Made by a program: the position numbers and the translations under genes
Notes under the pieces: model-generated
Seen by the model: the letters and a program-made list of their open reading frames with translations, nothing else
What the model was told of the DNA's origin: nothing
Database searches by the model: none
Source of the DNA: a virus
Virus record (IMG/VR): IMGVR_UViG_3300036045_000007
Reading direction: 5' to 3' (one strand)
Length of the DNA stretch: 64,000 nt
In this document: piece by piece, positions 1 to 64,000 of the stretch
Layout: the number at the start of each line of letters is the position of its first letter
Position numbering within the stretch: the first letter of the stretch is position 1

Positions 1-818
1 CCGGGAAGATTCGCACGACGAGCCGCGACTTCATCGCTGTGCTCAAAGAGGCGGGCGAAGACCTGAAGTCGAAGATTCTCAACGGTCACGATCTCACGTG
101 CCTGGAACTCGAAGGCACGACGCACAAGACGATTCAGGAAGTCGTTCAGTTTCTCCAGCATCCGCAATTCAATGGCGACATCTGGAAAGTGATCCAGGCC
201 ATCGAAATGAATTGGGAGAAGCGAGTCGGCCTGACTGAGCTGGCTTACGGCATGAGCAGTCGCCAGATGCGATCCGCCGAGGAAGCGTCGGCAAAGATGG
301 GGCAACTCCAAGTGCGGCCCGACGACATGGCCAACAAAGTCGAAGACGCCATGAGCAAGGTCGCTCGGAAAGAAGCCATCGCCGCTCGCTGGCTGCTACA
401 GCCGCAGGACGTGCAACCGATCATGGGTGAAATGGGCGCCATGCTGTGGGCTCAGCTCGTTGCACAGTCCGACATTCAGTCCATCGTTCACGAGCTGGAA
501 TATCGGATCGAAGCGGGCAGCACACGCAAGCCAAACAAGGACCGAGATGCGGCGAACATGGGCCAGGCCATGCAAACGCTCTTCGCTCCGATGATGCAAT
601 ACTCGATGACGACCGGCGACTTCACGGCGATCAACGCGCTCATCGTCGATTGGGCCAAGAGCGTTGACCTTGATCCCGAACGATACCTGTTCAAGCCGCC
701 GCCTCCTCCACCTATAATGCCCACGCAACCTGGTGGACAGCCTCAGCCTGGTGGAACTCAGCCACAACAACCGCCCGGTCCTGGTCAGCCACGACCGGCA
801 CAAGCACGCGCCGCGTGA
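1..818 (+). CDS. portal-like protein, C-terminal part (5' end outside window)
   Basis: Frame is open from the window edge (nt 3) to the stop at 816-818, so the track Met at 39 is internal. P/Q-rich tail PPPPPPIMPTQPGGQPQPGG. Assigned by synteny: the window ends in terL, so this ORF follows terminase in a wrapped genome. No motif-level proof. Confidence 0.5.
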   Translation, partial: GKIRTTSRDFIAVLKEAGEDLKSKILNGHDLTCLELEGTTHKTIQEVVQFLQHPQFNGDIWKVIQAIEMNWEKRVGLTELAYGMSSRQMRSAEEASAKMGQLQVRPDDMANKVEDAMSKVARKEAIAARWLLQPQDVQPIMGEMGAMLWAQLVAQSDIQSIVHELEYRIEAGSTRKPNKDRDAANMGQAMQTLFAPMMQYSMTTGDFTAINALIVDWAKSVDLDPERYLFKPPPPPPIMPTQPGGQPQPGGTQPQQPPGPGQPRPAQARAA

Positions 819-827
819 TAGGGAACC

Positions 828-1412
828 ATGAGTGAGAATGCAGCAGCCTGCACCCTGGGAACACAGGGAACCAGTCCGTTCATGAGGATCAGCGACGATC
901 CACAGGTGCAGGCTGCTTATGAGCGCATTCGATCAGAAGGCGGTTCGCACAATTTGGCAGAAATGCTTGCATTGGGTCAACCGCCGAACATCAAGGGAAC
1001 TGACAGCGGCTTCCTCAAGGGCCATTGTAATGGAAGTCAGTTCGAGAAAACACCGTCTATCGGCAATCACTACCTCGAAGAAGCCAAGCGACACGGCATC
1101 GACGTGAAGGGCAAGGTCTACCTGAGCCAGTTGGCGACGTTCCCTGGCGATCCGCGCGCGTGGGTTGCAGATCAGCACGATGTCCAGAAGGTGTGCGAAG
1201 AGCGTGGGTGGGGCTGCGAGGGAGCGGTGAACGTCAAGTCGGTTCCTCTGATCGAGCCGCCCGCGCCGCCGCCAGCCGTTGCTCCTGACATCGTTGACGG
1301 GAAGGTCGCCGAGATTCTTCAGACGGTTCCTGCGGTGGACCGTCCGCGTGTTGACATCCAAGACCTACGGGAGCAGGTCGTCGATAAGATCGCGCCGCCG
1401 TGGGCCAAGTAG
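828..1412 (+). CDS. hypothetical virion-block protein
   Basis: 194-aa ORF 10 nt after the portal stop, same strand and operon, weak AGGGAA upstream. No domain recognised. Confidence 0.5.
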   Translation: MSENAAACTLGTQGTSPFMRISDDPQVQAAYERIRSEGGSHNLAEMLALGQPPNIKGTDSGFLKGHCNGSQFEKTPSIGNHYLEEAKRHGIDVKGKVYLSQLATFPGDPRAWVADQHDVQKVCEERGWGCEGAVNVKSVPLIEPPAPPPAVAPDIVDGKVAEILQTVPAVDRPRVDIQDLREQVVDKIAPPWAK

Positions 1413-1424
1413 AAAGGATTCGCT

Positions 1425-2009
1425 ATGGCCGCGCCAACGTATAGTCCGGCAACACCCGGCAATCTCATGGCGGCAATCTCCATTGCTGCATCGAGCGAGC
1501 GAGCGGTGCCGTACAACATCTCCACCAAGTTCGAGGCGCACGTAACCTGTCACTCGCAAATGGGTGGGACAGTCGCGGCGACGACGGGCGTTCGCTTCGA
1601 GGTTTACCAGTACTACGGCTCGACGACTACGACGGCGAGCAGCTCGGCGGGCGCAACCAGTATCAGCGTGGCCAGCGCCACCGGCATCGTCAAGGGCGCG
1701 AGGCTGGGCATTTGGGACGCGACCAACGGCGGCGAAATCCTCGAAGTCAGCAATGTCTCAGGCACGACGCTGACGGTTGCGGCGACGAAGTACAATCACA
1801 CCAACGGCGCCAACGTCTATGTGATCGAGACCACGCCGACCATCACGGTGCAGCCAGGTCCGAACTCGGGCAACTACGCTGCCGACAAGGTTTATTCCAA
1901 GATGATCCAGTTCGGGACGGGGCTCTGGTTTGTGCGCGCCGTGAACCTGGACGCCTCCAATGCACACACCGTCGAACTCAGCGCGGCAACCATTGATGCG
2001 GTAAGCTGA
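1425..2009 (+). CDS. hypothetical structural protein
   Basis: 194-aa ORF, tightly packed. Thr/Ser/Ala-rich beta-type composition with an ISVASATGIVKGARLGIWDATNGGEILEV segment similar to one in 8535-9068. Confidence 0.5.
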   Translation: MAAPTYSPATPGNLMAAISIAASSERAVPYNISTKFEAHVTCHSQMGGTVAATTGVRFEVYQYYGSTTTTASSSAGATSISVASATGIVKGARLGIWDATNGGEILEVSNVSGTTLTVAATKYNHTNGANVYVIETTPTITVQPGPNSGNYAADKVYSKMIQFGTGLWFVRAVNLDASNAHTVELSAATIDAVS

Positions 2010-3190
2010 TGCGGAATGCACTGCCAGGGCACCGTTGGTACACGCTGCCTCCTGCGGGTACGCAGCTCGATGAAGAGATGCTGCGGCATCGGTCGCTTTT
2101 CCAGCCGAACAGCATCTTCGGTACCTACGCGCAGCAGGGGATGCGGAAGTTGGTGGCCTACTGGCCGCTCAACGACGCGAACTCGGCAAGAGGAATACCC
2201 GACATCGTGTCGAAGGGGTTCAAGCACGGTGCCACACTCGGCAGCGGCGCCTCCCTGGTTGGCGGGCTGTACGGCCAGGCCGTGCGGCTCGACGGCACAA
2301 GCAACGGTTATATCGCAGTAGCCAACAGCGCCGAGTTTGACCTCGACACGCAGTCCGTGTGGTTTTGGTTCAAGACGAATCAGTCGGCCAACCCGATCGC
2401 GCTGCTCAGCCGCCACGACACCAATTCCTCGAACGGGTACCTCTTCTGGATCGACTCGAACGCCATCAAGCTGTTGCTCAAGGGTTCGGGCATCGACGCT
2501 CTCACGCTAACCGGGCCATCGGTGCGGGACGGCGCGTGGCACATGGCAGGCGCCGTCATCCGGTCAGACAGTTCGTTCCGCGAATGCCGCCTGTACGTCG
2601 ATGGCGTTCTGGTTGCAAGCGATTCGACCGTGCAGCCGATGAACTTCAACAGCCAAGTCACGCGCTGGGGCAAGTCCATCGACTCGTTCTGGACGGGATT
2701 CAACGGCGACATCATTCCGGGCGGCATCTTCAACACCGAGCTGTCTTTCGCCGATTTCCAGCAGCTTTACTTCGAGCCCTTCTGCCTTTTCAAGCCGCCG
2801 ACCGTTCGGTCATATACGCGGATCATCAGCTCCGAAGTGCTGGACAGCCTAAGTTCGGCCTTGTCCGTAGGATCAACCTTCCTTTCCACGGAGTTTCCTG
2901 ATAGCTTTTCCTCACCGATTTCGGTCGGTGGCGACTTCCAGACCGCCACCATTGAGTCGCCGATCCTGGTGGGCTCGCTCTATGATTTCGCCGTCGCTAT
3001 CGTCGATGAGTTCAGTTCAGCCATCAGCGTCGGCTCGACTTTCGACATTGAACCGGGCTTTAGTTCGGCGATTTCTGTAGGATCAACCTTTGAATCGGAT
3101 GCTACGATAAACCTAGTGGAAGGAATCCTGGTCGGCAGCGTGTTCGACGGAAACAGCGGAGCGTTGGCGTCGAATCGCTACCGGTTTTGA
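2009..3190 (+). CDS. LamG/concanavalin-A-like lectin-domain tail protein with C-terminal SVGSTF repeats
   Basis: YWPLND..GQAVRLDG..WFWFKT..WHMAGAV..RLYVDGVLV pattern typical of the Laminin_G_3 jelly-roll. The last ~120 aa are SS-x-I-x-VGSTF repeats ending NRYRF. ATG overlaps the upstream TGA. Confidence 0.75.
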   Translation: MRNALPGHRWYTLPPAGTQLDEEMLRHRSLFQPNSIFGTYAQQGMRKLVAYWPLNDANSARGIPDIVSKGFKHGATLGSGASLVGGLYGQAVRLDGTSNGYIAVANSAEFDLDTQSVWFWFKTNQSANPIALLSRHDTNSSNGYLFWIDSNAIKLLLKGSGIDALTLTGPSVRDGAWHMAGAVIRSDSSFRECRLYVDGVLVASDSTVQPMNFNSQVTRWGKSIDSFWTGFNGDIIPGGIFNTELSFADFQQLYFEPFCLFKPPTVRSYTRIISSEVLDSLSSALSVGSTFLSTEFPDSFSSPISVGGDFQTATIESPILVGSLYDFAVAIVDEFSSAISVGSTFDIEPGFSSAISVGSTFESDATINLVEGILVGSVFDGNSGALASNRYRF

Positions 3191-3199
3191 GGCACATGG

Positions 3200-6049
3200 A
3201 TGGCCGGACCCGTTCTCTTTGATCGAGTCTACGAGACATCGACGACGACCGGCACTGGCAACATCACCCTCGCCGGTGCAGCGACCGGCTTCCGCGCGTT
3301 CGACGCCGTTGTCTCCAACGGTGAAACGTTCCCATACGTGATCGCTTTACAGAGCGGAACCGAATGGGAAACCGGCATCGGCACCAAGCTCACGTCAACA
3401 ACCTTTAGCCGGTCGGTTATCCAGTCCTCGAACAGCAACAACCTGGTGAATTTCTCATCGGGCACTAAGGACGTGTTCTTAATGCTGTCCTCCGCGCGCA
3501 CGCCAGCGCTAGACAAGGACAACACTTTCACCATTGGTCCGCAGACCATCAACCTCGCGGCGAATGCGCAGAAGGGCCTCATCGTCAAGCGGTTCAGCAG
3601 CGGCCACTCCGCGAACCTGCTTGAGATTCAGAACGAGAGCGGGACCAGCATAGCGAGCGTTTCAGCGGCTGGTGTCTTTACGGGAAACGGCTCTGGCCTT
3701 ACTTCGCTCACCGCTGCCAATATCAGCGCGGGGACCGCTGGGATTTCAATCACCGGCAATGCGGGGACCGTGACCAACGGTGTCTACACGAACGTCGCCA
3801 ACACATTCACGCTCGGCCCGCAACTGCTTCAGAGCGGTGGTGCGTCGAACAAGGTGCTGCTCGTTCGTGGAGCCGCATCCCAATCGGCCAATCTTCAAGA
3901 GTGGCAAAACAGCGGCGGCACATCGCTGGCCCATGTGACTGCCGCTGGCGTGTTCAATGGTGATGGCTCAGGCTTGACCATGTTGCAGCCTGGGAACATC
4001 GTGGCAGGAACGGCAGGCATCTCGATCACCGGCAATGCAGGCACGGTCACGAACGGCGTCTACACCAACGTCGCGAACACGATCACCCAAGGCCCAACGA
4101 CTCTCAACAGCGGCGGCGCCGCACTCGTCAGCCTGATCGTGAAGGGTGCAGCATCGCAGTCAGCGAACTTGCAGGAGTGGCAAAACAGCGGCGGATCGGT
4201 TCTCGCCAACATCACGGCGGCTGGCGTCTTTACCGGGAACGGATCGGGCTTGACCAACATCGCTGGTGCGAGCTTTGGAACGCAGACCGCGAACTTCGTG
4301 TTCGCTGGTCCCACATCAGGCGGCGCCGCTAATCCGACGTTCCGCGCTCTGGTCAGCGACGACATCCCCGCCCTGGCTGCATCAAAGATCACTAGCGGCG
4401 TCTTCCCCGAAGCACGAGGCGGTACAAACCAGTCAACGTACACCCTCGGCGACACGTTGTACGCGAGCGCGGCCAACACTCTGAGCAAGCTCGCGGGCAA
4501 CACGACGACGACGCGACAATTCCTGCGTCAGACCGGCAACGGATCGGTGTCGGCGGCTCCCGCGTGGGATACGCTCGTTGCGGGCGACATTCCGGCGCTG
4601 GCCTACGTGACCAGCGTGGCGATCACCGGACCTTCGATCATCAGTTGGAGCGGATCGCCGATCACCAGCTCGGGAACATTCACCGGCACGCTGGCGAATC
4701 AAAGTGCGAACACGGTCTTGGCCGGGCCGACATCAGGCGGTGCAACGACTCCGACATTCCGAGCGCTGGTCAAGCTCGATCAGCACGCACAGACCGCCTA
4801 CAAGGATGAAGCCAACACGTTTACCCTGGGGCCGAACACGTTCCAGACAGGAGCGGCAGGAAACATCGGCGTCATAATCGCTGCCGCCGCTTCGCAGTCG
4901 GCGAACGTGTTAGAGATCAGGAACTCAGTCGCCGCCGTCATACACTCAGTCGATCCGCAGGGTGCGACCGCGATCAATCTCAAAGCGGACTCGGCGATTG
5001 GTCTAGTCATCAAGCGGAATAGCGCGACACACGCCGCCAACCTGTTCGTCGTGCAAGACGAAAGCGGCGGCACGCTGACAGCTCTGAACGCGGGATGCAC
5101 CGTGTTGACCATGCCCGCGTCATTTGCCATCGGACTTTCGAGCGCGGCGACTGGTTCAAGCGCTCTCGCGATTGGCGGCAGCGCTTCGGCGGCGGGCAAC
5201 AATTCCACGGCATTGGGCAACACTGCGGCGGCGGGCGGCACGAACGCAACGGCCATCGGAGCGACCGCGACGTGCAACCAGAATAACTCGGTATCTATTG
5301 GCACGGCGTCGGTCGTGAACGCAAGCAACTGCGTCGCCATTGGTCGGCAAGCGGCGGCGGGCGGCGCCTCGGCTTCCAGCGCGACGGCGATTGGCGCCAA
5401 CGCGCAGGCGTCCACCGCCAATTCGTTGGCGATTGGCTCCGCGTCGTCCGTCGCGCAGGCTGGCGGAACCGCTCTTGGAGCTAGCGCTGTCGTTCAGGCG
5501 GGGCACACCAACTCGCTTGCCTTGGGCTATCAGGCCAACAGCTTTGCGGCGGCTGAGTTCGTCGTAACCCCAAACGTTGACTTCATAACGTTCTCCGTGC
5601 TATCGAGCACATCCACGAACCGGCAGCGCGGCGAGATTCGAGTCGCCAACGTCGATAACACGGACGCCAGCAGAAAGTACCGCCTGACCCTCAGTGCCTT
5701 TGATACAGCAGCACGTGAAGGTCTTAGAATTGAAGGCAGCGGCACAGCAGCGTTGCTCAGTTTCTTTGGCATCACGGCGGTTGCTCGCGCGAGTGCTTAT
5801 ACCCAAACGTATTCGACCGCTGACAAGACTCATGCGAACCCAACGGCGGTAGCCGTAACGGACAACACAGGCGGCACGGCCAACACGACGCTGCAAAACA
5901 TTGGCGCCGCCTACAGCCAGGCCGAAGTCGCCAACAACTTCGCTGACCTGGCCGCGCAACATAACGCGCTCGTGGCGGACCTCGCTGACCTCAAGCAACT
6001 GTGTAACTCGATGATCGACGATCTGCAAGCATACGGCTTGTTCCAGTAA
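3200..6049 (+). CDS. tail fibre protein
   Basis: 949 aa. Three ~100-aa tandem repeats (ASQSANLQEWQNSGG..AAGVFxGxGSGLT..GTAGISITGNAGTVTNGVYTNVANT) at ~3570-4290. GPTSGGAxxPTFRALV occurs twice. Ala/Gly/Ser SxAxG repeats at ~5100-5530 resemble YadA-head-type fibres. Confidence 0.8.
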   Translation: MAGPVLFDRVYETSTTTGTGNITLAGAATGFRAFDAVVSNGETFPYVIALQSGTEWETGIGTKLTSTTFSRSVIQSSNSNNLVNFSSGTKDVFLMLSSARTPALDKDNTFTIGPQTINLAANAQKGLIVKRFSSGHSANLLEIQNESGTSIASVSAAGVFTGNGSGLTSLTAANISAGTAGISITGNAGTVTNGVYTNVANTFTLGPQLLQSGGASNKVLLVRGAASQSANLQEWQNSGGTSLAHVTAAGVFNGDGSGLTMLQPGNIVAGTAGISITGNAGTVTNGVYTNVANTITQGPTTLNSGGAALVSLIVKGAASQSANLQEWQNSGGSVLANITAAGVFTGNGSGLTNIAGASFGTQTANFVFAGPTSGGAANPTFRALVSDDIPALAASKITSGVFPEARGGTNQSTYTLGDTLYASAANTLSKLAGNTTTTRQFLRQTGNGSVSAAPAWDTLVAGDIPALAYVTSVAITGPSIISWSGSPITSSGTFTGTLANQSANTVLAGPTSGGATTPTFRALVKLDQHAQTAYKDEANTFTLGPNTFQTGAAGNIGVIIAAAASQSANVLEIRNSVAAVIHSVDPQGATAINLKADSAIGLVIKRNSATHAANLFVVQDESGGTLTALNAGCTVLTMPASFAIGLSSAATGSSALAIGGSASAAGNNSTALGNTAAAGGTNATAIGATATCNQNNSVSIGTASVVNASNCVAIGRQAAAGGASASSATAIGANAQASTANSLAIGSASSVAQAGGTALGASAVVQAGHTNSLALGYQANSFAAAEFVVTPNVDFITFSVLSSTSTNRQRGEIRVANVDNTDASRKYRLTLSAFDTAAREGLRIEGSGTAALLSFFGITAVARASAYTQTYSTADKTHANPTAVAVTDNTGGTANTTLQNIGAAYSQAEVANNFADLAAQHNALVADLADLKQLCNSMIDDLQAYGLFQ

Positions 6050-6061
6050 GGAGGACCAGTA

Positions 6062-6367
6062 ATGGCGCAAAACACAACGGCCAAAGAACTGAACTTCGCG
6101 TCACGCGCGATTTTGTCAGCCGATAAGTTCCTCGAATGGTGGGAAGAGGCCAAGGCGCTTCGTCAGGAATACACCAGCCTCGACATCGGCAATCAAATTA
6201 CCCAAGGCGAGCTGGACACGTCGCCCGCGCTGATCCACCTGACACCGGCGATCATCACGAGCTACATGACGACGTTCGATGCGCTGAGCGATCTGATCTC
6301 GTTGAACAGTGGAAGCCAAAACAACACGAGCGGCCACTTGACAAACCTGTTCAAGATGAAGGGATAA
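6062..6367 (+). CDS. hypothetical protein (possible fibre-associated or assembly factor)
   Basis: 101-aa ORF immediately downstream of the fibre gene, GGAGGA upstream. Function is inferred from position only. Confidence 0.45.
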   Translation: MAQNTTAKELNFASRAILSADKFLEWWEEAKALRQEYTSLDIGNQITQGELDTSPALIHLTPAIITSYMTTFDALSDLISLNSGSQNNTSGHLTNLFKMKG

Positions 6368-6368
6368 C

Positions 6369-6497
6369 ATGCTCGGTTTTGGGCCATTCGGTTCGGGTGC
6401 ATTCGCGTCATTGTTTCAAGCCGCCGCGCCGCCGCCCCCAGTCGCCCTGGTGCTGTATGAGGAAATGATGCTGGCCGGTGGCCTTTACTTTGGGTAG
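6369..6497 (+). CDS. small hypothetical protein (42 aa, not in ORF track)
   Basis: My translation: MLGFGPFGSGAFASLFQAAAPPPPVALVLYEEMMLAGGLYFG. ATG lies 1 nt after the upstream stop and the ORF fills the gap before the next gene. Confidence 0.3.
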   Translation: MLGFGPFGSGAFASLFQAAAPPPPVALVLYEEMMLAGGLYFG

Positions 6498-6506
6498 GAG
6501 ACCAAA

Positions 6507-7103
6507 GTGTACCGCTTCGATCCCGGCTCGACCGATGTGACCATCTACTTCAAGCTCCGCAGCGACACTACGGGGTTGCCGGTCACTGGTCTGGCATTCA
6601 ACTCGGCAGGAGCAAACGCATCATATACCCGCAAGGGCGCGTCTGCCGCGTCGATCACTCTGGCCACGCTCGCCGCTGCAAACTCCGCTCACAGCGACGG
6701 CGGATTCAAGGAAGTGGATGCGACCTTGGCGCCCGGACTCTACCGCCTCGATCTTCCAGATGCCGCGTGTGCCTCCGGAGTTCCATTCGTTGTCGCGTCG
6801 ATCAAGTTCAGCGGCGTCATCGCCGAGAGTGTACTTGTCCGTCTCGATCCGAACCTCAGTTCGACGGGTGCAGGTGCGGTATCGACGACCATCACGGTGA
6901 AATCATCGGTCGGCGGCACGCCGATCCAGGGTGCCGAAGTGTGGGTGACGACTGACTCTGTCGGGACGAACGTGATCGCTGGAACTCTGACCACGAACAA
7001 CTTCGGCCAGGTGACGTTCTTCCTCGACCCTGGAACCTACTATGTCTGGATCGCGGCGCCCGACTATACTGAGCCCAACCCAACGACCATCGTGGTAACG
7101 TGA
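6507..7103 (+). CDS. hypothetical structural protein with beta-sandwich (carboxypeptidase-regulatory-like) C-terminus
   Basis: GTG start 5 nt after AGGAGA. C-terminal ITVKSSVGGTPIQGAEVWVTTD..GQVTFFLDPGTYYVWIAAPDY resembles CarboxypepD_reg-type domains. Confidence 0.5.
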   Translation: MYRFDPGSTDVTIYFKLRSDTTGLPVTGLAFNSAGANASYTRKGASAASITLATLAAANSAHSDGGFKEVDATLAPGLYRLDLPDAACASGVPFVVASIKFSGVIAESVLVRLDPNLSSTGAGAVSTTITVKSSVGGTPIQGAEVWVTTDSVGTNVIAGTLTTNNFGQVTFFLDPGTYYVWIAAPDYTEPNPTTIVVT

Positions 7104-7104
7104 G

Positions 7105-8334
7105 ATGGCGAACTTCGACATCATCCTGACGCCCGAAACTGCACCGTCAACGCTGACGGTCATTCCGCACACCAGGCGAACGACCTTCTACGATATGGTC
7201 GAGTACATGCGTCTGCACGCCGGGGCTGCGGTCGGTGCCGAGCATGACAACATCAGCAAGAAGGCGATCTTCGCCGCGCTCCGTGAGTTGACCAACTGCC
7301 ATCTTTGGAGTTACTTCTACAAGTGGGGACGGATCAACACTGTCGCTCCGCAAAACACCGGGACCATCGCAGTCGATGTCGAGGGCGGTGCATTCCCGAA
7401 CCTCGTGACTCTTACCGGCAGCACATGGCCTACCTGGTCATCCTTTGGGCATCTGCGTATCGGCGAAGTCGTCTACAGCGTCAAAGACCGCGTGGACGCA
7501 ACCCGAATCACTCTCGACGCTGAGAGGGCGCCAGCGGCGGACATCGCGTCTGGCACGAGCTACACCCTCTATCGAGACACGTACACGTTGCCCGGCGACT
7601 TCATCAGCAACGACAACGCGATCAACGAATCCAGTTGGGGCGACTTGGAGTACGTGCGTCCCACCGACTGGCTGCGTGCGACCAGGTACTACCAGTCGTC
7701 CTCGACCAGTCCGCGATGGTTTACGATCACCGGCGATCCTGACGTTGCGAATCGGCTGGCGTTGCGAGTGTTCCCTTATCCCGATTCGGCCAAAACCATC
7801 GACTTCCTATACAAGCGGCAACCACGAGAAGTCAACGTCGTCGAGGCGAAGGATGGCACGGTGAGCGTCAGTTCGCTTTCGACGCCGCAGACGGTGACTG
7901 GAACCGGCACGGCGTTCACCGCCAACATGGTGGGCTCCGTGATCCGCTTCTCTGCCCAGGGTGAAACGAATCATCCGACGAGCCTGACTGGTGCGTACCC
8001 GAACGTGATGGAACGCAACATCATCGCCGTGACCAACTCGACGACGTTGACTCTCGACGACGCCGCGAGCGAAACGATTACTGGCGGGAAGTACCGGATC
8101 AGCGACCCCATCGACATCGACGACCAGATCATGTCTGAGGCGTTCTTCCGGTGTTGCGAGAAGAACTATGGATTCATGCGGTCGATGAAGAACGTGGGCG
8201 AGCGGGAAGCGGCCTACGTGCTGGCGATGCGTAAAGCCAAGGAATCCGATCAGCGCGTGTTCGCCGAGCGCGTGGCCGGTGCAGGTGGAACCTACCGGCA
8301 ACCGCTCTCCGACATGCCGATCAACTTCGGGTGA
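7105..8334 (+). CDS. hypothetical structural protein
   Basis: 409-aa ORF, 1-nt spacing from the upstream gene, within the tail block. No motif recognised. Confidence 0.55.
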   Translation: MANFDIILTPETAPSTLTVIPHTRRTTFYDMVEYMRLHAGAAVGAEHDNISKKAIFAALRELTNCHLWSYFYKWGRINTVAPQNTGTIAVDVEGGAFPNLVTLTGSTWPTWSSFGHLRIGEVVYSVKDRVDATRITLDAERAPAADIASGTSYTLYRDTYTLPGDFISNDNAINESSWGDLEYVRPTDWLRATRYYQSSSTSPRWFTITGDPDVANRLALRVFPYPDSAKTIDFLYKRQPREVNVVEAKDGTVSVSSLSTPQTVTGTGTAFTANMVGSVIRFSAQGETNHPTSLTGAYPNVMERNIIAVTNSTTLTLDDAASETITGGKYRISDPIDIDDQIMSEAFFRCCEKNYGFMRSMKNVGEREAAYVLAMRKAKESDQRVFAERVAGAGGTYRQPLSDMPINFG

Positions 8335-8337
8335 TAG

Positions 8338-8514
8338 ATGGCTGAACCGGCAGACGGAATTGAGATGCGGGACTTCCCCGGCCTGGTCAAAAACACCGAG
8401 CCGAGGGACGTGCCTCCAGGTGGAGCGGAAGAGCAGATCAACGCCTGCTCGTTGGTCGTCGGCGAGCTGACGGTCAGGCATGGTTATAGAATGGTGCAGT
8501 TTGATGACGCTTAG
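8338..8514 (+). CDS. small hypothetical protein (58 aa, not in ORF track)
   Basis: My translation: MAEPADGIEMRDFPGLVKNTEPRDVPPGGAEEQINACSLVVGELTVRHGYRMVQFDDA. It starts 3 nt after the upstream stop. Confidence 0.35.
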   Translation: MAEPADGIEMRDFPGLVKNTEPRDVPPGGAEEQINACSLVVGELTVRHGYRMVQFDDA

Positions 8515-8534
8515 GTGTTCGGAGGAGTCACCGG

Positions 8535-9068
8535 ATGAGCGACAGCTACCTTGGTCTTGTCTCACTCAGCACTGCGTTGCGTGCTTCGTTCGTTACGCGA
8601 GACGGATCGAACACGCCCAAAGACGCCACGATCGCGCCAGGCTTCCGCATCTACGGGCCGAGCGGTGTGATGAACAACGGCACCGGCACGCTCAGTTTCA
8701 AAGACCCGAGTTCATCTGGCGGCGCGATCACCGGGGCGACGAATGCTTCACCCATCGTCATCACCAGTGCGAACCACAAACTGAGCACCGGCACGCGCGT
8801 CACTATCGCTGGCGTGGGCGGAAACACAGCGGCGAACGGTGACTTTCAGGTCACGGCCATCGACGCTAACACGTTCAGCCTCAATGGAAGCACAGGCAAC
8901 GGAGCGTACACCAGCGGCGGCACATGGCACACGACCGGGCTCTATGACATCAACTACACGCCCACCGGCACCAACGGTTTCGCAGCCGGTCAGAACTATT
9001 CGATGCTCGTTACGTTCGTGGTCAGCGGAGTAACCAAGGCTGACATCCTGACCTTCACGGTGGTATGA
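8535..9068 (+). CDS. hypothetical structural protein
   Basis: 177 aa, GGAGGAG upstream. ITSANHKLSTGTRVTIAGVGGNTAANGDFQVTAIDANTFSL is a small beta-domain common in phage structural proteins. Confidence 0.5.
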   Translation: MSDSYLGLVSLSTALRASFVTRDGSNTPKDATIAPGFRIYGPSGVMNNGTGTLSFKDPSSSGGAITGATNASPIVITSANHKLSTGTRVTIAGVGGNTAANGDFQVTAIDANTFSLNGSTGNGAYTSGGTWHTTGLYDINYTPTGTNGFAAGQNYSMLVTFVVSGVTKADILTFTVV

Positions 9069-9688
9069 TGGCGCGGAAACTGGCTCAGTACAGCGAGATT
9101 CATTCGGAGTTGAAGTCGGGAGACGTGATCGCGTTTGGCGGCAAGGGCCAGCTCTCTCACTGGATCAAGCTCTTCACGAAGTCGCCGGTGTCGCACGTTG
9201 CCGTCGTCTTCGAGTCGAACCTCATGGTTCCTCGACAGATGGACGGATTCGGCGTTCCCGACGACACGCTCAACTGGCTTTGTGAGAGCACAACGGGCGG
9301 CGTCCAGTTTCGGCGGGTTAGCCAGGTTGTCATGGACTATGACGGCGACGTGTGGGTTTTGCCGTTGAGCGATGCGGCGCGGGCTGGCATGGACCTGGAT
9401 GCTTTTCACGTCTTCCTGCTGACCCACAAGGGCAAGCCATACGACGACGTGCAGTTGACCATGTTCCCGCTCGGCACCAACCGAGAAGACTTCCGGGCAT
9501 TCTTTTGCTCAGAGCTTGTCGCCGGAGCGCACGAGGCCGGTAAAGTTGTGCCAGAGCTGAACGCATCGAACACTGGACCGATTGACATTTGCCGGTTCAG
9601 CATCTACAAGCCGGACTACTATCAGTTGAAGGGCGACATCGACATCCCTGGCTACAACACGACATTCGCAGGCGGGTGGGGAACGTGA
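9065..9688 (+). CDS. permuted papain-fold hydrolase (YiiX/C92-like, NlpC/P60 superfamily)
   Basis: His-before-Cys order (SPVSHVAVVF ... FFCSELVAGAH), typical of permuted papain-like amidases. Lies in the tail block. ATGA overlap with the upstream gene. Confidence 0.6.
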   Translation: MMARKLAQYSEIHSELKSGDVIAFGGKGQLSHWIKLFTKSPVSHVAVVFESNLMVPRQMDGFGVPDDTLNWLCESTTGGVQFRRVSQVVMDYDGDVWVLPLSDAARAGMDLDAFHVFLLTHKGKPYDDVQLTMFPLGTNREDFRAFFCSELVAGAHEAGKVVPELNASNTGPIDICRFSIYKPDYYQLKGDIDIPGYNTTFAGGWGT

Positions 9689-10110
9689 GTTACCGTGGGC
9701 GTTACAAGCTCGGCGATCATGTCCCCTTGTTGTTGCTGACAAGGAGTGCCAGCGGTACGCCCACGCTTCCGCTCGACGTTCCATACGCCAAGGTGTGGGA
9801 CAACACCGGCACGCTTGTCCATAACTTCTTCATGCCCATCGCTGATCGGTTCGCGGTGACTGGACTTTTCACCCACAACATGCGGCTCGGCGGTCGATTC
9901 CCGACCCTGGGTATGTATCGCGTGGTTTACTTCTACAATCTAAGTGGAAGCTATCACGGCACCGACGAGGACACGTTCGAGCTGATCGCCGGCGGAGACA
10001 ATGACGGCACCGTGATTTCGGATTATTTTTACAACAGGCCATTCGCCAGCTTCGTCGTGCAGCAGCTCGACTCGGGCAAGCTGGTCAGCGGTCGTAATCC
10101 AAGGATTTAG
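9685..10110 (+). CDS. hypothetical tail-block protein
   Basis: GTG at 9685 overlaps the upstream TGA (GTGA). The track ORF 9589-10110 extends upstream into the previous gene. Product MSYRGRYKLGDHVPLL... Confidence 0.45.
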   Translation: MSYRGRYKLGDHVPLLLLTRSASGTPTLPLDVPYAKVWDNTGTLVHNFFMPIADRFAVTGLFTHNMRLGGRFPTLGMYRVVYFYNLSGSYHGTDEDTFELIAGGDNDGTVISDYFYNRPFASFVVQQLDSGKLVSGRNPRI

Positions 10111-10112
10111 CC

Positions 10113-10664
10113 ATGAAGCGAATGGACTCCGGGCTATTGGTTTCCGATTTCTCGGACGTGCTCAGCCTCTTGCAACAACGCGGACGTTTCAAGTGGGAGT
10201 GCTTCAACCCTGACGGCTCATTGGCCTGGAAGGACGAGCACAAGAACGGTGCCACGACGAGCGGTCTGAACGACTTCCTCAACACGTACTTCGACAACTC
10301 GACCGCGAAGAAGAACACGTGGTACTTGGGATTGATCGACAACAGCGGCTTCACCAGCCTGAGTTCATCGGACACGATGAGCAGTCATACCGGCTGGACC
10401 GAGCTGACATCGTACTCGGAAGGCACGCGACCGCAGTGGACACCAGCAGCGGCGGCGGGCGGTTCGATAACGAATTCCTCGACGGTGAACTTCACGATCA
10501 ATGCGACCGTCGCCGTCAAGGGCGCATTCATCGTGTCGAACAACACGAAGGGCGGCACAACCGGCCAGCTCTTCGCAACTGGTCTGCTGTCCTCGTTGCA
10601 AAACCTGACGAATGGTCAGGTGCTCAAGCTGACGTACACCTGCCCACTGACGCCGACAAGCTGA
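10113..10664 (+). CDS. hypothetical tail-block protein
   Basis: 183-aa ORF 2 nt after the upstream stop. Ser/Thr/Asn-rich beta-type composition. Confidence 0.5.
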   Translation: MKRMDSGLLVSDFSDVLSLLQQRGRFKWECFNPDGSLAWKDEHKNGATTSGLNDFLNTYFDNSTAKKNTWYLGLIDNSGFTSLSSSDTMSSHTGWTELTSYSEGTRPQWTPAAAAGGSITNSSTVNFTINATVAVKGAFIVSNNTKGGTTGQLFATGLLSSLQNLTNGQVLKLTYTCPLTPTS

Positions 10665-10683
10665 TCCAAATTCGGGAGCCGAC

Positions 10684-10881
10684 ATGGACGAGAGTTTTTC
10701 GTCGGCCATCGAAGTGGGCAGCACCATCGCAGAGCAGGGTCAGCAGGTGCTATCCGCTATCCAGGTCGGCTCGACGTTCAACGTGCAAGACCCATTCGAG
10801 CAGATCAGCTCGCCGATCAAGGTCGGGGCCAAGTTCGACGGCACAAGTGGCGTTCTTGCTGGTGGCAGGTATCGCTATTAA
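10684..10881 (+). CDS. small protein made only of the SxIxVGSTF repeat plus RYRY tail
   Basis: 65 aa: FSSAIEVGSTI..LSAIQVGSTF..ISSPIKVGAKFDGTSGVLAGGRYRY. Same repeat and same C-terminal motif as the end of 2009-3190. Confidence 0.5.
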   Translation: MDESFSSAIEVGSTIAEQGQQVLSAIQVGSTFNVQDPFEQISSPIKVGAKFDGTSGVLAGGRYRY

Positions 10882-10944
10882 AAAAGATGGGAGCCTTCAG
10901 CACTCGCGACCGAAGGCCCCCGCGTGCGGAGGTCGGAGGGTATT

Positions 10945-12966
10945 ATGCCAAACTCCTTCGCGGAAAGCCAGAGTGGTCTGCTGCTGATCGTCAGCGGCTT
11001 TGATCCCGTGCTGCGCTGGGACGGTCTCAAGCCGAGCGCCGAAGTCGCCGGGATGTCGGCTCCGACCGTCGCTCCGACCATTGCTGCCAGCGGGACCGGC
11101 ACCATCAACGGTTCCTACACAGCCTACCTGCGATTCGTCGATGATCTTGGCAACGTCTCGAACCTGTCGCCGATCTCGAACACACTGACGGCCACGCTCG
11201 CCAGCACGATCACGTACACCAACGTCCAAATCCCCACCGATCCGAAGGTGAAGCGACGGCAGCTCCTTCGTTCGACCGCTGGCCAGGCGGCGACCTACTA
11301 CGTGGACGTTGATTCGACGGACATCACGGCGACGACGTTCCAGAGCACCAAGACCGACTCGCAGCTCAACGTCGGCGAGGCAGTTCCCATCCTCGACCCA
11401 TCGGATAACTCGATCTTCGCAAACCGGCACAATCCGCCGCCCAACTACAAGATTGCCATTGTCAATCACCTGGGCCGCATGTTTATGGCTGGGGAGCTGG
11501 ACTATACCCAAGGCTCGTGCAAGGTGACGTTCGGCTCGGCGACGGTCCAGGGCGTTGGCACGGAATGGCTCAATGCGCTGGTTGGCCGGTTGATCTATGT
11601 TGTCGGAGCAAGGCAGTCGTATCAGATCGCAACCATTGACGAGACGAATCAGACCCTGACGCTGACAGAGGTCTACCAGGATGCAACGGATTACTTGGCG
11701 CCCTACGCCATTCGCCCGGCGCCAGCAGAGCGCAAGCTCGTTTACTATTCCGAGGCGGGTCTGCCTGAGAGCTGGCCACCGACCAACGCGCTGTCCGTGC
11801 AGGACGACGGCGACGAGATCACCGGGCTCATGGTGAAGGGTAGCTTCGTCTACATCGTCGAGCGGCGCCACGTGTACCGCTTCACGTTTCAGGAAGACCC
11901 GGCGCTCGACGGCTTCCTCTTTCTCTCGTCGAAGCGGGGCTGTTTGAATCCTCGCTCCTTCGTCGTCGTCGAGGACATCGCCTACATGCTCGATGAGCAG
12001 GGCATCCATGCGTTCAGCGGCGCCGACGACAAACCGATCAGTACCACGATCCAAGACGTGTTCCGCCCGAGCGACTCACCGTACCGGATCAACTGGAAGG
12101 AGAAACGCTTCTTCCACTGTTGTCACTTCCCGCAGCAAGAGACGATTCGCTGGTACGTGTCGATGGCCGGTGATTACCTCCCGCAGCACGCCATCGCGTA
12201 CAACTATCGGCTCGAACGCTGGTGGATCGAAGAGTATTCGAGGCCGATTGGCAGCTCATGCACCGGGTTGTACCTCGGCCAGCAGCAAGTCTTCCTGGGA
12301 AGCGACGGGCGATCCGTCATGGCACTGTGGCAAGGCTTGCTCGACGGTCCCCAAGAGGAAGGTGCGACCGTTCGCGGCACGGTCACATCGTGCGGTCTGA
12401 CTTCGATCACCGATGCGACGGCGACCTTTCCATCAACCGGCGTCGTCAACAATCCGGTCGTGATCGCGGAGGGGCGTGGCGCCGGTCAGCGCCGCAACGT
12501 GTCGAGTGTCAGCGGGCAAACGATCTACGTCGATGAACCGTGGCTGATCCTGCCGGACACAACGAGCGTCTACCAGCTCGGCGGTATCCAATGGCACTAT
12601 ACCTCAGCGTGGTTCCGCTTCGTTCTGAGCGAGCAGTACATCGAACGCCGCGTGGCTACGCTGGTGGAGCCGACGCTGAACGACGCACGCATGACGTTGC
12701 AAGTCTTCGTTGACTTCGCGAACACGCCGATCAGTTGGCAGGCGAGCATGACAAGCGAAGAAGGCGGCGGCGTACAGAGCACTGCGGGCGGCACGGACTT
12801 GCTGATCGACATGAAGAAGACGAGCGGTTACGCACAAAAGCGAATGGCTGGCAACCGCGAGTTCTTCACTGACGGGCCCCGCTACACACAGCTCAAGCTC
12901 TCTGGTGTCACGAGCAGGGATGCACAGCGGGTGTATTTCGTGGCGTTCGATGCGGTGACTCAGTAA
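10945..12966 (+). CDS. large tail/nozzle-type structural protein
   Basis: 673 aa from the ATG at 10945 (GGAGGG 5 nt upstream; track start 10924 is an upstream alternative codon). Beta-rich. Function from position only. Confidence 0.55.
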   Translation: MPNSFAESQSGLLLIVSGFDPVLRWDGLKPSAEVAGMSAPTVAPTIAASGTGTINGSYTAYLRFVDDLGNVSNLSPISNTLTATLASTITYTNVQIPTDPKVKRRQLLRSTAGQAATYYVDVDSTDITATTFQSTKTDSQLNVGEAVPILDPSDNSIFANRHNPPPNYKIAIVNHLGRMFMAGELDYTQGSCKVTFGSATVQGVGTEWLNALVGRLIYVVGARQSYQIATIDETNQTLTLTEVYQDATDYLAPYAIRPAPAERKLVYYSEAGLPESWPPTNALSVQDDGDEITGLMVKGSFVYIVERRHVYRFTFQEDPALDGFLFLSSKRGCLNPRSFVVVEDIAYMLDEQGIHAFSGADDKPISTTIQDVFRPSDSPYRINWKEKRFFHCCHFPQQETIRWYVSMAGDYLPQHAIAYNYRLERWWIEEYSRPIGSSCTGLYLGQQQVFLGSDGRSVMALWQGLLDGPQEEGATVRGTVTSCGLTSITDATATFPSTGVVNNPVVIAEGRGAGQRRNVSSVSGQTIYVDEPWLILPDTTSVYQLGGIQWHYTSAWFRFVLSEQYIERRVATLVEPTLNDARMTLQVFVDFANTPISWQASMTSEEGGGVQSTAGGTDLLIDMKKTSGYAQKRMAGNREFFTDGPRYTQLKLSGVTSRDAQRVYFVAFDAVTQ

Positions 12967-13443
12967 GTGGGTATCTTCGGCAACCAATCACTGCGGCTGC
13001 TCCGCGAGACGTGGAAGACCACGAACTTGCTCGCCGAGGAACTCTACGCGATCCTCAATTCAGACGGGCCATTCACCATCGACGGGCAGGTCATCATCAA
13101 CTTGCCGCCCGGACATCCGGGGCCCGGCATCATCATCAACATGGGCGACAGTCCGGGCACGTCGGTCGTCATTCACCGACCAGACGGGGACACCGATCTG
13201 GAAGATGATGATGATGGAGGAGGTGGCGGGGGTGGAGGTGGTGGAGGCAGCGCGACCGGCGTGGCCATTGGGACGGTGCAAAGTGGCAGCGGCTCCACGT
13301 ACATCTTCGAGCTTCAAGGTGGCGGCACGGCCACGGCGACGGTGGTTGGGATCGATCAAAGCGAGGAGCTGCCGGAGGGGACGCCAGGCATCATCGTCAC
13401 CGTTGGTAGCAATAACTTCGCCTACGTCGCACTTTGGAATTGA
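12967..13443 (+). CDS. hypothetical protein with D4-G11 tract
   Basis: GTG start directly after the upstream TAA. Contains DLEDDDDGGGGGGGGGGGSATG. Confidence 0.45.
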   Translation: MGIFGNQSLRLLRETWKTTNLLAEELYAILNSDGPFTIDGQVIINLPPGHPGPGIIINMGDSPGTSVVIHRPDGDTDLEDDDDGGGGGGGGGGGSATGVAIGTVQSGSGSTYIFELQGGGTATATVVGIDQSEELPEGTPGIIVTVGSNNFAYVALWN

Positions 13444-14463
13444 ATGGCTGGCATCCCACCAAGACGCGGGCGGGCGATGAGCCTGCCAGGTTTCCAGTGC
13501 GACTCAGGCCCGCAGTACGTCCACACGGTTCCGCCGCCAACCAACTCGGGAACCGTGGTGTATGGCCAGATGATACCCACCGATCCTTGGATGGGGCTGG
13601 GTCTGAAGGTTGCTGATCGGTTGCGCTATCCCATCCTTTGGACCCAAGGATCGATTAACAGCTTCTACAATTATGACCTCGAAACAGGGCTCGGCAACTT
13701 TCCCGGCTTCTACTATCGGCCATCGGCGAAGACGTTCTGCACGCAGGGGTTCTCGATCAGGACTCCCCGCATCGTCATGTTCGATGCTTTCCCCTCGGGC
13801 GGTATCAACAAAAACTCCGATCAGCTTTACCAGGAATTCATCGATGGGAACGCGGAGTTTTGGGATGAGCATGGCATCGATTGCTACGTCTACTACCCAC
13901 CAGACTTCGGCCTGATTGGACCGTTCGGGCACTTTCACGGCTTCGGCAACTCCTACGTGAAATTTGAAAAGACATTCCAGCTTGGCAACTTCACTATTCC
14001 AGTGCAGCGGCTGCGCGTCGTGATCGAACCGGAGCTGTCCATCGGCGCCGAGCTATGCCATATCGTCATGCGCACCTTCGACACCAGTTATGGGCAAATT
14101 CTCGCCCAGGAAAACTTCGGCTATCCGTTCGCGCCGTGGCCGGAATTGCAGGCTTGGGATGTCGCAGTCAACCAGGCGACCTACGAACGCTTCGGGCGAT
14201 TCAGCGGCAAGGTGATTCACTACGCCTTTGAGCAAGACCTTCAGCCGGGTCAGCAGGGCTTTTACGACAAGCAGTATGAGAAGTGGAGCGAAATCTACAC
14301 GAGCATGACCTCTCAGCTTGCCGCTTACGGGTGGACGCTGCTTCAGCCGGGGGCGATCAAGGCCAGCCAGATCGCTGGCTTTAACGAAGGGCCGGACCCA
14401 GTAATGGCTGCGACCATTAGCGGCCTGTTGCCCTATATCAAGACCAGCTTCGGGATCGCGTAA
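13444..14463 (+). CDS. hypothetical structural protein
   Basis: 339-aa ORF abutting the upstream stop, aromatic-rich globular composition. Confidence 0.55.
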   Translation: MAGIPPRRGRAMSLPGFQCDSGPQYVHTVPPPTNSGTVVYGQMIPTDPWMGLGLKVADRLRYPILWTQGSINSFYNYDLETGLGNFPGFYYRPSAKTFCTQGFSIRTPRIVMFDAFPSGGINKNSDQLYQEFIDGNAEFWDEHGIDCYVYYPPDFGLIGPFGHFHGFGNSYVKFEKTFQLGNFTIPVQRLRVVIEPELSIGAELCHIVMRTFDTSYGQILAQENFGYPFAPWPELQAWDVAVNQATYERFGRFSGKVIHYAFEQDLQPGQQGFYDKQYEKWSEIYTSMTSQLAAYGWTLLQPGAIKASQIAGFNEGPDPVMAATISGLLPYIKTSFGIA

Positions 14464-14519
14464 CGCGGCTGCGCTCGATATAATGCCACGGTCCCAATTC
14501 CGCCGAATGGCAGGAGGCC

Positions 14520-15131
14520 GTGATGAATGTATTTCCGTGGCAGGCATCTCAGCTTGCGATGCAGAACCAGGGCGGCAGTTATGACATGCTCGCCAAGCAA
14601 AACCAGTGGAAGAATCAGGCACTGGATAAGCAGATCGCAGCGCAACAAGCGCCGCTGAACTGGGAGAAGGAAAAGTTCAACACGATCTGGCCTTGGCTTC
14701 AGGGGCAATGGGGCAAAGGCACAGGCGGTATGGGGCAGGGCCCGGCGGCGCCGCAGCTTCCCAGCTCGACCGTCTATTCTCCGCAGATGCAGCAGGAGAT
14801 GATTAACAGCGCGATCGGCCAGAGCCAGGGCCAGTCGGCAACGAACATCGCCAACATGCAGCAGCAGCTCGCGGGCAAAGGCTTCGCGGCCAACTCGCCG
14901 TTGGCACAGGCATTGGCCGGTCAGCAGCAGGCGGCGGCGATGGCCCAGGGCGCACAGATTCAGAGCCAGATTCCACAGCAGGTCGCTCAAGCGAACGCGC
15001 AGCAGGGCTTGGCGGTCGGCGGGCTGGCCAACCAACTCTACGGCCAGCAAATCTCTCAATATCTTGGGCAGTTGCAGAATCAGACTTCGCAGCAGAACGC
15101 CATGCTCGCTGCGCTGGCTGGCATGATCTGA
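14520..15131 (+). CDS. Gln-rich virion-block protein
   Basis: 203 aa, AGGAGG upstream, very Gln/Ala/Gly-rich (QQQLAGKGF, QQQAAAMAQGAQIQSQ). Reminiscent of internal or ejection proteins (inference). Confidence 0.5.
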   Translation: MMNVFPWQASQLAMQNQGGSYDMLAKQNQWKNQALDKQIAAQQAPLNWEKEKFNTIWPWLQGQWGKGTGGMGQGPAAPQLPSSTVYSPQMQQEMINSAIGQSQGQSATNIANMQQQLAGKGFAANSPLAQALAGQQQAAAMAQGAQIQSQIPQQVAQANAQQGLAVGGLANQLYGQQISQYLGQLQNQTSQQNAMLAALAGMI

Positions 15132-15150
15132 TCTAAAGGAGTAGACTCGA

Positions 15151-16140
15151 ATGCCACTCGGAAACTACGGCAGTCCGTTCGTTCAGGATATTATGAACGG
15201 GCCCAATCTCACCCGGACGGCGTTCATGCCGCAGACTGGCGTCGGCTATCAGACGATGAGCCAGCAGTCGAACATGCTTCCGTCCAACGTGCAGCGAGAC
15301 CTCGATCTGCAACGAATGGCGTTGCAGTTCGCACAGGCCGGGCCGTCAGGCATGGCTCCCCAGGGCGCAATGCCTGGTGGACGAGAAGACCTGATCGCGC
15401 AGCAAGCGTTCGCCACGCGGCAGAATCCGATGGCCCAGGCGATGATGGCGTACAACCAGCTCCAAGAGCAACAGCGACAATCGGAGCTTGGTCGTGCTGG
15501 CCTGGGCATCCAGCAGCAGGCCGAGAACCGCCTTGGCCGTGAATCGCAATACCGTCAAGACCCTCGGCGGATCATGGAGGGGATCATCGGCTCGATGGTC
15601 CAAGGCCGGGCGGCAAGCGGGCAACCGATCAACGCCGAGTTTCTACAAGGCATCCCGGTCGAGCGAATCCGCTCATTGACGGACGCCCTGAATCCAGCTT
15701 CGGGTCAAGGCCAGTCGCCGTTCGGCAGTGCATTGGCCTCTGGCGGATTAGTCACCCCGAACCTGTCGGCATTGGGGGCGCCTGCGCCGACCGGGGCGAT
15801 CGCGCCGCTCTCCCCGCAAGAGCGGCTGCACTCGATGATCCAAGAGATTCAGACGGGCGGTCGGAATATCGTGGCGCTGGTGAACGCTCAGGCTCGTGAT
15901 CCTGAGACGTTCGCCGGCAACCTCGGACAGATGGTCCGACAGTTGCCGCCGACCGAGCAAAGCAGGCTGGCGAACGAGGCGTACTTCCCGGCGCGGCGAC
16001 TGTTCAGCGCGCACACGCCGGAAGAGAATCTGGCGAGCATGTTCCGTAACCTGCCCCCCGACCAGCTCGAACAAATTCTCGGGGCGCGGCCTGGTCGTGG
16101 CATCTTCCAAAAGGGCTTGGACGTGATGGGCTGGAATTAA
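15151..16140 (+). CDS. Gln/Pro/Ala-rich virion-block protein
   Basis: 329 aa, AAGGAG upstream, low-complexity Gln-rich N-terminal half. Confidence 0.5.
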   Translation: MPLGNYGSPFVQDIMNGPNLTRTAFMPQTGVGYQTMSQQSNMLPSNVQRDLDLQRMALQFAQAGPSGMAPQGAMPGGREDLIAQQAFATRQNPMAQAMMAYNQLQEQQRQSELGRAGLGIQQQAENRLGRESQYRQDPRRIMEGIIGSMVQGRAASGQPINAEFLQGIPVERIRSLTDALNPASGQGQSPFGSALASGGLVTPNLSALGAPAPTGAIAPLSPQERLHSMIQEIQTGGRNIVALVNAQARDPETFAGNLGQMVRQLPPTEQSRLANEAYFPARRLFSAHTPEENLASMFRNLPPDQLEQILGARPGRGIFQKGLDVMGWN

Positions 16141-16142
16141 AG

Positions 16143-16904
16143 ATGGCCGACTTCATGGAAGGAATCGGGTCCGTTCTGAGCGGCGTTGGCGACGTGCTAG
16201 ATACGCCGCGCCGGTTGTTATGGGACGCTTTCGGCGGACCCACAAAGGGTAACGAGCTGATCGCTGCGTTGACCGGTATTGACCCGCAGAGCGGGCTGGC
16301 CCAGGGGTTGGGATTCGGCGCCGAAATGCTCGGCGATCCGCTCAACCTGGTCGGCCTTGGCGTTGGCAGGGCGCTCGGCAAGTTCGGCGGCTTCGCTGGC
16401 AAGGCGGCGACGGCAACGGCGCCGCAAGTCAACATGGCGGAAGAGCTGCTCACGCGCGCTCCGACCGGGCTTACGCACTTCACCACGAATGCGGGCCTCG
16501 AAGGGATCGGTCGATCCGGGGCGCTGCGTGGTGCCGAGGGAATCTTTGCTCTCCCCGACGCGACACGCGCGGAGAGTGGCGCTATTCGGTCGCTGTTCAA
16601 TGCTGGCATCAGTCCGGCAGCGACCCACCCGCTGGCGATACCCGCCGAGGCGTTGCAGCACTTCGAGCGCCCGCTGGTGGCTGGGCCTTACTCGGCATGG
16701 AAGCGGCTTGGCGGCGTGCGTTATGCTCCCCCAGGCGAGATCGATATGATGACCGGCGCCTTGAATGCGACCGGATCGATCTGGCAGCCCAGGCTTCGCA
16801 TGATCGCGCCGGACATCGCCGGATACACCGAAGCAGCCAAATGGCTGTCAAGGTTCAACGCAATGCAAGAGCCAAGTCTGGCGGACATTCTCCAACAGCA
16901 GTAA
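16143..16904 (+). CDS. hypothetical virion-block protein
   Basis: 253-aa ORF 2 nt after the upstream stop, Gly/Ala-rich. Confidence 0.5.
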   Translation: MADFMEGIGSVLSGVGDVLDTPRRLLWDAFGGPTKGNELIAALTGIDPQSGLAQGLGFGAEMLGDPLNLVGLGVGRALGKFGGFAGKAATATAPQVNMAEELLTRAPTGLTHFTTNAGLEGIGRSGALRGAEGIFALPDATRAESGAIRSLFNAGISPAATHPLAIPAEALQHFERPLVAGPYSAWKRLGGVRYAPPGEIDMMTGALNATGSIWQPRLRMIAPDIAGYTEAAKWLSRFNAMQEPSLADILQQQ

Positions 16905-16910
16905 GGAGAC

Positions 16911-19900
16911 GTGATGGCCTGGCCTTACGACGACTTCGGCATGTCGCTCGGCGGCTTGCCGTCGCTCCCCCAATTGCCGCAGCTCGGATCAGGGCCTGCC
17001 GGTTTTATGCCGAAACAGGCAGCGATTCCAGCGTTGCAGGAAGCGGAGCGTCAGTCGCTACTCGAATCCCTGGGCGAGAGCGCGCTCTCCGGCTTGCAGT
17101 GGGTTGGACAGTCACTCGACAAAGCGTTGGGCGGACGGGCCCTGCGTGGCGTGCTCGGCGGGCGACCAGAGGAGCTGCTGTCGCTGATCCCGTTCTCGGA
17201 CACGCTCGGCATCAGTGACCCGTCGCAGGCGGTGAGCGGCGAGGATTTGCTCAAGCAGTGGAGCATCCTCGAAGGCGAGGGCGAGAAGGGCACATTCGAG
17301 CTTCGCGATCTCGCCGGTCCGCTGTTGGAAATCGGCCTTGACCCCGCAACGTACCTGAGCTTCGGCGCCTCGGCTATCGGCAAGGCGGGACAGGCGGCGA
17401 AGAAGGCGGGCACGCTGGCCAAATCGACGACGGGTCGCATTGCTGCTGGCCAAGGCGGTCTTGCTCGATTGGGTATCCCGTTCACGGAGATCGGCACGGA
17501 GATCGGCACCGGCCCGATCGCGCAGAAGATCGCTGGCTTCGGCGAAAGCCTCGGCGACGTACTGGCCTATGGGCGTGTGCCTGGAACCGACTTCTCGCCT
17601 GGTGCATCCCTGTCGGCGTTGTTCGACAAGCGAGTGCAAGGCTCGACCGATCCGCTGCATCAACGGTTCCTGCGCGAGTCGGCTGACACAGAAGCCGCGC
17701 GCATCGCAGAGATGCGTGAGGGGCTGATCGGTTCGATGCGACGAATCTCTGACGCTGGCGAGCTGACGCCGGAAACGTCGTCGCTGTTCCGCTCCGTGAT
17801 GGAAGGTAAGCCACTCGGCGACATCGGACCGGCCACGCAGCAGGAAGTCGATCTCTTTCGCCAGATGTTCCAGCAAGAAGTACCAGCTCGTGAGTCGGCG
17901 CTCGGCATCCCGACATCACCGATAGCGGACTATGCTCCTCGTCAGGCATTGGAGCTTGACAAAGCGACGAAGGGGTTCTTCAAACCGACGCAGCCGCTCG
18001 GCGCGTTCAACGTCCACCAGCTCGGTCGCGATCCTATCTTCGAGGGAATGGCTACGCACGAGATCAACGAGGCGATCAAGGCGGTGAAGGCCCTGGGCCC
18101 CGACGCCAACTCGTTCGCCGCTCGCGACCTGATTGCATCGAAGCTCGGCATGGGCAGTGGCGAATGGGACAATCTGTTCCAGCTCGAACAGTTGCATCGC
18201 GCTGGCGCCATGACTGCCGAACAAGCCGACGAGCTGGCTCGGCTTCGTGGCATCCGCACGCAGTCGGAGGGATTCAGCGATTGGGCACAGCGCCTCGATC
18301 CGCAGTACGGCGAGGCGGACTACTTCGGTCGCAACATCTATGGCGACATCGAAGGTCGCCTGGCTTCTGGCATCCGATCTGAGGAACGCGCAAAGGCGCT
18401 GCACAAGGCAGTCTCGACGGCGGCGAAGCCAAAAGAGGCGGGCATGATCGGCGTCGATGAAGTGTTCAAGCGAGCTGGTCTTACCGATCCGCAGGCACTC
18501 AAGCAATTCTCTGAACTCAAGGGCATCGCTGGATCGGATGTGTTCAAGTACGGGGTTCCGGCAGAGATGGCCGACAGCCTCACAAAATACGTGACGGGGT
18601 TTGTGCGGCCTGATGCGATGGGCCCGGTACTGAACGCCTACGATTCTATCCTCAACTTGACTAAGGCCGGGCTGACCACGTGGCCAGCCAAGTACGCACG
18701 AGACTTGACGAGCAACGTCTACATGGGGTGGTTGCATGACGTTTTTGATCCTCGTGTTACTGGCGGCCAGGCGAATCCTTTGGCCTACGTCAAGCCCTAC
18801 CAAGATGCGAAGGCGATCATCCGAGACGGAGCCCAGGTTATGCCAGGTGCCAACAAGATACCTGGCCTCGAAGGACTCACCGAAGAAGCCGCGACGAAGA
18901 AACTACTCGACGAGATGCACGCCCGCAACATCAGTGGCCGACGCAAAGTAACCGCTGCCGTCGAAGGCACCGGCGCCACGGCAAAGGCGGAAGCCGAGAA
19001 GATGATTGAGTTGCCCGGCACGCCAGCAGCAGGATTCAAGGAAGCATTCATGAGCGGGACGTGGAATCCGCTCGACATCGCTGGCGTCGGCGGTCGTAAG
19101 ACCACGGAGTTCAAGCTCGCGAAGATAGGATCAGAGGCGGTCCACTTAATTGACGACGTTAGCCGGGGGGCCGCTTACATTTCCAAACGTCTCCAAGGAT
19201 TCAGCCCCGACGAGGCAGCGAAGGTCGCTCATCGTGTGGCCTACGATTACTCGAACCTGTCGAAGTTCGAGAAGGGGACGATGCGTCGGATCATTCCCTT
19301 CTACAACTACGCTCGGCAGAATATGCCAGAGATGTTCCGCCAGCTCATCGAACAACCTGGCGGCAAGCTAGGCCAGTCGATCCGTCTGACGACGGACTTT
19401 CAGGAACAACAAGGCGATTTCCTCCCTGATTATTTGCGGGAAAAGCTCGCCATCCCGATTGGTACTGAGGATGCCACAGGCAAGCAGCGGTTCCTGACGA
19501 GTTTTGGATTGCCGTTCGAGGAAGCATTCCAAGTCTTCGGCATGAATCCACTGAGTCCAGGGCGGTCTATCCAAAAAGCGCTTGCCGACACCGCGCCGTT
19601 CATCAAGGGACCGCTTGAGTTGGCGGCAGGCAAGCAGTTCTACAGTGGCCGCGAGCTTGGCGATCTCTACGGTTCAACCGGAAACCCGCTGCTCGATCAG
19701 ATCATCTACAACAGTCCAATCAGTCGGGCGGTTACAACCGGGCGGACGTTGCTCGACGAGCGCAAGGGCGTCGGCGCCAAGGCTCTGAGCACGCTTACCG
19801 GGGCAAAGCTGACCGATGTGGACATGGAGAAGGGGCGCGAGATCGCACTTCGGGATGCGCTCGAAGAGCGGTTGCGTGGAACTCATGGCGTGTCTCAATA

Positions 19901-20018
19901 CACCAATCTCTACGTTCGCCCCGAAAACCTGTTTGGCATGACGCCCGAAGAGCTGCAACTCATCCAGCTCTATCGCGAAGTGGCGAAGAAGAAGCGCAAG
20001 GTCGGTGTGGCCAAATGA
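16911..20018 (+). CDS. large (1035 aa) virion/ejection-type protein
   Basis: Longest ORF in the window, AAGGAG upstream, follows the Gln-rich proteins. Size and position fit an internal virion or DNA-ejection protein. No motif proof. Confidence 0.55.
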   Translation: MMAWPYDDFGMSLGGLPSLPQLPQLGSGPAGFMPKQAAIPALQEAERQSLLESLGESALSGLQWVGQSLDKALGGRALRGVLGGRPEELLSLIPFSDTLGISDPSQAVSGEDLLKQWSILEGEGEKGTFELRDLAGPLLEIGLDPATYLSFGASAIGKAGQAAKKAGTLAKSTTGRIAAGQGGLARLGIPFTEIGTEIGTGPIAQKIAGFGESLGDVLAYGRVPGTDFSPGASLSALFDKRVQGSTDPLHQRFLRESADTEAARIAEMREGLIGSMRRISDAGELTPETSSLFRSVMEGKPLGDIGPATQQEVDLFRQMFQQEVPARESALGIPTSPIADYAPRQALELDKATKGFFKPTQPLGAFNVHQLGRDPIFEGMATHEINEAIKAVKALGPDANSFAARDLIASKLGMGSGEWDNLFQLEQLHRAGAMTAEQADELARLRGIRTQSEGFSDWAQRLDPQYGEADYFGRNIYGDIEGRLASGIRSEERAKALHKAVSTAAKPKEAGMIGVDEVFKRAGLTDPQALKQFSELKGIAGSDVFKYGVPAEMADSLTKYVTGFVRPDAMGPVLNAYDSILNLTKAGLTTWPAKYARDLTSNVYMGWLHDVFDPRVTGGQANPLAYVKPYQDAKAIIRDGAQVMPGANKIPGLEGLTEEAATKKLLDEMHARNISGRRKVTAAVEGTGATAKAEAEKMIELPGTPAAGFKEAFMSGTWNPLDIAGVGGRKTTEFKLAKIGSEAVHLIDDVSRGAAYISKRLQGFSPDEAAKVAHRVAYDYSNLSKFEKGTMRRIIPFYNYARQNMPEMFRQLIEQPGGKLGQSIRLTTDFQEQQGDFLPDYLREKLAIPIGTEDATGKQRFLTSFGLPFEEAFQVFGMNPLSPGRSIQKALADTAPFIKGPLELAAGKQFYSGRELGDLYGSTGNPLLDQIIYNSPISRAVTTGRTLLDERKGVGAKALSTLTGAKLTDVDMEKGREIALRDALEERLRGTHGVSQYTNLYVRPENLFGMTPEELQLIQLYREVAKKKRKVGVAK

Positions 20019-20200
20019 CGCAAATCGGACCGTATCAACCAAGGCAATGTCCTCCGGGCTGCTTGGCTTGCATTGTCGGCCTGATCGGTGCGCTACTTAG
20101 CTGTGCGTCGATGCCGGTGTTTGTGATCCTTCAATTCCTCGAACATCGCCGCAAAAGGAAGGCTGAGAAATGGCAACCTACGAAGTCGGCAAACGAATGA
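20015..20200 (+). CDS. small membrane protein
   Basis: 61 aa with one hydrophobic helix (CLACIVGLIGALLSCASMPVFVILQFL) and a basic tail. ATGA overlap upstream. Overlaps the next gene by 31 nt. Confidence 0.4.
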   Translation: MTQIGPYQPRQCPPGCLACIVGLIGALLSCASMPVFVILQFLEHRRKRKAEKWQPTKSANE

Positions 20201-21528
20201 AGTACGCCCGCGCGATCGACGTTCCTTGGGAGAACGTCGGGCCAGGCGACAATGTGCTGATCCACGCACTGCCGAACGGCGAAGCGTACCGCGACAAGAT
20301 TCAACTATTCCACCAGGGCACGGTCGGCAATCCGATCAAGGTGCTCGGTGTGCCTGATCCGACGACTGGTAAGCTCCCGCGATTCGACGCTGATGGCGCC
20401 GAAGAATGGAAGGGATCGAAATACTGGCACCCTGATCCTGCCAAGGGCGGCGTCATCACGTTCTCGCCACTCGGCGCCGCTGGCTTGCGCCCCAAGCACA
20501 TCATCCTCGATGGCATCGAGACGCACGGCTGCGTTCGTGAGAAGAAGTTCACCAACGCCAATGGCGAGAAGACCGGGTGGGGTTGGGCCTGCGCTGGCGT
20601 GGCGTTCCAAAAGTCCGAGAACTGCCAGATGTCCAACTGCTTCAGCCACGACAACGAGAACGGTGTGTTCGGCAAGAGCTACGGATACACCGCGCTCGAC
20701 CTACTCAACATCGTGCTCGACGGCAACGTGTTCCAAGGCAACGGCATCGTCGGCTCGGTCCACTATCACAACACTTATCTCGAAGGGGTCGGGACAACTT
20801 ATCGCCGCAACAAGTACGGCAAGCTCAAGACTGGCTCGGCTGGCGCCACGCTCAAGGATCGGAGTGCTGGTGCGGTGATCGCGTTCAACCACATCTCGGG
20901 CAGCGGGCTCCTGCTCGATCTCGTCGAGCCGGAAGACGGCATCGGGACGTTCGTCCAAACGCCGCAGTGGGGAAGTACCTGGGTGTACGGCAACGCCATC
21001 ATCAACCCCCAATGGAATTGGGCGAACTCGATGATCCACTTCGGCTTCGACGGCGATTGGCAGAATCGACAGCTCGACCTTTACTTCTGGTTCAACACGC
21101 TGGTCAGCATCAACGACCGTGACGCGGGCGGTCGATGGTATACCGTGATCTTCAAGCACGAGGGGCGAACGATCTATCCGTACAACAACGTGTTCCAGAG
21201 CTACTCGCCCGATCCAAAGCACTGGTCTGGTGACTTCATCTGGTCCTACTCATCGGGCGGGGAGTTCGACATCGGCGTGAATTACGTGCCGCTCTGGTTG
21301 CAGAAGGGCAACTCGGTGTGGAAGGGCGAAGGCAACTTCGTCGCTGCCAACGATCCGGGGTTTGTCAACCAGTTCACCGGCAACTACAACATCGCCGAGG
21401 ACTCAATCTGCAAAGGCAAAGCGAGCCGCCTGCCTCGTAACCTGCAACGTCCTCGGCTCCAGTTCGACTTCGACAAGGGTGCATGGGCGCACCGGCAGGC
21501 GATCCGCAGCCTGGGCGTCATCGAGTAA
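20170..21528 (+). CDS. right-handed beta-helix (pectate-lyase-fold) protein, putative tailspike/depolymerase
   Basis: 452 aa. Repeated N-x-x-x-N/G turns (NCQMSNCFSHDNENGVFG, LDGNVFQGNGIVGSVHYHNTYLEG) typical of parallel beta-helix polysaccharide lyases. Confidence 0.6.
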   Translation: MATYEVGKRMKYARAIDVPWENVGPGDNVLIHALPNGEAYRDKIQLFHQGTVGNPIKVLGVPDPTTGKLPRFDADGAEEWKGSKYWHPDPAKGGVITFSPLGAAGLRPKHIILDGIETHGCVREKKFTNANGEKTGWGWACAGVAFQKSENCQMSNCFSHDNENGVFGKSYGYTALDLLNIVLDGNVFQGNGIVGSVHYHNTYLEGVGTTYRRNKYGKLKTGSAGATLKDRSAGAVIAFNHISGSGLLLDLVEPEDGIGTFVQTPQWGSTWVYGNAIINPQWNWANSMIHFGFDGDWQNRQLDLYFWFNTLVSINDRDAGGRWYTVIFKHEGRTIYPYNNVFQSYSPDPKHWSGDFIWSYSSGGEFDIGVNYVPLWLQKGNSVWKGEGNFVAANDPGFVNQFTGNYNIAEDSICKGKASRLPRNLQRPRLQFDFDKGAWAHRQAIRSLGVIE

Positions 21529-21531
21529 GCG

Positions 21532-21714
21532 ATGCCATTGAAGAAGGGATCGAGCGACGAGACCGTAAGCTCAAACGTCTCCGAACTACGCCACTCTGGA
21601 TACCCGCAGAAGCAAGCCGTCGCCATCGCGATGAACGAGGCAGGCCGATCCAGGGTGGGAGTTCGGAAGCGGAAGAAGAAGAAAGTCGGTGTCAAAAAAA
21701 GTGGCGACAGTTAG
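21532..21714 (+). CDS. small basic protein
   Basis: 60 aa: [37 protein letters not shown] plus a Lys-rich tail. Resembles a widespread small QAVAIA-motif family (from memory, unverified). Confidence 0.5.
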
Positions 21715-21743
21715 TTGACAGTCACCCTTCGCCCGATTACAAT
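21715..21743 (+). promoter_or_regulatory. sigma70-type promoter (TTGACA-17-TACAAT) of the moron
   Basis: TTGACA 21715-21720, 17-nt spacer, TACAAT 21738-21743. Preceded by AAAGTGGCGACAGTT (box at 21703-21712). Confidence 0.6.
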
Positions 21744-21784
21744 TTTTGCCATAGGAGCGTGTCCCTTCGGAGGGCATGGGTTCA

Positions 21785-22204
21785 ATGGCGAACTCTGGTT
21801 GCTGCATTCGCGTTGCAGTCGGGAGCTTGCTGCTCACCGCAGCATGGCTCAAGTACACCAGCAATTCCCACGTTGACGTTCTCATCATCAAGGCCGAGGC
21901 TATGCTCGGCATCTGGCTAATTTCCGGGTGGGCATATCGCTACGCCTGGACAATCACCATCTTGCTCTTCCTTGGCGCCATCCCGCTGAACGTCCATGCG
22001 ATGTTCACCGGCGAACCGTGCGCCTGTTTCGGCAACGTAGTGCGGCTTCAGCCCTGGGTCACAGGCGTTCTGGACCTGGGCGTGATCGTGTTGTTGGGTG
22101 TCGCCAGTCCAAAGGCAAAGGGAGTTCGCAATGAGAACGGATCGAGTGCTGTGGAGTCTTGGTGTCGCGTTGCTCACATTAAGCGTCATCGCCGCGCCGA
22201 GTGA
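21785..22204 (+). CDS. MauE/DoxX-like 4-TM membrane protein
   Basis: Four hydrophobic helices with a CACFG motif between TM3 and TM4. Start is 21776 or 21785 (GGAGGG upstream). The last 74 nt overlap the next gene. Confidence 0.5.
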   Translation: MANSGCCIRVAVGSLLLTAAWLKYTSNSHVDVLIIKAEAMLGIWLISGWAYRYAWTITILLFLGAIPLNVHAMFTGEPCACFGNVVRLQPWVTGVLDLGVIVLLGVASPKAKGVRNENGSSAVESWCRVAHIKRHRRAE

Positions 22205-22415
22205 TGCCGCGCCTGTCCAGTACAAAGTCGCCGAAACGCAACGCTGCGACGGCGACTCGGTATGCAATCCATCGACGACGGACCAGTGCTTCCTGAAGTA
22301 CAACAGCAACCCCCCATGCACTGGCGGGAATTGCAGCCAAACGACAAAAAAGACGGAGTGTGGTAAATGTAAGTGCAAGGACGACGGTTCCCAATGTCTT
22401 TGTCGTTTGAACTAG
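22131..22415 (+). CDS. secreted cysteine-rich mini-protein (10 Cys)
   Basis: ATG at 22131 after AAGGGAG. Signal peptide MRTDRVLWSLGVALLTLSVIAAPSDA. Mature ~68 aa with 10 Cys, including ECGKCKCKDDGSQCLC. Confidence 0.55.
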   Translation: MRTDRVLWSLGVALLTLSVIAAPSDAAPVQYKVAETQRCDGDSVCNPSTTDQCFLKYNSNPPCTGGNCSQTTKKTECGKCKCKDDGSQCLCRLN

Positions 22416-22422
22416 GAGCATC

Positions 22423-23352
22423 ATGAAGAAGACAGCGTTGGTAGTCGCGGCGGCTCTGCTCGGTGGCGGCGCCGACTGGCAGGATGCAGCCAAGGGATGG
22501 CAGGCGTATCGAGAGGGAGCACGGAAGCTCCAAGGATCGTACACCTGGGACAGCGTAAAGTCCGGGCCCGAGCAGGGCTGGCGAACCAGGCGTAATTACC
22601 AGATCAGGCAACGCAGCGGGTGTGCCCTGTTCATGGAGCAGTGCGTCACCAATAACAACGAACCTGATCCGGTCGGTTGGGTGTGGGTGCTCAACGAGAA
22701 CTATGGCTTCGAGCTGAAGCGCACTCAGTGCGATGGTCCGTGGACGCTCCATTCGATGGACGACAAGCTGAGTGACGGCGTGCAATTCGACCTGGCCGGT
22801 GCCCCGGCAACGCGGGTTGATGCCGTCTCTCTTTGCCCGGTGAGCCTAGCCAGCATCGTGCCGATCAACCGGCAGTCACAGATTCACACCATCGACGCCG
22901 ACCCCGCATTCTCGTTGGTGAGCATGGCGCCGGAAGGTGATCTGGTGAGAGTGACGTTCAGCTACGGCGATCAAGTCGTGCGCGGCGGCTGGATGCTCTG
23001 CGATCCGAAGCGCCTGTGGATCATTCGTGAGTGTGAGACGCGGATGGCGTGGGGCGACACGACCGGCACTGTCCGTGTGACAATGGACTATGACGACGGG
23101 TCGTTCCCGATCCTGCGGCACATGGCCAAACTCAAGCCGCCGACCAAGCCTCCCGGCTGGACCGGCGAGGATCACTACAACTTCGATCTGAACCAGGCCA
23201 AGGCGTCTGAAGATGAGTTCACGTTACCAGCGTTCGGCTTCGCCGAGCTTCCTCAGTTCGAGAAGCCGAGCCGCTGGTACTTGTGGGTTGGCGGGGTGGG
23301 CGTTGCGTGCCTGCTCGCGGCACTCATTTGGCGTTGGCTGGCGACTCGTTGA
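22423..23352 (+). CDS. secreted protein with C-terminal membrane anchor
   Basis: 309 aa. Signal peptide MKKTALVVAAALLGGGA. C-terminal FTLPAFGFAELPQFEKPSRWYLWVGGVGVACLLAALIW anchor. TAGGAG upstream. Confidence 0.6.
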   Translation: MKKTALVVAAALLGGGADWQDAAKGWQAYREGARKLQGSYTWDSVKSGPEQGWRTRRNYQIRQRSGCALFMEQCVTNNNEPDPVGWVWVLNENYGFELKRTQCDGPWTLHSMDDKLSDGVQFDLAGAPATRVDAVSLCPVSLASIVPINRQSQIHTIDADPAFSLVSMAPEGDLVRVTFSYGDQVVRGGWMLCDPKRLWIIRECETRMAWGDTTGTVRVTMDYDDGSFPILRHMAKLKPPTKPPGWTGEDHYNFDLNQAKASEDEFTLPAFGFAELPQFEKPSRWYLWVGGVGVACLLAALIWRWLATR

Positions 23353-23587
23353 CTTCAATCGAGTTCACACTGATCCAGCCACGGAATATGTAGCGCTGGC
23401 CTTCGATCTCGTTGGTCGAGCACCGCCCGCGCCGGCTCGCTGACGGTCGAGGCGTTCTCGTGGGCGGGCGGCTGTCTGGTCGTGAGGGACGCGGATGGCG
23501 ATGAGATTGTCATGTCGCGCGCCGACGCGGGGAAACTCGCCCCCGTGCTCGCGCGGTTCGCGGAGACGGGGGCGGTGTAGAGGGGGG

Positions 23588-23890
23588 TCACGCGCGATGC
23601 CGGTTGACGTAGCCCAATTTTTTCCCAGCCCAGACGCGCAGTGGCGAGTCGGGCAGCAAATCAATCAAATCCTGCATGGTCATGCCCGCGCGGGCAGCCT
23701 CGTCCCACGCCGCGCATATCGCCGTGCGATCGCGCGACCGGCCAAATAGCCGGGCCGCGACTAGTTTCTCCAGGGCGGTCGCCGCGGCCCAGTTCTCCGG
23801 CCAGCCCATTGCCCGCGCCAGTTCCGTGGGAACCGTCGCGGGCATGGCGAGTGTCGGAGGCACGGCGGCGACTATTCGTGGCATGTTCAT
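23588..23890 (-). CDS. hypothetical protein
   Basis: 100-aa ORF, last gene of the minus-strand block, ATGA coupling with the upstream gene. Confidence 0.45.
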   Translation of the reverse strand: MNMPRIVAAVPPTLAMPATVPTELARAMGWPENWAAATALEKLVAARLFGRSRDRTAICAAWDEAARAGMTMQDLIDLLPDSPLRVWAGKKLGYVNRHRA

Positions 23891-24129
23891 CGTTCGCCAG
23901 CGTCTATTTTTGTGATCCTGGCCTGTATTTGTTCGTCGCTAATGGGGTTATCGTTTTCGTCGAGAGTGTCGCCACCGTCGTCATCGTTAAACGCCGTGCA
24001 CACGTAGTGATCGCGGTAGCAAACGTCACCCGTCTCGTAGGTAGCCTCTGCGGCATACCCATCAATCTCGTCCCACGTCAGACCGGTTAATTTTCCAATC
24101 GAAAATCCATTGGTCACCAGCGCTTTCAT
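23887..24129 (-). CDS. hypothetical acidic protein
   Basis: 80 aa, AGGGAG 7 nt upstream of ATG, Asp-rich C-terminal half. Confidence 0.5.
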   Translation of the reverse strand: MKALVTNGFSIGKLTGLTWDEIDGYAAEATYETGDVCYRDHYVCTAFNDDDGGDTLDENDNPISDEQIQARITKIDAGER

Positions 24130-24276
24130 CGTTAATCTCCCTGCCCGCGCTCGCGGGCTGTTAGTGGTCCCGCTCGCGCGGGGGAGGTATAGGTTCCTGT
24201 TTAGCGTCCCACCCGCGCCGTTGTGTAACGACCTGGCCGTTTACGCAACCGGATCACGGCGGGGCGGGACGTGTTT

Positions 24277-24564
24277 TTAGTTGTTCCACGGGCCGGGTGT
24301 CAGGCCGCGGCGCTCGCATTCCGCGCGGGTCAGCGCCGCGGCGCGGCGCTGACCGTGAACCGCGACACCGTAGCTCCCATCCTCGGAGCGAATCACGCGG
24401 CCAGAGCAAAACTCCGGCGCAGGTATGTGGCTGCTCTGATTGCCGTCCCAAACCACGTTTAATTTTTGCTCGGCGGCGACAATCTGCCGCCGTGTGTCGT
24501 ACCACTCCGGCCTGCCACCGGTGAGTGCTACGAGCGAATCGGTTCTGGTTTTCAAATTAGACAT
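24277..24564 (-). CDS. hypothetical protein
   Basis: 95 aa, GAGGGGGA upstream. First gene downstream of promoter 24627-24654. Confidence 0.5.
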   Translation of the reverse strand: MSNLKTRTDSLVALTGGRPEWYDTRRQIVAAEQKLNVVWDGNQSSHIPAPEFCSGRVIRSEDGSYGVAVHGQRRAAALTRAECERRGLTPGPWNN

Positions 24565-24626
24565 TTTTCCATCCCCCTCACCCCCACTCGCGGGGGTCGC
24601 GTGTAGTCGTTGTTGACTACACTTTA

Positions 24627-24654
24627 ATTATAACGTCAGCGTTATGATTGTCAA
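24627..24654 (-). promoter_or_regulatory. consensus sigma70 promoter (TTGACA-16-TATAAT) with overlapping palindromic operator
   Basis: Minus strand reads TTGACAATCATAACGCTGACGTTATAAT. The palindrome ATAACG-N4-CGTTAT (24630-24645) covers the spacer and -10. Confidence 0.6.
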
Positions 24655-24659
24655 TAGTG

Positions 24660-24902
24660 CTATCGGTTTTTTTCGCGTTTTTTCCGAGATTTTTTCTCTT
24701 GCTGTAACTCGGTGCGGCGCTTGAAGTTGGGATTGCCGACCGGGAGTTTCACGAACGAATCGATATCGCTGGTGGAAAAATACAGGTCGCGCCCACGCAA
24801 CGCGGGGGTCAGTCTGCCGTCCATGACCAGCCGCCGCACGCGGCCAGGGGTGACGTTGAGCCGCGCGGCGGCCTGAGCGGTGGTGAGTAGATTAGTAGTC
24901 AT
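24660..24902 (-). CDS. excisionase/MerR-type HTH DNA-binding protein (candidate regulator)
   Basis: LLTTAQAAARLNVTPGRVRRLVMDGRL helix-turn-helix. ATG at 24902 lies only 7 nt after the -10 of promoter 24910-24937, so the mRNA would be leaderless. The track start 24932 would lie upstream of that TSS. Confidence 0.6.
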   Translation of the reverse strand: MTTNLLTTAQAAARLNVTPGRVRRLVMDGRLTPALRGRDLYFSTSDIDSFVKLPVGNPNFKRRTELQQEKKSRKKREKNR

Positions 24903-24909
24903 TCCAGCA

Positions 24910-24937
24910 ATTGTAACGCTGGCGTTAACCATGTCAA
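24910..24937 (-). promoter_or_regulatory. sigma70 promoter (TTGACA-16-TACAAT) with second copy of the operator
   Basis: Minus strand reads TTGACATGGTTAACGCCAGCGTTACAAT. The palindrome TAACG-N4-CGTTA is at 24914-24927. Confidence 0.6.
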
Positions 24938-25026
24938 GGAAAGAAAAACCGCCGGGGCCGCAAAACTCAGTTCTTCCGACCGCACACCTTCACCGAGCAC
25001 ATTAGCTCATCGTGGTTCACGTTCAT

Positions 25027-27282
25027 TTATGCCGCCTCTTGAAAGCCTGCGGCTTGAAGCCGCGTCTCCTCATCCGTGAACAACTCAGGGAATAACGTCC
25101 GTGCTTCCGCTTCCATCTCGTTCATCTGGGCGCCGAACTCTTCGAGCGTCATCGGGCTACCGTTCGCACTGCCGACCTTCACCCACTGCCTGGTCGGGCA
25201 ACCCTCGTCGATCCGCTCGGCCAGGCTCTTGGCCAGTGCCATCTCGATCCCTTCGTCGCCGGACATGGCGACCAAGCCGTCGCTGCTGAACTTCCCTTCG
25301 ATGGCCTGAGCAGCGGTGAGCTTGCGGCCCATGAGGGACATCGCCCTGGCCTGCATCGTCTCGTTGTAGAACAGGTAGTACACCTTGCACGGCAGGCGTT
25401 GTCCGATCCGCCACGACCGGCGACTGGCTTGCCGCAAGGTGAACAGGTTGTACCCGGTCGCGTAGAACACGAGCGTCGGGAAGTTGTGCTTGCCGCCCTT
25501 GTCGAACAGATCGAGCCCGGTCTCCACCAACTTCGGGTGTGAGATAATCACGTCGTTCTTGGGACCGTGCCGCTCGATCCATTCCTCTCGCTTCTTCAGC
25601 TCGACCGCAGAGGTGAGCACCTCGGCCTTAACCCCGGCCTTGGTGATGAGGTTTTTCAACCGCGTGGCGACATCCCGTTCGCCGGTCATGACGGTGTATA
25701 CCCAAACCTGGCGTCCTGCCCGGCGCTCTTCTTCGATGATGTCGAGTAGCTTCTGTTCCTTCGGCCTGATCGTCCGTTCGTCGAAGTTGGCTGGCTTGAC
25801 GACGGGAATGAAGCACGTGCCGCCCATCGCATCGTTGCCGTAGTAGCCAACGGTATCCCATCCGAACGGGTAGTCCGGGTAGGCGAGCAGGGTTTGAAGG
25901 AACGTGCCGAGGAACCGCTTGTCCTTCCTGGCAACCATGTCCTTGATAACTTCCTCCATGATCTTCTGGATGCGTAGGTACTCAGGACCGATCTCGCTGT
26001 CCAAGTCCACGCCGCACACCGTCTCTTCGAGGACGGGCAAGTTGGCGGCTACCTCTTCCAATCCCAGGAACACGGCGTTCTGCATAAGGTGCCGACCGAA
26101 CAGCGTGGGCATGATGCCGGGGCGAATGTACTTCTGCGTGTTCTTCGACGTGCCACGGCTCTGACGGTTCGAGTCGCTGGCCCGCTCTCGCTCAGTCACT
26201 CTCGTCTCAATGCGTCCGTACTTCTCACTGAACGCAGTCACCTGGCTCCAGGCAAAGCCCTCTTCAACCAGACTGGTAGGCGACAGTCTGAATAGCAGCG
26301 TGCGAACGTGCTCGGCGTAGCCGCCGATCAACGTGCCGGTCAAGGCCAGGCATTTGCGAGCCGACGCTGCGAGGGCCCCGAACGCATTGGCCTGGGCGGT
26401 GTTGGCTCCCTTCTCCTCGTGTGCCTCATCACCGATGAAGTAATCGAAGTAGCCCTTCATCTTCTTGTGGATGAAGTGGGCTGGTTCATAGCGGCGAAGC
26501 TCGCCGGTCATCTGCCAGAGCGGTTCACCGCAGACGCTCAACTTGTCGGTCAGCGGATCACGCACCGGCAGATGGCACGTCATCCGCCTTCTCTGCAAAT
26601 CCTCGACCGCCAGGTTCTCTCCCATTTCAGCAGCCACGTCGTCGTTCTCTTTGCCCTTTTTGGTGAGGCGACCGCAGCAGCTCGGGCAGCGGATGAACGA
26701 TTCCTTGCGGCGTTGATACCAGACCGGCTCCCACTTGGCGCCGAGCTTGGCACGGTCGCGGGCGACGATGTACCACGTCGGCTTGTCCGCTGGCAACCAG
26801 CTCCGCACCATGCGAGTGCGGCCACGCTTGGTCTCAGGAACCAGGCGGTAATTGCCACGGTAGTACCGAACGAGATCACGGTGACTCTCGATGTGGATGA
26901 CGCGGGCGTTGGGCACGGTCTCAAGAATCTCCCGCTCCCACTTCTTCACCAGTTGGCCGGGACACATGACGATCGCGCGGTACGCCGCCTTGTGCTCGGT
27001 CATTCGGTTGTGCGTCTCGACGATGCCCTGGGCAATGAGCGTCTTGCCTACCCCCATCTCGCCGATCACCATGAGCGATTCGTTCTCGGTCAATGCTTTG
27101 GCACCAGCGCAGATCACGTGGGCCTGCGGCTCGAACGGTTTCCGCTTCAGCTCGGCGACGAACAGATCGTCCCGACCAGGCGAGTGCAGCGGTGTCATCG
27201 CCTGCTCTGCGTGCCTGGCCAGCAGTTTCCCATAAACTGCGAGGTACTCGTCTAAACTGTGCAGGTCTTCAATGGTCGGCAT
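25027..27282 (-). CDS. SNF2/DEAD-like superfamily-2 helicase with Zn-ribbon insertion
   Basis: Walker A GEMGVGKTLIA, DEAH box GDEAHEEKG, C-terminal helicase motifs (QASRRSWRIGQ). CPSCCGRL..CHLP insertion. Confidence 0.85.
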   Translation of the reverse strand: MPTIEDLHSLDEYLAVYGKLLARHAEQAMTPLHSPGRDDLFVAELKRKPFEPQAHVICAGAKALTENESLMVIGEMGVGKTLIAQGIVETHNRMTEHKAAYRAIVMCPGQLVKKWEREILETVPNARVIHIESHRDLVRYYRGNYRLVPETKRGRTRMVRSWLPADKPTWYIVARDRAKLGAKWEPVWYQRRKESFIRCPSCCGRLTKKGKENDDVAAEMGENLAVEDLQRRRMTCHLPVRDPLTDKLSVCGEPLWQMTGELRRYEPAHFIHKKMKGYFDYFIGDEAHEEKGANTAQANAFGALAASARKCLALTGTLIGGYAEHVRTLLFRLSPTSLVEEGFAWSQVTAFSEKYGRIETRVTERERASDSNRQSRGTSKNTQKYIRPGIMPTLFGRHLMQNAVFLGLEEVAANLPVLEETVCGVDLDSEIGPEYLRIQKIMEEVIKDMVARKDKRFLGTFLQTLLAYPDYPFGWDTVGYYGNDAMGGTCFIPVVKPANFDERTIRPKEQKLLDIIEEERRAGRQVWVYTVMTGERDVATRLKNLITKAGVKAEVLTSAVELKKREEWIERHGPKNDVIISHPKLVETGLDLFDKGGKHNFPTLVFYATGYNLFTLRQASRRSWRIGQRLPCKVYYLFYNETMQARAMSLMGRKLTAAQAIEGKFSSDGLVAMSGDEGIEMALAKSLAERIDEGCPTRQWVKVGSANGSPMTLEEFGAQMNEMEAEARTLFPELFTDEETRLQAAGFQEAA

Positions 27283-27461
27283 TACTTCTCTCCTTTCAGT
27301 TTTTCGGTCTTGACGCTGATGCGTTCAAGCATCACGAGGTCGTCCGGCTTGTCGCCGGCATCAGCCATCGCTTCGGCTTCACTAATAACATCCGCACGTG
27401 TGCCCTCTAGGTCGTACACAAGTTCGACCTGTGCTTTGATTGATACGCGATATACACTCAT
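27282..27461 (-). CDS. small hypothetical protein
   Basis: 59 aa from the ATG at 27461 (GGAGGG upstream, ATGA overlap with the upstream stop). The track ORF extends further 5'. Confidence 0.45.
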   Translation of the reverse strand: MSVYRVSIKAQVELVYDLEGTRADVISEAEAMADAGDKPDDLVMLERISVKTEKLKGEK

Positions 27462-28120
27462 GCGACCCTCCGAGGAATAGTTAGGTGTCGATTCCGCAAG
27501 CCGCTGCTGACCAGCTCGTCGAAGCCGTCGGTGTGCAGGTACAACATGCCGCTGAACGTCTGGCATCCGTCGCAGACTTCGAGCGTGGCGCCGCTGTGCC
27601 GATCACCCGCACATAACTTCTTCGCCATCCAGGGCACCCACTCTCGAATGAATGGCGTGGTATACCGTGGCATCTGCAACGCCAGTTCGAGTGCGGTCTC
27701 GTTGAGGACCGGGATGAATCCCTCGTCCATCGCAACCGAAACCATGTGGTAGGTGTTGTAACCCAGGCGTTGGGTGAAGTGGCGATAGCCATGCGGCGAC
27801 CGCACCAGATCGGCGCCGAGGTACTTCTTCTTGCCTTTGAATCCGTCGTGCGTGTAACGCTCGACCCGGAACGGTCCGTCGAAGTGAGCGAAGAAGTTGT
27901 GGTCCCCGCTCAGGTGAGCACGTGTCGCTTTGATGCTGGTCTCCGGTCCGGCGACGGACAGGAGCATGATCTGTCGGTTGAACACGGAGATGGAGTCGGA
28001 CCTCAGTTTGAAGCTCGACTGCTCGCCGTTGACGGTGAGGGCATGGACGTTCCAGTCAACTCCTGTGCCCGCAACAGGAATTCCGCCGAACACGCTCGGC
28101 GAATGCGCATGATCGACCAT
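27458..28120 (-). CDS. hypothetical protein
   Basis: 220-aa ORF, no domain recognised. The first 118 nt overlap the recombinase 3' end, so the true start may be internal. Confidence 0.45.
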   Translation of the reverse strand: MVDHAHSPSVFGGIPVAGTGVDWNVHALTVNGEQSSFKLRSDSISVFNRQIMLLSVAGPETSIKATRAHLSGDHNFFAHFDGPFRVERYTHDGFKGKKKYLGADLVRSPHGYRHFTQRLGYNTYHMVSVAMDEGFIPVLNETALELALQMPRYTTPFIREWVPWMAKKLCAGDRHSGATLEVCDGCQTFSGMLYLHTDGFDELVSSGLRNRHLTIPRRVA

Positions 28121-28791
28121 TCTTCCCCCTTCGTGGTTAATAGGTTGTGATCCCGAAAGTGCTTGTGGATTTCAGCCCAACTGAATCCGGCCAAGTGTTG
28201 TTGCGCGATGTACGCCATCTGCTGGCGTTCGATTTCGTTCCGAATCCTGATCTTCGGTTTGCCAGGATTTCTGCGGCGCCAAAGGAAGCCGTAGCCAGCG
28301 TGTCCGTTGACCGCGTACCCTTGTGCGCTTGCCCATCGCTTGGCTTCTCGAATGCGCTCGGCGATGCGGCCCCTCTCGAACTCGGCGATGCACGCCAGCA
28401 CGTTCTCAATCAGCGTTTGGATGTAGTCAGGTATATCGCCCTCGAAGAAGGGCATGTCGAGCATGTGAACTTTGATGTCTCTCTTGGCCCACGACGACCG
28501 CATGACGAGGAAGTCTTCCAGCCTGCGGAAGCCACGGTCGAGCTTCATCACGATTACATGATCGCCATTCTCCAATCGCTTGTTGAGCGCTGCACCCGCC
28601 TTGCGTTCGAGGAACTGATACTTCGCAGCGGACACCTTGTCGATGAAGAAGTCACCCCACAGCAGCTTGCTCGCCCACTTGTCGGAGTAGTAGGTGAGGA
28701 TGCGATCCTTCTGGACTTCGATGCCGTTGATCTGCCGGTCCGTCGATTCACGCACGTACCCGTAGGCGATTGGCTTTCGATCTTCGCTCAT
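28003..28791 (-). CDS. small serine recombinase (resolvase/invertase family)
   Basis: N-terminal YGYVRESTDRQ catalytic-Ser motif. Resolvase-core pattern (GDHVIVMKLDRGFR, IAEFERGRIAERI). C-terminal HTH (GFSWAEIHKHF). Confidence 0.8.
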   Translation of the reverse strand: MSEDRKPIAYGYVRESTDRQINGIEVQKDRILTYYSDKWASKLLWGDFFIDKVSAAKYQFLERKAGAALNKRLENGDHVIVMKLDRGFRRLEDFLVMRSSWAKRDIKVHMLDMPFFEGDIPDYIQTLIENVLACIAEFERGRIAERIREAKRWASAQGYAVNGHAGYGFLWRRRNPGKPKIRIRNEIERQQMAYIAQQHLAGFSWAEIHKHFRDHNLLTTKGEEWSIMRIRRACSAEFLLRAQELTGTSMPSPSTASSRASN

Positions 28792-28794
28792 GCT

Positions 28795-29865
28795 TTACTC
28801 CCCGAAGGTACGAATGCGACCATCCCCGGTCGCGGCCCGAATCTTGAGGACGATCCGCTCGCTGTATGTGGTCTTGGTCACGGCACTGCCATCGGCAGCT
28901 TCGCTCTCGGCAACGTCGCTTACGAACGTCACCTTGCTGGCCGTTCCTCGCACCACGTGCGGCTCCTCGCCGTCAGGATGCACGACGCCATCGAGCGTGC
29001 CGGACGCCAGCAGCAGGGCGATGTGTCCGGTGTTCAATGGCAGTGGCGGTGTTGCCTTCGGCAACTCAGCGGGCGGTCGAAGATGCTGACGCAACGGCGA
29101 ATTCATCAGAGCACGCGACAGCTCGGCGTCGGTGAAGTCCACCTTCTCCCATTTGGTCGGTGGACTCACGACTGGCGGATAATACAGGCCGATGTCTGCC
29201 GTATACTTCCACACCCTGAACTTCAAAGACTCGTCCATCTTGGTCGGCTTTGGTCGGCGCACCGCAGCGACGACGACCTCATCGTATGGCCGATGCTCTT
29301 CGGGGAATGGGAACATGGCGATCTCGTCGTACCAGGTGTGGAAGTGAGACCGCACTTCGACTTTTTGTGCCACGGTATGCGGGCACACGAAGAAGAGCAC
29401 CCCACCCGGCGCCAGCAGCATCGTTGCCCGCATCAGGAACGCGGTCTCAACACGCCGTCCGCCGCCAATCTCGTCATCGAACGGCGGGTTGACGTAGGCA
29501 AAGCCGAACGAACCGTTACTTATCGCACATCCTTGGAACGAAGCAGGTGCCAAGATGTTGGCGCCGAGCGGAAGCGCGTCGGCAACAGCCGCCGCGCGTG
29601 CCTCGTCGAGTTCAATAGCGTAGATCAGGTCAGGCGGCGTGCCCAAGTGCCCGGCGATCTGCTTCAGCGCCGCTCCTTGTCCTGCACACGGATCAATGAT
29701 CGGGGTCGTGCTGACTGGCCGGAGATACTGCAAAGCATGAGCGAGTGCCTCTGGCGGAATCGGGTAAAATCCGCCGCGTGCCTGTGCTGCAAGTCTAGCC
29801 ACGATCCACCCCCTTGCGGCGCGGATCGCGACCGCCGCGTTTCTTAATCTCTCCGACGTAGCCAC
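28795..29865 (-). CDS. N6-adenine DNA methyltransferase
   Basis: Motif I IIDPCAGQGAAL, then motif IV YVNPPFDDE. The GTG at 29802 would remove the 71-nt overlap with the HNH gene. Confidence 0.75.
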   Translation of the reverse strand: MATSERLRNAAVAIRAARGWIVARLAAQARGGFYPIPPEALAHALQYLRPVSTTPIIDPCAGQGAALKQIAGHLGTPPDLIYAIELDEARAAAVADALPLGANILAPASFQGCAISNGSFGFAYVNPPFDDEIGGGRRVETAFLMRATMLLAPGGVLFFVCPHTVAQKVEVRSHFHTWYDEIAMFPFPEEHRPYDEVVVAAVRRPKPTKMDESLKFRVWKYTADIGLYYPPVVSPPTKWEKVDFTDAELSRALMNSPLRQHLRPPAELPKATPPLPLNTGHIALLLASGTLDGVVHPDGEEPHVVRGTASKVTFVSDVAESEAADGSAVTKTTYSERIVLKIRAATGDGRIRTFGE

Positions 29866-30364
29866 GACTGATGCCGTACTTGGCGGCTATCTCTTTGTGT
29901 GTCCCAGGCATTGCGATGATCTCTTTGATCTGCTCATCGCTCAATTTGCCTTGCGGATGATCCGTGCCTTTGGCCAAGAGGTTGCACGTTCCGTGGTCAA
30001 CACGATCCTGAGCATTTACCGTCTGGGGCGCCCACGACAGGTTGTTGAATCTGTTGTTGTCCTTGTTGCCGTCAGCGTGCCTTGCTTCGTAGATGACACC
30101 AGCCTCGACTGGCTTGGCGCCTACGAATGATGTCAGCACTAGCTCGTGAACATGACGCACTCGCATCCTTCCCGCCGTGTAAATGTTCACACGATGGTAT
30201 CCGTCTTTGTCCACTCGCTCTTTGAGTGGTTTCCAGATTCCGGTTTTCTTCGACCAGACCGTGCCGCCGTCCCCGACAGCGTAGCCTGGGCAATAAGGCA
30301 CAAGCGCGAACACCTCGCCGTGGACAACTGGCACGATGCCAGCGCCCACACGATGGGTCAGCAT
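29795..30364 (-). CDS. HNH homing-type endonuclease with C-terminal HTH
   Basis: ATG at 30364 after AAGGAGAA. HVHELVLTSFVG..ARHADGNKDNNRFNNLSW (HNH_3-like). The C-terminal IAAKYGISRGYVGEIKKRG resembles sigma-70 region 4. Confidence 0.75.
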   Translation of the reverse strand: MLTHRVGAGIVPVVHGEVFALVPYCPGYAVGDGGTVWSKKTGIWKPLKERVDKDGYHRVNIYTAGRMRVRHVHELVLTSFVGAKPVEAGVIYEARHADGNKDNNRFNNLSWAPQTVNAQDRVDHGTCNLLAKGTDHPQGKLSDEQIKEIIAMPGTHKEIAAKYGISRGYVGEIKKRGGRDPRRKGVDRG

Positions 30365-30480
30365 CAAATTCTCCTTTCCGCAGACCGGCAGGTCCGCTAG
30401 AATGAAGTTGCGAAGACTCTTGCACAAGCGAACAAAGGCCGGGGACTGATAACCCCCGGCCTTGTTCGTTTCCTCACACG

Positions 30481-31341
30481 TCAATCCAATTCGGCGACCG
30501 CCTCGGCGTCGGCGATCACAGTTTCCAATTCCGCGTTCTCGGCCTTGAGCACCGGCATCGGCACCAGATTACCAAACACGCCGTTCAATCGCGAGGATCG
30601 CCGCAGAATGTTGTCATTCCGCAGCGGCTTCCACGTCTCCGTCACACAGTTGTATAGCGACCAGAGATTCCTCGGTCCATACAACTCGTGGGCGTCCTGG
30701 GTCAACGCTGCGCCATCGCCGCCGACGCCACGAGGCAGCATGAGACCGCCCGGCTGAGCCGCCGCCAGATACAGATTGGCAGCGGGCTTGACCATGTTCG
30801 TCGGCAGCACTTCCTGTCGCCACATATCGAGCAACAACGCCTTGGCCTCGACATCCTTGATCGGGATCGCCTTGAACGAGTCGAGCCACTTGGCGACCAG
30901 ATGGACGCGGTGCAACACAACTTCGAGCAGACCATCGGCGACCTTGGCCGGGTCGATTCTGCTCGTGTGCTTGCGGAAGCGTACCACTTCGCCTGTGAAT
31001 GCCAGGTTATCGCAGACAAACACCCTGGGACCGCCGCAGTAACCCATCGACCAGGCTTTGTCATGCGCGTTCCTGAATCCGAGAGCCAGACCTTGACCAT
31101 CCGGCATTCCCTTGTCAGTCACGTCGATGACGCCGAACATGCGGGCCCCGCCGTGCGACAACCCGTAGCTCTCTTTGAGCAGCGGGAAGCCACGGTTGCT
31201 CAGCTCGGCCTTGATGACATCGACGACTTCGATGTGTGGCACCGGCTTGTGTGACTTGGTTGCCGGTGGGGTCACGACCGCTCGAACCTCGTCGAGCGTG
31301 GCTGTCGTGCCTCCTGTGTGTAGCATCAGATTACCAGCCAT
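30481..31341 (-). CDS. DUF932-family protein (phage/plasmid-like)
   Basis: GGARMFGVIDV..LALGFRNAHDKAWSMGYCGGPRVFVCDNLAF pattern as in DUF932. ATG at 31341 after TGGAG. Confidence 0.6.
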   Translation of the reverse strand: MAGNLMLHTGGTTATLDEVRAVVTPPATKSHKPVPHIEVVDVIKAELSNRGFPLLKESYGLSHGGARMFGVIDVTDKGMPDGQGLALGFRNAHDKAWSMGYCGGPRVFVCDNLAFTGEVVRFRKHTSRIDPAKVADGLLEVVLHRVHLVAKWLDSFKAIPIKDVEAKALLLDMWRQEVLPTNMVKPAANLYLAAAQPGGLMLPRGVGGDGAALTQDAHELYGPRNLWSLYNCVTETWKPLRNDNILRRSSRLNGVFGNLVPMPVLKAENAELETVIADAEAVAELD

Positions 31342-31407
31342 TGCGAAAACTCCAATCGGGCGAACGGCTAAAGACAACCGGCAACGTGCCGGTTCATCGC
31401 CAATGCT

Positions 31408-31620
31408 TTACCCTCCATAAGACCTCATGCAGCTGGCGGAACAGAACAGTCCGCGAATGTCGGAGTGACGACCGCCATCACTCTCGATCCTGTAGGCGTA
31501 CAGTACCGTCTTCCCTTTCCGTTCGCAAACTCCACCGCACCAGTCGCACGTTTGGCCGTTCACTTCGACACGGCTGCGATGCAGCTCGGTCCGAGCAAAC
31601 GGATCACGGCTCACATACAT
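31408..31620 (-). CDS. small Cys-rich (Zn-binding-like) protein
   Basis: 70 aa from the ATG at 31620 (ACGGAG upstream). CDWCGG..CSASC motifs. Confidence 0.45.
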   Translation of the reverse strand: MYVSRDPFARTELHRSRVEVNGQTCDWCGGVCERKGKTVLYAYRIESDGGRHSDIRGLFCSASCMRSYGG

Positions 31621-31702
31621 GCTCGACTCCGTGGGTGAGAAACACAACGGCCAACCCCTACGAGAAGTTGGCCGTCTCTGTTTCGTTGCTCTTTTGTGGA
31701 CT

Positions 31703-31903
31703 TCACACAGCCGGGCGGAATACCCGGAACCGCCGCTGATCGCTCGGCGGCGGTTGCTGGACTCGCTTCGGCTGAATGGCATCCTCAATGGGCTTGATCT
31801 GCTCGGCGTAGCAGCCAGGACAGATGCCGTGGCTCACCATGCCAGCGGGCCCCGGCTTCTCTCCCATTGGTGCTCGGCACCAAGCACATTGGACTTTCAT
31901 CAT
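31703..31903 (-). CDS. small Zn-ribbon protein
   Basis: MMKVQCAWCRAPMGEKPGPAGMVSHGICPGCYAEQ, with CxxC..CxxC. Confidence 0.45.
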   Translation of the reverse strand: MMKVQCAWCRAPMGEKPGPAGMVSHGICPGCYAEQIKPIEDAIQPKRVQQPPPSDQRRFRVFRPAV

Positions 31904-31966
31904 GGTTGCGAACCTCAAGGGGTTGTCGAATTTGAAAATCCATCTTACCACAATGTCGCCAAATCG

Positions 31967-32221
31967 TCAACGATTTGACGCCTTTGGCTCCGGCCCTCGC
32001 AACAAAACGCGGTCGATGAATTCGCCGAGCCTGTCAATGGCCTCTTCGACCGTCGATGCCAGCGAAAACACTTTGCACGTCGCGCAGTTGTCGGGGTCGT
32101 GGTCACACTCGCAGGCATGGGACATTGCGATCATGAGCGGGTCGTTGAGCGCTTCCATTTTGCCGACCGATGGCCTCACGGATCGCAGTGCCTCTGCCTG
32201 CTTTTGGTTCAACTGTTTCAT
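31967..32221 (-). CDS. hypothetical protein
   Basis: 84-aa ORF, ATGA coupling with the upstream gene. Contains CECDHDPDNCATC. Confidence 0.45.
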   Translation of the reverse strand: MKQLNQKQAEALRSVRPSVGKMEALNDPLMIAMSHACECDHDPDNCATCKVFSLASTVEEAIDRLGEFIDRVLLRGPEPKASNR

Positions 32222-32454
32222 CGCAATGCCTTCCTCAGCTCGCGATCCTCAGCCTTCTTCCGCTTCAGATCGGACGCCATGTTGTGGGCGCCCTGAATCC
32301 ACATTTGGCGATAGGTCACGGTGTACTTCGTCCGCTGACATTTCAGCTTGATCGTGAGGAATTTGCCACCAGGCATGAGGGTGACGATCATCGGCCTGCC
32401 CATCTCGATCTCCGCCGTCTCACGCACAACGGGTCGAGTCAGTTTCGTCGCCAT
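32218..32454 (-). CDS. hypothetical protein
   Basis: 78 aa from the ATG at 32454 (TGGAGA upstream). Confidence 0.45.
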   Translation of the reverse strand: MATKLTRPVVRETAEIEMGRPMIVTLMPGGKFLTIKLKCQRTKYTVTYRQMWIQGAHNMASDLKRKKAEDRELRKALR

Positions 32455-32629
32455 GATTCTCCAATCGCTGCACCACAGCGGCATTGTGTTCCAACTCGTA
32501 ACGCTTCGCCGCGTGGTAGGTGTGGAAGCGCTTCGAGCCCACGGTGTAGAACTTCTTGGCCTGCGGCACGCCGTTGATCTGGCGCGTGAACGGGCCCCGC
32601 ACTCGTACCATCCGTGTGCTCTTGCTCAT
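32420..32629 (-). CDS. hypothetical basic protein
   Basis: 69-aa ORF, overlaps the next start by 35 nt. Confidence 0.4.
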   Translation of the reverse strand: MSKSTRMVRVRGPFTRQINGVPQAKKFYTVGSKRFHTYHAAKRYELEHNAAVVQRLENHGDETDSTRCA

Positions 32630-32638
32630 GGCTCCCTC

Positions 32639-32977
32639 CTATGTGTGGACGAACCAGCCAGTTCCCTCGGCCAGACTCACGGTGAGCGACGGGAAGCTAC
32701 CATCAGCCGGACTGTCCGGTCCCTGGTAGATCAACCCGCCATTGAACCGGAACGTCGCCGTCGATTCCAGATCGCCACGCTTCACGCGCAACACGCGAAA
32801 CGAAAACGAGTGCGGCGCGAAGTCCTTTCCGAGCTGGCACAGCGTTTCATACTCGTCCGTCTCGCCGTAGGTGGAGAGATAGTCGAGCTGCTTCTGAAGC
32901 TGCTCGTGTTTGCCGATGCGGCGCGCGAATGCACGCACGGACTCCAAGTAATCAGGATCACAAATCACGGTCAACAT
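32639..32977 (-). CDS. hypothetical protein
   Basis: 112-aa ORF, globular composition, no motif recognised. Confidence 0.5.
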   Translation of the reverse strand: MLTVICDPDYLESVRAFARRIGKHEQLQKQLDYLSTYGETDEYETLCQLGKDFAPHSFSFRVLRVKRGDLESTATFRFNGGLIYQGPDSPADGSFPSLTVSLAEGTGWFVHT

Positions 32978-32988
32978 GCGAAGACTCC

Positions 32989-33288
32989 TTAATCGAGGTA
33001 CTCGTACTGCAATGCTTGCGGGTCATCGTAAACCGCTTGGCCTACTTTCTCAGCGACGGTGCTTGCGGCGCCATAGCCGTGCCCGCGCAAGGGTATGCCT
33101 TCGTTCCTGTCGTTCCACGTGAAGATGCCAGCCGCACACAGGCGTCCGGTCACGTTGATGATGCGGCTATCGAAAACAACGAACACTTTCACGTACCGAG
33201 TGTTCCTTGTCTTCTTCACGACGAGAGTGTATAGCCTGGTTTGTTTGGGCATCACTTCACGCAACCGTGCTTTGGCCTCGTCGTTCAT
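32989..33288 (-). CDS. hypothetical protein
   Basis: 99 aa from the ATG at 33288 (GGAGG upstream, ATGA overlap with the upstream stop). Confidence 0.5.
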   Translation of the reverse strand: MNDEAKARLREVMPKQTRLYTLVVKKTRNTRYVKVFVVFDSRIINVTGRLCAAGIFTWNDRNEGIPLRGHGYGAASTVAEKVGQAVYDDPQALQYEYLD

Positions 33289-33629
33289 GCTGCCTCCGAC
33301 TTCGGCCCTTGGGCGGCTTGCCACTTCACATCCTCAAACGCCTCGGTGTAAGTGGCTGGATCACCGGACGTTCCCGAGCAGAGGTACATTGCTTGTTCGG
33401 CATACAGGCGGTTGATCGAGTGACGGTTCACCCAATCAGTTCCCTTGCCGAGAGAGCGGGCGGCGTTCCACAACTTTTCGAGGGCATCGGCCCACGACCG
33501 CACCATGCCAGACAAGTTCGACGCACCTGGGTCAACAACCCAAATGGCCTCTTGGCATAGGCGCGGCATCTCATCGTTGAGATTGCGGCACATGCGACGA
33601 CTCCAATCTGCATCACCATCACCGAGCAT
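33285..33629 (-). CDS. hypothetical protein
   Basis: 114-aa ORF. The ATG at 33629 abuts the tRNA-like element and has no SD. The internal ATG at 33593 has TGGAG upstream. Confidence 0.45.
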   Translation of the reverse strand: MLGDGDADWSRRMCRNLNDEMPRLCQEAIWVVDPGASNLSGMVRSWADALEKLWNAARSLGKGTDWVNRHSINRLYAEQAMYLCSGTSGDPATYTEAFEDVKWQAAQGPKSEAA

Positions 33630-33697
33630 TAGGGCGTGTGGGAATCGAACCCACAGTCAGGCACCTGTGTAAAAGGCACCCGATCTCCAAGCACCCC
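33630..33697 (-). other. tRNA-like element lacking a D-arm (anticodon-like loop UAC)
   Basis: Minus strand: GGGGUGC-UU-GGAGAUCG-[GGUGCCU UUUACAC AGGUGCC]-UGACU-[GUGGG UUCGAUU CCCAC]-ACGCCCU-A. The T-arm is canonical. The acceptor has 2 wobbles and 1 mismatch. No D-stem and no encoded CCA. Confidence 0.35.
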
Positions 33698-33699
33698 AA

Positions 33700-33759
33700 G
33701 GAAGCCAGCTCTCCGACCGCACCAGACATGGCAAAGAGTGCAGCTTCGAGCTGGCTTCC
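33700..33759 (-). other. 12-bp perfect inverted repeat (long hairpin) next to the tRNA-like element
   Basis: GGAAGCCAGCTC (33759-33748) pairs with GAGCTGGCTTCC (33711-33700), with a 36-nt loop. Lies between the small ORF stop and the tRNA-like element. Confidence 0.5.
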
Positions 33760-33764
33760 AGGTT

Positions 33765-33937
33765 TCAATCACACTGCTCTTCCCCATCGGGAATAACAGC
33801 GAAGCGCCGCACGATGCCGTCCTTCAACCTCCGTGCCTCGGACTTCAACCGATTGATCGCAGCGCACGCCTCATCGTAGGTGTCATAGTCACCGAACTCT
33901 TCGTACCCAAACTCATCGGATTCCATTGACACCTTCA

Positions 33938-33938
<1 letters not shown>
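33765..33938 (-). CDS. small acidic protein (57 aa, not in ORF track)
   Basis: My translation: MKVSMESDEFGYEEFGDYDTYDEACAAINRLKSEARRLKDGIVRRFAVIPDGEEQCD. TGATG overlap with the upstream stop. Confidence 0.4.
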
Positions 33939-35118
<1,180 letters not shown>

Positions 35119-35122
<4 letters not shown>

Positions 35123-35289
35123 TCTTCGTAAATCGGTTCGTCGCAGTCATATGCCTCGAAAATGTCGGACCGAAAGCCCTTCATCTTCTCGGCGTGGCAC
35201 TGCGAGCACGAGTAGCACAGAAAGATTCCGTGCCCATCGTAGTTGTCGTCCTGGTACTCACCCGAACCACACGGACATTGACGAGGCAT
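35119..35289 (-). CDS. small Cys-rich protein (56 aa, not in ORF track)
   Basis: My translation: MPRQCPCGSGEYQDDNYDGHGIFLCYSCSQCHAEKMKGFRSDIFEAYDCDEPIYED. ATG directly follows the upstream TAG. Confidence 0.4.
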
Positions 35290-35493
35290 CTACTTCCCCT
35301 TTCGGCTTTGCTGCCACATCACGCACATGGGGCAGTACCACTTGCCCTTTACCTGAGTCCATCCGCCCAACTCGGCTTGCTTCCGTGCTTCGGCTGGTGT
35401 TGCGTCGTCACCAGTGGCGTCAGTTTCACAGTCGGGCGAGCGATCATCGTCCTCAGCATCGCATTCGATCCAGTAGTTTGCTACCAGTCCCAT
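35290..35493 (-). CDS. small acidic protein with C-terminal CxxC
   Basis: 67-aa ORF: ECDAEDDDRSPDCETD..WYCPMCV. Confidence 0.45.
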   Translation of the reverse strand: MGLVANYWIECDAEDDDRSPDCETDATGDDATPAEARKQAELGGWTQVKGKWYCPMCVMWQQSRKGK

Positions 35494-35705
35494 CAGTGAC
35501 TCCCTTCTACAACGATGTCAGGCGACGGTCCATGCACGAACTCCCGCGCCATGTCGCCGATCTCTTCGTGAAGCTCAGGATCGGCTTTACTCAGCCACAG
35601 TGCGTTGTACTTCGAGAACGCCCTGGTATCGCTAAGTAGTCGCCTGGCTCGTGGCGAGCGTAGAAAGCGCTCGGCCAGCATCTCCAATCGTTCATCTGCA
35701 TCCAT
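35493..35705 (-). CDS. hypothetical protein
   Basis: 70 aa from the ATG at 35705 (AAGGAGAG upstream). The track extension would translate repeat element a. Confidence 0.45.
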   Translation of the reverse strand: MDADERLEMLAERFLRSPRARRLLSDTRAFSKYNALWLSKADPELHEEIGDMAREFVHGPSPDIVVEGSH

Positions 35706-35721
35706 CACGGCTCTCCTTTCT

Positions 35722-35753
35722 GCGGCGCACGTAGCGCCGCCAACGTGGGCGAG
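35722..35753 (-). repeat. hairpin-plus-12-mer element, copy a
   Basis: + strand: GCGGCGC-ACGTA-GCGCCGC then CAACGTGGGCGAG. Directly upstream of the SD of 35493-35705. Confidence 0.6.
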
Positions 35754-35835
35754 ACCATCGCTTGTCACTTTGGTACGCTGGTCGGGATGAGATTCATATG
35801 GGCTGTGGTCCTCGAAGTAGTAGGATCATCGCCGC

Positions 35836-36018
35836 TTACCGATTGGCCTCATCATCGCTCGGATGAGCCTCATACTTGTCGAGCGCCAGCCACCGCGAGT
35901 GTAAGTCAGCACCGTAGGCCAGGCACGCTTCCTTGGTTTTGAACCGAAGAGCGTTGTAGCTCCCGTTGGTGCAGCTCTTCGTCTTGCACGCCAACTTCCA
36001 ACTCTGTGGGTCTGCCAT
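35836..36018 (-). CDS. hypothetical protein
   Basis: 60 aa from the ATG at 36018 (GAAAGGGG upstream). Confidence 0.45.
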   Translation of the reverse strand: MADPQSWKLACKTKSCTNGSYNALRFKTKEACLAYGADLHSRWLALDKYEAHPSDDEANR

Positions 36019-36053
36019 CGAGATACCCCTTTCGTGAAGCATCTCCACCGAAT

Positions 36054-36085
36054 GGTGTGCTACGAGCACACCCACCGTGGGCGAG
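36054..36085 (-). repeat. hairpin-plus-12-mer element, copy b
   Basis: + strand: GGTGTGCT-ACG-AGCACACC then CACCGTGGGCGAG. Intergenic. Confidence 0.65.
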
Positions 36086-36096
36086 CCAGCCGTGGC

Positions 36097-36408
36097 TCAA
36101 CCAGCGTCGATCAGCTCGACGTTGGCTCCTAAGAAGTTCCCCTCAATGGTCACTCGCTGGCCCTCGTCCATGATCCGCACCAATGCAACGGCGTCATCGC
36201 TATCACCTGGCGGGGTGATCGCCAGAAGCCAGTGATCCTTGCGCCGCTCAATGACAACGTGCGACACAAACTCAGGTGTCGCCGCGATGTTCAGGTCGAT
36301 GTAGGCCGCGCACTCGTCCCTCACATCGAGCTGGCACTTGTAGCGCGGCGGCTCTGGTTCACCATCGTAGGTGAGCAGGTGGAAGTCCTGCTTGATTGTT
36401 GGAATCAT
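36097..36408 (-). CDS. hypothetical protein
   Basis: 103-aa ORF, GGAGG upstream. Confidence 0.5.
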   Translation of the reverse strand: MIPTIKQDFHLLTYDGEPEPPRYKCQLDVRDECAAYIDLNIAATPEFVSHVVIERRKDHWLLAITPPGDSDDAVALVRIMDEGQRVTIEGNFLGANVELIDAG

Positions 36409-36587
36409 TGTGGCCTCCGATAGTCGCCGAGCAATGCCTCATGCAGATCGTCGCTCTTTGCACAGTACAGACAAATACCCCATTCCGCTGACGGCATGAT
36501 TGCTTCGCGGAAGTTGTCGAGGATCACTTGGGCCTCGTCTGCGGTATCAGCATCCTCGAACTCAGCAATGAGCACGAGCTTCACCAT
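36405..36587 (-). CDS. small acidic protein
   Basis: 60-aa ORF, ATGA coupling downstream. Confidence 0.45.
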   Translation of the reverse strand: MVKLVLIAEFEDADTADEAQVILDNFREAIMPSAEWGICLYCAKSDDLHEALLGDYRRPQ

Positions 36588-36591
36588 CTAC

Positions 36592-36861
36592 TCAACTCCC
36601 ATCCGCTTCGAGATACCTGCCCCCGTTGGTCGTGGCCCACTCCCTGGCTGTGCTCAACACGTGGCGAGGCAGTTCCCACAAGTCGAGCATCGCACCCTTC
36701 CCCTTCACGTCATACTGCCAGCGCTTGTCGCCGGTCTGCACGATCTCGGACCAATCACGGTCCTTGGTCATGCCGTTGCGGAACAGGAGCTTCGATCCAT
36801 GAAACTCCCGACGCACGTGGTCCCTCAGCTCGGCTGAGAGCCACAATCGAGCTTTGGTCAA
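36592..36861 (-). CDS. hypothetical protein
   Basis: TTG at 36861 overlaps the upstream TGA (TTGA). The 5' part of the track ORF 36592-37077 overlaps a better gene. Confidence 0.4.
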   Translation of the reverse strand: MTKARLWLSAELRDHVRREFHGSKLLFRNGMTKDRDWSEIVQTGDKRWQYDVKGKGAMLDLWELPRHVLSTAREWATTNGGRYLEADGS

Positions 36862-37223
36862 GCGTTGCTCCCTTCGTACTGCGGCTTCATCTTGCGCATG
36901 GCTTCGATGAGGCTCTTGAGTGATGCTACTTCCTCCCTGAACACTTCGTCGAGGTACTCGTCGCCTGAGTCGCTCTCGACGCCCCACAGCCCAGGGCTTT
37001 CGAGGTTGATGAATGTCCCAACGCCACTCTGGACGATCATGCACATGGCGCGGGCCCTGATACCGACGTAGTGCCACTGCCCGCGCTCGAATGCACGCTT
37101 CCGGGCGCCGGACAACTCCGTTCTCAGCTCGCAGTCGTCGTCAGGAAGTACCTCACGCTCGAACTGCACGTAGAATCCATCCTTCCGCTTGGTGTCGATG
37201 TGGGCGAACTTCGGTGTGCTCAT
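36858..37223 (-). CDS. hypothetical protein
   Basis: 121-aa ORF. SPGLWGVESDSGDEYLDEV segment. ATGA coupling upstream. Confidence 0.5.
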   Translation of the reverse strand: MSTPKFAHIDTKRKDGFYVQFEREVLPDDDCELRTELSGARKRAFERGQWHYVGIRARAMCMIVQSGVGTFINLESPGLWGVESDSGDEYLDEVFREEVASLKSLIEAMRKMKPQYEGSNA

Positions 37224-37432
37224 GCTGCACCCCTTTCACTCGGGCCCACGATCCCACACTGTTGCATCAGGTCGCGGAACATGGAGGTGGGTAGCACTCC
37301 GCCTGGCCAGTGCTGACGCTCGCGGTCCACGATCCGCCGCACTCGTTCAGTGGTCAGCCAGTTGGCCCGCTCAGTGCGAAACCCCATGATCGCGCGGAAC
37401 TCCCGCCTGTTTGGGCAGTAGTACCCATCCAC
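37220..37432 (-). CDS. hypothetical protein
   Basis: 70-aa ORF. Confidence 0.45.
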   Translation of the reverse strand: MDGYYCPNRREFRAIMGFRTERANWLTTERVRRIVDRERQHWPGGVLPTSMFRDLMQQCGIVGPSERGAA

Positions 37433-37435
37433 AGG

Positions 37436-37504
37436 TCACTCTCCCTTCGTCGTGTACTGCCACACGAAGATGGCAGCCACAGCCAGCCCTACCAGTAATT
37501 CCAT
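37436..37504 (-). CDS. 22-aa single-helix micro-protein
   Basis: MELLVGLAVAAIFVWQYTTKGE, with AAGGAAAAAAA immediately upstream of the ATG. Very short, so tentative. Confidence 0.25.
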   Translation of the reverse strand: MELLVGLAVAAIFVWQYTTKGE

Positions 37505-37522
37505 TTTTTTCCTTTTTTCCCC

Positions 37523-37544
37523 AATCCCGCAGCGCTGCGGGATT
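37523..37544. other. perfect 22-nt palindrome AATCCCGCAGCGCTGCGGGATT
   Basis: Read directly. Flanked by T-runs on the + strand (A-runs on the minus strand). Lies in the 209-nt ORF-free gap 37505-37713. Confidence 0.9.
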
Positions 37545-37713
37545 GCCTTTTCGCGCCGAAGAGCGCGCAGCAATCCCCTCCCGCGATTCGAGCTGCGTTG
37601 CCGAACCACGGTCCCCGCACCATGCCCGACGCATGGCCGATCCGCGCACGCTGAGCGCACACCCAGCGCAGGCGGATAGGCCAGCGCTCCGCACTGGCAT
37701 CTACCCGGTGGCC

Positions 37714-38691
37714 TTACGCCACTTTCGCCTTCTCACCCACAACCGCCTTGGCCGCTTTCTTGCTGCCGTCGATCATGGCCTTGCTCAAGTACGCCAGCGA
37801 GTTCCGGTCGTTGGCGTTCACCAAACCCTGAGCCAGCGAATCACCCATTTCCTGCGTCCACCGCAGTATCGTGCCAAGCTGCACGAGGACCGCACAGTGC
37901 GTGGGACCGCTCAGAAGGGCCTTGATCCGCTCCGCAGCCTCGCGCGGCGACTCAGGCTCGGCTTGGGGCTTCTGGCCCTCGTCCTTCTCGCCCTTGGGCT
38001 TGCTGGCACGCTCCTCCTTGGCCTTCTCCTTGTCCGCCCCCTGCTCAGCGGTGAGCTTCCCCGTTACCCGCCGCACGGCAATGCTGGTCTCGGCAGCGGT
38101 CATCACTTGCGTGCCGTCCACCAACGCGGCGAACATGGCTTGCAGCTCTCCCACCTGCTCGGCGGTCAAGTCCGGCTTGAACTCCCAGTGCTCAGGCTTG
38201 GCGTCCTTCCCGCTCTGCCGCTTGAGCGTGGTCTCGAACGGGCGAATCTGGCCGATGCCCAACGCCTTGCACCCTTCCCGGCCATAGACCTCGGCGACAC
38301 CATGCAGCCGCAAGCAATCCTCCACCTGCGGAGTGTCGCTCTGGCCGCACACGTCGTCCAGCTCGCGTTGCAGCCGATTCACCCCTGCCGCACGGCTCTC
38401 ACGCCTGATCTTGGCGTCAGTCTCCCCACGCAGCCGATGGCCGAGGTACTTCGCCGCCGCTTTCCCGATCCAAAGCAGCGACACCGTGCGGGCCTTGGCG
38501 TAGTTCCCCGCGTGCTGACGCAGGGCTTCCAAGTCCCGCTCCAGCAGCTCGGCACGCTTGGCATCCGTCTCCGGTGTCTGCTCCGGTGGCGTACCCTCGG
38601 TTTCCAACGCCTGCTCAGCGTTGACGGCGGACGCACCGCCGGTGTTGCCAGCCAGCGCGGACGCTGGACCGGCCACTGTAGTAGTGGTCAT
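37714..38691 (-). CDS. hypothetical Lys/Glu-rich protein
   Basis: 325 aa from the ATG at 38691 (GAAGGGAG upstream). Charged KEKAKEERASKPKGEKDEGQKPQ linker. Confidence 0.5.
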   Translation of the reverse strand: MTTTTVAGPASALAGNTGGASAVNAEQALETEGTPPEQTPETDAKRAELLERDLEALRQHAGNYAKARTVSLLWIGKAAAKYLGHRLRGETDAKIRRESRAAGVNRLQRELDDVCGQSDTPQVEDCLRLHGVAEVYGREGCKALGIGQIRPFETTLKRQSGKDAKPEHWEFKPDLTAEQVGELQAMFAALVDGTQVMTAAETSIAVRRVTGKLTAEQGADKEKAKEERASKPKGEKDEGQKPQAEPESPREAAERIKALLSGPTHCAVLVQLGTILRWTQEMGDSLAQGLVNANDRNSLAYLSKAMIDGSKKAAKAVVGEKAKVA

Positions 38692-38729
38692 TGCGCAGAA
38701 TCTCCCTTCACGCATCCCCGCACTACGCT

Positions 38730-38761
38730 CAGGCACTTCGGGTGCCTGCACCGTGGGCGAA
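38730..38761 (-). repeat. hairpin-plus-12-mer element, copy c
   Basis: + strand: CAGGCAC-TTCGG-GTGCCTG then CACCGTGGGCGAA. Preceded by GCACTACGC, as in copy d. Confidence 0.65.
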
Positions 38762-38769
38762 CATCCGCC

Positions 38770-38925
38770 TTACCGGGCGACGACTGCCCTACGCTCACGC
38801 AGGAATCCCCGCAGCGTTGCCGTACCCCGCACTGGACGTCGTACTACCGTGGCGTGCGGATTCTCCCGCCCAGACCGCAGCCAGTCCGCCACCTGCCGCA
38901 CGCGCACTTTCTCCGTCGTGTGCAT
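38770..38925 (-). CDS. small Arg-rich protein (51 aa)
   Basis: ATG at 38925 lies 7 nt after GGAGAG. MHTTEKVRVRQVADWLRSGRENPHATVV... Flanked by element copies c and d. Confidence 0.35.
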   Translation of the reverse strand: MHTTEKVRVRQVADWLRSGRENPHATVVRRPVRGTATLRGFLRERRAVVAR

Positions 38926-38958
38926 GGAACTACTCTCCACGCACCCTGGCACTACGCC

Positions 38959-38990
38959 GGTGGCATACGATGCCACCCACCGTGGGCGAA
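38959..38990 (-). repeat. hairpin-plus-12-mer element, copy d
   Basis: + strand: GGTGGCAT-ACG-ATGCCACC then CACCGTGGGCGAA. Preceded by GCACTACGC. Confidence 0.65.
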
Positions 38991-39017
38991 GGGCGATGAT
39001 CTTACCGCACGCGATCC

Positions 39018-39221
39018 CTACACGCTGGCCTTGCCGCTGTAGTACCAGCCCACACTTCCGGTGCTGAACTCACGCGGCACCAGCGTCAGCGTCATGCCGT
39101 TGCCGTCCGTGAACGTGCGTGGCTTGGTGTTGTCCGCCAGCCACTTGGCCCTCTGCTCTGGCGTCCACGTCTTGCTGTGGACCACGGTGAGCTGCGACTG
39201 TGCTTGTACGACCTGTGCCAT
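39018..39221 (-). CDS. hypothetical protein
   Basis: 67 aa from the ATG at 39221. The C-terminal FSTGSVGWYYSGK motif is seen in many small bacterial and phage proteins (from memory). Confidence 0.5.
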   Translation of the reverse strand: MAQVVQAQSQLTVVHSKTWTPEQRAKWLADNTKPRTFTDGNGMTLTLVPREFSTGSVGWYYSGKASV

Positions 39222-39302
39222 GACCATAACCCACCCCTTACACCGCTGCACCATACCGCACCGCGTAGCACGGCGATTCGCGGATTTTTTCGCCGTCGCA
39301 AA

Positions 39303-39331
39303 ACCCTAGCTCGCAAAAAATCCGCTGTCAA
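39303..39331 (-). promoter_or_regulatory. sigma70-like promoter (TTGACA-17-TAGGGT) bracketed by an 11-bp inverted repeat
   Basis: Minus strand reads TTGACAGCGGATTTTTTGCGAGCTAGGGT. The inverted repeat GCGGATTTTTT (39280-39290) / AAAAAATCCGC (39315-39325) flanks the -10. Confidence 0.5.
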
Positions 39332-39434
39332 ATTTTCGGTCGAATTTTTTTTGCGGACCATTAGAGCCGCGCCCGCGCGATCCTCCTACTCGCGAACACC
39401 AATCCTTGCGCGCCTGCACGCACGCCCGCGTTCG

Positions 39435-39485
39435 TACCACACGCGCGTATCTTACCACGCCCACGCATACCCGCGCACGCGATCT
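39435..39485. repeat. three imperfect tandem ~15-18-nt units (iteron-like)
   Basis: TACCACACGCGCGTATCT / TACCACGCCCACGCA / TACCCGCGCACGCGATCT, read directly. Lies in the 549-nt ORF-free region. Confidence 0.35.
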
Positions 39486-39803
39486 CGCCAAACCCTATAC
39501 CTGCTCAGTGTTACCAATACCCCATAATCGCTGTATGTCGTAAGTCGTTGGTGGGTATGGTAGATGCGTCACGTACATGCCAATTTCTTGGCACGTTGGC
39601 AGCGATATTCACAACAGACAGGACATAAGCCTATGGCGTGTAAGGAGTTACTAAAACCCTACCCGCCCGGCCCCATCAAACCCTCCCAGGTCTCCGGGTA
39701 CACCACCACTGATTTTTAAGCCATTATCGCTCGCACCAGGACAGCGTAGGCCGCGTTTGGATTCAGAAAACGGACGGGGAGGCGTTTGAGAATTCGGGTT
39801 CGT

Positions 39804-40085
39804 CTAATGCGATTTCAGTGCCCTGGAAGTGGCATGTGGGCTTTTTACTGGCCAGGGTGGGCCAGGGTGTGTGAAAGGTGGAGTGAGCCCTTTGAGGTAG
39901 AAGACGTTTTGAGCGGTGAGGTTGTGATCGAGAACGAGGTCGAGCATGGCTGGTGAGACGACGATGAAGCCGTCAGCGGATCGGGCTGCGAACTTGGAGC
40001 CGGTGAGGTCGGAGTGACCGCAGGCTGGGAAGGTGGGAGCTGAGACGCCGGTGAGGAGGTCGAGCAGGTTTTGGGTAGCGTCCAT
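39804..40085 (-). CDS. hypothetical protein
   Basis: 93 aa from the ATG at 40085. Third codon positions mostly C, which looks coding, but there is no clear SD and no motif. Confidence 0.4.
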   Translation of the reverse strand: MDATQNLLDLLTGVSAPTFPACGHSDLTGSKFAARSADGFIVVSPAMLDLVLDHNLTAQNVFYLKGLTPPFTHPGPPWPVKSPHATSRALKSH

Positions 40086-40538
40086 GCTTACTGCCGATGT
40101 GGGTATGGAGAAATGGAAGAAGATGAGGAAAAATGCGCACCGTCCCCCTCTTGCGTCCGCCTCCGTGGTCCTCGTCCTCCTTGCGAGAGGGGTTGTCCAG
40201 TTCACTGTCTTTGGGGGTGGGTGGGGGTGGTTTTGACTCCACTTTTCCCTACCGCGCGCTCACCGCTGAACAAGTGTCAAGGATTAAACCTCGCACTGGA
40301 GTATCGAGTCCAGGCTGGCCTGGTCGCACCCTCTTGGCCAAATGAGGACTTTCCACCGTGCCCTGCCCTTCGGAGATGCGGTTTCCCGAGTCTACCGACT
40401 GGCGCCTCTGGCCTCACCCACGCGGGAGTTCACAACCGCCTATAGTTGGGGATCAGCGTGGGGTTCCCCTTGGGTTGTGGCCGATGAAGTTACCCCTTCG
40501 GTCGGCGGGATGATTTTAGGCTGGAGGGTGGGTTGGCG

Positions 40539-40682
40539 TCAAGCCTTCTCGAATTTCCAGTAACCGCCGTAGGCGCCGCCTTTGGTGAATGTGATGGTGC
40601 CTTTGTCGCCAGCGACGGCGGAATGATCGCTGTCGGTGCCGATGAGGAAGTGCCCTTCGCCGTCTTCATCGACGACGATCAT
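40539..40682 (-). CDS. possible small protein (47 aa, not in ORF track)
   Basis: My translation: MIVVDEDGEGHFLIGTDSDHSAVAGDKGTITFTKGGAYGGYWKFEKA. ATGA overlap with another possible 43-aa ORF (40680-40810). No SD. Confidence 0.25.
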   Translation of the reverse strand: MIVVDEDGEGHFLIGTDSDHSAVAGDKGTITFTKGGAYGGYWKFEKA

Positions 40683-40937
40683 GGTGTGAACTCTGACGCC
40701 TCGAATGGACTCCCATCGTCACATCGGACATCAAGCACCTTGGCGGACTTTTTTGTACCGTAAGGCCAGGTACGTGTTTTCATGGTTCGGAGATCGCGAT
40801 GGGTGGTCATGTGATTGGCGGCTCGTTCAGGTGTCCGCCGTCTCGCCAGCCGGTGATCCAGCGACGATGATTTCGAGAAGGCGGGCGGTTGTGGTTGCCT
40901 GGACGCGGGCGTCTTGTTCCATGTTATATTGAGTTGG

Positions 40938-40966
40938 GTGAAAAATTGGCGACAGTTTGGTAAGAT
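40938..40966 (+). promoter_or_regulatory. sigma70-like promoter (GTGAAA-17-TAAGAT) with GGCGACAGTT box in spacer
   Basis: GTGAAAAATTGGCGACAGTTTGGTAAGAT. Same -35 / 4 nt / box / -10 layout as promoters 35093-35122 and 48786-48813. Confidence 0.45.
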
Positions 40967-41143
40967 GGTGGGTGATGGCCGGGCAAAAGCGTTTGGAGAA
41001 ATTCCGTGGGGAGATGTCTCCTCCGTATGCTCACCGCGAGCGATAGGCGCGGGAAAAGTATCCCCGCCCGGCCATCGGAGCCTGGTTGCCCGGATACCGC
41101 CACGAGCCTCGCGAGAGGGAAAAGGCGGCACAACGCTCTGGCG

Positions 41144-41186
41144 CTCCCCCCGAAAGGGGAGTTGCCCAGCACCGGGCTCCTTTTTT
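41144..41186 (+). terminator. terminator/attenuator-like hairpin with U6, with competing upstream hairpin
   Basis: CTCCCC(CCGAAA)GGGGAG hairpin at 41144-41161. GGGGAG can instead pair in GGA..GCCC(AGCACC)GGGC.TCC, followed by TTTTTT at 41181-41186. The RBS GGAGG starts at 41192. Confidence 0.4.
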
Positions 41187-41204
41187 CATTTGGAGGCACG
41201 AGAT

Positions 41205-41459
41205 ATGCGGCGTAGTGAACCTGGTGACTTCGGCGTGGTCATGGACAAGGAGGAGTTTCGCCAGCGGATGCTCAGCGAGTTCGACGGGCAGTTCAAGGGG
41301 AAGATGAGCCTCGACGAGCTGCTTCTGCGACCGCGAGTGGCTTTGTGGTTTTGCGACTTCGTTCGGGAGAAGAACCGCTGGTGGGATCTGCCCGACGACG
41401 TGATCCTGCGGTCGATTATGGCCGCGAGAAAGAACCCTGCGTTGAAGAGCGGTGTATGA
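41205..41459 (+). CDS. hypothetical protein
   Basis: 84 aa from the ATG at 41205 (GGAGG 8 nt upstream). The in-frame upstream extension of the track ORF 40914 looks non-coding. Confidence 0.5.
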   Translation: MRRSEPGDFGVVMDKEEFRQRMLSEFDGQFKGKMSLDELLLRPRVALWFCDFVREKNRWWDLPDDVILRSIMAARKNPALKSGV

Positions 41460-41779
41460 TGATCCTGATGCACGTCACCCACGAGAACGGTGAGATGATC
41501 GGTCACTTCAAAAACAGTTGGCACCGGGACGGCGGCAAGCCGCAACAGCGTGGAACGCCGATGGTCGTGGTAACGGAAGAGCTTCTGCGCGCGGGGATGG
41601 CGGACAATGGCGGGTACACTCGGGCCCAATTCCAGTTGGTCGGCGTGCTTGAATGGCCCCCGCTGAAGGGATGGAAGCGGAGTGTGCTCGGCTCGCTCAT
41701 TCCCAGGGCGGACGCGGAAGAGTTTCTGCGGATTCGCCGGTTGAAGCGCGAGGAAGCCCAGGCACCAACCCTCTTCTAA
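41456..41779 (+). CDS. hypothetical protein
   Basis: 107 aa, ATGA overlap upstream. GGYTRAQFQLVGVLEWPPLKGWKRSVLG is a motif I recall from prophage hypotheticals. Confidence 0.5.
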   Translation: MMILMHVTHENGEMIGHFKNSWHRDGGKPQQRGTPMVVVTEELLRAGMADNGGYTRAQFQLVGVLEWPPLKGWKRSVLGSLIPRADAEEFLRIRRLKREEAQAPTLF

Positions 41780-41918
41780 TCACCGTCGGCGCCTCGATGT
41801 CTACGTGCCCGTTTGTCTGCTCGGCCTTCAACGTGCCGCAATTGGGGCACCAGAACTTGCGCTCGCCGGGCACGCCGAGGTTTTGCATCGTTTGGTTGCA
41901 GGTTGGACAGGCCATCAC
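41697..41918 (-). CDS. small Zn-ribbon protein
   Basis: MMACPTCNQTMQNLGVPGERKFWCPNCG. The 3' end converges on and overlaps 41456-41779 by 83 nt. Confidence 0.45.
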   Translation of the reverse strand: MMACPTCNQTMQNLGVPGERKFWCPNCGTLKAEQTNGHVDIEAPTVIRRGLVPGLPRASTGESAETLPRPPWE

Positions 41919-42103
41919 TTATTGATCCTTTCGAGCCAGCACTCCCGACACCGCTTCCGCTTGCGGTAGCCGGACGAGCCCTTGGCGAACATGGTGTGGC
42001 CGCACACGAGGCGGAACTCGATTGAGCCGTGACCATGCCTGGCATACTTGGACTGTCGCCACGTGACAGCCTGGACATCGACGAGCGGTCGTGGATCAGA
42101 CAT
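41915..42103 (-). CDS. small Cys-containing protein
   Basis: 62 aa from the ATG at 42103. C-terminal KRCRECW. Confidence 0.45.
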   Translation of the reverse strand: MSDPRPLVDVQAVTWRQSKYARHGHGSIEFRLVCGHTMFAKGSSGYRKRKRCRECWLERINK

Positions 42104-42294
42104 CACGTGCTCTCCAACCAAACGGTCACGTGCGGATCATCGCCACAGTCCCAATCAACACGGCGAACCAGGTAGGTGTGCTTCTCGATTGTGACCCGCT
42201 CGTTTTGAACCGGGATGCGCGGGAAGTAATCGACGCCGAATTCTAATGCCTGGTCGATGGCATGGCCCATGATCTTTACAACGACACGTCTCAT
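42103..42294 (-). CDS. hypothetical protein
   Basis: 63 aa from the ATG at 42294 (GAAGGAGA upstream). Confidence 0.45.
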   Translation of the reverse strand: MRRVVVKIMGHAIDQALEFGVDYFPRIPVQNERVTIEKHTYLVRRVDWDCGDDPHVTVWLEST

Positions 42295-42716
42295 TTCGGT
42301 TGTCTCCTTCTCTTCCGCTTCGCCTCGCGGCAAAGTTCGATGTACCGCTTCACCCAGGGCCCGTAGTGCCGGTGCTTCTGGTTCATCCGCCAAACGTCCT
42401 TCATGCGGTACTCGGTGAAGTCCTCGATGCGGAGCTGATCGTAGAACTCGTCGATGTCGCGACGAACGCCGATCTTCACCCCGCAGTGAATGCCCTTGTG
42501 AAACACCTGGTCGTTCAGCTCGATCCAACCGTGGGCGAACGGTTCACCTGGAGCCTCCTCGCCGTACTTCGGCTGCTCGTCGGGCACATGGGCAATGCCG
42601 TGAACGAGTAGCAATCGCGGCTCGTGCATCATGGCCGGTTCGAGATCGACGAAGTATTCGATCAGCTCGAAGGCGTCGTCGAAACAGGTTCCAGTCGGGT
42701 AGACGGTGCTACTCAC
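42291..42716 (-). CDS. hypothetical protein
   Basis: GTG at 42716 lies 5 nt after AGGAGG. 141 aa. Contains a coding copy of ACCGTGGGCGA at 42529-42539. Confidence 0.5.
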   Translation of the reverse strand: MSSTVYPTGTCFDDAFELIEYFVDLEPAMMHEPRLLLVHGIAHVPDEQPKYGEEAPGEPFAHGWIELNDQVFHKGIHCGVKIGVRRDIDEFYDQLRIEDFTEYRMKDVWRMNQKHRHYGPWVKRYIELCREAKRKRRRQPK

Positions 42717-42867
42717 CGAAACCTCCTGGTTCGCTTGCCCTTCTCGTTGAACTCCATCGTCCGCGGTTTCTTCTTCATAGCATCCCTGGATACCACGCAC
42801 CTGCGCCGAGGTTGACCATGTAGTAAACCAGCTCCATGTGCTTCGTGATCGCTCGTCGGCTTTGCCT

Positions 42868-43101
42868 TCACTGCTTTTTCCATCCCGGCGCTCCTTGCGC
42901 TTGTAACAAGTTCTGTGCTCTCAAGGCGACGATGCCTCCCTCTCTCGCGATCTCGTCCATCAACAGCCACACATCGGTCAGCGCGTCAGAGACTCGCGTG
43001 ATCTCATCATTCAACAGCTCGATGTCAGCGTGTGCCGACGCCGACCGCCAGCGTTGGCGAATGGTCTGGATGTCCCCCTCCGTCAACACCTTTTTGCTCA
43101 T
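42868..43101 (-). CDS. hypothetical protein
   Basis: 77-aa ORF, ATGA coupling upstream. Confidence 0.45.
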   Translation of the reverse strand: MSKKVLTEGDIQTIRQRWRSASAHADIELLNDEITRVSDALTDVWLLMDEIAREGGIVALRAQNLLQAQGAPGWKKQ

Positions 43102-43412
43102 GGTACTTTGCCCTTCGATACTCTCGCGCGTACTTCTTTGCCGCCGTCATCGGACTTCCGAACAGCTTTTGTAGCTCGACCATTTCCTTGTGGTCCGCTC
43201 GGCTGCACCGGGTGTTCATCTTCAGGCTCCGCTCGTTGAGGAATACCGTTCTTCTCCATGAATTCCATGAGATCACTGCGATAGACGCGGCGATGACTCG
43301 ACCCTGGGATCAGCCAGCCGATCAACATGCCGTTGTTGATCCACCGGATCACGGTTTGCTGGCCCACGCCGAGGAAGCGAGCAACGTCGCCGGTCGTCAT
43401 CACGTCCTTCAT
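43098..43412 (-). CDS. excisionase-family HTH DNA-binding protein
   Basis: MTTGDVARFLGVGQQTVIRWINNGML..HRRVYRSDLMEFMEKNG is a typical excisionase/MerR-like HTH. Confidence 0.65.
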   Translation of the reverse strand: MKDVMTTGDVARFLGVGQQTVIRWINNGMLIGWLIPGSSHRRVYRSDLMEFMEKNGIPQRAEPEDEHPVQPSGPQGNGRATKAVRKSDDGGKEVRARVSKGKVP

Positions 43413-43948
43413 ACGACCTTCCCATGCCGGTACGGGCGAGTGAGGTTGTATTCGAGTTTGCGTTTGATCCAGAACGCGAGATCATGCTTTGTCCGCGCCG
43501 CTTCCTCACACGTGCGGATCACGATGTCGGCAAGCTCGGCGGGATAGCCTTCAGGTTTTTCGTCGCCTTGGCGATACCAGCCGTTGATGCCGTGCTCGCC
43601 GCGCACCGCTTCGAGCGCTTCCGACACTTCCGAATGAATCAAGGCCAGCCGTTCGATGTGAGAAGAGTCCCGCACGATGCCTTCGCGGTCCACCGGCTCG
43701 TGGAAGCCTCGATCTTTGGCGCCGTTGAACGAGCGCTCGCACAGCTCCTTAATCGACATGCCGCGCTGGACATGCCGCGCGATCTCGTTCAGGGCCCACG
43801 ACACCGCTGGCACCAGGTTCACGAGATCGTACTGACCTATGCCCGAGACGATCTGGCGCAACAGCCTCACGTGCTCGTTGGCAGGTAGTAGGTCTTCGAC
43901 TTGGGCCTTGAAGTCCGCGCGAGCGGTCGCGGGTGAGTTGACATCCAT
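43409..43948 (-). CDS. MazG-like nucleotide pyrophosphohydrolase
   Basis: The C-terminal half LIHSEVSEALEA..PEGYPAELADIVIR..LEYNLTRPYRHGK matches the MazG/NTP-PPase four-helix pattern. Confidence 0.6.
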   Translation of the reverse strand: MDVNSPATARADFKAQVEDLLPANEHVRLLRQIVSGIGQYDLVNLVPAVSWALNEIARHVQRGMSIKELCERSFNGAKDRGFHEPVDREGIVRDSSHIERLALIHSEVSEALEAVRGEHGINGWYRQGDEKPEGYPAELADIVIRTCEEAARTKHDLAFWIKRKLEYNLTRPYRHGKVV

Positions 43949-43969
43949 AGATGACGTTTCCTTTCAGTT

Positions 43970-44428
43970 TTAAGTGCCGCATTTGCTGCACGAGTAACCG
44001 GCGCGAGTAATCGACCGGCAATTTTGGCAAGTCCTGTACTGGTTCCCCATCGCGTTCAGCGTGTTTAGAGTGATCTCCTCCCCGATCTTGTCCATGTACG
44101 ACTTGGCCGCGATCTCCGCGATCCGGGCAAGGCTGATCCTGATTTTCTCATTGGCCTCCGTTGGCTTCATCCAAGCGTTGACCCACTCTTTGACGAGACC
44201 GGACATCTGTGCGTCCAGCTCGACGCGGATCATCTTCGAGAGGCCGCTGGCTACGGTTTCTCCGTTGCGATCCCGCGTGTCATTCGTGAACTTCTTCCAC
44301 TCGGCGTCGATGAGAGCGGCCCACGCTTCGTCAGGGATAAGTTGGCCAAGGACCGCTTTCATCTGCTCGGTGACTTTGGCCTTGAAGCCTTCGATGGTCG
44401 GTAGTGCGATTTCGTTGCTCATGGCCAA
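43970..44428 (-). CDS. hypothetical protein with C-terminal Zn ribbon
   Basis: 152 aa. Ends CQNCRSITRAGYSCSKCGT. Confidence 0.5.
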   Translation of the reverse strand: MAMSNEIALPTIEGFKAKVTEQMKAVLGQLIPDEAWAALIDAEWKKFTNDTRDRNGETVASGLSKMIRVELDAQMSGLVKEWVNAWMKPTEANEKIRISLARIAEIAAKSYMDKIGEEITLNTLNAMGNQYRTCQNCRSITRAGYSCSKCGT

Positions 44429-44688
44429 TCCCTGTAAACGACGACACCTTCACCCTCGTACAACACTTCGACGGCGTTCACCGCAGGATCGAGCTTCAGG
44501 AAGGTCTTGGCGATCGCGCGGGTTTGGGTCTTCACGTCGCCCGCAAGTGGCGTCGTCTGCAACGCATCAGTGGCGATGTTGATGATGTCGTCGAAGAACT
44601 TCTCGGATTGTGCGTCGTCCTGAATCCAGAAGCGGCAAAAGAACGGGTGCAAATTAACCCGTCGCAGCCGTTCGGTAAGCGTGGTCAT
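44419..44688 (-). CDS. hypothetical protein
   Basis: 89 aa from the ATG at 44688 (ATGA overlap with the upstream stop). Confidence 0.45.
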   Translation of the reverse strand: MTTLTERLRRVNLHPFFCRFWIQDDAQSEKFFDDIINIATDALQTTPLAGDVKTQTRAIAKTFLKLDPAVNAVEVLYEGEGVVVYRDWP

Positions 44689-45857
44689 TTTTCGACTCCT
44701 TTCCCGCTGAGCAGGATTTTCACGTTGTCTCCGGTCCCGATACACACATCGGGCAAGCCATCTCCGTTCATGTCCGCCACGGCGCATGGATCGCCTCCAT
44801 CCCAACTGCCGATTTTGGCGATCTCGTTGAAATTCCCGCCGCCGAGGTTCGCGAAGATGCGCGTGTCCTGAGCGCGCGGGTTGCAAATCACCAGATCGGG
44901 CAGGCGGTCGTGGTTGAAATCGGTCGCGTGGACGACGTGCAGGTACACGCCGGGCGTTTTCACGAAGTCAGTGATCGGCCCCGGCTTCAAAGCATAGCTT
45001 TTTGGCCCGGTGCTCAGGTAGAGACCGTGGCCGACGATGATGAAGTCGCTTTGCCGGTCGCCGTTCAGGTCTTGCACGTGGCACACCGCGCCGTCCTTCG
45101 GGAGTCCGAGAGCTTCGGTTGCATCGGTGTCGTTGATGATGAAGCGCGCGCCGCGCACCTTGTCATAGCTCGCAAACCACGTGACGACGTGTCCAGGCTG
45201 GCGACCGATCATGGTTCGCTGCACCGGCCAGGACCGGAAGAATTGCTTGCTCTTCAGATACTCCGCTTGGAGCAGCGTCTTCACCCACGGAATGTCCATC
45301 GCCGGTGGATCGTAGACCGCCTTCTCAAGCTTCTTCGTGAATGGGTTGTAGTAGTACCTGATCTGCGTATCCGGGGTGCCGGTCATCGGCGTCTGTATGA
45401 AGTCCGGGCGAACGAAGGCGATGGCCATGCTCGTGTTGGTGCCAATCGCGTAGCCCATCGGCTCGAACTTGCCGCCACGATTGAACCAGCAGGTGTTAGG
45501 CTTCGAGTCCGCGTAGGCCAAATCTGGCCAGCCGTCGCCATCGAAGTCCCACACGCGCGGCTTGTGAGTGCCGCCGAGTGCGCTGCCGACATCGGCCACG
45601 GTGAACTTGCCGCCATCGTTGCGGAATATCTTCGATCCGCCATTGTGCTGCACGACGAGGATGTCATTGTCGCCGTCGCGGTCGTAATCGAAGGCGACGA
45701 CACCCCAAGGCCACCAGCCGTCGCCGTATTCCTCTTTCCACTTCTGCATGATCTGAGGAATCCCGGTGTCCTGCATCTCGGTGAGGACAACCGGCGAGCC
45801 TGGTTGCTGAAAAATGTAGATCGAGGCGCCGAGAACGAGGCTGAGAATTTTCGTCAT
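44685..45857 (-). CDS. secreted FG-GAP/VCBS-repeat (integrin-alpha-like beta-propeller) protein
   Basis: Signal-like N-terminus MTKILSLVLGASIYIF. Repeated Ca-binding-type loops DYDRDGDNDILV, DFDGDGWPDLAY, DLNGDRQSDFII, DFNHDRLPDLVI, DMNGDGLPDVCI. Confidence 0.75.
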   Translation of the reverse strand: MTKILSLVLGASIYIFQQPGSPVVLTEMQDTGIPQIMQKWKEEYGDGWWPWGVVAFDYDRDGDNDILVVQHNGGSKIFRNDGGKFTVADVGSALGGTHKPRVWDFDGDGWPDLAYADSKPNTCWFNRGGKFEPMGYAIGTNTSMAIAFVRPDFIQTPMTGTPDTQIRYYYNPFTKKLEKAVYDPPAMDIPWVKTLLQAEYLKSKQFFRSWPVQRTMIGRQPGHVVTWFASYDKVRGARFIINDTDATEALGLPKDGAVCHVQDLNGDRQSDFIIVGHGLYLSTGPKSYALKPGPITDFVKTPGVYLHVVHATDFNHDRLPDLVICNPRAQDTRIFANLGGGNFNEIAKIGSWDGGDPCAVADMNGDGLPDVCIGTGDNVKILLSGKGVEK

Positions 45858-45866
45858 TGGGAACTC

Positions 45867-46310
45867 CTAGAAGGCTGCGGGAAATGGTGGATGTCCAGGC
45901 GAGCTACCGGCCATCACGCCCTTCAGGTGCATGGCCAGGGCGTCGTCCGTCGCGAATTTCTTGCCGCAGGTGCATTGGATCATCTCGCCGTCAGGCGTGT
46001 TCGGTGTGTCGAGGCGAGTCCACGGCTCAGGGTCGATTTGGCCGAGGCTCTTGAGTAGTGTCGCCGCTGGCTTCAGGAACAACACCATAAGCGCGTGAGC
46101 CATCTCTGCGGGGTGCTTGAACGAGGCGAGTTGGTTGCAAGAAACGCTGTCGGAAGACACGATTACCTCGGCGCCCATCCGCACGCGCATCTCGATTGAG
46201 AACCGCTTCATCAATTCGTCGGTCTCGAATGAGACTTTGCCACGGTGGACCGCCAGCATGTAGATCACGCCGCGCAGGGCCTCGTAGTTCTGTTGGTCTT
46301 CTGCGGTCAT
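45867..46310 (-). CDS. hypothetical protein with C-terminal zinc-finger-like motif
   Basis: 147 aa from the ATG at 46310 (GAGGAGAA upstream). IQCTCGKKFATDDALAMHLKG. Confidence 0.5.
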   Translation of the reverse strand: MTAEDQQNYEALRGVIYMLAVHRGKVSFETDELMKRFSIEMRVRMGAEVIVSSDSVSCNQLASFKHPAEMAHALMVLFLKPAATLLKSLGQIDPEPWTRLDTPNTPDGEMIQCTCGKKFATDDALAMHLKGVMAGSSPGHPPFPAAF

Positions 46311-46528
46311 GTAATTCTCCTCATTTGTGTGCGGCTGCACGTGCCTCCTGCGGGGCAGTACGATTCGCCGCACTTGTCGCATTCCAGGTGGATGTGATTG
46401 TCGCCTTTGATCTCCCACACCTTAAAGGCGTTCGAGCCGCACTCGCACAGGGCCATTTTCCCCTCTTCGTCGGGGATGCCGACGATGTGCGACCCAATGG
46501 CAACTGGCACAAGCCGTATTGACTTCAT
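46307..46528 (-). CDS. small Cys-rich protein
   Basis: 73 aa. CECGS..LECDKCGESYCPAGGTC. Confidence 0.45.
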   Translation of the reverse strand: MKSIRLVPVAIGSHIVGIPDEEGKMALCECGSNAFKVWEIKGDNHIHLECDKCGESYCPAGGTCSRTQMRRIT

Positions 46529-46530
46529 CG

Positions 46531-46896
46531 CTAGTCCTCTGGATGCCACTGTTCCTTGTGCATCTTCAAGCCCACGCTGGTTGTGAACACACGGTCGCAC
46601 TCGTCGCACTGGAACTTGACAGGCAGCTCCGGTTCCGCTGGCTCAAGCTCTTCCGGTTTCGGTGGTTCCTTCATGAGCACGCCAAGCCGTTCGAGATAGT
46701 GTTCGGTCATTCCCCATCGAGTGTGCGTCCTGCTCGACCCTTTGCGGTGCAGCATCGAGCAAACGCTGACGAACATGCCGAGCGTGTTCACGTGCGGCGG
46801 CACACATTTCAAGGCTTCCAAGATGGCGACTTCCTGATTGGGAGCGTCAACCACAACGTCAAGCGTTTGCCCTGAACGAACTCGCCAGCGACTCAT
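46531..46896 (-). CDS. protein with classical C2H2 zinc finger at C-terminus
   Basis: FQCDECDRVFTTSVGLKMHKEQWH fits F-x-C-x2-C-x3-F-x5-L-x2-H-x4-H. Start uncertain (ATG 46896 overlaps the upstream gene by 38 nt; GTG 46854 is an alternative). Confidence 0.5.
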   Translation of the reverse strand: MSRWRVRSGQTLDVVVDAPNQEVAILEALKCVPPHVNTLGMFVSVCSMLHRKGSSRTHTRWGMTEHYLERLGVLMKEPPKPEELEPAEPELPVKFQCDECDRVFTTSVGLKMHKEQWHPED

Positions 46897-47470
46897 CGAC
46901 TTGCTTCCACCAGACATCGCTGTTCTCGATGACGAAGGCGCCGGGAACGAGTTCATCAACCGCCTTGGCGACTCCTGGGAAGCCCGGCGTGTTGTAGTCG
47001 TGCCCAGCGACGATGCCTTTGATGACAACGTGCTTCGTCCATCCGATGATGTCTTGTTTGACCGCCACGTACTCGTGGTTTGCGTCGATGTAGACCATGT
47101 GCGTGGGCAGCGACCAGCGAGCGCTCCAGAATTGCGACGCGCCCATGACCGGCACTATCGTTTTCCACAAATGCTCTTTGCAGTTCGTGAGGAACTGGTC
47201 GAAGACCGTGTGCGGCTTTATCTCAGTGGCGATCTTTCCGGTCGTGTCGTCCGGCGTGCCGCGCCAATGATCGACGCAGAAGATGACGTGTTTGCGGTCT
47301 TTCAGCGCGTGCGTCATTGTGAGCGCGGACCGACCTGTCCACGATCCTACTTCGACGATCACAAGCCGTTCTTCGTTCGGCAACACGTCCGCGAGTTGTC
47401 GCGCGACAGCGGAGATCGCATTCAGATCGCGCGGTTTGGTTTCGCACCCGAAGTCGGGAAAGTGTCTCAT
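46859..47470 (-). CDS. class I SAM-dependent methyltransferase (Methyltransf_24-like)
   Basis: Motif I VIVEVGSWTGRSALTM. FCVDHW..YIDANHEY..GIVAGHDY pattern. Confidence 0.6.
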   Translation of the reverse strand: MRHFPDFGCETKPRDLNAISAVARQLADVLPNEERLVIVEVGSWTGRSALTMTHALKDRKHVIFCVDHWRGTPDDTTGKIATEIKPHTVFDQFLTNCKEHLWKTIVPVMGASQFWSARWSLPTHMVYIDANHEYVAVKQDIIGWTKHVVIKGIVAGHDYNTPGFPGVAKAVDELVPGAFVIENSDVWWKQVDESLASSFRANA

Positions 47471-47538
47471 TGAATTTTCACCCAAGGGTTAGAGGAAAGT
47501 CGCGGTCGCAAGGGAATGACGACCGCGACTCAACGGAA

Positions 47539-47841
47539 CTACGGATCGGGAACTTCCTCGACGTTCGTGACCGACAGCTCGCCGGGCTTGCCGGGAGGAA
47601 TGTTGTCGGTCGCGGTGAACGAAAGAGGGTCGGATGGCTCCGAGCGGTTGCCAGCCTTGTCGATGTCCACGAGCACCAGGCTGCATTGCACGCCTGGTTG
47701 CACGATGAACTTGAACTCCGTTGCGTCCGCAGCGAGGTTCGTCACTTCCGGTGTGCCGCCGTCCTTTGTCAGCGACATCTCGCGGACGTTCACGTCCTGT
47801 GCCTTGGGGCCGGGGAGCCCAATGGTGTACTGCAACGCCAT
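47539..47841 (-). CDS. Ig/FN3-like beta-sandwich protein
   Basis: 100 aa from the ATG at 47841 (AGGAGGAGA upstream). VLVDIDKAGNRSEPSDPLSFTATD resembles an FN3-type strand pattern. Confidence 0.45.
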   Translation of the reverse strand: MALQYTIGLPGPKAQDVNVREMSLTKDGGTPEVTNLAADATEFKFIVQPGVQCSLVLVDIDKAGNRSEPSDPLSFTATDNIPPGKPGELSVTNVEEVPDP

Positions 47842-47957
47842 AACCGTTTCTCCTCCTGAAATAATGAACGGGCGATCCGGTTGCGGTGGCTTACTCATCC
47901 ACTCGCAGACAGTCTCAAGCAACCTACATACGAGGTTGGCCAAACGGCTACCTGAAT

Positions 47958-48122
47958 TCACGATTGCTCCTTGCTCTTCGGTTCGACTTTGACCACGACG
48001 TTCACCTTCACGATCTCCACGACTTCGACGTTCACGTTCACGTCAATTTGGCGACCAGCTATGAGGGCCATTGCCACTTGGCCGACCGCTTGGGTGATCT
48101 CGTCGAACTTGTTGGTGTCCAT
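47958..48122 (-). CDS. small hypothetical protein
   Basis: 54 aa from the ATG at 48122 (GGAGAGAG upstream). Val/Asn-rich repeat DVNVNVEVVEIVKVNVVVKV. Confidence 0.35.
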   Translation of the reverse strand: MDTNKFDEITQAVGQVAMALIAGRQIDVNVNVEVVEIVKVNVVVKVEPKSKEQS

Positions 48123-48162
48123 CTCTCTCCAAGAAATCTGCGATCCGACGCAGCTCAGTAGC

Positions 48163-48387
48163 TCAGTAGAATCCGTCGAGTCGGGCAACGCCGTCAAGGA
48201 TCACACAGTACGATCCATCCGCAAGCTCGTCGTGTCGCTCGCCAGCGTGCTCCGTCACATTGGTCCCCTGAGCAATCTCCTGATCTTTGCGTTCGTACCG
48301 ATTCTTCTGTCTCCGCAATTCTACTTTTTGTTGCCGCACTTTCGCTCGCAGTGATCGGTTGACTTCCAAGAGCTTGCGGCGATTCAT
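48163..48387 (-). CDS. small basic protein
   Basis: 74 aa from the ATG at 48387 (ATGA overlap with the upstream stop). Confidence 0.4.
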   Translation of the reverse strand: MNRRKLLEVNRSLRAKVRQQKVELRRQKNRYERKDQEIAQGTNVTEHAGERHDELADGSYCVILDGVARLDGFY

Positions 48388-48761
48388 TCCGGTTCTGACT
48401 CCTGAACCATCAGTTGCATGGCGGCGTCGAGGTCGATCTTCCACTGTGCGCCCGGTAGTGGCAAGGGCAACATCTCAGGGTAGTGCTCGAACCACTTCAG
48501 AGCCTTCTCCATAGTCTGCATCCGCTTCGTCGATTCGCGGTAAGCATCGCCGCTGCTCTTCTGCCATCGCTCGTGCAGGTCGGCTTTCTCCTTCAGATAT
48601 TCCGCGTGCCGTTGCCCGACTGACTCTTGTAGCGCCTGGTATTCCTTCTGGAGTTGCTCGACTACTCGAACCGCCTGATCGCGCTCTGCTACCACGCGAT
48701 CCAATTGAGTGCCGAGGTTATCAAGTTCTCTAGTCAGCATACCGTCTAGTGCTTCGCTCAT
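48384..48761 (-). CDS. coiled-coil protein, first gene of the minus-strand early operon
   Basis: 125 aa, heptad-like Leu/Gln/Glu pattern, AAAGGAG upstream. Downstream of promoter 48786-48813. Confidence 0.5.
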   Translation of the reverse strand: MSEALDGMLTRELDNLGTQLDRVVAERDQAVRVVEQLQKEYQALQESVGQRHAEYLKEKADLHERWQKSSGDAYRESTKRMQTMEKALKWFEHYPEMLPLPLPGAQWKIDLDAAMQLMVQESEPE

Positions 48762-48785
48762 CGTCGCTCCTTTCCAAGATCGCTG

Positions 48786-48813
48786 ATCTTACTAAGTGTC
48801 GCCAAACTGTCAA
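48786..48813 (-). promoter_or_regulatory. sigma70 promoter (TTGACA-16-TAAGAT) with GGCGACACTT box variant
   Basis: Minus strand reads TTGACAGTTTGGCGACACTTAGTAAGAT. Lies in the divergent intergenic region 48762-48910. Confidence 0.55.
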
Positions 48814-48910
48814 GCCATTGTAGCCAACTGACCATTTAATCGGCCACATTCTGAAATTCCGGGTTACGATCTTCCGGTGTTTAACCCTTGGGTAGTAAGG
48901 AGGGCGAACG

Positions 48911-50161
48911 ATGTTTCGTCGGCTTGAGTTTTTTCTTTCACCGGATGAAGGCGGGGGCGCTGGTGGGAACATCCCTGGAGGCAATGTTCCTGCTGGCTCG
49001 ACTGGCAGTAACGTCGCTCCTGGTGGGACTCCTGCTCCTGGCGCTGATGGTTCGCAGGCCGGGTCAAGTCCGGGCATATCTGGCGGCGGCACGCCAGCGG
49101 GCGGCGCTCCGACTCCAATCTCCGCAGCAAGCGCCCCGGAATTCGACGACATTCGGGATGTGGCTCGGCAGTATGGCCTCGATCTGTCGCAGTACCAAGA
49201 CAGTCGAGCCGCCGCCCAATACCTGATCGAAACCGCGCGCGACAACAGCGCCTATCTCCAGTATGGCCGAGCGCTCGCGCCGCACTACTCGGACTTCCAG
49301 CGATTCCTCGAACAACGGCAAGCTGGTGCTCAGCCACAGATGCAGCAACAGCAGGTTCCGCAGAAGCCGGTAAATCCGTTCGGACTTCCCGACTTCGATC
49401 CCGCGTGGCTCGACATGGTTGTTCGAGATGCGCAGGGAAATTTGATCCCCAAGCCTGGGACACCGCTCGATGTTCCGGCGAAGATCATGTCCTACTACCG
49501 CGCGCGTCAGGCAGCGCAGGACAAACTCTTCACCAATCCCCAAGACGTGCTGGTGCCGATGTTGCAGCAGGCGATCGCGCCGATGTTGCAGCAATACTTC
49601 CAGACCAACATCGGTCAGATGGGGCAACAGCAATTCATCCAAGGATTCCTCGGCGAGCACGGCCAGTGGATTTATCAAGTCGATCCGCAGGGCCGCTCGA
49701 TCATTGATCCCGTCAGCGGGCGAAAGCAATTCACGCAGGAAGGATACCGCCTGTTCCAACACATCGAGAACGCTCACCGCATGGGCATTCAGAGCTACCA
49801 GGATCAGGCGCAGTACGCGATGAACATGCTGCGAATGGAATACCAGGCCCAAGGTGGCCAGCAGCAGACGCAGCAACAGCAAGGCGGATCATTCGGCGAC
49901 CAGATGCAACAGCAGTTGCCGCCGCCTCAGCAACAGGCGCCGAATCCGTTCGCCTCGGCGATGGCGCAGAACAATCAGCTCAAGCAAGGGTTTTTGCAGG
50001 CGCATAATCGGCGCCCGAGCTACGGCGGTTCGATGCAGCCGCCGAACAACACGAACAATCAGGTTCCTCAGAACTCGAACCTGAGTCTGCGGGAGATGCT
50101 CGCGCAGAATTTGAAGCAAGCCGGGATCACGGATGCCATGATCGCAGCGGGCCCCGGTTAA
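48911..50161 (+). CDS. Gln-rich protein, putative head scaffolding protein
   Basis: 416 aa, AAGGAGGG upstream, immediately precedes the capsid gene. Low-complexity Gly/Pro N-terminus and Gln-rich C-terminus. Role from position only. Confidence 0.45.
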   Translation: MFRRLEFFLSPDEGGGAGGNIPGGNVPAGSTGSNVAPGGTPAPGADGSQAGSSPGISGGGTPAGGAPTPISAASAPEFDDIRDVARQYGLDLSQYQDSRAAAQYLIETARDNSAYLQYGRALAPHYSDFQRFLEQRQAGAQPQMQQQQVPQKPVNPFGLPDFDPAWLDMVVRDAQGNLIPKPGTPLDVPAKIMSYYRARQAAQDKLFTNPQDVLVPMLQQAIAPMLQQYFQTNIGQMGQQQFIQGFLGEHGQWIYQVDPQGRSIIDPVSGRKQFTQEGYRLFQHIENAHRMGIQSYQDQAQYAMNMLRMEYQAQGGQQQTQQQQGGSFGDQMQQQLPPPQQQAPNPFASAMAQNNQLKQGFLQAHNRRPSYGGSMQPPNNTNNQVPQNSNLSLREMLAQNLKQAGITDAMIAAGPG

Positions 50162-50185
50162 ACCTCGTTGGAAAGGAGTTGAACG

Positions 50186-51268
50186 ATGGCTGATTGGAGC
50201 CGTATCGTCAACACGACCATCAAGAATTACATTCGAGAGGTCGAAATTGACGTGTTGCGGAATCGAAAAGTCCCGGCAATGTTGAAGGCAAAGGGCCGCA
50301 TCACCTTCAACTGGTCAGGGGACGGCATGGATTGGAAAGTGCGCTTCAAGCGTGCTCCCATGATCGGCTACGCCGACACCGATACTTTGACGTTCGCGCG
50401 TCTGAATCGGTGGAAGACCGCGCAGCTCGATTACCGTGGCTATGCAACCACGGACAGCATGACCAAGCAAGAGCGGCTGAAGAACAAGTCCACCGAAGCG
50501 ATTGTGAAGGTCTACGATGAGATCACTCGAAATCTCGTCGAGGACATGGAAGATCAATTCGGCGACGAGTTCTACATTGACGGCAACGCTGCTGGAAACT
50601 CGAAGCGACTGCACGGTATTGAGTCGTTCTTGGGCGATGGCGGCGTAAGCTCAGGCGGCTTCATCGCTCTGCCATCGGATGAATACGCTGGTATCAACAC
50701 GGCTCTCGGCACTTACGGTGGAACGTGGACAGGTACTTCGAGCAACTGGCCTAAGGCGACGGGCGATGGCCACTTCGACTTCTGGTCGCCGTTGCTCGTT
50801 GACTACACCGACACCGCTTGGGCCGCGACAACCAAGACGTGGCCGAATACCTGCGAAGAGGCGATGCGGTTTGGCCTCATCTACTCGCGCAAAAACAAGA
50901 GCAAGCGCGGTGCGGTTGACTTCATCATCCTTGATGAAGAGCTGTACCGTCAGTTCTTGGACAAGATCAGCACGAAGGAACGTATCATCGTTGATCGAGG
51001 CGACAAGAACAGTCTCGTCTCCCTCGGCTTCACCGATGTCACGAACTTCGACGGCGCCGAAGTGACCACGGAGTACGGTCTCCCGGCCAACATCGGCTAC
51101 GGATGGAACATCGACCAGATGGAACTTCGGTCGCAACAGGGCCAGTTGTTCGTCCCTGAAGGGCCCGATTATGACATCGCGACGAAGAGCTGGCGATTCT
51201 CAATCGACTTTTTCGGCAACATGGTCTTCCGTCCGCGTTACTTCCTGAAGTTCAAGGCGTACACCTAA
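50186..51268 (+). CDS. major capsid protein
   Basis: 360 aa, AAAGGAG upstream, follows the scaffold-like gene and is followed by a hairpin. Size and N-terminal pattern fit phage coat proteins. No search was run. Confidence 0.65.
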   Translation: MADWSRIVNTTIKNYIREVEIDVLRNRKVPAMLKAKGRITFNWSGDGMDWKVRFKRAPMIGYADTDTLTFARLNRWKTAQLDYRGYATTDSMTKQERLKNKSTEAIVKVYDEITRNLVEDMEDQFGDEFYIDGNAAGNSKRLHGIESFLGDGGVSSGGFIALPSDEYAGINTALGTYGGTWTGTSSNWPKATGDGHFDFWSPLLVDYTDTAWAATTKTWPNTCEEAMRFGLIYSRKNKSKRGAVDFIILDEELYRQFLDKISTKERIIVDRGDKNSLVSLGFTDVTNFDGAEVTTEYGLPANIGYGWNIDQMELRSQQGQLFVPEGPDYDIATKSWRFSIDFFGNMVFRPRYFLKFKAYT

Positions 51269-51323
51269 CCCACCATCTGAGGCCGGTGGTTGACCTACTG
51301 ATTCAAAGTAAAGGAGTTCTAGT

Positions 51324-51941
51324 ATGGCTCGTTTGGAAAACCCGCCGTTCCCTCGCGGCCAAACTGGTTTGGAAATTCAGGCGTCAAGCACCGGCTCAAC
51401 GGCTGACTTGACGCAATACGAGGGCAAGGAATGGTGGTTCGAGGACGTTGATCCAGTCAATAAGACGACGCGAACCAACCAATTCGTCAAATGCCGAGTC
51501 GTGCGAAACACTGGCACCTTCGCGCTCAGGCCGAAGCGTGTTGCTCGATTCTCACTGGCACCCAACGCGAACGGCTCCTTCGGGAGCCAGATCGACGGTT
51601 ACGCAGCAGTGACCGCCGAGCGTTGCTACCCGGTGGACGAGTACCTGCCGTCAGGCGGTGTTGGTGTCAATGACCTGTGCTGGATCGTCACTGAAGGCCC
51701 GGCTCTGTGCTTGACAGACTTAGCCGCTCTTGGCTCGGTCATCGACATCGGTGACAAGGTGGTCTCTCAGACTGCCGCAACCAGCGGTGCGACAACTGCC
51801 GGTCGAGTCGTCGAGCAAGTTCTGACTGGTGCGACATCGCCGCTCGCGGTGCAGATCATGCACTACATCGGCCATGCGATGACGGCACGCACTACCAACA
51901 ACACCGACGCAGACATCCTCGTCAACGTCGGTCACTGGTAA
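51324..51941 (+). CDS. hypothetical head-associated protein (possible decoration/accessory)
   Basis: 205 aa, AAAGGAG upstream, last gene before strong terminator 51979-52006. Confidence 0.45.
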   Translation: MARLENPPFPRGQTGLEIQASSTGSTADLTQYEGKEWWFEDVDPVNKTTRTNQFVKCRVVRNTGTFALRPKRVARFSLAPNANGSFGSQIDGYAAVTAERCYPVDEYLPSGGVGVNDLCWIVTEGPALCLTDLAALGSVIDIGDKVVSQTAATSGATTAGRVVEQVLTGATSPLAVQIMHYIGHAMTARTTNNTDADILVNVGHW

Positions 51942-51978
51942 CGACGCGAAGCACGGCTCTCGTGCAACCCAAGGGAAC

Positions 51979-52006
51979 GATGGCCGGTGAGCAATCACCG
52001 GCCATC
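51979..52006 (+). terminator. intrinsic-terminator-like hairpin (12-bp stem, GCAA loop)
   Basis: GATGGCCGGTGA-GCAA-TCACCGGCCATC followed by ACTTTGG. Read directly. Confidence 0.6.
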
Positions 52007-52076
52007 ACTTTGGTCGCACGTGGCCGCTTCCATACTTTAACGCTTTACCAACCTAATTCCCTTGGGAGAAGTAAGC

Positions 52077-53000
52077 ATGAAGCTGAACGTCATGATCGCA
52101 CGCTACCCCGCGCTGATTCCGGGCGGCGGCGAGCACCCGGCCACAACTGACTGGCTGGTGCAGACAGTAGCCCGCATGAAGCAGGACGAGCGCATCGGTC
52201 GCATCGCGCACATCAAGCTGAACGACACGCCGATCACGATGAGCCGTAATCGGACGATGCACGCGCTCAAGGAGACGGGCTCCGACCTGTGCTTGATGGT
52301 TGATTCGGACATGCACCCTGACAAGTACCTGGGTGTCGATCCGAAGGCCGCTCCGTTTTGGGACACCGCCCTCAACTTCTACTGGAAAGAAGCGGGCGGT
52401 CCGTGCATGATCGCGGCGCCTTACTGCGGACCGCCGCCGCACGAGAACATCTACATCTTCCGCTGGCGGAATCGCCAGAGCGATCACTCGAACGTCGATT
52501 TCTCCCTGGAACAATTCACGCGGGAAGAAGCAGCGGAGCGCGAGGGCATCGAAGAAGTTGCCGCGCTGCCGACCGGCCTTGCGATCCTCGACACGCGCGC
52601 GCTCGAAGCGTTGAAGGAGCCTTACTTTTACTACGAGTGGAAGGGCGCCGGTCCGCCATGCCCGCATTGCGGCAACCCGAGTCCTTCAGGTCCGCAGATG
52701 GAGAAGGCATCGACTGAGGATGTCGCGTTCACACGCGATCTCTCGTTGGCCGGAATCCCGGTTTTCTGCGTATGGAATTCATGGGCTGGTCACTACAAGG
52801 TAAAATGCGTTGGCAAACCAGTGATCGTGACACCGAAGATGATCTCCGACAAGTTCCGGCACGCCCTTGCTCGCGAAGAGATGCGGAAGCAGGAAAAGCA
52901 CAAACGACGGCCTGCTGTTGAAGGAATCCAAAATGGAAACTCCGACAACCAACTTATCACCACAGGAGACGACTCGCCAGCAGTGCTTGCAAATGCGTGA
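52077..53000 (+). CDS. GT-A-fold glycosyltransferase (family-2-like)
   Basis: SRNRTMHALKETGSDLCLMVDSDM (DxD) and the later TEDVAFTRDLSLAG resemble GT2 signatures. ATG at 52077 after GGGAGAAG. Confidence 0.55.
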   Translation: MKLNVMIARYPALIPGGGEHPATTDWLVQTVARMKQDERIGRIAHIKLNDTPITMSRNRTMHALKETGSDLCLMVDSDMHPDKYLGVDPKAAPFWDTALNFYWKEAGGPCMIAAPYCGPPPHENIYIFRWRNRQSDHSNVDFSLEQFTREEAAEREGIEEVAALPTGLAILDTRALEALKEPYFYYEWKGAGPPCPHCGNPSPSGPQMEKASTEDVAFTRDLSLAGIPVFCVWNSWAGHYKVKCVGKPVIVTPKMISDKFRHALAREEMRKQEKHKRRPAVEGIQNGNSDNQLITTGDDSPAVLANA

Positions 53001-53190
53001 TGACAAAAGTTACACGCGACAAATGACGGTCGTGCTCGTGCTGGCGTGTTATCTCATTGTGGTTCCGTTGATCGTGTTGGTCGCCCTTTTGTTTGGGAAT
53101 GAATGGCTCGGGGCGAGGATGGCCCTTGAGACCGCATCGTGTTTTTTCGTGACTGGAGTATGCCTGCTGATCTTGAGCAGGCGACAATAG
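52933..53190 (+). CDS. two-TM small membrane protein (holin-like)
   Basis: 85 aa from the ATG at 52933 (GAAGGAA upstream). Helices MTVVLVLACYLIVVPLIVLVALLF and ALETASCFFVTGVCLLILS. Overlaps the GT gene by 68 nt. Confidence 0.4.
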   Translation: METPTTNLSPQETTRQQCLQMRDDKSYTRQMTVVLVLACYLIVVPLIVLVALLFGNEWLGARMALETASCFFVTGVCLLILSRRQ

Positions 53191-53203
53191 GGAGGATGCA
53201 GCC

Positions 53204-53455
53204 TTGGACACTCCGATTCTTGTTACCGTCGTCGGTATGGTTCTCGCCGCACTCGGAGCCGCAGTCACGGCGGTAACGAGCTACATGACCAATCGCGACA
53301 AACTACGATTCGATGCCGAGCGCATCAAAGACCGCGCCGACATTGCGTACCTGAAGCAACGAGAAAAAGAATGCCTGGAAGAAACAGCGGAGATGCGAAA
53401 ACGCATCGAACATCTCGAAGAGCAGTTGCGCATCATTAACCGGGAGCGAAAATGA
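53204..53455 (+). CDS. N-terminal TM plus coiled-coil protein (spanin/holin-accessory-like)
   Basis: TTG start after GGGAGGA. ILVTVVGMVLAALGAAVTAVTSYM helix, then a charged heptad region. Confidence 0.4.
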   Translation: MDTPILVTVVGMVLAALGAAVTAVTSYMTNRDKLRFDAERIKDRADIAYLKQREKECLEETAEMRKRIEHLEEQLRIINRERK

Positions 53456-54219
53456 GCTGGCTTCGCGAGTGCGTTTGCGCCCTAATCGTCGCCCTCCCAT
53501 TCTTCACAGTCCAGGGCCCACCTAAGCAGCCAGAAGTTGTTGTTACTCGGGGCGCGGGCGGCGACTCTCTGATACAGCTTCCGAGCAAGGTGATCGGTGT
53601 CGCTGGCGCACCAATCGAAATTAAAGCGGAGACCACGTGTGAGTATGTCGAATGGTTCCCGCTCGATCCTGGCCTGCACTGTGTTCGACCAGAGCTGTTC
53701 AAGGATTCTAGGCTTGCCGTTGTCTTCGCTCCGGTGAAGGGAGAATATCGGCTCGCCGCGTGGACCGCGTTGAACAACAAGCCGTCGAAGTTGGCGGTCG
53801 TCATCGTCGCGGTTGCTCCACCAGGCCCAGGCCCTGGTCCCGATCCTGGTCCGGGCCCCGGACCAGGGCCGACTCCGATCCCGGTTCCAGTTGATGGACT
53901 TCGCGTGATTTTCGTCTACGAGTCGGCATCGAAGCTCAGCCGCGAACAGCTCAACATCCTCAACTCCACCAAGATCGCCGAGTACCTGAATTCCAAGACG
54001 GTCAAGGACCAGGATGGTCAACCTGGTTGGCGGACTTGGGACAAAGATGTGGACGTGCAGTTCGCCCCGCAGCTCTGGAAAGATTTGTGGGCCTCGACCA
54101 AGCCTCAGTTGAGCAACCTGCCAGCTCTGTTGATCGTGTCCGGCAAAAAGGGCGAAGTCTTTCCCTTACCGGCAACGGAAAGCGAAACCATCGCTCTACT
54201 CCAAAAGTACGGGAAGTGA
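53452..54219 (+). CDS. exported two-domain protein with Pro-Gly linker
   Basis: ATGA coupling upstream. Hydrophobic N-terminus CALIVALPFFTV. PPGPGPGPDPGPGPGPGPTPIPVP linker. C-terminal alpha/beta domain. Confidence 0.5.
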   Translation: MSWLRECVCALIVALPFFTVQGPPKQPEVVVTRGAGGDSLIQLPSKVIGVAGAPIEIKAETTCEYVEWFPLDPGLHCVRPELFKDSRLAVVFAPVKGEYRLAAWTALNNKPSKLAVVIVAVAPPGPGPGPDPGPGPGPGPTPIPVPVDGLRVIFVYESASKLSREQLNILNSTKIAEYLNSKTVKDQDGQPGWRTWDKDVDVQFAPQLWKDLWASTKPQLSNLPALLIVSGKKGEVFPLPATESETIALLQKYGK

Positions 54220-54222
54220 TCT

Positions 54223-55014
54223 ATGGGTTTTACCAGCAAGCTGTACCCAAACGAACCGATTTGGGATGAATCAACTCCTGACCGCGTGACTCATGCCTCG
54301 GAATTCGGTCGTGGCCTGCGTCTCGATCTGCGAAGCACGCCGTTTGGCGACATCCCCTGTGCTCCTGCGTTCCCGCAAGAACTTCTGATCCCTGAGTCCG
54401 ACGTCGAAGGATGGATCAAGGAGAAGGAAGAGCGGCAAAATCGGATCAGCGATCATTGCAACAAGTTCGGCCTGCCTCACAAGGACCAGGCGCAGACGAA
54501 CTACTGCTGGATCAACGCGCCGGTTCACTGCGTTGAGATCATCCGCCTGTTGCAACATCAGCAGATGGTTATTCTCTCGCCCGCGAGCTGCGGTGCGAAG
54601 ATCAAGGGGTTCCGCAATCAAGGCGGGTGGGGACAAGAGGGTCTCGAATACATTGTCGAAAACGGCGTCGTGCCGGTGAGCATGTGGCCAGCCAACGCCA
54701 TTGATCGGCAGTACGACAAGCCAGAGTTTTGGGCCGAAGCGAAAAAGTACCGAGTCACGGAATGGATGGAGTGTCGGCCACGAAGTTGGATCGAACTCGT
54801 CTCTTGTTTGCTCCGCAACATTCCGGTCGCCGTGGGCTACAATTGGTGGAGCCACGAAGTAACGGCGTGCGACGTTGTTTGGATCGACGGCACGTCGGAG
54901 CTGCGAATCAGGAACTCGTGGAAGGGTTGGGGCGAGAACGGCTTCGGCATCCTTCGCGGAAGCAAGAAGCTGGCCGACGATCAAGTTGCGCCGCGCGTCG
55001 CGATGGCGGCGTAA
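54223..55014 (+). CDS. papain-family (C1) cysteine peptidase
   Basis: Gln at -6 and Cys-Trp (QAQTNYCWINA), His (WWSHEVTACDV) and Asn-Ser-Trp (IRNSWKGWGENGFG) reproduce the papain catalytic signature. No signal peptide. Confidence 0.8.
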   Translation: MGFTSKLYPNEPIWDESTPDRVTHASEFGRGLRLDLRSTPFGDIPCAPAFPQELLIPESDVEGWIKEKEERQNRISDHCNKFGLPHKDQAQTNYCWINAPVHCVEIIRLLQHQQMVILSPASCGAKIKGFRNQGGWGQEGLEYIVENGVVPVSMWPANAIDRQYDKPEFWAEAKKYRVTEWMECRPRSWIELVSCLLRNIPVAVGYNWWSHEVTACDVVWIDGTSELRIRNSWKGWGENGFGILRGSKKLADDQVAPRVAMAA

Positions 55015-55089
55015 GAGGCTTGCCGCTCGGCGGGTCATCTTCTATACAGCCATAGCGTCAATTTGGCGACATTTACGAAAGGAGTGCCA

Positions 55090-55440
55090 ATGGCGGACTT
55101 TCATCCGTTGCCGGAAACATTTCCGGTAGTGCAGATCATCGCAGCGGTTCGGGACATCAAGAAGAAGAAACAGACCGGGGCACGTGCTGTTTGGCATGGC
55201 GCCGGGTACGGCATCAACAAGCTCGTGAAGGACGACGAGCCAATCCTGGGCTTGACCGCACAGGAAGAGAAAGACCTTGACCTGCTCTGCGACCGCGCAC
55301 TGGCTGTGTTGGAATCGACTGGCCGATCTGTCGGTGCGGAAACTGAGGGCGGGGTCGCAGCCGGGGCGATCACCATTGAAACGGTGATGTCCGTCCTCAT
55401 CCCGATCTTGCTCAAGATTTGGCCGATTCTCAATAAGTAA
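55090..55440 (+). CDS. hypothetical protein with hydrophobic C-terminal tail
   Basis: 116 aa from the ATG at 55090 (AAAGGAG upstream). Ends VMSVLIPILLKIWPILNK. A GGCGACATTT box variant lies at 55065-55074. Confidence 0.45.
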   Translation: MADFHPLPETFPVVQIIAAVRDIKKKKQTGARAVWHGAGYGINKLVKDDEPILGLTAQEEKDLDLLCDRALAVLESTGRSVGAETEGGVAAGAITIETVMSVLIPILLKIWPILNK

Positions 55441-55504
55441 AATCAGGCTCGGCACGTTGCCAGCCTGTCGGAGTGTTCAGGAAAGACTCATTAAGGAGTT
55501 TCAG

Positions 55505-55960
55505 ATGGTAGCTCGACTCATTGTAGTTCTCGCCGCTGCATTAGCGGTGCCAGCGTTTGCGTTCGCCGACGACCAGAAATTCGACATCACCAAGCCGAAG
55601 GCAGACGCGAAAGCAGCATGTGTGTGCGGCCCCAATTGTCCCTGTGCTCCATGTGATTGTCCAACAGGCACGACGATGACGCTCGTGTGGGACGGTCAAT
55701 CATGGAAGAAGACTGGCGGCGTCGCGTCAGGTCCGGTGAATTGCGCGGCTCAGCAAACGTACTACTACAGCCATTCCTACGGGCACGGTTGCAACGGCGG
55801 TCATGCCTCGTATGGCTGTAACGGCGGCGGTCATGGAAGCTATGGTAATGGTTACGGCTGCGCTGGCGGTCACGGCGGCGGTTTATTCGGTCGCCGTGGT
55901 CATGGCGGCGGCATCTTCGGAGGCGGTTGTGGGCTCTTGGGTCGTCGCGGCGGCTGTTAG
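55505..55960 (+). CDS. secreted Cys/Gly/His-rich protein (metallothionein-like CxC cluster)
   Basis: ATG at 55505 after TAAGGAG. Signal peptide MVARLIVVLAAALAVPAFAFA. CVCGPNCPCAPCDCP cluster. C-terminal GHGCNGGHASYGCNGGGHGSYGNGYGCAGGHGGG..GRRGGC. Confidence 0.55.
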   Translation: MVARLIVVLAAALAVPAFAFADDQKFDITKPKADAKAACVCGPNCPCAPCDCPTGTTMTLVWDGQSWKKTGGVASGPVNCAAQQTYYYSHSYGHGCNGGHASYGCNGGGHGSYGNGYGCAGGHGGGLFGRRGHGGGIFGGGCGLLGRRGGC

Positions 55961-55986
55961 ATTCAGGCCCAACCTGTTGTTGAAAT

Positions 55987-56020
55987 GCAGGCCAGCTTTC
56001 CGAAAGGCGAGCTGGCCTGC
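55987..56020 (+). terminator. terminator-like hairpin (11-bp stem, GAAA-capped)
   Basis: GCAGGCCAGCT-TTCCGAAAGGCG-AGCTGGCCTGC. The U-tract is weak (TGTGCTT). Confidence 0.5.
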
Positions 56021-56025
56021 TGTGC

Positions 56026-56054
56026 TTGACGGGACTGTCGCCGATTGGTAAACA
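56026..56054 (+). promoter_or_regulatory. sigma70-like promoter (TTGACG-17-TAAACA)
   Basis: TTGACGGGACTGTCGCCGATTGGTAAACA. The spacer contains CTGTCGCC, the inverted form of the GGCGACAG box. Confidence 0.45.
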
Positions 56055-56076
56055 AAGCGTAACCAATGGGGGTTGC

Positions 56077-57036
56077 ATGGCGGGCGAAGATCGCAGCACG
56101 TTCATAGGCGGTTCCGACATCGCCGATCTCATTGGCCAGCCGCCGTGGGGATGCAAGCGGAAAATCTATTACGAAAAGCGTGGCATCCCCGCCGACTTTC
56201 CATTCACCGGCAATCGCCACACCAGGCGCGGCCAGAAGCTCGAAGCAATCGCCGTCGCCGAGTACACCGAAGTCACAAGCCGCAAGACGCAGAAGATGGG
56301 CTTTCGGGCAAATGCGACGAAGCCTTGGCGTGCCGTCCATGTTGATCGTGTGATTTGGGATGTCGCGAACGGACCGTTCGCGGCGCATGGTCGCGGCGTG
56401 CTCGAAGTGAAATGCCCAGGTCGCGAGCAATTCTACCGCATTCGGATGGCTGGCCTGCCGCTCACCTACGAGATGCAGCTCCAGTGGGGCATGGCCAACG
56501 TCGGTTTGAAGTGGGGGTCGATCAACATATTCCACGCCGACTCGTGGACTATGATCGTCGAGGACAAGGAGCGGGACGACGAATTCTGCGATCTGCTCTT
56601 GGCCGAGGCCGACGAGTTGTGGGAAAAGGTGAGTAAGGACAAAGCAGACGACTCGCTCGCGTCGATCCCTGAGAAGCTCAACCCTCACGATCCGCGTTGC
56701 AAAACGTGTCCGTGGCGAACCGTTTGTCAGAAGATCGGCGCCACGCCAGAAGAGCTGCACGAGCAAGAGAAGGTCGAGGGCGATGCCATCGAAAGGGACG
56801 AAACGCTTGCTGAGTCCGTTCAGGAATACCACGACCTCGGAGAGATTGCCAGCGAAGCCAAAAAGCTCTACGAAGAGGCAAGGAACCAACTCTTTGCTAA
56901 ACTGAATGGGCGAAAATGTGTGGACACTGGCACCGGCAAACCACTCGTCTACGTGCGGACGGTGAAGATGCCAGCTCGCACGCAGAATGCGTTTCAATAC
57001 GACAGAATCTACATCCGTTTCCCCAAGGAGGAATGA
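56077..57036 (+). CDS. YqaJ-type (lambda-Exo-like, PD-(D/E)XK) recombination exonuclease
   Basis: FIGGSDIADLIGQPPWGCKRKIYYEKRG N-terminus and HVDRV..GVLEVKCPG catalytic pattern. Confidence 0.75.
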   Translation: MAGEDRSTFIGGSDIADLIGQPPWGCKRKIYYEKRGIPADFPFTGNRHTRRGQKLEAIAVAEYTEVTSRKTQKMGFRANATKPWRAVHVDRVIWDVANGPFAAHGRGVLEVKCPGREQFYRIRMAGLPLTYEMQLQWGMANVGLKWGSINIFHADSWTMIVEDKERDDEFCDLLLAEADELWEKVSKDKADDSLASIPEKLNPHDPRCKTCPWRTVCQKIGATPEELHEQEKVEGDAIERDETLAESVQEYHDLGEIASEAKKLYEEARNQLFAKLNGRKCVDTGTGKPLVYVRTVKMPARTQNAFQYDRIYIRFPKEE

Positions 57037-57446
57037 CGATGGCGAAGCAGGAACTATCACTGTCGAACCTCAAGAACCTGGACTTCGGACGGATCGACGA
57101 AGCGTTCAAACAAGAGCTGAAGCGCGTTGTCGATGATTGCATGGACCGTCCGGGTCTCCAGAAAACCAGGGACATCACGATCAAATTCATATTCGCTCCC
57201 GTCGTGAACGCGGCGTCTATCGGTGGGCAGCAGATCGACTGCGATGCCATTAAATGCGGCGTTGAAGTTCAGAGCGGCATTCCAAAGCGCCGCACGCGCG
57301 TTTACGAAATGGCTCCGATCCAAGGCGGGAAGTTGGCGTTCAATCCAGACTCACCAGAAGACGCCAACGCGAAGACACTGTACGACGCCGATGAACGGCG
57401 TCAGGATGAAACCGAGGCGCCCAAAAGCGAAGGAGAGAACCAGTGA
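57033..57446 (+). CDS. hypothetical protein
   Basis: 137 aa, AAGGAGGA upstream, ATGA overlap with the exonuclease stop. Confidence 0.5.
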   Translation: MTMAKQELSLSNLKNLDFGRIDEAFKQELKRVVDDCMDRPGLQKTRDITIKFIFAPVVNAASIGGQQIDCDAIKCGVEVQSGIPKRRTRVYEMAPIQGGKLAFNPDSPEDANAKTLYDADERRQDETEAPKSEGENQ

Positions 57447-58213
57447 GCGAACTTGGCGCGGAAGCCATTTTGGAGATCGAACGTCTGTCGAGGGCGGCGA
57501 TTGAGCCGAACCTATTTGAGACCAACGACGGGAAGCACATTCGCTGGCTGAGGAAGCAGGACGGCTCAGTCGAACGGATGCCGGACCGGGTGCCCGAACC
57601 GTGGGACGTGACCTTACTGACGCTGGACCAATTCATCGGATTCGTGCAGGCGAATCTGCAAACTATCAACAACATTTTTGTTGGGCCCGATGAAATCGTT
57701 TGGTACAAGGACACCGAGCTGAGGCTTGAGAAGGCGGCGATGCCTCTCAAGCTCGATCCGCGCTACGAGAAGATGACGCAGTGGACCAATGGAGCTTCAG
57801 GGTTGAAGGACCAGAAAGACTTCCTGCGGATGCTTCTCATTGATCTCTACGGCTGTGGTGTGTCGAAGGATTTTATCGCCACGGTGAGGACGCTGAAGTT
57901 CCAAAACAGCAGTGAAGTCGGCGGCAACATCCAGGCTGGCTCAGAGCAGATGGGCAAAACCATCAACGCAGCGGTCGCCGGTGCTGACAAGCTGCCAGAG
58001 ACGACTCAGCTCAAGATGAAAGTCTACGAGGATTTCGAGGACACGGAGACCATCATCTGCGCCGTCGAGCCACAGCTCGATAAGGCGAAACTCCAACTGA
58101 TCGCTTTGCCAGGCGAGTTGGTGAAGGCACGCAACACGATCCTCAGCAACATGGCCGATCAGATCAAACAGGAAATTCCGTCCGCCCGCGTTTACCTCGG
58201 CATGATCGCCTGA
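57443..58213 (+). CDS. DUF2303/YfdQ-like protein
   Basis: 256 aa, GTGA overlap. Size and position between the exonuclease and the annealase fit YfdQ-like prophage proteins. Weak motif memory only. Confidence 0.4.
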   Translation: MSELGAEAILEIERLSRAAIEPNLFETNDGKHIRWLRKQDGSVERMPDRVPEPWDVTLLTLDQFIGFVQANLQTINNIFVGPDEIVWYKDTELRLEKAAMPLKLDPRYEKMTQWTNGASGLKDQKDFLRMLLIDLYGCGVSKDFIATVRTLKFQNSSEVGGNIQAGSEQMGKTINAAVAGADKLPETTQLKMKVYEDFEDTETIICAVEPQLDKAKLQLIALPGELVKARNTILSNMADQIKQEIPSARVYLGMIA

Positions 58214-58241
58214 TCCATCTTTCCCTTGGGAGTTTTTTCAA

Positions 58242-59402
58242 ATGAGTGGCAACAGTATGGTGAAGACGCCAGAGGTTATCCATGCTGGCGTCCCTTCGGT
58301 TCACCGTGGCACCAGCACGGAAGTCGCCGTAGTCGCCAGCCAGGAAGCCGTCTTGCAGGAAGTTCAAGGGGCGATCATGGTCGCTCAGCGGTTCAAGCGA
58401 GACGAAGACCTGGCCTACCAGCGTCTCATGAAGTCGTGCGACCGACCATCGTTCGCCGAGGATGTCGAATACAGTTACCCACGTGGCGGGCAAACGATCA
58501 GCGGCGCGTCGATCTACTTCGCTCGCGAAGCCGCTCGCGTGTTCGGCAACATTCGGCACGGCGGCGAGATCATCCACGACGACGAGATGACGCGGGTTAT
58601 CCAGGCGTGGGCTTGGGACATGGAAAACAACACCAAGTCCGTGGCTCAGGATTCGTTCAAGAAAGTGGTTCAGCGGAAGGACCACAAATCTGGCGTTACT
58701 TCCTGGGTGACACCGGATGAGAGGGATTTGCGCGAACTTACCAACAACCGCATGGCCCGACTTAAACGCAACTGCATCCTCGAACTCATTCCGCCAGATT
58801 GGATCGACGAGGCCCGCCAGCGCGCGCGGCAGACCATCGAGAAGAAGATTAAGGACGATCCAGATGCGACACGCAAGATGCTGTTGAACGCCTTCGCCGT
58901 GTTGAACGTCGGCGCCGATCAGCTCAAGCAATTTCTCGGCTGCGCGATCTCGAACGCGAGTCCGGCACAGCTCGCCGAGCTGCGGAATATGTACGCCGCA
59001 ATTCGAGACGGCCAGGCGACGTGGCAGGATTACGTCGATGCTCCTGACGACCCTGGTTCGGCCAAGGATCAGGTGAAGGAGAAGTTGAAGAAGCAACGCG
59101 CGAAGAAAGAAACCCAGGGCGACGGCAACAAACCGCCTGAGCAGCCGCCAGCGGAGAAGCCGCCAGAAAAACCGCCTGAACCTGCCAAGGCCGATAGCTC
59201 GCCTCCACCGACAGCAGGGAAGCCGACCGATATGATCCGACCGGATCAGAGCAAGACGCTGCTCGATCTGATGAATGTGTCCGACGCTGCCAAGGAAATG
59301 GGCAAGAAGCAAATCGAACGGTGGGGCCTGGCATCGTTCGATGACATGAACCAGGGAGCTGCCGATCAGCTCATCGAAATGCTCAAGGGTGGAAAAAAGT
59401 GA
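58242..59402 (+). CDS. RecT/Red-beta-like single-strand annealing protein
   Basis: YPRGGQTISGASIYFAREAARVFGNIRHG core. Partner of the YqaJ exonuclease. Pro/Lys-rich C-terminal tail. Confidence 0.55.
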   Translation: MSGNSMVKTPEVIHAGVPSVHRGTSTEVAVVASQEAVLQEVQGAIMVAQRFKRDEDLAYQRLMKSCDRPSFAEDVEYSYPRGGQTISGASIYFAREAARVFGNIRHGGEIIHDDEMTRVIQAWAWDMENNTKSVAQDSFKKVVQRKDHKSGVTSWVTPDERDLRELTNNRMARLKRNCILELIPPDWIDEARQRARQTIEKKIKDDPDATRKMLLNAFAVLNVGADQLKQFLGCAISNASPAQLAELRNMYAAIRDGQATWQDYVDAPDDPGSAKDQVKEKLKKQRAKKETQGDGNKPPEQPPAEKPPEKPPEPAKADSSPPPTAGKPTDMIRPDQSKTLLDLMNVSDAAKEMGKKQIERWGLASFDDMNQGAADQLIEMLKGGKK

Positions 59403-59752
59403 AAAAGACGAAGATGGACCTGTGGCGTGAACGAAACCCACTTTATCAGTGGCTCGACCAGCGACCGCGCTACGGTGCCATCAATCGTCTCGCAACTGCG
59501 TTGGGTGTGCGACGGCAGACCATTCATAAATGGCTCGCCGGGTTGCTTTGCCCAACTCAACCGAATTTCGTTCGGCTGACCGAACACACCGGCATTGAAT
59601 ACTCGGTGTGGTCAAGCTGGATGGATCGACGCCCAGGATCACGGAGTCTTCGCACTAGGAGGAAACGCTATGGGGTCAAGGGAGACCTCAAAGCAAATGG
59701 CGTTGGACATGCCACTGTTCGGAGAAAGCGCGCCGCCAGAAGAAAAGCCTGA
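59399..59752 (+). CDS. Cro/YdaS-like HTH protein
   Basis: GAINRLATALGVRRQTIHKWLAG helix-turn-helix. GTGA overlap upstream. The Arg-rich tail overlaps the next gene by 83 nt. Confidence 0.45.
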   Translation: MKKTKMDLWRERNPLYQWLDQRPRYGAINRLATALGVRRQTIHKWLAGLLCPTQPNFVRLTEHTGIEYSVWSSWMDRRPGSRSLRTRRKRYGVKGDLKANGVGHATVRRKRAARRKA

Positions 59753-60077
59753 GCCCAAACCAAAACTACTATCTGCCCTCGACCAAGGCTTCCTTGCGTT
59801 TTGGGCGATCTATCCGCGACGGGTAGCAAAAGCAGCGGCGCGCAAGGCGTGGGGACACCTGAAGCCATCACCGGCGCTTCTCGCCACGATCATCGCAGAT
59901 GTGACCAGGAAACGGTCATCGACGCAATGGTGTCGCGAGAACGGCCAGTTCGTTCCCTATCCAGCCACGTACATCAACGGACGACGTTGGGAAGACGAGG
60001 ACCAGCGCAGTAACGCTTCATCAGGTGAAAGGTACGACGCGGAAGATGCAAGGCGTCTCTACGGATCAACAGGCTGA
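59670..60077 (+). CDS. replication-associated protein (replisome-organiser-like)
   Basis: ATG at 59670 after AGGAGGAA. FLAFWAIYPRRVAKAAARKAW..FVPYPATYINGRRWEDE is a motif common upstream of phage DnaC-like loaders. Confidence 0.5.
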   Translation: MGSRETSKQMALDMPLFGESAPPEEKPEPKPKLLSALDQGFLAFWAIYPRRVAKAAARKAWGHLKPSPALLATIIADVTRKRSSTQWCRENGQFVPYPATYINGRRWEDEDQRSNASSGERYDAEDARRLYGSTG

Positions 60078-60717
60078 GCTGATTCGCAATGAAGAGAACC
60101 GCCGTCGCTCGCGGCTGTTCACAGCGCTGAGCAAGCAGCTCGGCGAGCGATACCTGCCGGAATGCGTCGGCCTCTTGCAATACATGGTGCAGCATCAAGG
60201 GCAGCAGGAAGTCAAGGCGTACTGTGAGAAGTTGGCCGACAGGTTGGATGAAGTCGTGCGGCGCGGTGAGTCGGTGGTTTGGATGGGGCCAATCGGAACC
60301 GGCAAAGATCACCTGATGGCATCACTGCTCTACGTCGCGGTCGGCAAGTTCGGGATCGAGTGCAGTTGGATAGATGGTCAAGAATGGTACTCGCAAACGC
60401 GGGACAACATCAAAAAGAAGGCGTTAGAAGAGGAGGCTCTGCGTCCGTTGCTGCGACCAGGCATCCTTGCAATTTCTGATCCTGTGCCTCCTGCCGGGCG
60501 TGATCTCGGCGACTGGAACGCAACCCAACTGTCGCGCGTGATCGAGCTTCGCTACCGTCAAATGAAGCCGACGTGGATGACGACGAACATGGCTTCGATA
60601 GACCAGTTGGCCTCACGCATCGGTGAACCGGCTTGCGACCGGCTACGAGATCGCGGACACTTTATAAAGTGTCAATGGCCCTCGTTTCGGAAAACCATGT
60701 ATGCGCCGAGAACCTGA
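60025..60717 (+). CDS. DnaC/IstB-like AAA+ helicase loader
   Basis: Walker A GPIGTGKDHL, Walker B ILAISDP. The start may be the ATG at 60046. Confidence 0.7.
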   Translation: MKGTTRKMQGVSTDQQAELIRNEENRRRSRLFTALSKQLGERYLPECVGLLQYMVQHQGQQEVKAYCEKLADRLDEVVRRGESVVWMGPIGTGKDHLMASLLYVAVGKFGIECSWIDGQEWYSQTRDNIKKKALEEEALRPLLRPGILAISDPVPPAGRDLGDWNATQLSRVIELRYRQMKPTWMTTNMASIDQLASRIGEPACDRLRDRGHFIKCQWPSFRKTMYAPRT

Positions 60718-61168
60718 GACGGAACTCAAAGACACGATCCATGCACGGTTGCAGAGCCGGTTCGAGCTTGACCAGGTGACAGGCTGCTGGATTTACGTCG
60801 GCGCCTGGGCAGACGATGGCCGGGGCATGATCCGTGTTGGAGGCAAGAAGTACAGTGTCGCCAAGGTCTCTGCGTGGCTGTTCGAGGGCATCGACCTTAA
60901 TGATGACTGCTACGTCTACCACGACCCTCGGCGCTGTAGGGCGCCAGCGTGTTGGAATCCTCACCATCTCCGCATCGCGGATCGCGCAACAGCATTTGCA
61001 CACCTGCGACGGCATGGACTTTGGGGCAACAGTTTGATCGACCGCTCGACGGCGGACTACATGCGGTTGCAGGCGACGACGATGCCAGAGCGGGAGATCG
61101 CTGAGTACCACGATGTCAACGAGCGCCTGGTCGGCTCAGTGTTGAGTAGACGAACATGGGCTTCATGA
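60701..61168 (+). CDS. HNH endonuclease with C-terminal HTH
   Basis: GCWIYVGAWADDGRGMIRVGGKKYSVAKVSAW..YHDPRRCRAPACWNPHHL pattern. Confidence 0.6.
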   Translation: MRREPETELKDTIHARLQSRFELDQVTGCWIYVGAWADDGRGMIRVGGKKYSVAKVSAWLFEGIDLNDDCYVYHDPRRCRAPACWNPHHLRIADRATAFAHLRRHGLWGNSLIDRSTADYMRLQATTMPEREIAEYHDVNERLVGSVLSRRTWAS

Positions 61169-61485
61169 AACCAAAGGAAGGCGACTTGGTAAAGCAAGTC
61201 ATCGCCTACCTGAACCTCCGCCGCGTATTCGCCTGGCGGCAAAACCAGGGAGCCGTGGCCAGCACGCACAAAGGCAAGCGGTCCTTCGTCAGATTCGCTG
61301 GCGTCGAAGGCATTTCGGACATCATCGGCATTCTTCCTGGCGGACGCTTCCTGGCAATCGAAACGAAGGTGCGTCCCAACAAACCGACGAAGGTGCAACG
61401 AGCATTTTTGGACGCTGTGACCTTGGCGGGCGGTTTGGCCATCGTTGCTTATGATCTCGACGACGTGATCCAGGTGATACCGTGA
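61156..61485 (+). CDS. VRR-NUC domain nuclease
   Basis: VFAWRQNQG..GISDIIGILPGGRFLAIETKV..KVQRAFL contains the D..E.K core of VRR-NUC. Confidence 0.8.
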   Translation: MGFMKPKEGDLVKQVIAYLNLRRVFAWRQNQGAVASTHKGKRSFVRFAGVEGISDIIGILPGGRFLAIETKVRPNKPTKVQRAFLDAVTLAGGLAIVAYDLDDVIQVIP

Positions 61486-61961
61486 ATCGCGAGACATTGA
61501 AATGCCTGAGCCTCACGCAACCCTGGGCGACCTTGGTAGTGACGGGCGTCAAGCTGATCGAGACGCGGCGATGGCGGACAGACTGGCGCGGCATTCTGCT
61601 CGCGATCCATGCAGCCAAAGCGTTCCCGGCCCAGGCTCGACTGCTCTGCACGCAAGAGCCATTCTGCGCCGCGCTCAGCGCCTACTGCGGCGTCAACGAC
61701 ATCGCCGAGCTTCCCCTCGGCGCGGTGATCGGAGCCACCAGGCTCGACGACTGCAAGCCAACGAAAGACCTTGTTGGCGTCGTCTCGAAGACAGAGCGGG
61801 CTTTCGGCGACTTCACCGTTGGCCGCTTCGGGTGGGTGTTGAAGGACGCCATGCGGCTGGCTGAGCCGATCAAAGTTCGCGGGCGCCTGAGCTTGTGGGA
61901 CTTGCCCGAGTACATCGAAGGCCAGGTCTTGGATCAGTGGGAGCGGGCGCATGCAAGTTAG
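61482..61961 (+). CDS. ASCH (PUA-like) domain protein
   Basis: LSLTQPWATLVVTGVKLIETRRW N-terminus typical of ASCH. GTGA overlap. Confidence 0.7.
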   Translation: MNRETLKCLSLTQPWATLVVTGVKLIETRRWRTDWRGILLAIHAAKAFPAQARLLCTQEPFCAALSAYCGVNDIAELPLGAVIGATRLDDCKPTKDLVGVVSKTERAFGDFTVGRFGWVLKDAMRLAEPIKVRGRLSLWDLPEYIEGQVLDQWERAHAS

Positions 61962-62035
61962 AGCGCCGACAACTAAGCGTGGAAGAGATGCGGAATTCTG
62001 GCGTGAGTATCGCCGAAAACGAAAGGAGCGCGCCA

Positions 62036-63103
62036 ATGGGTGTCACCAAAATACAGTGGACTGATTACACTTTCAATCCGTTCATTGGCTGCTCCAAGGT
62101 CCACACCGGCTGCGCCAACTGCTACGCCGAGGCTGATATGGACAAGCGCCGGGGCCGCGTGAAATGGGGGCCGAACGGTACACGCAGCAAAACCTCTGAT
62201 GTTTACTGGCGCGAGCCGTACAAGTGGAACCGCGAAGCCGAGAAAGCTGGTGTGCGGGCCCGCGTGTTTTGTGCTTCGTTGTCCGACATCTTCGAGGATT
62301 GGAAGGGGCCGATCCTCAACCACAAGGGCGAGCGACTCATGTATCGTGGCGACCGCTACGATCCAGAGCACCCGATCACCGTGGCGTCGGATCACGTTGA
62401 CGACGACGCCTATGGCCTTGTGCGCATGGACGATCTGCGCCGCGACCTGTTTAAGATAATCGACGAGACGCCGTGGCTTGACTGGCAGCTCCTCACGAAG
62501 CGGCCTGAGAACGTGAAGCAAATGTGGAACACGCCGACATCGACAGTCGCTATAGGCCACGGAATGAAGTTGACAGCTACGGGACCGGAATACCGAAACA
62601 ACGTGTGGCTCGGAACGTCGATCAGCGATCAGGAGACAGCCGATGAATTCATCCCGAAGCTGCTGGCGAATCGCGACCTGGTGCGATACCTGTTTCTCAG
62701 CGCTGAGCCGTTAGTCGGAGAGATCAGCCTGTCGTATAAGCCAGGCACGCGGAGTCATCTACCAGGATGTTTGCTCGATGAGATTGATTGGGTGATCGTC
62801 GGCGGCGAGTCCGGCAAGGATTCGCGGGTCTGCGACATCCTTTGGATCAGGTCGATTGTGAAACAATGCAAGCAAGCCAACGTGCCGGTGTTTGTGAAGC
62901 AACTCGGTCGGTGTGTATACTTCACTTCACCGGGGGGCCAGAAAAGTCGCGTGTGGCCCAAAGACCAGAAGGGCGGCGACACTAGCGAGTGGCCGACTGA
63001 CTTAGTGGTTCAGGAATTCCCGAATGGAAGCAACAGGACCGGCAGCAGCGGAGTACATCAAGGAGCTGGCGAAGCACCGCAAGCGGCGGCTCGTCGTCGG
63101 TGA
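62036..63103 (+). CDS. phage Gp37/Gp68 family protein (DUF5131)
   Basis: TKIQWTDYTFNPFIGCSKVHTGCANCYAE N-terminus is the family signature. ATG at 62036 after AAAGGAG. Confidence 0.85.
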   Translation: MGVTKIQWTDYTFNPFIGCSKVHTGCANCYAEADMDKRRGRVKWGPNGTRSKTSDVYWREPYKWNREAEKAGVRARVFCASLSDIFEDWKGPILNHKGERLMYRGDRYDPEHPITVASDHVDDDAYGLVRMDDLRRDLFKIIDETPWLDWQLLTKRPENVKQMWNTPTSTVAIGHGMKLTATGPEYRNNVWLGTSISDQETADEFIPKLLANRDLVRYLFLSAEPLVGEISLSYKPGTRSHLPGCLLDEIDWVIVGGESGKDSRVCDILWIRSIVKQCKQANVPVFVKQLGRCVYFTSPGGQKSRVWPKDQKGGDTSEWPTDLVVQEFPNGSNRTGSSGVHQGAGEAPQAAARRR

Positions 63104-63377
63104 ATTCCTCGACGAAATCATGTCGGTATGGAAGGGCCCGCGCGAATTCGCCAAAGACCTGAAAGCGGAGTTCGACGCAGCCAAGCCTGGCGGCTTGATG
63201 AAAGCCAAGCTGATCGAGGCGGTTGTTAAAATGCTCATTGCCCATAGTGCCAGGCCGACGCACGACGGATTCGATCTGAGCAAAGCGACGGAGGAAGAGT
63301 TGGCGGCTGCGTTCGCCGCTCTCACAGGCGAGAAGAATGGATCAGGACGACCCACTACGAATCCCGCCAAAGACTAG
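63024..63377 (+). CDS. possible small terminase subunit
   Basis: 117-aa helical basic/acidic protein immediately upstream of, and overlapping, terL. Call by position only. Confidence 0.35.
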   Translation: MEATGPAAAEYIKELAKHRKRRLVVGEFLDEIMSVWKGPREFAKDLKAEFDAAKPGGLMKAKLIEAVVKMLIAHSARPTHDGFDLSKATEEELAAAFAALTGEKNGSGRPTTNPAKD

Positions 63378-64000
63378 GCGCAACGTCCAACCTCGACGCA
63401 GTGCCAACTCTCCAAAGAAGCCGCCGAAGCTCCCTGAGCGGCCAGTGTATCTCGACGAGCCTGTCATCCCACAGCCGACCGCCGAGATCAAGGAATCCAT
63501 CGAAGGCCAGATCAGCAACTACCAGCGCGAGCAGCTCGCTGCGATCCTGGGTGAGCAACTCGGACGCATGGCTGAGTCGCTGCGACTGTACGAACCGCTG
63601 GCGGTGCAAAACCGATTCCACGCATCGCGGAAACCAGAGCGCGTGCTGCGCGGTTCAAACCGTGGCGGTAAGACGCTGCCCGCCGCCGTGGAGATCGCCC
63701 GCGCCGTGACCGGCCAAGACCCGTTCAACAAGTACCCGCTGACAGACGGTCGCGTCGTCGCAGTCGGCAAAGACGGCAAGCACATCGCGGAGACGATGTA
63801 CTACAAGCTCAGCCGCGCGCGGGCGTTCAAGATCATCCGCGACAAGGAGACCAAGCTGTGGCGGTCGTTCCGTCCGTGGGATCAGGAGGACGCCGATCGC
63901 GCACACGAGGCGAAGCCGTCGCCGCCACTGATACCGCAGCGGTTCATCAAAGCGATCACCTGGGAGGACAAGAAGGGAAACCAGCCGAAGAAGATCATCT
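63337..64000 (+). CDS. terL: terminase large subunit, N-terminal part (3' end outside window)
   Basis: ORF is absent from the track because it has no stop in the window. My translation from the ATG at 63337 gives ..VLRGSNRGGKTLPAAVEIARAV (Walker A) and continues open to nt 64000. Confidence 0.7.
   Translation, partial: MDQDDPLRIPPKTRRNVQPRRSANSPKKPPKLPERPVYLDEPVIPQPTAEIKESIEGQISNYQREQLAAILGEQLGRMAESLRLYEPLAVQNRFHASRKPERVLRGSNRGGKTLPAAVEIARAVTGQDPFNKYPLTDGRVVAVGKDGKHIAETMYYKLSRARAFKIIRDKETKLWRSFRPWDQEDADRAHEAKPSPPLIPQRFIKAITWEDKKGNQPKKII

Follow-up and report, generated by a model that had tools for sequence, protein, structure and literature searches.

The three genes considered here were found on the plus strand of a 64-kb stretch of planctomycete phage DNA (IMG/VR record IMGVR_UViG_3300036045_000007; hereafter the window), at a site between the virion block and a convergent early/regulatory block. 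The block upstream is virion-like, with an internal virion protein, tail-fibre-like and beta-helix proteins, and a weak portal match. The stop codon of a 60-aa ORF (21532-21714) abuts the -35 box of a sigma-70-type promoter (21715-21743), which consists of TTGACA (21715-21720), a 17-nt spacer, and TACAAT (21738-21743) and scored 11/12. Only four sites scoring at least 11/12 were present on the two strands of the window, as against a mean of 0.23 and a maximum of two in 100 mononucleotide shuffles, and all four were located at plausible transcription-unit starts.

The promoter is followed by gene i (21785-22204, 139 aa), with a Shine-Dalgarno sequence GGAGGG (21769-21774) 10 nt before the ATG at 21785 and an alternative start at 21776. 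Gene ii (22131-22415, 94 aa) starts at ATG 22131 with AGGGAG upstream, and gene iii (22423-23352) encodes 309 amino acids. The three ORFs are closely packed, with an overlap of 74 nt between genes i and ii (22131-22204) and a spacing of 7 nt between genes ii and iii, and good ribosome-binding sites precede both downstream genes. The 5' UTR of the cassette and the 235-nt convergent spacer downstream of it folded no better than shuffled sequences, and no terminator-like site was detected after 23352. The GC content of the cassette (0.57-0.60) lies within that found across the window (0.55-0.66), without contrast in composition to the remainder of the phage. Over 18.7 kb, an independent Logan assembly (L002) was base-identical. 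A first-pass annotation, made from the DNA sequence by eye, had already described the promoter at these positions and the 74-nt overlap, together with a protein of four transmembrane (TM) helices carrying CACFG between TM3 and TM4, a clean signal peptide followed by a 10-Cys mature part of about 68 residues, and a 309-aa exported protein with a C-terminal anchor; all of these features were recovered in the present analysis.

Lambda bor and lom are phage morons, that is, promoter-equipped accessory genes lying between functional modules. The cassette resembles them in having its own promoter, here a strong one, in its site between functional modules, and in encoding envelope products unrelated to virion assembly. 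It differs in being a three-gene operon with clear cellular homologues, and in its lack of a detected terminator and of a composition contrast. The cassette may be a moron that is expressed in lysogens. Relatives of the cassette proteins were not found among the IMG/VR viral contigs, whether the proteins were queried singly or as a family alignment. Searches with tblastn gave no match for genes i and iii in INPHARED phages, nor for gene iii in PLSDB plasmids. The flanking phage genes likewise had no relatives in IMG/VR or INPHARED, and a second phage carrying the cassette was found in neither collection.

The membrane protein and the cysteine-dense peptide

MauE was first described as a maturation factor for the disulfide-dense small subunit of methylamine dehydrogenase. 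Hydropathy analysis of gene i gave four hydrophobic segments, with CACFG (residues 79-83) between segments 3 and 4. The protein matched Pfam PF07291 (MauE) with 27.9 bits, a borderline value in comparison with the gathering score of 27 and with the 33-45 bits obtained for the MauE homologues of cellular cassettes (E 3.3e-6, profile positions 50-124 of 128). MauE was the sole Pfam family reported at E up to 1, and the N-terminal part of the NCBIfam model BT_3928 also matched gene i. Gene i had initially been assigned to a MauE/DoxX type; the MauE part of that assignment is upheld by the profile match and by the residues described below, while the DoxX part was dropped, as the DoxX model (PF07681) gave no match.

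MauE has been characterized as a DsbB-like membrane protein that forms disulfide bonds and complements E. coli dsbB, a rescue for which the CXC motif is essential; the MauE active site is CXC followed by FG, with X mostly Gly or Ala and FG highly conserved, and near the predicted quinone site there are a conserved Lys (TM1) and a conserved Glu (TM2) (bioRxiv 10.64898/2026.03.05.709764). In gene i, the codons for C79-A-C81-F-G (22019-22033) specify a putative CXC-FG active site, and the K of AAWLK in TM1 and the E of KAEAML in TM2 align with the K and E of all four cellular cassette MauE proteins compared (4/4). Because the C-terminal tail is rich in K and R, the positive-inside rule places the C terminus in the cytoplasm and the TM3-TM4 loop in the periplasm; the predicted topology is that of four TM helices with a periplasmic TM3-TM4 loop and a basic cytoplasmic tail. 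By analogy with characterized MauE, with which it shares the four TM segments, the periplasmic CXC-FG loop, and the Lys and Glu in TM1 and TM2, gene i is a putative quinone-linked disulfide generator of a minimal MauE type. It is unlike known MauE proteins in being only 139 aa long, barely above the Pfam cut-off, and phage-encoded. As in the mau clusters, genetic linkage joins gene i to a candidate client that is small, exported, and disulfide-dense; in this case, however, a mau cluster is lacking, as is a MauD or thioredoxin-like partner.

The candidate client is the product of gene ii, a Sec-type precursor. Its 26-residue signal peptide (MRTDRVLWSLGVALLTLSVIAAPSDA; 22131-22208) has an n-h-c layout and ends in SDA, followed by A, and this layout and the small -3/-1 residues are kept across the aligned homologues. 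The mature part (22209-22415, including the stop codon) comprises 68 aa with 10 cysteines and a net charge of +2. The cysteines are spaced 5-7-9-4-8-2-1-6-1 and the C-terminal end reads ...ECGKCKCKDDGSQCLCRLN. Whether this spacing is kept in homologues had been raised as a check in the first-pass annotation: all 10 of the mature cysteines align with those of the L003 homologue, and a C-terminal C-x2-3-C-x-C-x6-17-C-x-C motif, or a close variant, is common to 14 homologues. The number of cysteines is even in each of 15 family members, the phage peptide included, with 10 in eleven of them, 12 in two, and 8 in two. The cellular homologues are anionic.

Gene ii gave no match to Pfam, NCBIfam, or PHROG, and neither gene ii nor gene iii matched a defence model in PADLOC. 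A word-based homology search returned no relative of gene ii, self-matches only for gene i, and one relative of gene iii. Comparison of the Cys-rich profile with PDB sequences gave weak, non-significant EGF-like matches alone (E 0.03 or worse), and an EGF-like label was not adopted on that account. A lipobox was not present in gene ii.

It could be that gene ii encodes a periplasmic metal-binding mini-protein with a metallothionein-like Cys cluster, the redox state of which is set by the MauE-like protein, and the CxC and CxxC pairs near the C terminus (CGKCKCK...CLC) do resemble metal-thiolate motifs. However, the Cys count is even throughout the 15-member family, His or Met ligands are not conserved, the location would be the oxidizing periplasm, and disulfide formation has been demonstrated for the enzyme family to which the peptide is linked. 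Metal binding was rejected as very unlikely on these grounds.

Gene iii and its family

Gene iii starts with a signal-like segment (residues ~1-17) and ends with a TM anchor (residues 284-308; 23272-23346). Between them lies a predicted half-barrel (residues ~19-271). An AlphaFold2 model built with a 46-sequence alignment reached a pLDDT of 90.1 and a pTM of 0.84, while a 2-sequence alignment gave a pLDDT of only 36.6. Foldseek comparison of the model with the PDB returned LolA3, DUF1329, an outer-membrane lipoprotein-sorting domain, LolA, LolB, LprF/LprG, and RseB/MucB, with a best E of 3e-7, a probability of 1.0, and target-normalized TM-scores of 0.5-0.56. The periplasmic part is thus predicted to be an unclosed antiparallel half-barrel of the LolA/LolB/RseB type, held by a C-terminal anchor. 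The likeness to the LolA/LolB/LprG/RseB-MucB superfamily is one of predicted fold; gene iii differs from the members of that superfamily, which are soluble or lipidated, in its C-terminal TM anchor, in being paired with a gene for a Cys-rich peptide, and in having no membership at the sequence level. When gene iii and 46 family members were compared with Pfam, NCBIfam, and PDB sequences, no match was obtained, including to LolA, LolB, RseB, DUF1329, and DUF4367. PHROGs gave no match for gene iii, and the BFVD viral structures contained no credible analogue. RseB and MucB have a LolA-type fold that is able to bind a partner protein in the periplasm.

The family of gene iii comprises 2,096 representative clusters at 50% identity and is almost confined to Planctomycetota in the genome collection scanned. 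The cassette defines a LolA-fold family of more than 2,000 such clusters to which neither Pfam nor NCBIfam has a match. In the family consensus, PEP stands 8-12 residues ahead of the TM helix, where the phage protein has AEL. A PEP-CTERM sorting signal was considered for this region and rejected, as there was no NCBIfam match in the 46 members.

A lysis cassette was considered, in which gene i would be the holin and genes ii and iii would encode spanin-like proteins or other accessories of lysis. Lysis genes are often placed after the tail genes, as the cassette is at the close of the virion block, and the succession of a small multi-TM protein, a small exported protein encoded in overlap with it, and a protein anchored in the membrane would be in keeping with this. 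The idea was rejected as extremely unlikely: gene i is a MauE whose catalytic motifs are intact, there is neither an adjacent endolysin nor a PHROG lysis match, and gene ii has no lipobox. Moreover, the predicted LolA fold and C-terminal anchor of gene iii are unlike the N-terminally anchored coiled coils of i-spanins, and the homologues lie in chromosomal operons beside pilin-like genes rather than in prophage lysis modules.

Homologous cassettes in Planctomycetota

A genome scan with a 10-sequence alignment yielded matches, while an earlier 2-sequence alignment had yielded none; L005 was discarded as a false positive (alpha/beta hydrolase match). The order MauE, Cys-rich peptide, and gene iii family on one strand was found in at least 11 Planctomycetota loci (L003, L007, L013, L014, L015, L022, L023, L024, L025, L026, and a JGI contig, where genes were called for MauE, the gene iii family, and a DUF1559-type protein and the peptide position falls in an unread 650-nt gap). 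The three genes of the phage thus recur together elsewhere, a point on which the first-pass annotation had made its reading depend. In 14 loci, a gene iii homologue has the peptide gene directly upstream of it. MauE in the cellular cassettes is usually fused to a DUF1573 Ig-like domain rather than to thioredoxin, and extra DUF1573 Ig-like proteins are encoded within the cassette. DUF1573 occurs as a selenoprotein with a UGC motif, and this supports a redox relay in the MauE-DUF1573 fusions. In 13 of 18 genome loci, as well as all four extra loci, the gene iii homologue is followed immediately by a gene with N_methyl and SBP_bac_10 (DUF1559) domains; in L008, the stop of the gene iii homologue overlaps the start of the DUF1559 gene. 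DUF1559-type genes number only about 91-100 per genome in T. immobilis, and so this adjacency is far above chance. Genes for GT-C (PMT-like) glycosyltransferases were present in three cassette loci.

The window encodes no DUF1559, DUF1573, or thioredoxin-like carrier gene. The larger cellular cassette comprises a MauE-DUF1573 fusion, extra DUF1573 proteins, and a DUF1559 gene, and the trio of the phage is a cut-down copy of it. The overlap of genes i and ii, in which the nonconserved tail of gene i is read through the signal-peptide codons of gene ii, may bear on how the trimming came about. The cellular fusions are 290-300 aa long and end about 20-110 nt upstream of the peptide gene, except that in L014 the fusion and peptide ORFs, as listed, overlap by 23 nt. 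The overlap in the phage is probably the scar of a deletion that took TM5 and the DUF1573 part from an ancestral fusion.

The recurrent arrangement also bears on the idea that gene i is a general auxiliary oxidase, which would boost the folding of exported proteins of the host or phage, with genes ii and iii as unrelated passengers. MauE has been described as a generalist DsbB-like enzyme that is widespread among bacteria (bioRxiv 10.64898/2026.03.05.709764), and the phage MauE is a stand-alone minimal enzyme. Nevertheless, at least 11 independent loci keep the three families side by side in an unchanged order, genes i and ii overlap by 74 nt, and the window has no Cys-dense exported ORF other than gene ii. 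A generalist oxidase was accordingly rejected as improbable.

The components of the cellular cassettes differ in their rates of divergence. Between L003 and L007, identity was 78-81% for MauE and 76% for the signal peptide, and only 40% for the mature peptide and 43% for the gene iii homologue. Within the tandem pairs of L010, the corresponding values were 97% for the signal peptide, 46% for the mature peptide, and 34% for the gene iii homologue. Divergence is fast in the mature peptide and in the LolA-like protein, whereas the oxidase and the signal peptide are conserved, which suggests that peptide and LolA-like protein form a cognate pair.

Possible function of the phage cassette

The first-pass annotation had proposed a self-contained pair of maker and cargo, which might serve lysogenic conversion as a toxin, a receptor blocker, or a means of superinfection exclusion. 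The MauE match, the Cys framework, and the recurrent synteny all lend support to the pairing of maker and cargo, in which gene i would oxidize gene ii. The reading that we regard as fairly probable is that the trio is one transcription unit, taken from a planctomycete chromosome and placed under a phage sigma-70 promoter, that encodes an oxidative-folding and binding module. The gene ii precursor would be exported by Sec and its signal peptide cut after SDA, and the ten cysteines would then be joined into five disulfides in the periplasm, driven by gene i. The Cys-Ala-Cys loop of gene i would act from the periplasmic side, either directly or via host carrier proteins, and by analogy would pass the electrons to quinone. 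Gene iii would be a type-I membrane protein, the periplasmic LolA-like half-barrel of which would serve as the cognate, binding partner of the folded peptide. In the cellular cassettes, peptide and partner show joint diversification next to a conserved oxidase, and the two could therefore represent an effector with a matched protector or receptor. The use to the phage would most likely lie in converting the infected or lysogenic cell. This could be achieved by secretion of a disulfide-rich effector for which an immunity protein is supplied, or by a remodelling of the envelope or of pilus-like fibres that excludes other phages.

The first of these options has a precedent in the sublancin locus of the Bacillus subtilis prophage SPbeta (sunA-sunT-bdbA-sunS-bdbB with sunI), which encodes a Cys peptide, BdbB as a dedicated thiol-disulfide oxidase required for its disulfides, and the protector SunI (PMC6391423). 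The two loci are alike in being phage-borne and in combining a secreted Cys peptide with a membrane oxidase, and SunI and gene iii are both membrane-anchored. The oxidase is of the DsbB type (BdbB) in the sublancin locus and a MauE in the cassette. Sublancin relies on a double-glycine leader, an ABC transporter/peptidase, and a glycosyltransferase, while gene ii has a Sec signal peptide and no transporter is encoded with it. In addition, SunI is small and N-terminally anchored, in contrast to the ~300-aa LolA-fold protein of the cassette. Antimicrobial activity with cognate immunity would be consistent with the co-diversification of the peptide and its neighbour and with the tandem pairs, both of which are indirect indications drawn from sequence comparison.

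Several observations weigh against the oxidative-folding and binding module. The MauE match of gene i exceeds the cut-off by less than one bit, and gene i lacks the DUF1573 domain of nearly all the cellular cassette oxidases, so that it might be a crippled remnant; a thioredoxin-like or DUF1573 carrier is likewise missing from the window. The linkage to DUF1559 and the GT-C genes point to an envelope or fibre role rather than to a classic bacteriocin. Most membrane-active antimicrobial peptides are not anionic, unlike the cellular homologues of gene ii. Finally, no second phage with the cassette was found in IMG/VR or INPHARED, no terminator was detected, and the base composition of the cassette equals that of the remaining phage DNA.

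One interpretation of the DUF1559 linkage is that the cassette is an envelope or fibre accessory module. In cells it would mature or decorate DUF1559 prepilin-like fibres, a type with a massive expansion in Planctomycetales, and the phage copy would interfere with or re-tool these structures, for example by blocking the receptor of the phage itself in superinfection exclusion. The biochemistry would be the same as in the oxidative-folding and binding module, and the difference would be in role alone, with no toxin or immunity. Consistent with this are the DUF1559 gene adjoining the gene iii homologue in most loci, the GT-C glycosyltransferases, the extra DUF1573 Ig-like proteins within the cassette, and the anionic character of the cellular peptides. 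However, the DUF1559 and DUF1573 genes are both absent from the phage window, no function is on record for DUF1559 proteins, and PADLOC matched no exclusion or defence model. Note also that the fast co-diversification of peptide and partner fits a toxin/immunity pair as well. We consider this interpretation possible, if on the unlikely side.

If gene i works as proposed in the oxidative-folding and binding module, it would be, as far as could be found, the first phage-encoded MauE-type disulfide generator, and at 139 aa a natural minimal version of a class only just shown to replace DsbB. The cassette offers a concrete candidate client and partner for a MauE-type enzyme, and phage biology would gain a Sec-dependent, Gram-negative counterpart of the sublancin/BdbB/SunI arrangement of SPbeta.

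A broader and rather doubtful extension is that the trio is the core of unrecognized planctomycetal envelope modules, in which a hypervariable five-disulfide mini-protein and a co-evolving LolA-fold receptor would work with DUF1559 proteins and be matured by a MauE-DUF1573 relay, and from which the phage would have stolen a minimal allele to reprogramme the cell surface. In such modules, the mini-protein could be a fibre cargo, a cap, or a specificity determinant, and MauE fused to a CxC-bearing DUF1573 Ig domain in place of thioredoxin would form a disulfide relay of a new type. The aim of the phage could be exclusion or discrimination between kin and competitors. Why Planctomycetes genomes contain some 40 to 100 or more copies of the DUF1559 prepilin-like genes has long been a puzzle, to which the link with the cassette offers a small entry point in the form of three genes that can be expressed heterologously.

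Promoter and phage surroundings

The three-gene cassette is preceded by a sigma-70-type promoter on the + strand (TTGACA at 21715–21720, a 17-nt spacer and TACAAT at 21738–21743), which the first-pass annotation had called a textbook promoter and which was found to match at 11 of 12 positions. It is one of four sites of at least 11/12 detected when both strands of the 64-kb window were scanned, whereas shuffled sequences contain 0.23 on average and never more than 2. The remaining three lie on the − strand, at 24627–24654 (12/12), 24910–24937 (11/12) and about 35095–35122 (11/12); they likewise precede gene blocks, two of the − strand sites flank an excisionase-like HTH gene (24660–24932), and all three are probably early or regulatory phage promoters. 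Given this rarity relative to the shuffles and the placement of the four sites at gene blocks, the cassette promoter match is therefore unlikely to have arisen by chance.

A 60-aa ORF (21532–21714, +), whose stop codon lies directly against the −35 box, matches phrog_2423 (E 5e-16), a family of small proteins widespread in phages. Upstream genes are of virion type, agreeing with the earlier placement of the cassette after a virion block, and encode a beta-helix protein (20170–21528), an internal-virion or tail-like protein (10924–12966), fibre-like proteins (2009–6049 and 7105–8334) and a weakly matched portal (39–818); a ClpP/crotonase-like protein (phrog_1128) is encoded at 9065–9688 (+). 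On the 3′ side, a convergent block on the opposite strand encodes the excisionase-like HTH protein, an SNF2 helicase, a serine recombinase, a DUF6094 methyltransferase and DUF932. The small serine recombinase (28003–28791, −) may be the phage integrase. A major-head-protein match (phrog_9953; 50186–51268, +) and a RecE-like exonuclease (56026–57036, +) lie further along, and 18.7 kb identical to the window was recovered in an independent Logan assembly.

A putative oxidase, a Cys-rich peptide and a LolA-like protein

Gene i (21785–22204, +) encodes a 139-aa protein that has four hydrophobic segments, with CACFG lying between the last two, and ends in a basic tail; for the cassette proteins, signal peptides and topology come from hydropathy and inspection alone, and on this basis the 4-TM architecture previously reported was recovered. 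The first-pass annotation had likened the protein to MauE and DoxX. The MauE similarity stood (27.9 bits against a curated Pfam threshold of 27, E 3.3e-6), and the N-terminal part of NCBIfam BT_3928 was also matched; no DoxX model was matched by gene i, and that identity is ruled out.

E. coli dsbB mutants are reported to regain both motility and PhoA activity when complemented with MauE from either of two phyla, a rescue for which the CXC in the periplasmic TM3–TM4 loop is essential; a highly conserved Phe-Gly follows this CXC, and the predicted quinone site is lined by a TM1 Lys and a TM2 Glu (10.64898/2026.03.05.709764). The gene i product carries all four features, and it passes as a MauE protein on everything that sequence can test, on the profile score narrowly. 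The role in maturing a disulfide-dense protein that the earlier annotation had given for MauE thus has, through the dsbB complementation in this March 2026 preprint, direct experimental backing at the level of the enzyme family; the gene i product itself would be predicted to form disulfides.

The start codon of gene ii (22131–22415, +; 94 aa) lies 7 nt after AGGGAG. In its product, as described earlier, a signal peptide of typical n-h-c layout, ending SDA|A, is followed by 68 mature residues that include 10 Cys. The signal peptides of the 15 family members (mature parts of 51–76 aa) share a small-x-small cleavage site, the exception being L014, which ends VLG. Most of the 15 carry a C-terminal C-x2-3-C-x-C-x6-17-C-x-C placed 1–5 residues from the end, with variants at L008, L015, L021 and L022. 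The Cys count is even in every case (10 in eleven peptides, 12 in two and 8 in two), which would occur by chance about once in 30,000 cases and fits a predicted full pairing into disulfides. Net charge sets the phage peptide (22209–22412) apart, being +2 and Lys-rich around CGKCKCK, compared with −1 to −11 in all 14 cellular homologues.

Gene iii (22423–23352, +; 309 aa) starts 5 nt after AGGAG. The N-terminal signal peptide and C-terminal TM anchor proposed for it were seen by hydropathy as a short signal-type segment and a TM helix followed by Arg. Searches of Pfam, NCBIfam, PHROG and PADLOC models gave no match for genes ii and iii. AlphaFold2 modelling of gene iii gave a pLDDT of 90.1 and a pTM of 0.84 with an alignment of 46 family members (pLDDT 36.6 with two sequences), and a Foldseek search of the PDB placed the model in the LolA/LolB/LprG/RseB-MucB/DUF1329 superfamily, the best match being P. 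gingivalis LolA3 (E 3e-7, probability 1.0; TM-score to target 0.5–0.56). Profile and PDB-sequence searches gave no membership of a LolA-type family, and no credible viral structural analogue was present among BFVD structures; the predicted resemblance to LolA is one of fold only. Because it combines a cleaved signal peptide with a C-terminal TM helix plus Arg, the protein is predicted to be a type I inner-membrane protein with its LolA-like half-barrel facing the periplasm. As RseB and MucB show, a LolA-type fold is able to bind a protein partner in addition to lipids.

The planctomycete cassette

The gene iii profile, searched against 1.84 billion representative proteins, gave 2,096 matches at E ≤1e-3 and 976 at ≤1e-10, nearly all of them 330–360 aa and matched at full length; ten members looked up were all ‘hypothetical protein’ or unnamed. 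The family alignment (A2) has the C-terminal consensus EFTLSAFG(F/L)PEP-x8-12-WYLW-TM-RR, which resembles a sorting signal and in which the phage copy (23206–23352) has AEL for PEP; no PEP-CTERM model was matched among 46 family members.

Close relatives proved very rare, a word search returning only the source contigs and one protein 36% identical to gene iii, the contig of which starts within a Cys-rich ORF whose tail (CGGCKCNNIGGTECACQM, then a stop) resembles the end of gene ii. One strand of a 9.7-kb contig from the metagenome scan (L003) carries a 289-aa MauE–DUF1573 fusion with CGCFG (Pfam MauE 1.8e-11, DUF1573 4.5e-9), a 96-aa secreted peptide with 35% identity to gene ii, and a gene iii homologue. 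All ten mature Cys of gene ii align with this peptide, so the Cys framework is kept in homologues. The flank, with an ECF sigma factor and a Ser/Thr kinase with DUF1583, is a chromosomal planctomycete context. A genome scan yielded 18 loci, 17 in Planctomycetota MAGs (Gemmataceae and other Gemmatales, Planctomycetaceae, Pirellulales, Isosphaeraceae and unclassified) and one on a 3.3-kb contig labelled Methylococcaceae, and exact look-ups of four further representatives added four more. From the taxonomy of the homologues alone, the phage host is inferred to be a planctomycete.

In this pattern-seeded sample, mostly of MAGs and short contigs and with several loci that end at a contig edge left out of scoring, local HMM annotation gave the order MauE(+DUF1573), Cys-rich peptide, gene iii family at ten loci (L003, L007, L013, L014, L015, L022, L023, L024, L025 and L026), so that the trio does co-occur elsewhere. 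A JGI contig is consistent with it, having called MauE, gene iii homologue and DUF1559-type genes and an unread 650-nt gap at the peptide position. The peptide gene lies directly 5′ of the gene iii homologue in 14 loci; at L012, a 6-Cys peptide gene is downstream.

In nearly every case the cellular oxidase continues through a fifth TM helix into a fused, Ig-like DUF1573 domain bearing CxC (L003 6146–7015; L007 2546–3454; L013 1415–2311; L015 2696–3580; L022 3333–4238; L023 3474–4349; L026 170–970), and single-pass DUF1573 proteins are common extras. DUF1573 occurs as a selenoprotein with a UGC motif, which marks the CxC motif as redox-active. By analogy with VKOR–thioredoxin fusions, MauE–DUF1573 would be a generator–carrier fusion with the Ig domain in place of thioredoxin. 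Phage gene i ends after TM4, and its non-conserved 30-aa basic tail (22105–22204) overlaps gene ii by the 74 nt noted previously. The simplest reading is that TM5 and DUF1573 were deleted from the phage MauE, the overlap being a leftover scar.

The next gene after the gene iii homologue encodes a prepilin N-methylation motif (N_methyl) plus the DUF1559/SBP_bac_10 domain at 13 of the 18 genome loci and all four extra loci (such genes include L006 1095–2090; L008 3435–4307, where its start overlaps the preceding stop; L009 1930–2901; L015 6471–7412; L022 6144–7085; L023 6260–7195; L024 3680–4570). The cassette is thereby tied to the gene family that has expanded most in Planctomycetales, with 68 copies in P. 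limnophila and about 91–100 in T. immobilis. GT-C (PMT-like) glycosyltransferases occur at three loci. None of the DUF1573, DUF1559 or glycosyltransferase companions was found within the window, where the phage has the three core genes. Separately, a conserved ORF of ~76 aa, absent from the phage, lies directly 3′ of the LolA-like gene at L024 (3176–3406), L026 (2541–2771) and L001 (1606–1827); of these copies, that of L024 gave a weak match to the DUF1573 portion of the local model and that of L001 matched nothing in Pfam.

Divergence and possible roles

Between L003 and L007, identity is 78–81% for MauE–DUF1573 and 76% for the signal peptide, and 40% for the mature peptide and 43% for the gene iii homologue. 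L010 carries two tandem peptide/LolA-like pairs (6–272, 278–1357, 1450–1785 and 1919–2944), for which the corresponding values are 97% (signal peptide), 46% (mature peptide) and 34% (gene iii homologue), MauE–DUF1573 being not applicable. A partial tandem duplication at L007 (3564–3839 and 4080–4639) takes in the peptide gene together with the 3′ end of the DUF1573 region; in the first copy of the peptide, a frameshift or a misassembly seems to have removed the in-frame signal peptide. A matched pair under diversifying selection would be expected to look like this, with the export signal conserved, the Cys-framed mature part hypervariable and its neighbour diverging alongside. The two members could be an effector with its protector or a ligand with its receptor, the divergence pattern favouring neither.

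It is reasonably likely that the biochemical core of the cassette is an oxidase, its client and a cognate LolA-fold partner in one promoter-driven unit. Two roles are rated about equal. One is a bacteriocin-like effector with immunity, for which sunA, bdbB and sunI of SPbeta are a direct phage precedent (PMC6391423). The other is a fibre or envelope function, for which the tight cellular linkage to DUF1559 argues; in a phage, its most natural form would be exclusion or a remodelling of the receptor.

No paper naming MauE together with Planctomycetes was found, and tblastn gave no phage match for genes i and iii in INPHARED and no plasmid match for gene iii in PLSDB. Oxidative-folding modules dedicated to one Cys-dense client are known in principle; the cellular cassette behind the phage copy appears undescribed. 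The arrangement is like MauE with the small subunit of MADH and BdbB with sublancin; it is unlike both in its oxidase architecture, its Sec-dependent 10-Cys peptide, its LolA-fold partner and its link to prepilin-like genes.

Follow-up and report, generated by a model that had tools for sequence, protein, structure and literature searches.

Does a short sequence box that recurs in the promoters of an uncultured phage act as the operator of a phage regulator, or as something else? The question was raised by an initial annotation of a 64,000-nt window of the 67,224-bp genome (~3.2 kb lie outside this window, which is the whole stretch analysed here). A search of the window located the exact 10-mer GGCGACAGTT at 21703 (+), 35103 (-) and 40948 (+), with the 15-mer AAAGTGGCGACAGTT common to the 21703 and 35103 sites. 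Variants were found at 48794 (-; GGCGACACTT), at 55065 (+; GGCGACATTT) and, in inverted orientation, at 56033-56042; all coordinates and sequences given for the box and its variants in the initial annotation were correct on renewed searching. A seventh site, GGCGACATTG at 31951-31960 (-), was additionally identified in the spacer of TTGACG-17-TAAGAT (31970-31942). The 14-bp consensus AWKTGGCGACANTT is asymmetric and lacks dyad symmetry, and the orientation of the box matches that of transcription at six of the seven sites (two-sided P = 0.125).

The recurring box in the phage early promoters is real, on other grounds than those offered originally. The initial annotation had argued that a random 10-mer would be expected far less than once in the window; this argument fails, since 1,295 distinct 10-mers are present at least three times in the window (Markov simulations, ~517), and only for a pre-specified 10-mer does the expectation fall to 0.17 occurrences. 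The location of the copies is more informative. Intergenic DNA makes up 11% of the window and holds all three exact copies (P = 0.0013), and the exhaustive search with one mismatch allowed, as proposed earlier, again revealed intergenic enrichment (6/15 matches with at most one mismatch; P = 0.0035). Nine 10-mers have at least three intergenic copies (0.55 expected), three of which are windows on the box. With up to two mismatches, the box forms the top intergenic 14-mer family, with 5 sites as compared to a maximum of 3-4 in 26 simulations. A 17-nt matrix, derived from the same seven sites that it separates, scored these sites (7/7 intergenic) at 19.5-27.7 bits and everything else at no more than 14.5 bits, the value of the top-scoring coding match. 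The weakest of the seven is the inverted copy at 56033 (leave-one-out score 9.8).

Five of the seven sites lie within or beside promoter-like sites. Sigma70-like sites matching at least 10 of 12 positions number seven in the window (2.1 in simulations), six of them in intergenic DNA or at the 3' end of a gene; the box is found in three of these seven and in two further TG-extended promoters. As expected for the sigma70 type, TTGACA-/TATAAT-like hexamers 16-18 bp apart are located upstream of genes and co-oriented with them. The layout reported previously, -35 / 4 nt / box / -10, was confirmed, with the count raised from three promoters to four by the addition of P31970: in each, the -35 hexamer is followed by exactly 4 nt, the box, 2-4 nt and the -10 hexamer (P about 0.002-0.016 for the fixed 4-nt offset). 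This geometry is broken at the other three sites, where the box lies upstream of the -35, is not followed by a -10 or is inverted. Boxes head nearly all non-structural units, namely the leftward early arm, two arm-internal promoters, a small convergent operon, the recombination/replication block and a moron, and the structural genes have none.

The box proved to be part of a larger, periodic pattern. Its unit can be written as AWKT followed by GGCGACA (11 bp), and weaker copies of this unit are found 22 and 11 bp upstream and 11 bp downstream. When all offsets from -50 to +50 were considered, only -22, -11 and +11 showed units with p ≤ 0.02 in at least three of the seven sites (~0.02 such offsets expected by chance), so the box appears as the core of direct repeats spaced one helical turn apart. 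Among 33 other GGCGACA copies, used as a control, phased units were present at 0, 0 and 2 of 33. The -35 hexamer itself lies in register as a weaker unit (TTGACA, as compared to GCGACA in the box). The flanking units are weak, and the pattern corresponds to phased direct repeats of the Xis/Cox/Apl type with the proviso that the sites have the -35 hexamer and TGGTAAGA in common, with which the signals at -11 and +11 are in part confounded. Independence from promoter elements holds only for the units at -22 and, among those at -11, for the ones at 40933 and 55050.

The arrays of the four promoters with fixed geometry are as follows. P48813 (48786-48829, -), at the head of the leftward arm, comprises the units AGTTGGCTACA (48829-48819; 10.3 bits, p = 0.001) and ATGGCTTGACA (48818-48808), which contains the -35 TTGACA (48813-48808), the core GTTTGGCGACA (48807-48797) and the -10 TAAGAT (48791-48786). 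P35122 (35095-35127, -) has the -35 TTGACA (35122-35117), in which the TGA stop of the upstream ORF falls, the core AAGTGGCGACA (35116-35106; 10-mer at 35112-35103), a +11 unit GTTGGGTTACA (35105-35095) and the -10 TACAAT (35098-35093); it is predicted to drive the DUF6948 gene (34751-35044) and the genes downstream. Four phased units are found in P31970 (31942-31986, -): CAAAGGCGTCA (31986-31976), AATCGTTGACG (31975-31965), which contains the -35 TTGACG (31970-31965), the core ATTTGGCGACA (31964-31954) and TTGTGGTAAGA (31953-31943), with a TG preceding the -10 TAAGAT (31947-31942). Its predicted operon includes Zn-ribbon genes, DUF932, HNH, a DUF6094 methyltransferase, a resolvase and an SNF2 helicase. 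In P40938 (40933-40966, +), a perfect box stands beside a poor -35: the unit GTTGGGTGAAA (40933-40943) contains the weak -35 GTGAAA and is followed by the core AATTGGCGACA (40944-40954; 10-mer at 40948-40957), the unit GTTTGGTAAGA (40955-40965) and the -10 TGGTAAGAT, which ends at 40966. This promoter is predicted to drive a ~240-nt leader and the genes at 41205-41779, convergent with the leftward arm.

At the 21703 and 55065 sites, the box lies outside any spacer. Upstream of the moron promoter (21699-21743, +), the core AAGTGGCGACA (21699-21709) is followed by the unit GTTAGTTGACA (21710-21720), whose end is the -35 TTGACA (21715-21720), and by the -10 TACAAT (21738-21743). The box site is also intergenic according to independent gene calls on L052, and the promoter is predicted to drive a MauE-like gene (21785-22204). 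The site at 55050-55074 (+) consists of CCATAGCGTCA (55050-55060) and the core ATTTGGCGACA (55061-55071; 10-mer at 55065-55074), with no recognisable -10, and lies 3' of a terminator-like hairpin (55017-55036) and 15 nt ahead of the ATG at 55090. The inverted site (56026-56068, -) has the core AATCGGCGACA (56046-56036) and a phased unit CATTGGTTACG (56068-56058); the core sits in the spacer of the plus-strand promoter-like element TTGACG (56026-56031)-17-TAAACA (56049-56054), upstream of a RecE-like exonuclease gene (56077-57036).

Two near-consensus promoters without a box (24937-24910 and 24654-24627, -) were available for comparison. They flank the gene for a second HTH_17 protein (24660-24932) and carry the palindromic element TAACG-N4-CGTTA across spacer and -10, in the same spacer position as the box.

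We consider it somewhat probable that the arrays serve as operators through which a phage repressor controls the non-structural transcription units; both the binding of a protein and repression as its effect are what we infer from their anatomy. The initial annotation had left the choice between a phage-regulator operator and a specialised promoter element. The anatomy speaks for the operator, because weaker direct repeats flank the box at an 11-bp phase, because three of the seven sites break the promoter geometry, because the box-bearing promoters are near consensus and need no activator, and because the two other strong promoters hold a different, palindromic element in the same position. 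Direct repeats at helical phase are typical of cooperative protein binding. Briefly, the high-affinity core unit A-W-K-T-GGCGACA (11 bp) would be embedded in arrays of two to four direct repeats, 11 bp apart, on which a phage-encoded protein would bind as monomers, head to tail, on one face of the helix. The core fills the spacer directly after the -35 in four promoters, with the -35 as a weaker in-register unit, so that occupancy would exclude host RNA polymerase. With box sites at the heads of nearly all non-structural units, one protein could thus hold these units off or shut them off together. At 21703, the bound protein could activate instead of repress.

The best candidate for this protein, tentatively, is the product of 43098-43412 (-). 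This 104-aa protein has a winged helix of the excisionase family (HTH_17) and, behind it, a basic, apparently disordered C-terminal tail. It matches Pfam HTH_17 (4e-11) and the TIGR01764 excisionase family (40.7 bits, cut-off 28.8), whereas the second HTH_17 protein (24660-24932) remains just below the latter cut-off (26.7 bits). The gene 43098-43412 lies within the operon headed by the box promoter P48813; made from a box promoter, the protein would feed back negatively on its own expression or bring about an early shut-off. Among its PDB sequence matches, the BldC-DNA complexes 6AMK and 6AMA rank second and third (weak, E 0.08-0.16), with the TV(I/T)RW recognition helix and the HRR wing conserved. 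Membership in the BldC subfamily itself was rejected (NF033787, 25.1 bits; cut-off 77). Of the three HTH proteins named as possible binders in the initial annotation, only this one fits by its fold class. Against the assignment stands the presence of other DNA-binding proteins encoded in the window, namely the HTH_17 protein 24660-24932, an HTH_3 protein (59399-59752) and a C2H2 finger protein (46531-46854).

Several known systems share parts of this arrangement. Recombination directionality factors occupy tandem repeats, set one helix turn apart, in a head-to-tail manner, and two of them, Apl and Cox, repress promoters (PMC7498355). As in P2 Cox, 186 Apl and lambda Xis, direct repeats about one helical turn apart, with strong and weak units, overlap promoters (repressed in the case of Cox and Apl), and a small phage-encoded winged helix of the excisionase family is present. 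Cox and Apl, however, act at one switch region plus att, whereas the arrays described here are short (two to four units, one of them dominant) and scattered across 35 kb at seven promoters or intergenic sites. Moreover, unlike in the Xis/Cox/Apl systems, the window contained neither a tyrosine integrase (about 80 proteins scanned) nor an att site with the same repeats. The only recombinase found among these proteins was a 262-aa serine recombinase; the absence of an integrase may neither exclude nor explain an excisionase role for 43098-43412.

The direct repeats bound by BldC are asymmetric (AATT-N4-C) and number two to four per site (PMC5859096), and phage D29 gp36 is a small MerR-like repressor acting on direct repeats (PMC12266134). 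Both proteins are small MerR-like winged helices that lack a dimerisation domain and line up head to tail on asymmetric direct repeats. The BldC unit is similar to AWKT-GGCGA-C and its repeat number likewise differs between promoters, but the BldC repeat measures 9 bp instead of 11 bp and BldC is a cellular protein; the gp36 repeats are 20 bp apart. The sites of the cluster A mycobacteriophage repressor L5 gp71 are asymmetric, 13-14 bp long and located in promoters and in short gaps between genes, for the most part running in the direction of transcription (PMC9283540). An asymmetric site of this length, repeated over the genome, is also present here, whereas L5 has more than 20 sites, most outside promoters, for a two-domain monomer, as opposed to seven sites, five of them in promoters, flanked by phased repeats; a gp71-like protein was not apparent from searches of PHROGs and Pfam, in which no protein matched an immunity-repressor family. 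The phage P1 C1 repressor acts on 22 dispersed asymmetric operators with a 17-bp consensus (PMC8546580). A single repressor with many such operators would be the common principle, but the P1 operators are single 17-bp sites, and neither a C1-like protein nor an immunity region was seen here.

A more specific version of the operator reading, which we regard as rather doubtful in its entirety, is that an excisionase-fold protein without an integrase partner serves as a global early-gene repressor. After nucleating on the strong 11-bp unit that lies in phase with the -35, it would occupy the -35 hexamer as a second site and compete directly with sigma region 4 at seven dispersed promoters. The phage itself would possibly be lytic, with Planctomycetes as possible hosts, and the protein might in addition activate the moron promoter when bound next to its -35.

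Alternatively, the box could be a specialised promoter element, read by host RNA polymerase (possibly phage-modified) or by a phage activator or appropriator, that marks the early class and raises or times its activity. The fixed offset from the -35 in four promoters and the co-orientation of six boxes would suit such a role, as would the unusual -10 TAAGAT, present in three box promoters and at two box-free intergenic sites. We nevertheless judge it unlikely: both promoter hexamers come close to consensus as they are, so that no activator is needed, three sites are off-geometry, and the phased copies upstream of the -35 play no role in a model of this kind. In addition, neither a sigma factor nor a phage RNA polymerase nor a known appropriator was found among about 80 proteins scanned, the lone sigma-like signal being a weak Sigma70_r4 match, below the threshold, within the tail region of an HNH endonuclease.

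Slightly less likely again is a binding site for a host transcription factor, borrowed by the phage so that its early promoters would follow the host's condition. In line with this idea, no counterpart of the motif is found among known phage systems and the box is not tied to any phage protein by homology or context, but the phage encodes proteins of just the fold class that recognises direct repeats in phase. The host is possibly a Gemmataceae-like planctomycete, and ~60 kb of Gemmataceae-like contigs carrying the related SNF2 module do not contain the box. It is likewise absent from the nearest relatives (SNF2 module, ~60% protein identity). All other public copies of this phage were 100% identical, and no relatives close enough for comparison were found in any collection searched.

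That the box has no function of its own, as the remnant of a copied promoter segment or by chance, we hold to be improbable. Three copies of a 10-mer are ordinary in a 64-kb window, at least one intergenic 10-mer with three copies arose in 39% of simulation runs, and the 15 nt common to the first two sites are what recent copies would show. Against this stand the sharp end of the similarity at the 14-17 nt motif, with unrelated flanks, the stronger conservation of the box than of the adjoining promoter hexamers, the matrix and 14-mer results and the lack of 11-bp phasing at the other GGCGACA copies. Very improbable, finally, is a processing or protein-binding site acting at the RNA level in read-through transcripts of the polycistronic arms, for although six boxes are sense-oriented, P35122 and P31970 have no terminator upstream (so that read-through RNA would include the box) and the 55065 copy lies 5 nt ahead of a Shine-Dalgarno sequence, the next start codon lies anywhere between 15 and 248 nt away, the constant register with the -35 is a DNA-level feature, and neither an Rfam match nor, by eye, a shared hairpin was noticed.

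The operator arrays most likely represent phage control of a familiar kind, in an uncultured 67-kb phage without close relatives, and no new class of mechanism. To our knowledge, almost nothing is known about phage gene control in Gemmataceae-like planctomycetes. If the operator reading is true, the motif marks out the early regulon in a phage lineage without cultured or sequenced close relatives and adds to the cases in which excisionase-fold proteins regulate transcription at dispersed sites instead of serving as recombination accessory factors. It would also supply compact, testable parts: near-consensus promoters expected to be active in E. coli, together with an 11-bp operator unit and the 104-aa candidate repressor.

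The 10-mer GGCGACAGTT was located exactly at 21703 (+), 35103 (-) and 40948 (+) in a scan of the window, against 0.17 copies expected for one given word, and a scan with one mismatch allowed yielded 15 matches versus 5.6 expected. On re-reading of the sequence, the promoter contexts given in the initial annotation for the boxes it listed were as described. The boxes at 35103 (-), 40948 (+) and 48794 (-) are positioned inside TTGACA-18-TACAAT, GTGAAA-17-TAAGAT and TTGACA-16-TAAGAT, respectively; the box at 21703 (+) lies 2 nt upstream of the -35 hexamer in TTGACA-17-TACAAT, adjoining the -35 of the moron promoter. The site at 55065 (+) has no -10 hexamer and is followed after 15 nt by the ATG at 55090, and an inverted copy at 56033 is found in the spacer of TTGACG-17-TAAACA, a weaker promoter-like site before the exonuclease gene. 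A seventh site, TTGACG-atttGGCGACATTGtgg-TAAGAT at 31970-31942 (-), was recovered by a promoter scan and had been absent from the initial annotation. Within the window, the structural genes have no box.

In four predicted sigma70-type promoters, named by their -35 coordinates (P48813, P35122, P31970 and P40938), the box starts exactly 4 nt past the -35 hexamer and ends 2-4 nt before the -10 hexamer, such that a 14-bp motif fills the spacer and neither hexamer is touched. P48813 stands at the head of the leftward arm of transcription. P35122 and P31970 are internal promoters in which the -35 hexamer includes the TGA that terminates the upstream ORF (35119-35122, T-TGA-CA, and 31967-31970, T-TGA-CG, both on the minus strand), so that the intergenic region starts at the promoter; no terminator precedes either of them. 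P40938 drives two genes convergent with the leftward arm. Single-sequence structure models of their products were of low confidence, and a fold search with the model of the first one gave no match.

Statistical support was assessed on a gene map obtained with a codon-usage caller, part of which was checked against independent gene calls on identical public contigs and on which about 11% of the window is intergenic. The earlier argument from the low expectation for a random 10-mer (far below one copy) fails, because it left the number of noticeable 10-mers out of account: the window holds 1,295 distinct 10-mers with at least three copies, versus about 517 in Markov simulations. A 10-mer neighbourhood statistic was uninformative, with the same maxima reached in simulations. 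Enrichment in intergenic DNA was borne out, both for the exact copies (3 of 3 intergenic, P = 0.0013) and for the one-mismatch matches (6 of 15 in the intergenic 11%, P = 0.0035). Only nine 10-mers have at least three intergenic copies, versus 0.55 expected, and three of these nine are windows on the box. The top intergenic 14-mer family (at most 2 mismatches) is the box as well, with five sites, a number above the four that 26 simulations never exceeded. The 17-nt matrix AWKTGGCGACANTTNGG matched seven sites at 19.5-27.7 bits, all of them intergenic, and the next match (14.5 bits) fell in coding DNA. In leave-one-out scoring, five sites reached 19-26 and 48794 reached 14.9; the inverted copy at 56033, with 9.8, is the least secure of the seven. 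As a sequence feature, the box is well supported.

The distance from the GACA of the -35 hexamer to the GACA of the box is always 11 bp; at 21703 their order is reversed and the spacing unchanged. The 11-bp unit AWKT+GGCGACA was therefore scored at each offset between -50 and +50 relative to the seven sites. Offsets at which at least three sites ranked in the top 2% of the intergenic background were -22, -11 and +11 only, with about 0.02 such offsets expected by chance, the strength at -11 and +11 being due in part to the common -35 hexamer and a common TGGTAAGA. At the same three offsets, the control set of 33 other GGCGACA copies in the window, mostly coding, gave 0, 0 and 2 of 33. Units independent of the promoter hexamers are AGTTGGCTACA (48829-48819, one mismatch to the core), CAAAGGCGTCA (31986-31976), CATTGGTTACG (56068-56058), CCATAGCGTCA (55050-55060) and GTTGGGTGAAA (40933-40943). 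Given that only these offsets are enriched and that the controls are near nil, the box is the strongest unit in arrays that comprise two to four direct repeats with a period of one helical turn.

Direct repeats with a one-turn period, units that are in part strong and in part weak, and promoter overlap jointly suggest the binding mode of excisionase-type winged-helix proteins. Head-to-tail, highly cooperative binding is described for lambda Xis, P2 Cox and 186 Apl, and promoters are repressed by Apl and Cox (PMC7498355). BldC sites consist of two to four asymmetric AATT-N4-C repeats (PMC5859096), and gp36 of phage D29 is a small MerR-like repressor acting on direct repeats (PMC12266134). The closest binding modes are those of Cox/Apl/Xis and BldC; for dispersed asymmetric sites, the closest systems are L5 gp71 (PMC9283540) and P1 C1 (PMC8546580). 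In contrast to Cox and Apl, the box system occupies seven dispersed sites and has a single dominant unit, with no integrase partner found, and unlike those of L5 and P1 its sites are few, promoter-centred and phased. On balance, we favour the box as a repressive operator for a trans-acting protein. A phage winged-helix protein would nucleate on the core unit and then extend head to tail across the -35 hexamer and the spacer, which would block host polymerase at all non-structural transcription units together; its role might be early shut-off with negative feedback or that of a maintenance repressor.

Two phage proteins have an excisionase-type winged-helix fold. One of them, the 104-aa product of 43098-43412, is encoded in the P48813 operon and matches HTH_17 at 4e-11 and TIGR01764 at 40.7 bits, over the cut-off. 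Its second-best NCBIfam model is BldC, at 25 bits versus a curated cut-off of 77, and by that cut-off it is not a BldC-subfamily member. The BldC-DNA structures 6AMK and 6AMA are its second and third PDB sequence matches, both weak, and the TV(I/T)RW recognition helix and HRR wing are kept between them. The protein has a basic tail only and no dimerisation domain. No integrase was found in the window, and 43098-43412 therefore may serve no excisionase role at all. It may be the box-binding protein, although this is less likely than not. A separate 107-aa protein (46531-46854, -) ends in a classical eukaryote-like C2H2 zinc finger, FQCDECDRVFTTSVGLKMHKEQWH, unusual for a phage, with a zf-C2H2 Pfam match (4.5e-5) slightly under the cut-off.

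The spacer also harbours another element. The near-consensus promoters at 24937 and 24654 (24627-24937, -; TTGACA-16-TACAAT and TTGACA-16-TATAAT) lack the box, and each carries TAACG-N4-CGTTA across spacer and -10; together they flank the second HTH_17 gene, 24660-24932. TAACG-N4-CGTTA probably marks another operator system, autoregulated and separate from that of the box. Since both elements lie in spacers, spacers appear to serve this phage as operator space for two different elements or more.

The window covers most of the phage genome (67,224 bp on record; G+C about 59%), which encodes a major head protein, a portal and virion proteins. Two transcription arms diverge near 48.8 kb. The leftward one, spanning 48.7 to 23.6 kb, encodes methyltransferases, a DUF932 protein, an SNF2 helicase and a small serine recombinase and has numerous small genes; the rightward arm comprises the head gene, an envelope cassette, a RecE-like exonuclease and a DnaC-like loader, followed by virion genes. 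A scan of about 80 proteins revealed neither a phage RNA polymerase nor a known polymerase appropriator, and transcription should therefore depend on host RNA polymerase. The only sigma-like signal was Sigma70_r4, matched weakly and below threshold by the C-terminal helix-turn-helix of an HNH_3 endonuclease (29795-30364, -), which is probably a homing endonuclease that has inserted into the P31970 operon. Sigma70-like sites at 10/12 or better numbered seven, versus 2.1 in simulations. Six of these are intergenic or at a gene 3' end and face the next same-strand gene on the gene map; the site at 40542 faces a largely non-coding stretch. This leftward promoter-like sequence, TTGACG-18-TAAAAT (40542-40513), belongs to 1.3 kb without a convincing gene (39228-40538; possible ORF 39804-40205). 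Two more TAAGAT hexamers with a common ATCGCGTGCG are situated at 39454, inside this stretch, and 39004, just outside.

A promoter-class element, in which the box would itself contribute to promoter recognition, is unlikely: four promoters share its placement, but three sites break promoter geometry and the hexamers are already near-consensus. Several specific motifs were dropped by eye, namely a sigma54 -24/-12 element (GC at -12 not kept), a -35 for an alternative or ECF sigma factor (no conservation 16-17 nt downstream), a dyad or MerR-type operator (no symmetry, spacers of 16-18 rather than 19 nt) and LexA, DnaA and IHF boxes (no match). Recognition by a phage RNA polymerase was dropped as well, as such an enzyme was not found among the proteins scanned.

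A site for a host factor is quite unlikely. That the box has no function is very unlikely given its phasing. Searches for relatives in which to test conservation gave little: TTGACA-N4-GGCGACANTT had 51 single matches in viral contigs, about the estimated chance number, with no second box at any of these loci. The longer pattern TTGGCGACANTKTGGTAAGAT had zero matches in genomes and one in metagenomes, in low-GC DNA of eukaryotic appearance; in the literature the motif occurred in primers only. A 24-kb megablast query had no match among GenBank phages, tblastn with the SNF2 helicase gave matches only at about 30% identity, and no relative emerged when viral, genome and metagenome contigs were scanned with protein seeds. 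Database identities reached at most 62% for the helicase and 36% for the 416-aa P48813 neighbour, and the HTH_17 protein matched only itself. Contigs from five other samples were 100% identical to the window and thus offered no variation. The box points in the direction of transcription at six of the seven sites. An action of the box at the RNA level is hardly credible. Rfam and tRNA scans of the window were empty.

Across 22618-46980, every overlapping contig (loci L052, L053 and L058-L062; SRR8857719, SRR8857720, SRR7091382, SRR7091384 and JGI 3300036046) was 100% identical to the phage, which appears to represent one clonal population across several data sets. Related SNF2 modules on metagenome contigs (L054-L056) are syntenic with 25027-31341 (-), which encodes a DUF6094 methyltransferase, the small serine recombinase, a protein of about 190 aa and the helicase (about 60% identity). 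The box is missing from them, and a recurring motif of their own, TTTGTCAGCTG, immediately follows a hairpin in front of the methyltransferase gene and is present again at the module head with a CAGCTGAAC direct repeat (L054 6085-6100; L055 3915-3960, 7475-7490; L056 885-925, 7295-7310). In L054 and L056, tRNA-like genes lie beside TTTGTCAGCTG. These contigs have about 62% G+C, and ankyrin/HEAT proteins and Ser/Thr kinases are also encoded on them. Helicase homologues at a greater distance (50-53% identity) bear Gemmataceae names, a hint that the host may be a planctomycete or that a mobile module is shared.

Two further repeats were noted. A tandem array of about 35 hexamer copies (AACCGG on the plus strand; 34524-34763, -) encodes a (Gly-X)n protein and adjoins, on the 3' side, the DUF6948 gene driven by P35122. 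TTCCCTTGGGAG occurs at 52057-52068 and 58221-58232 (+), 8-9 nt before the start codons of genes 52077 and 58242, with a reverse copy at 51968, and may be a common ribosome-binding or regulatory element.
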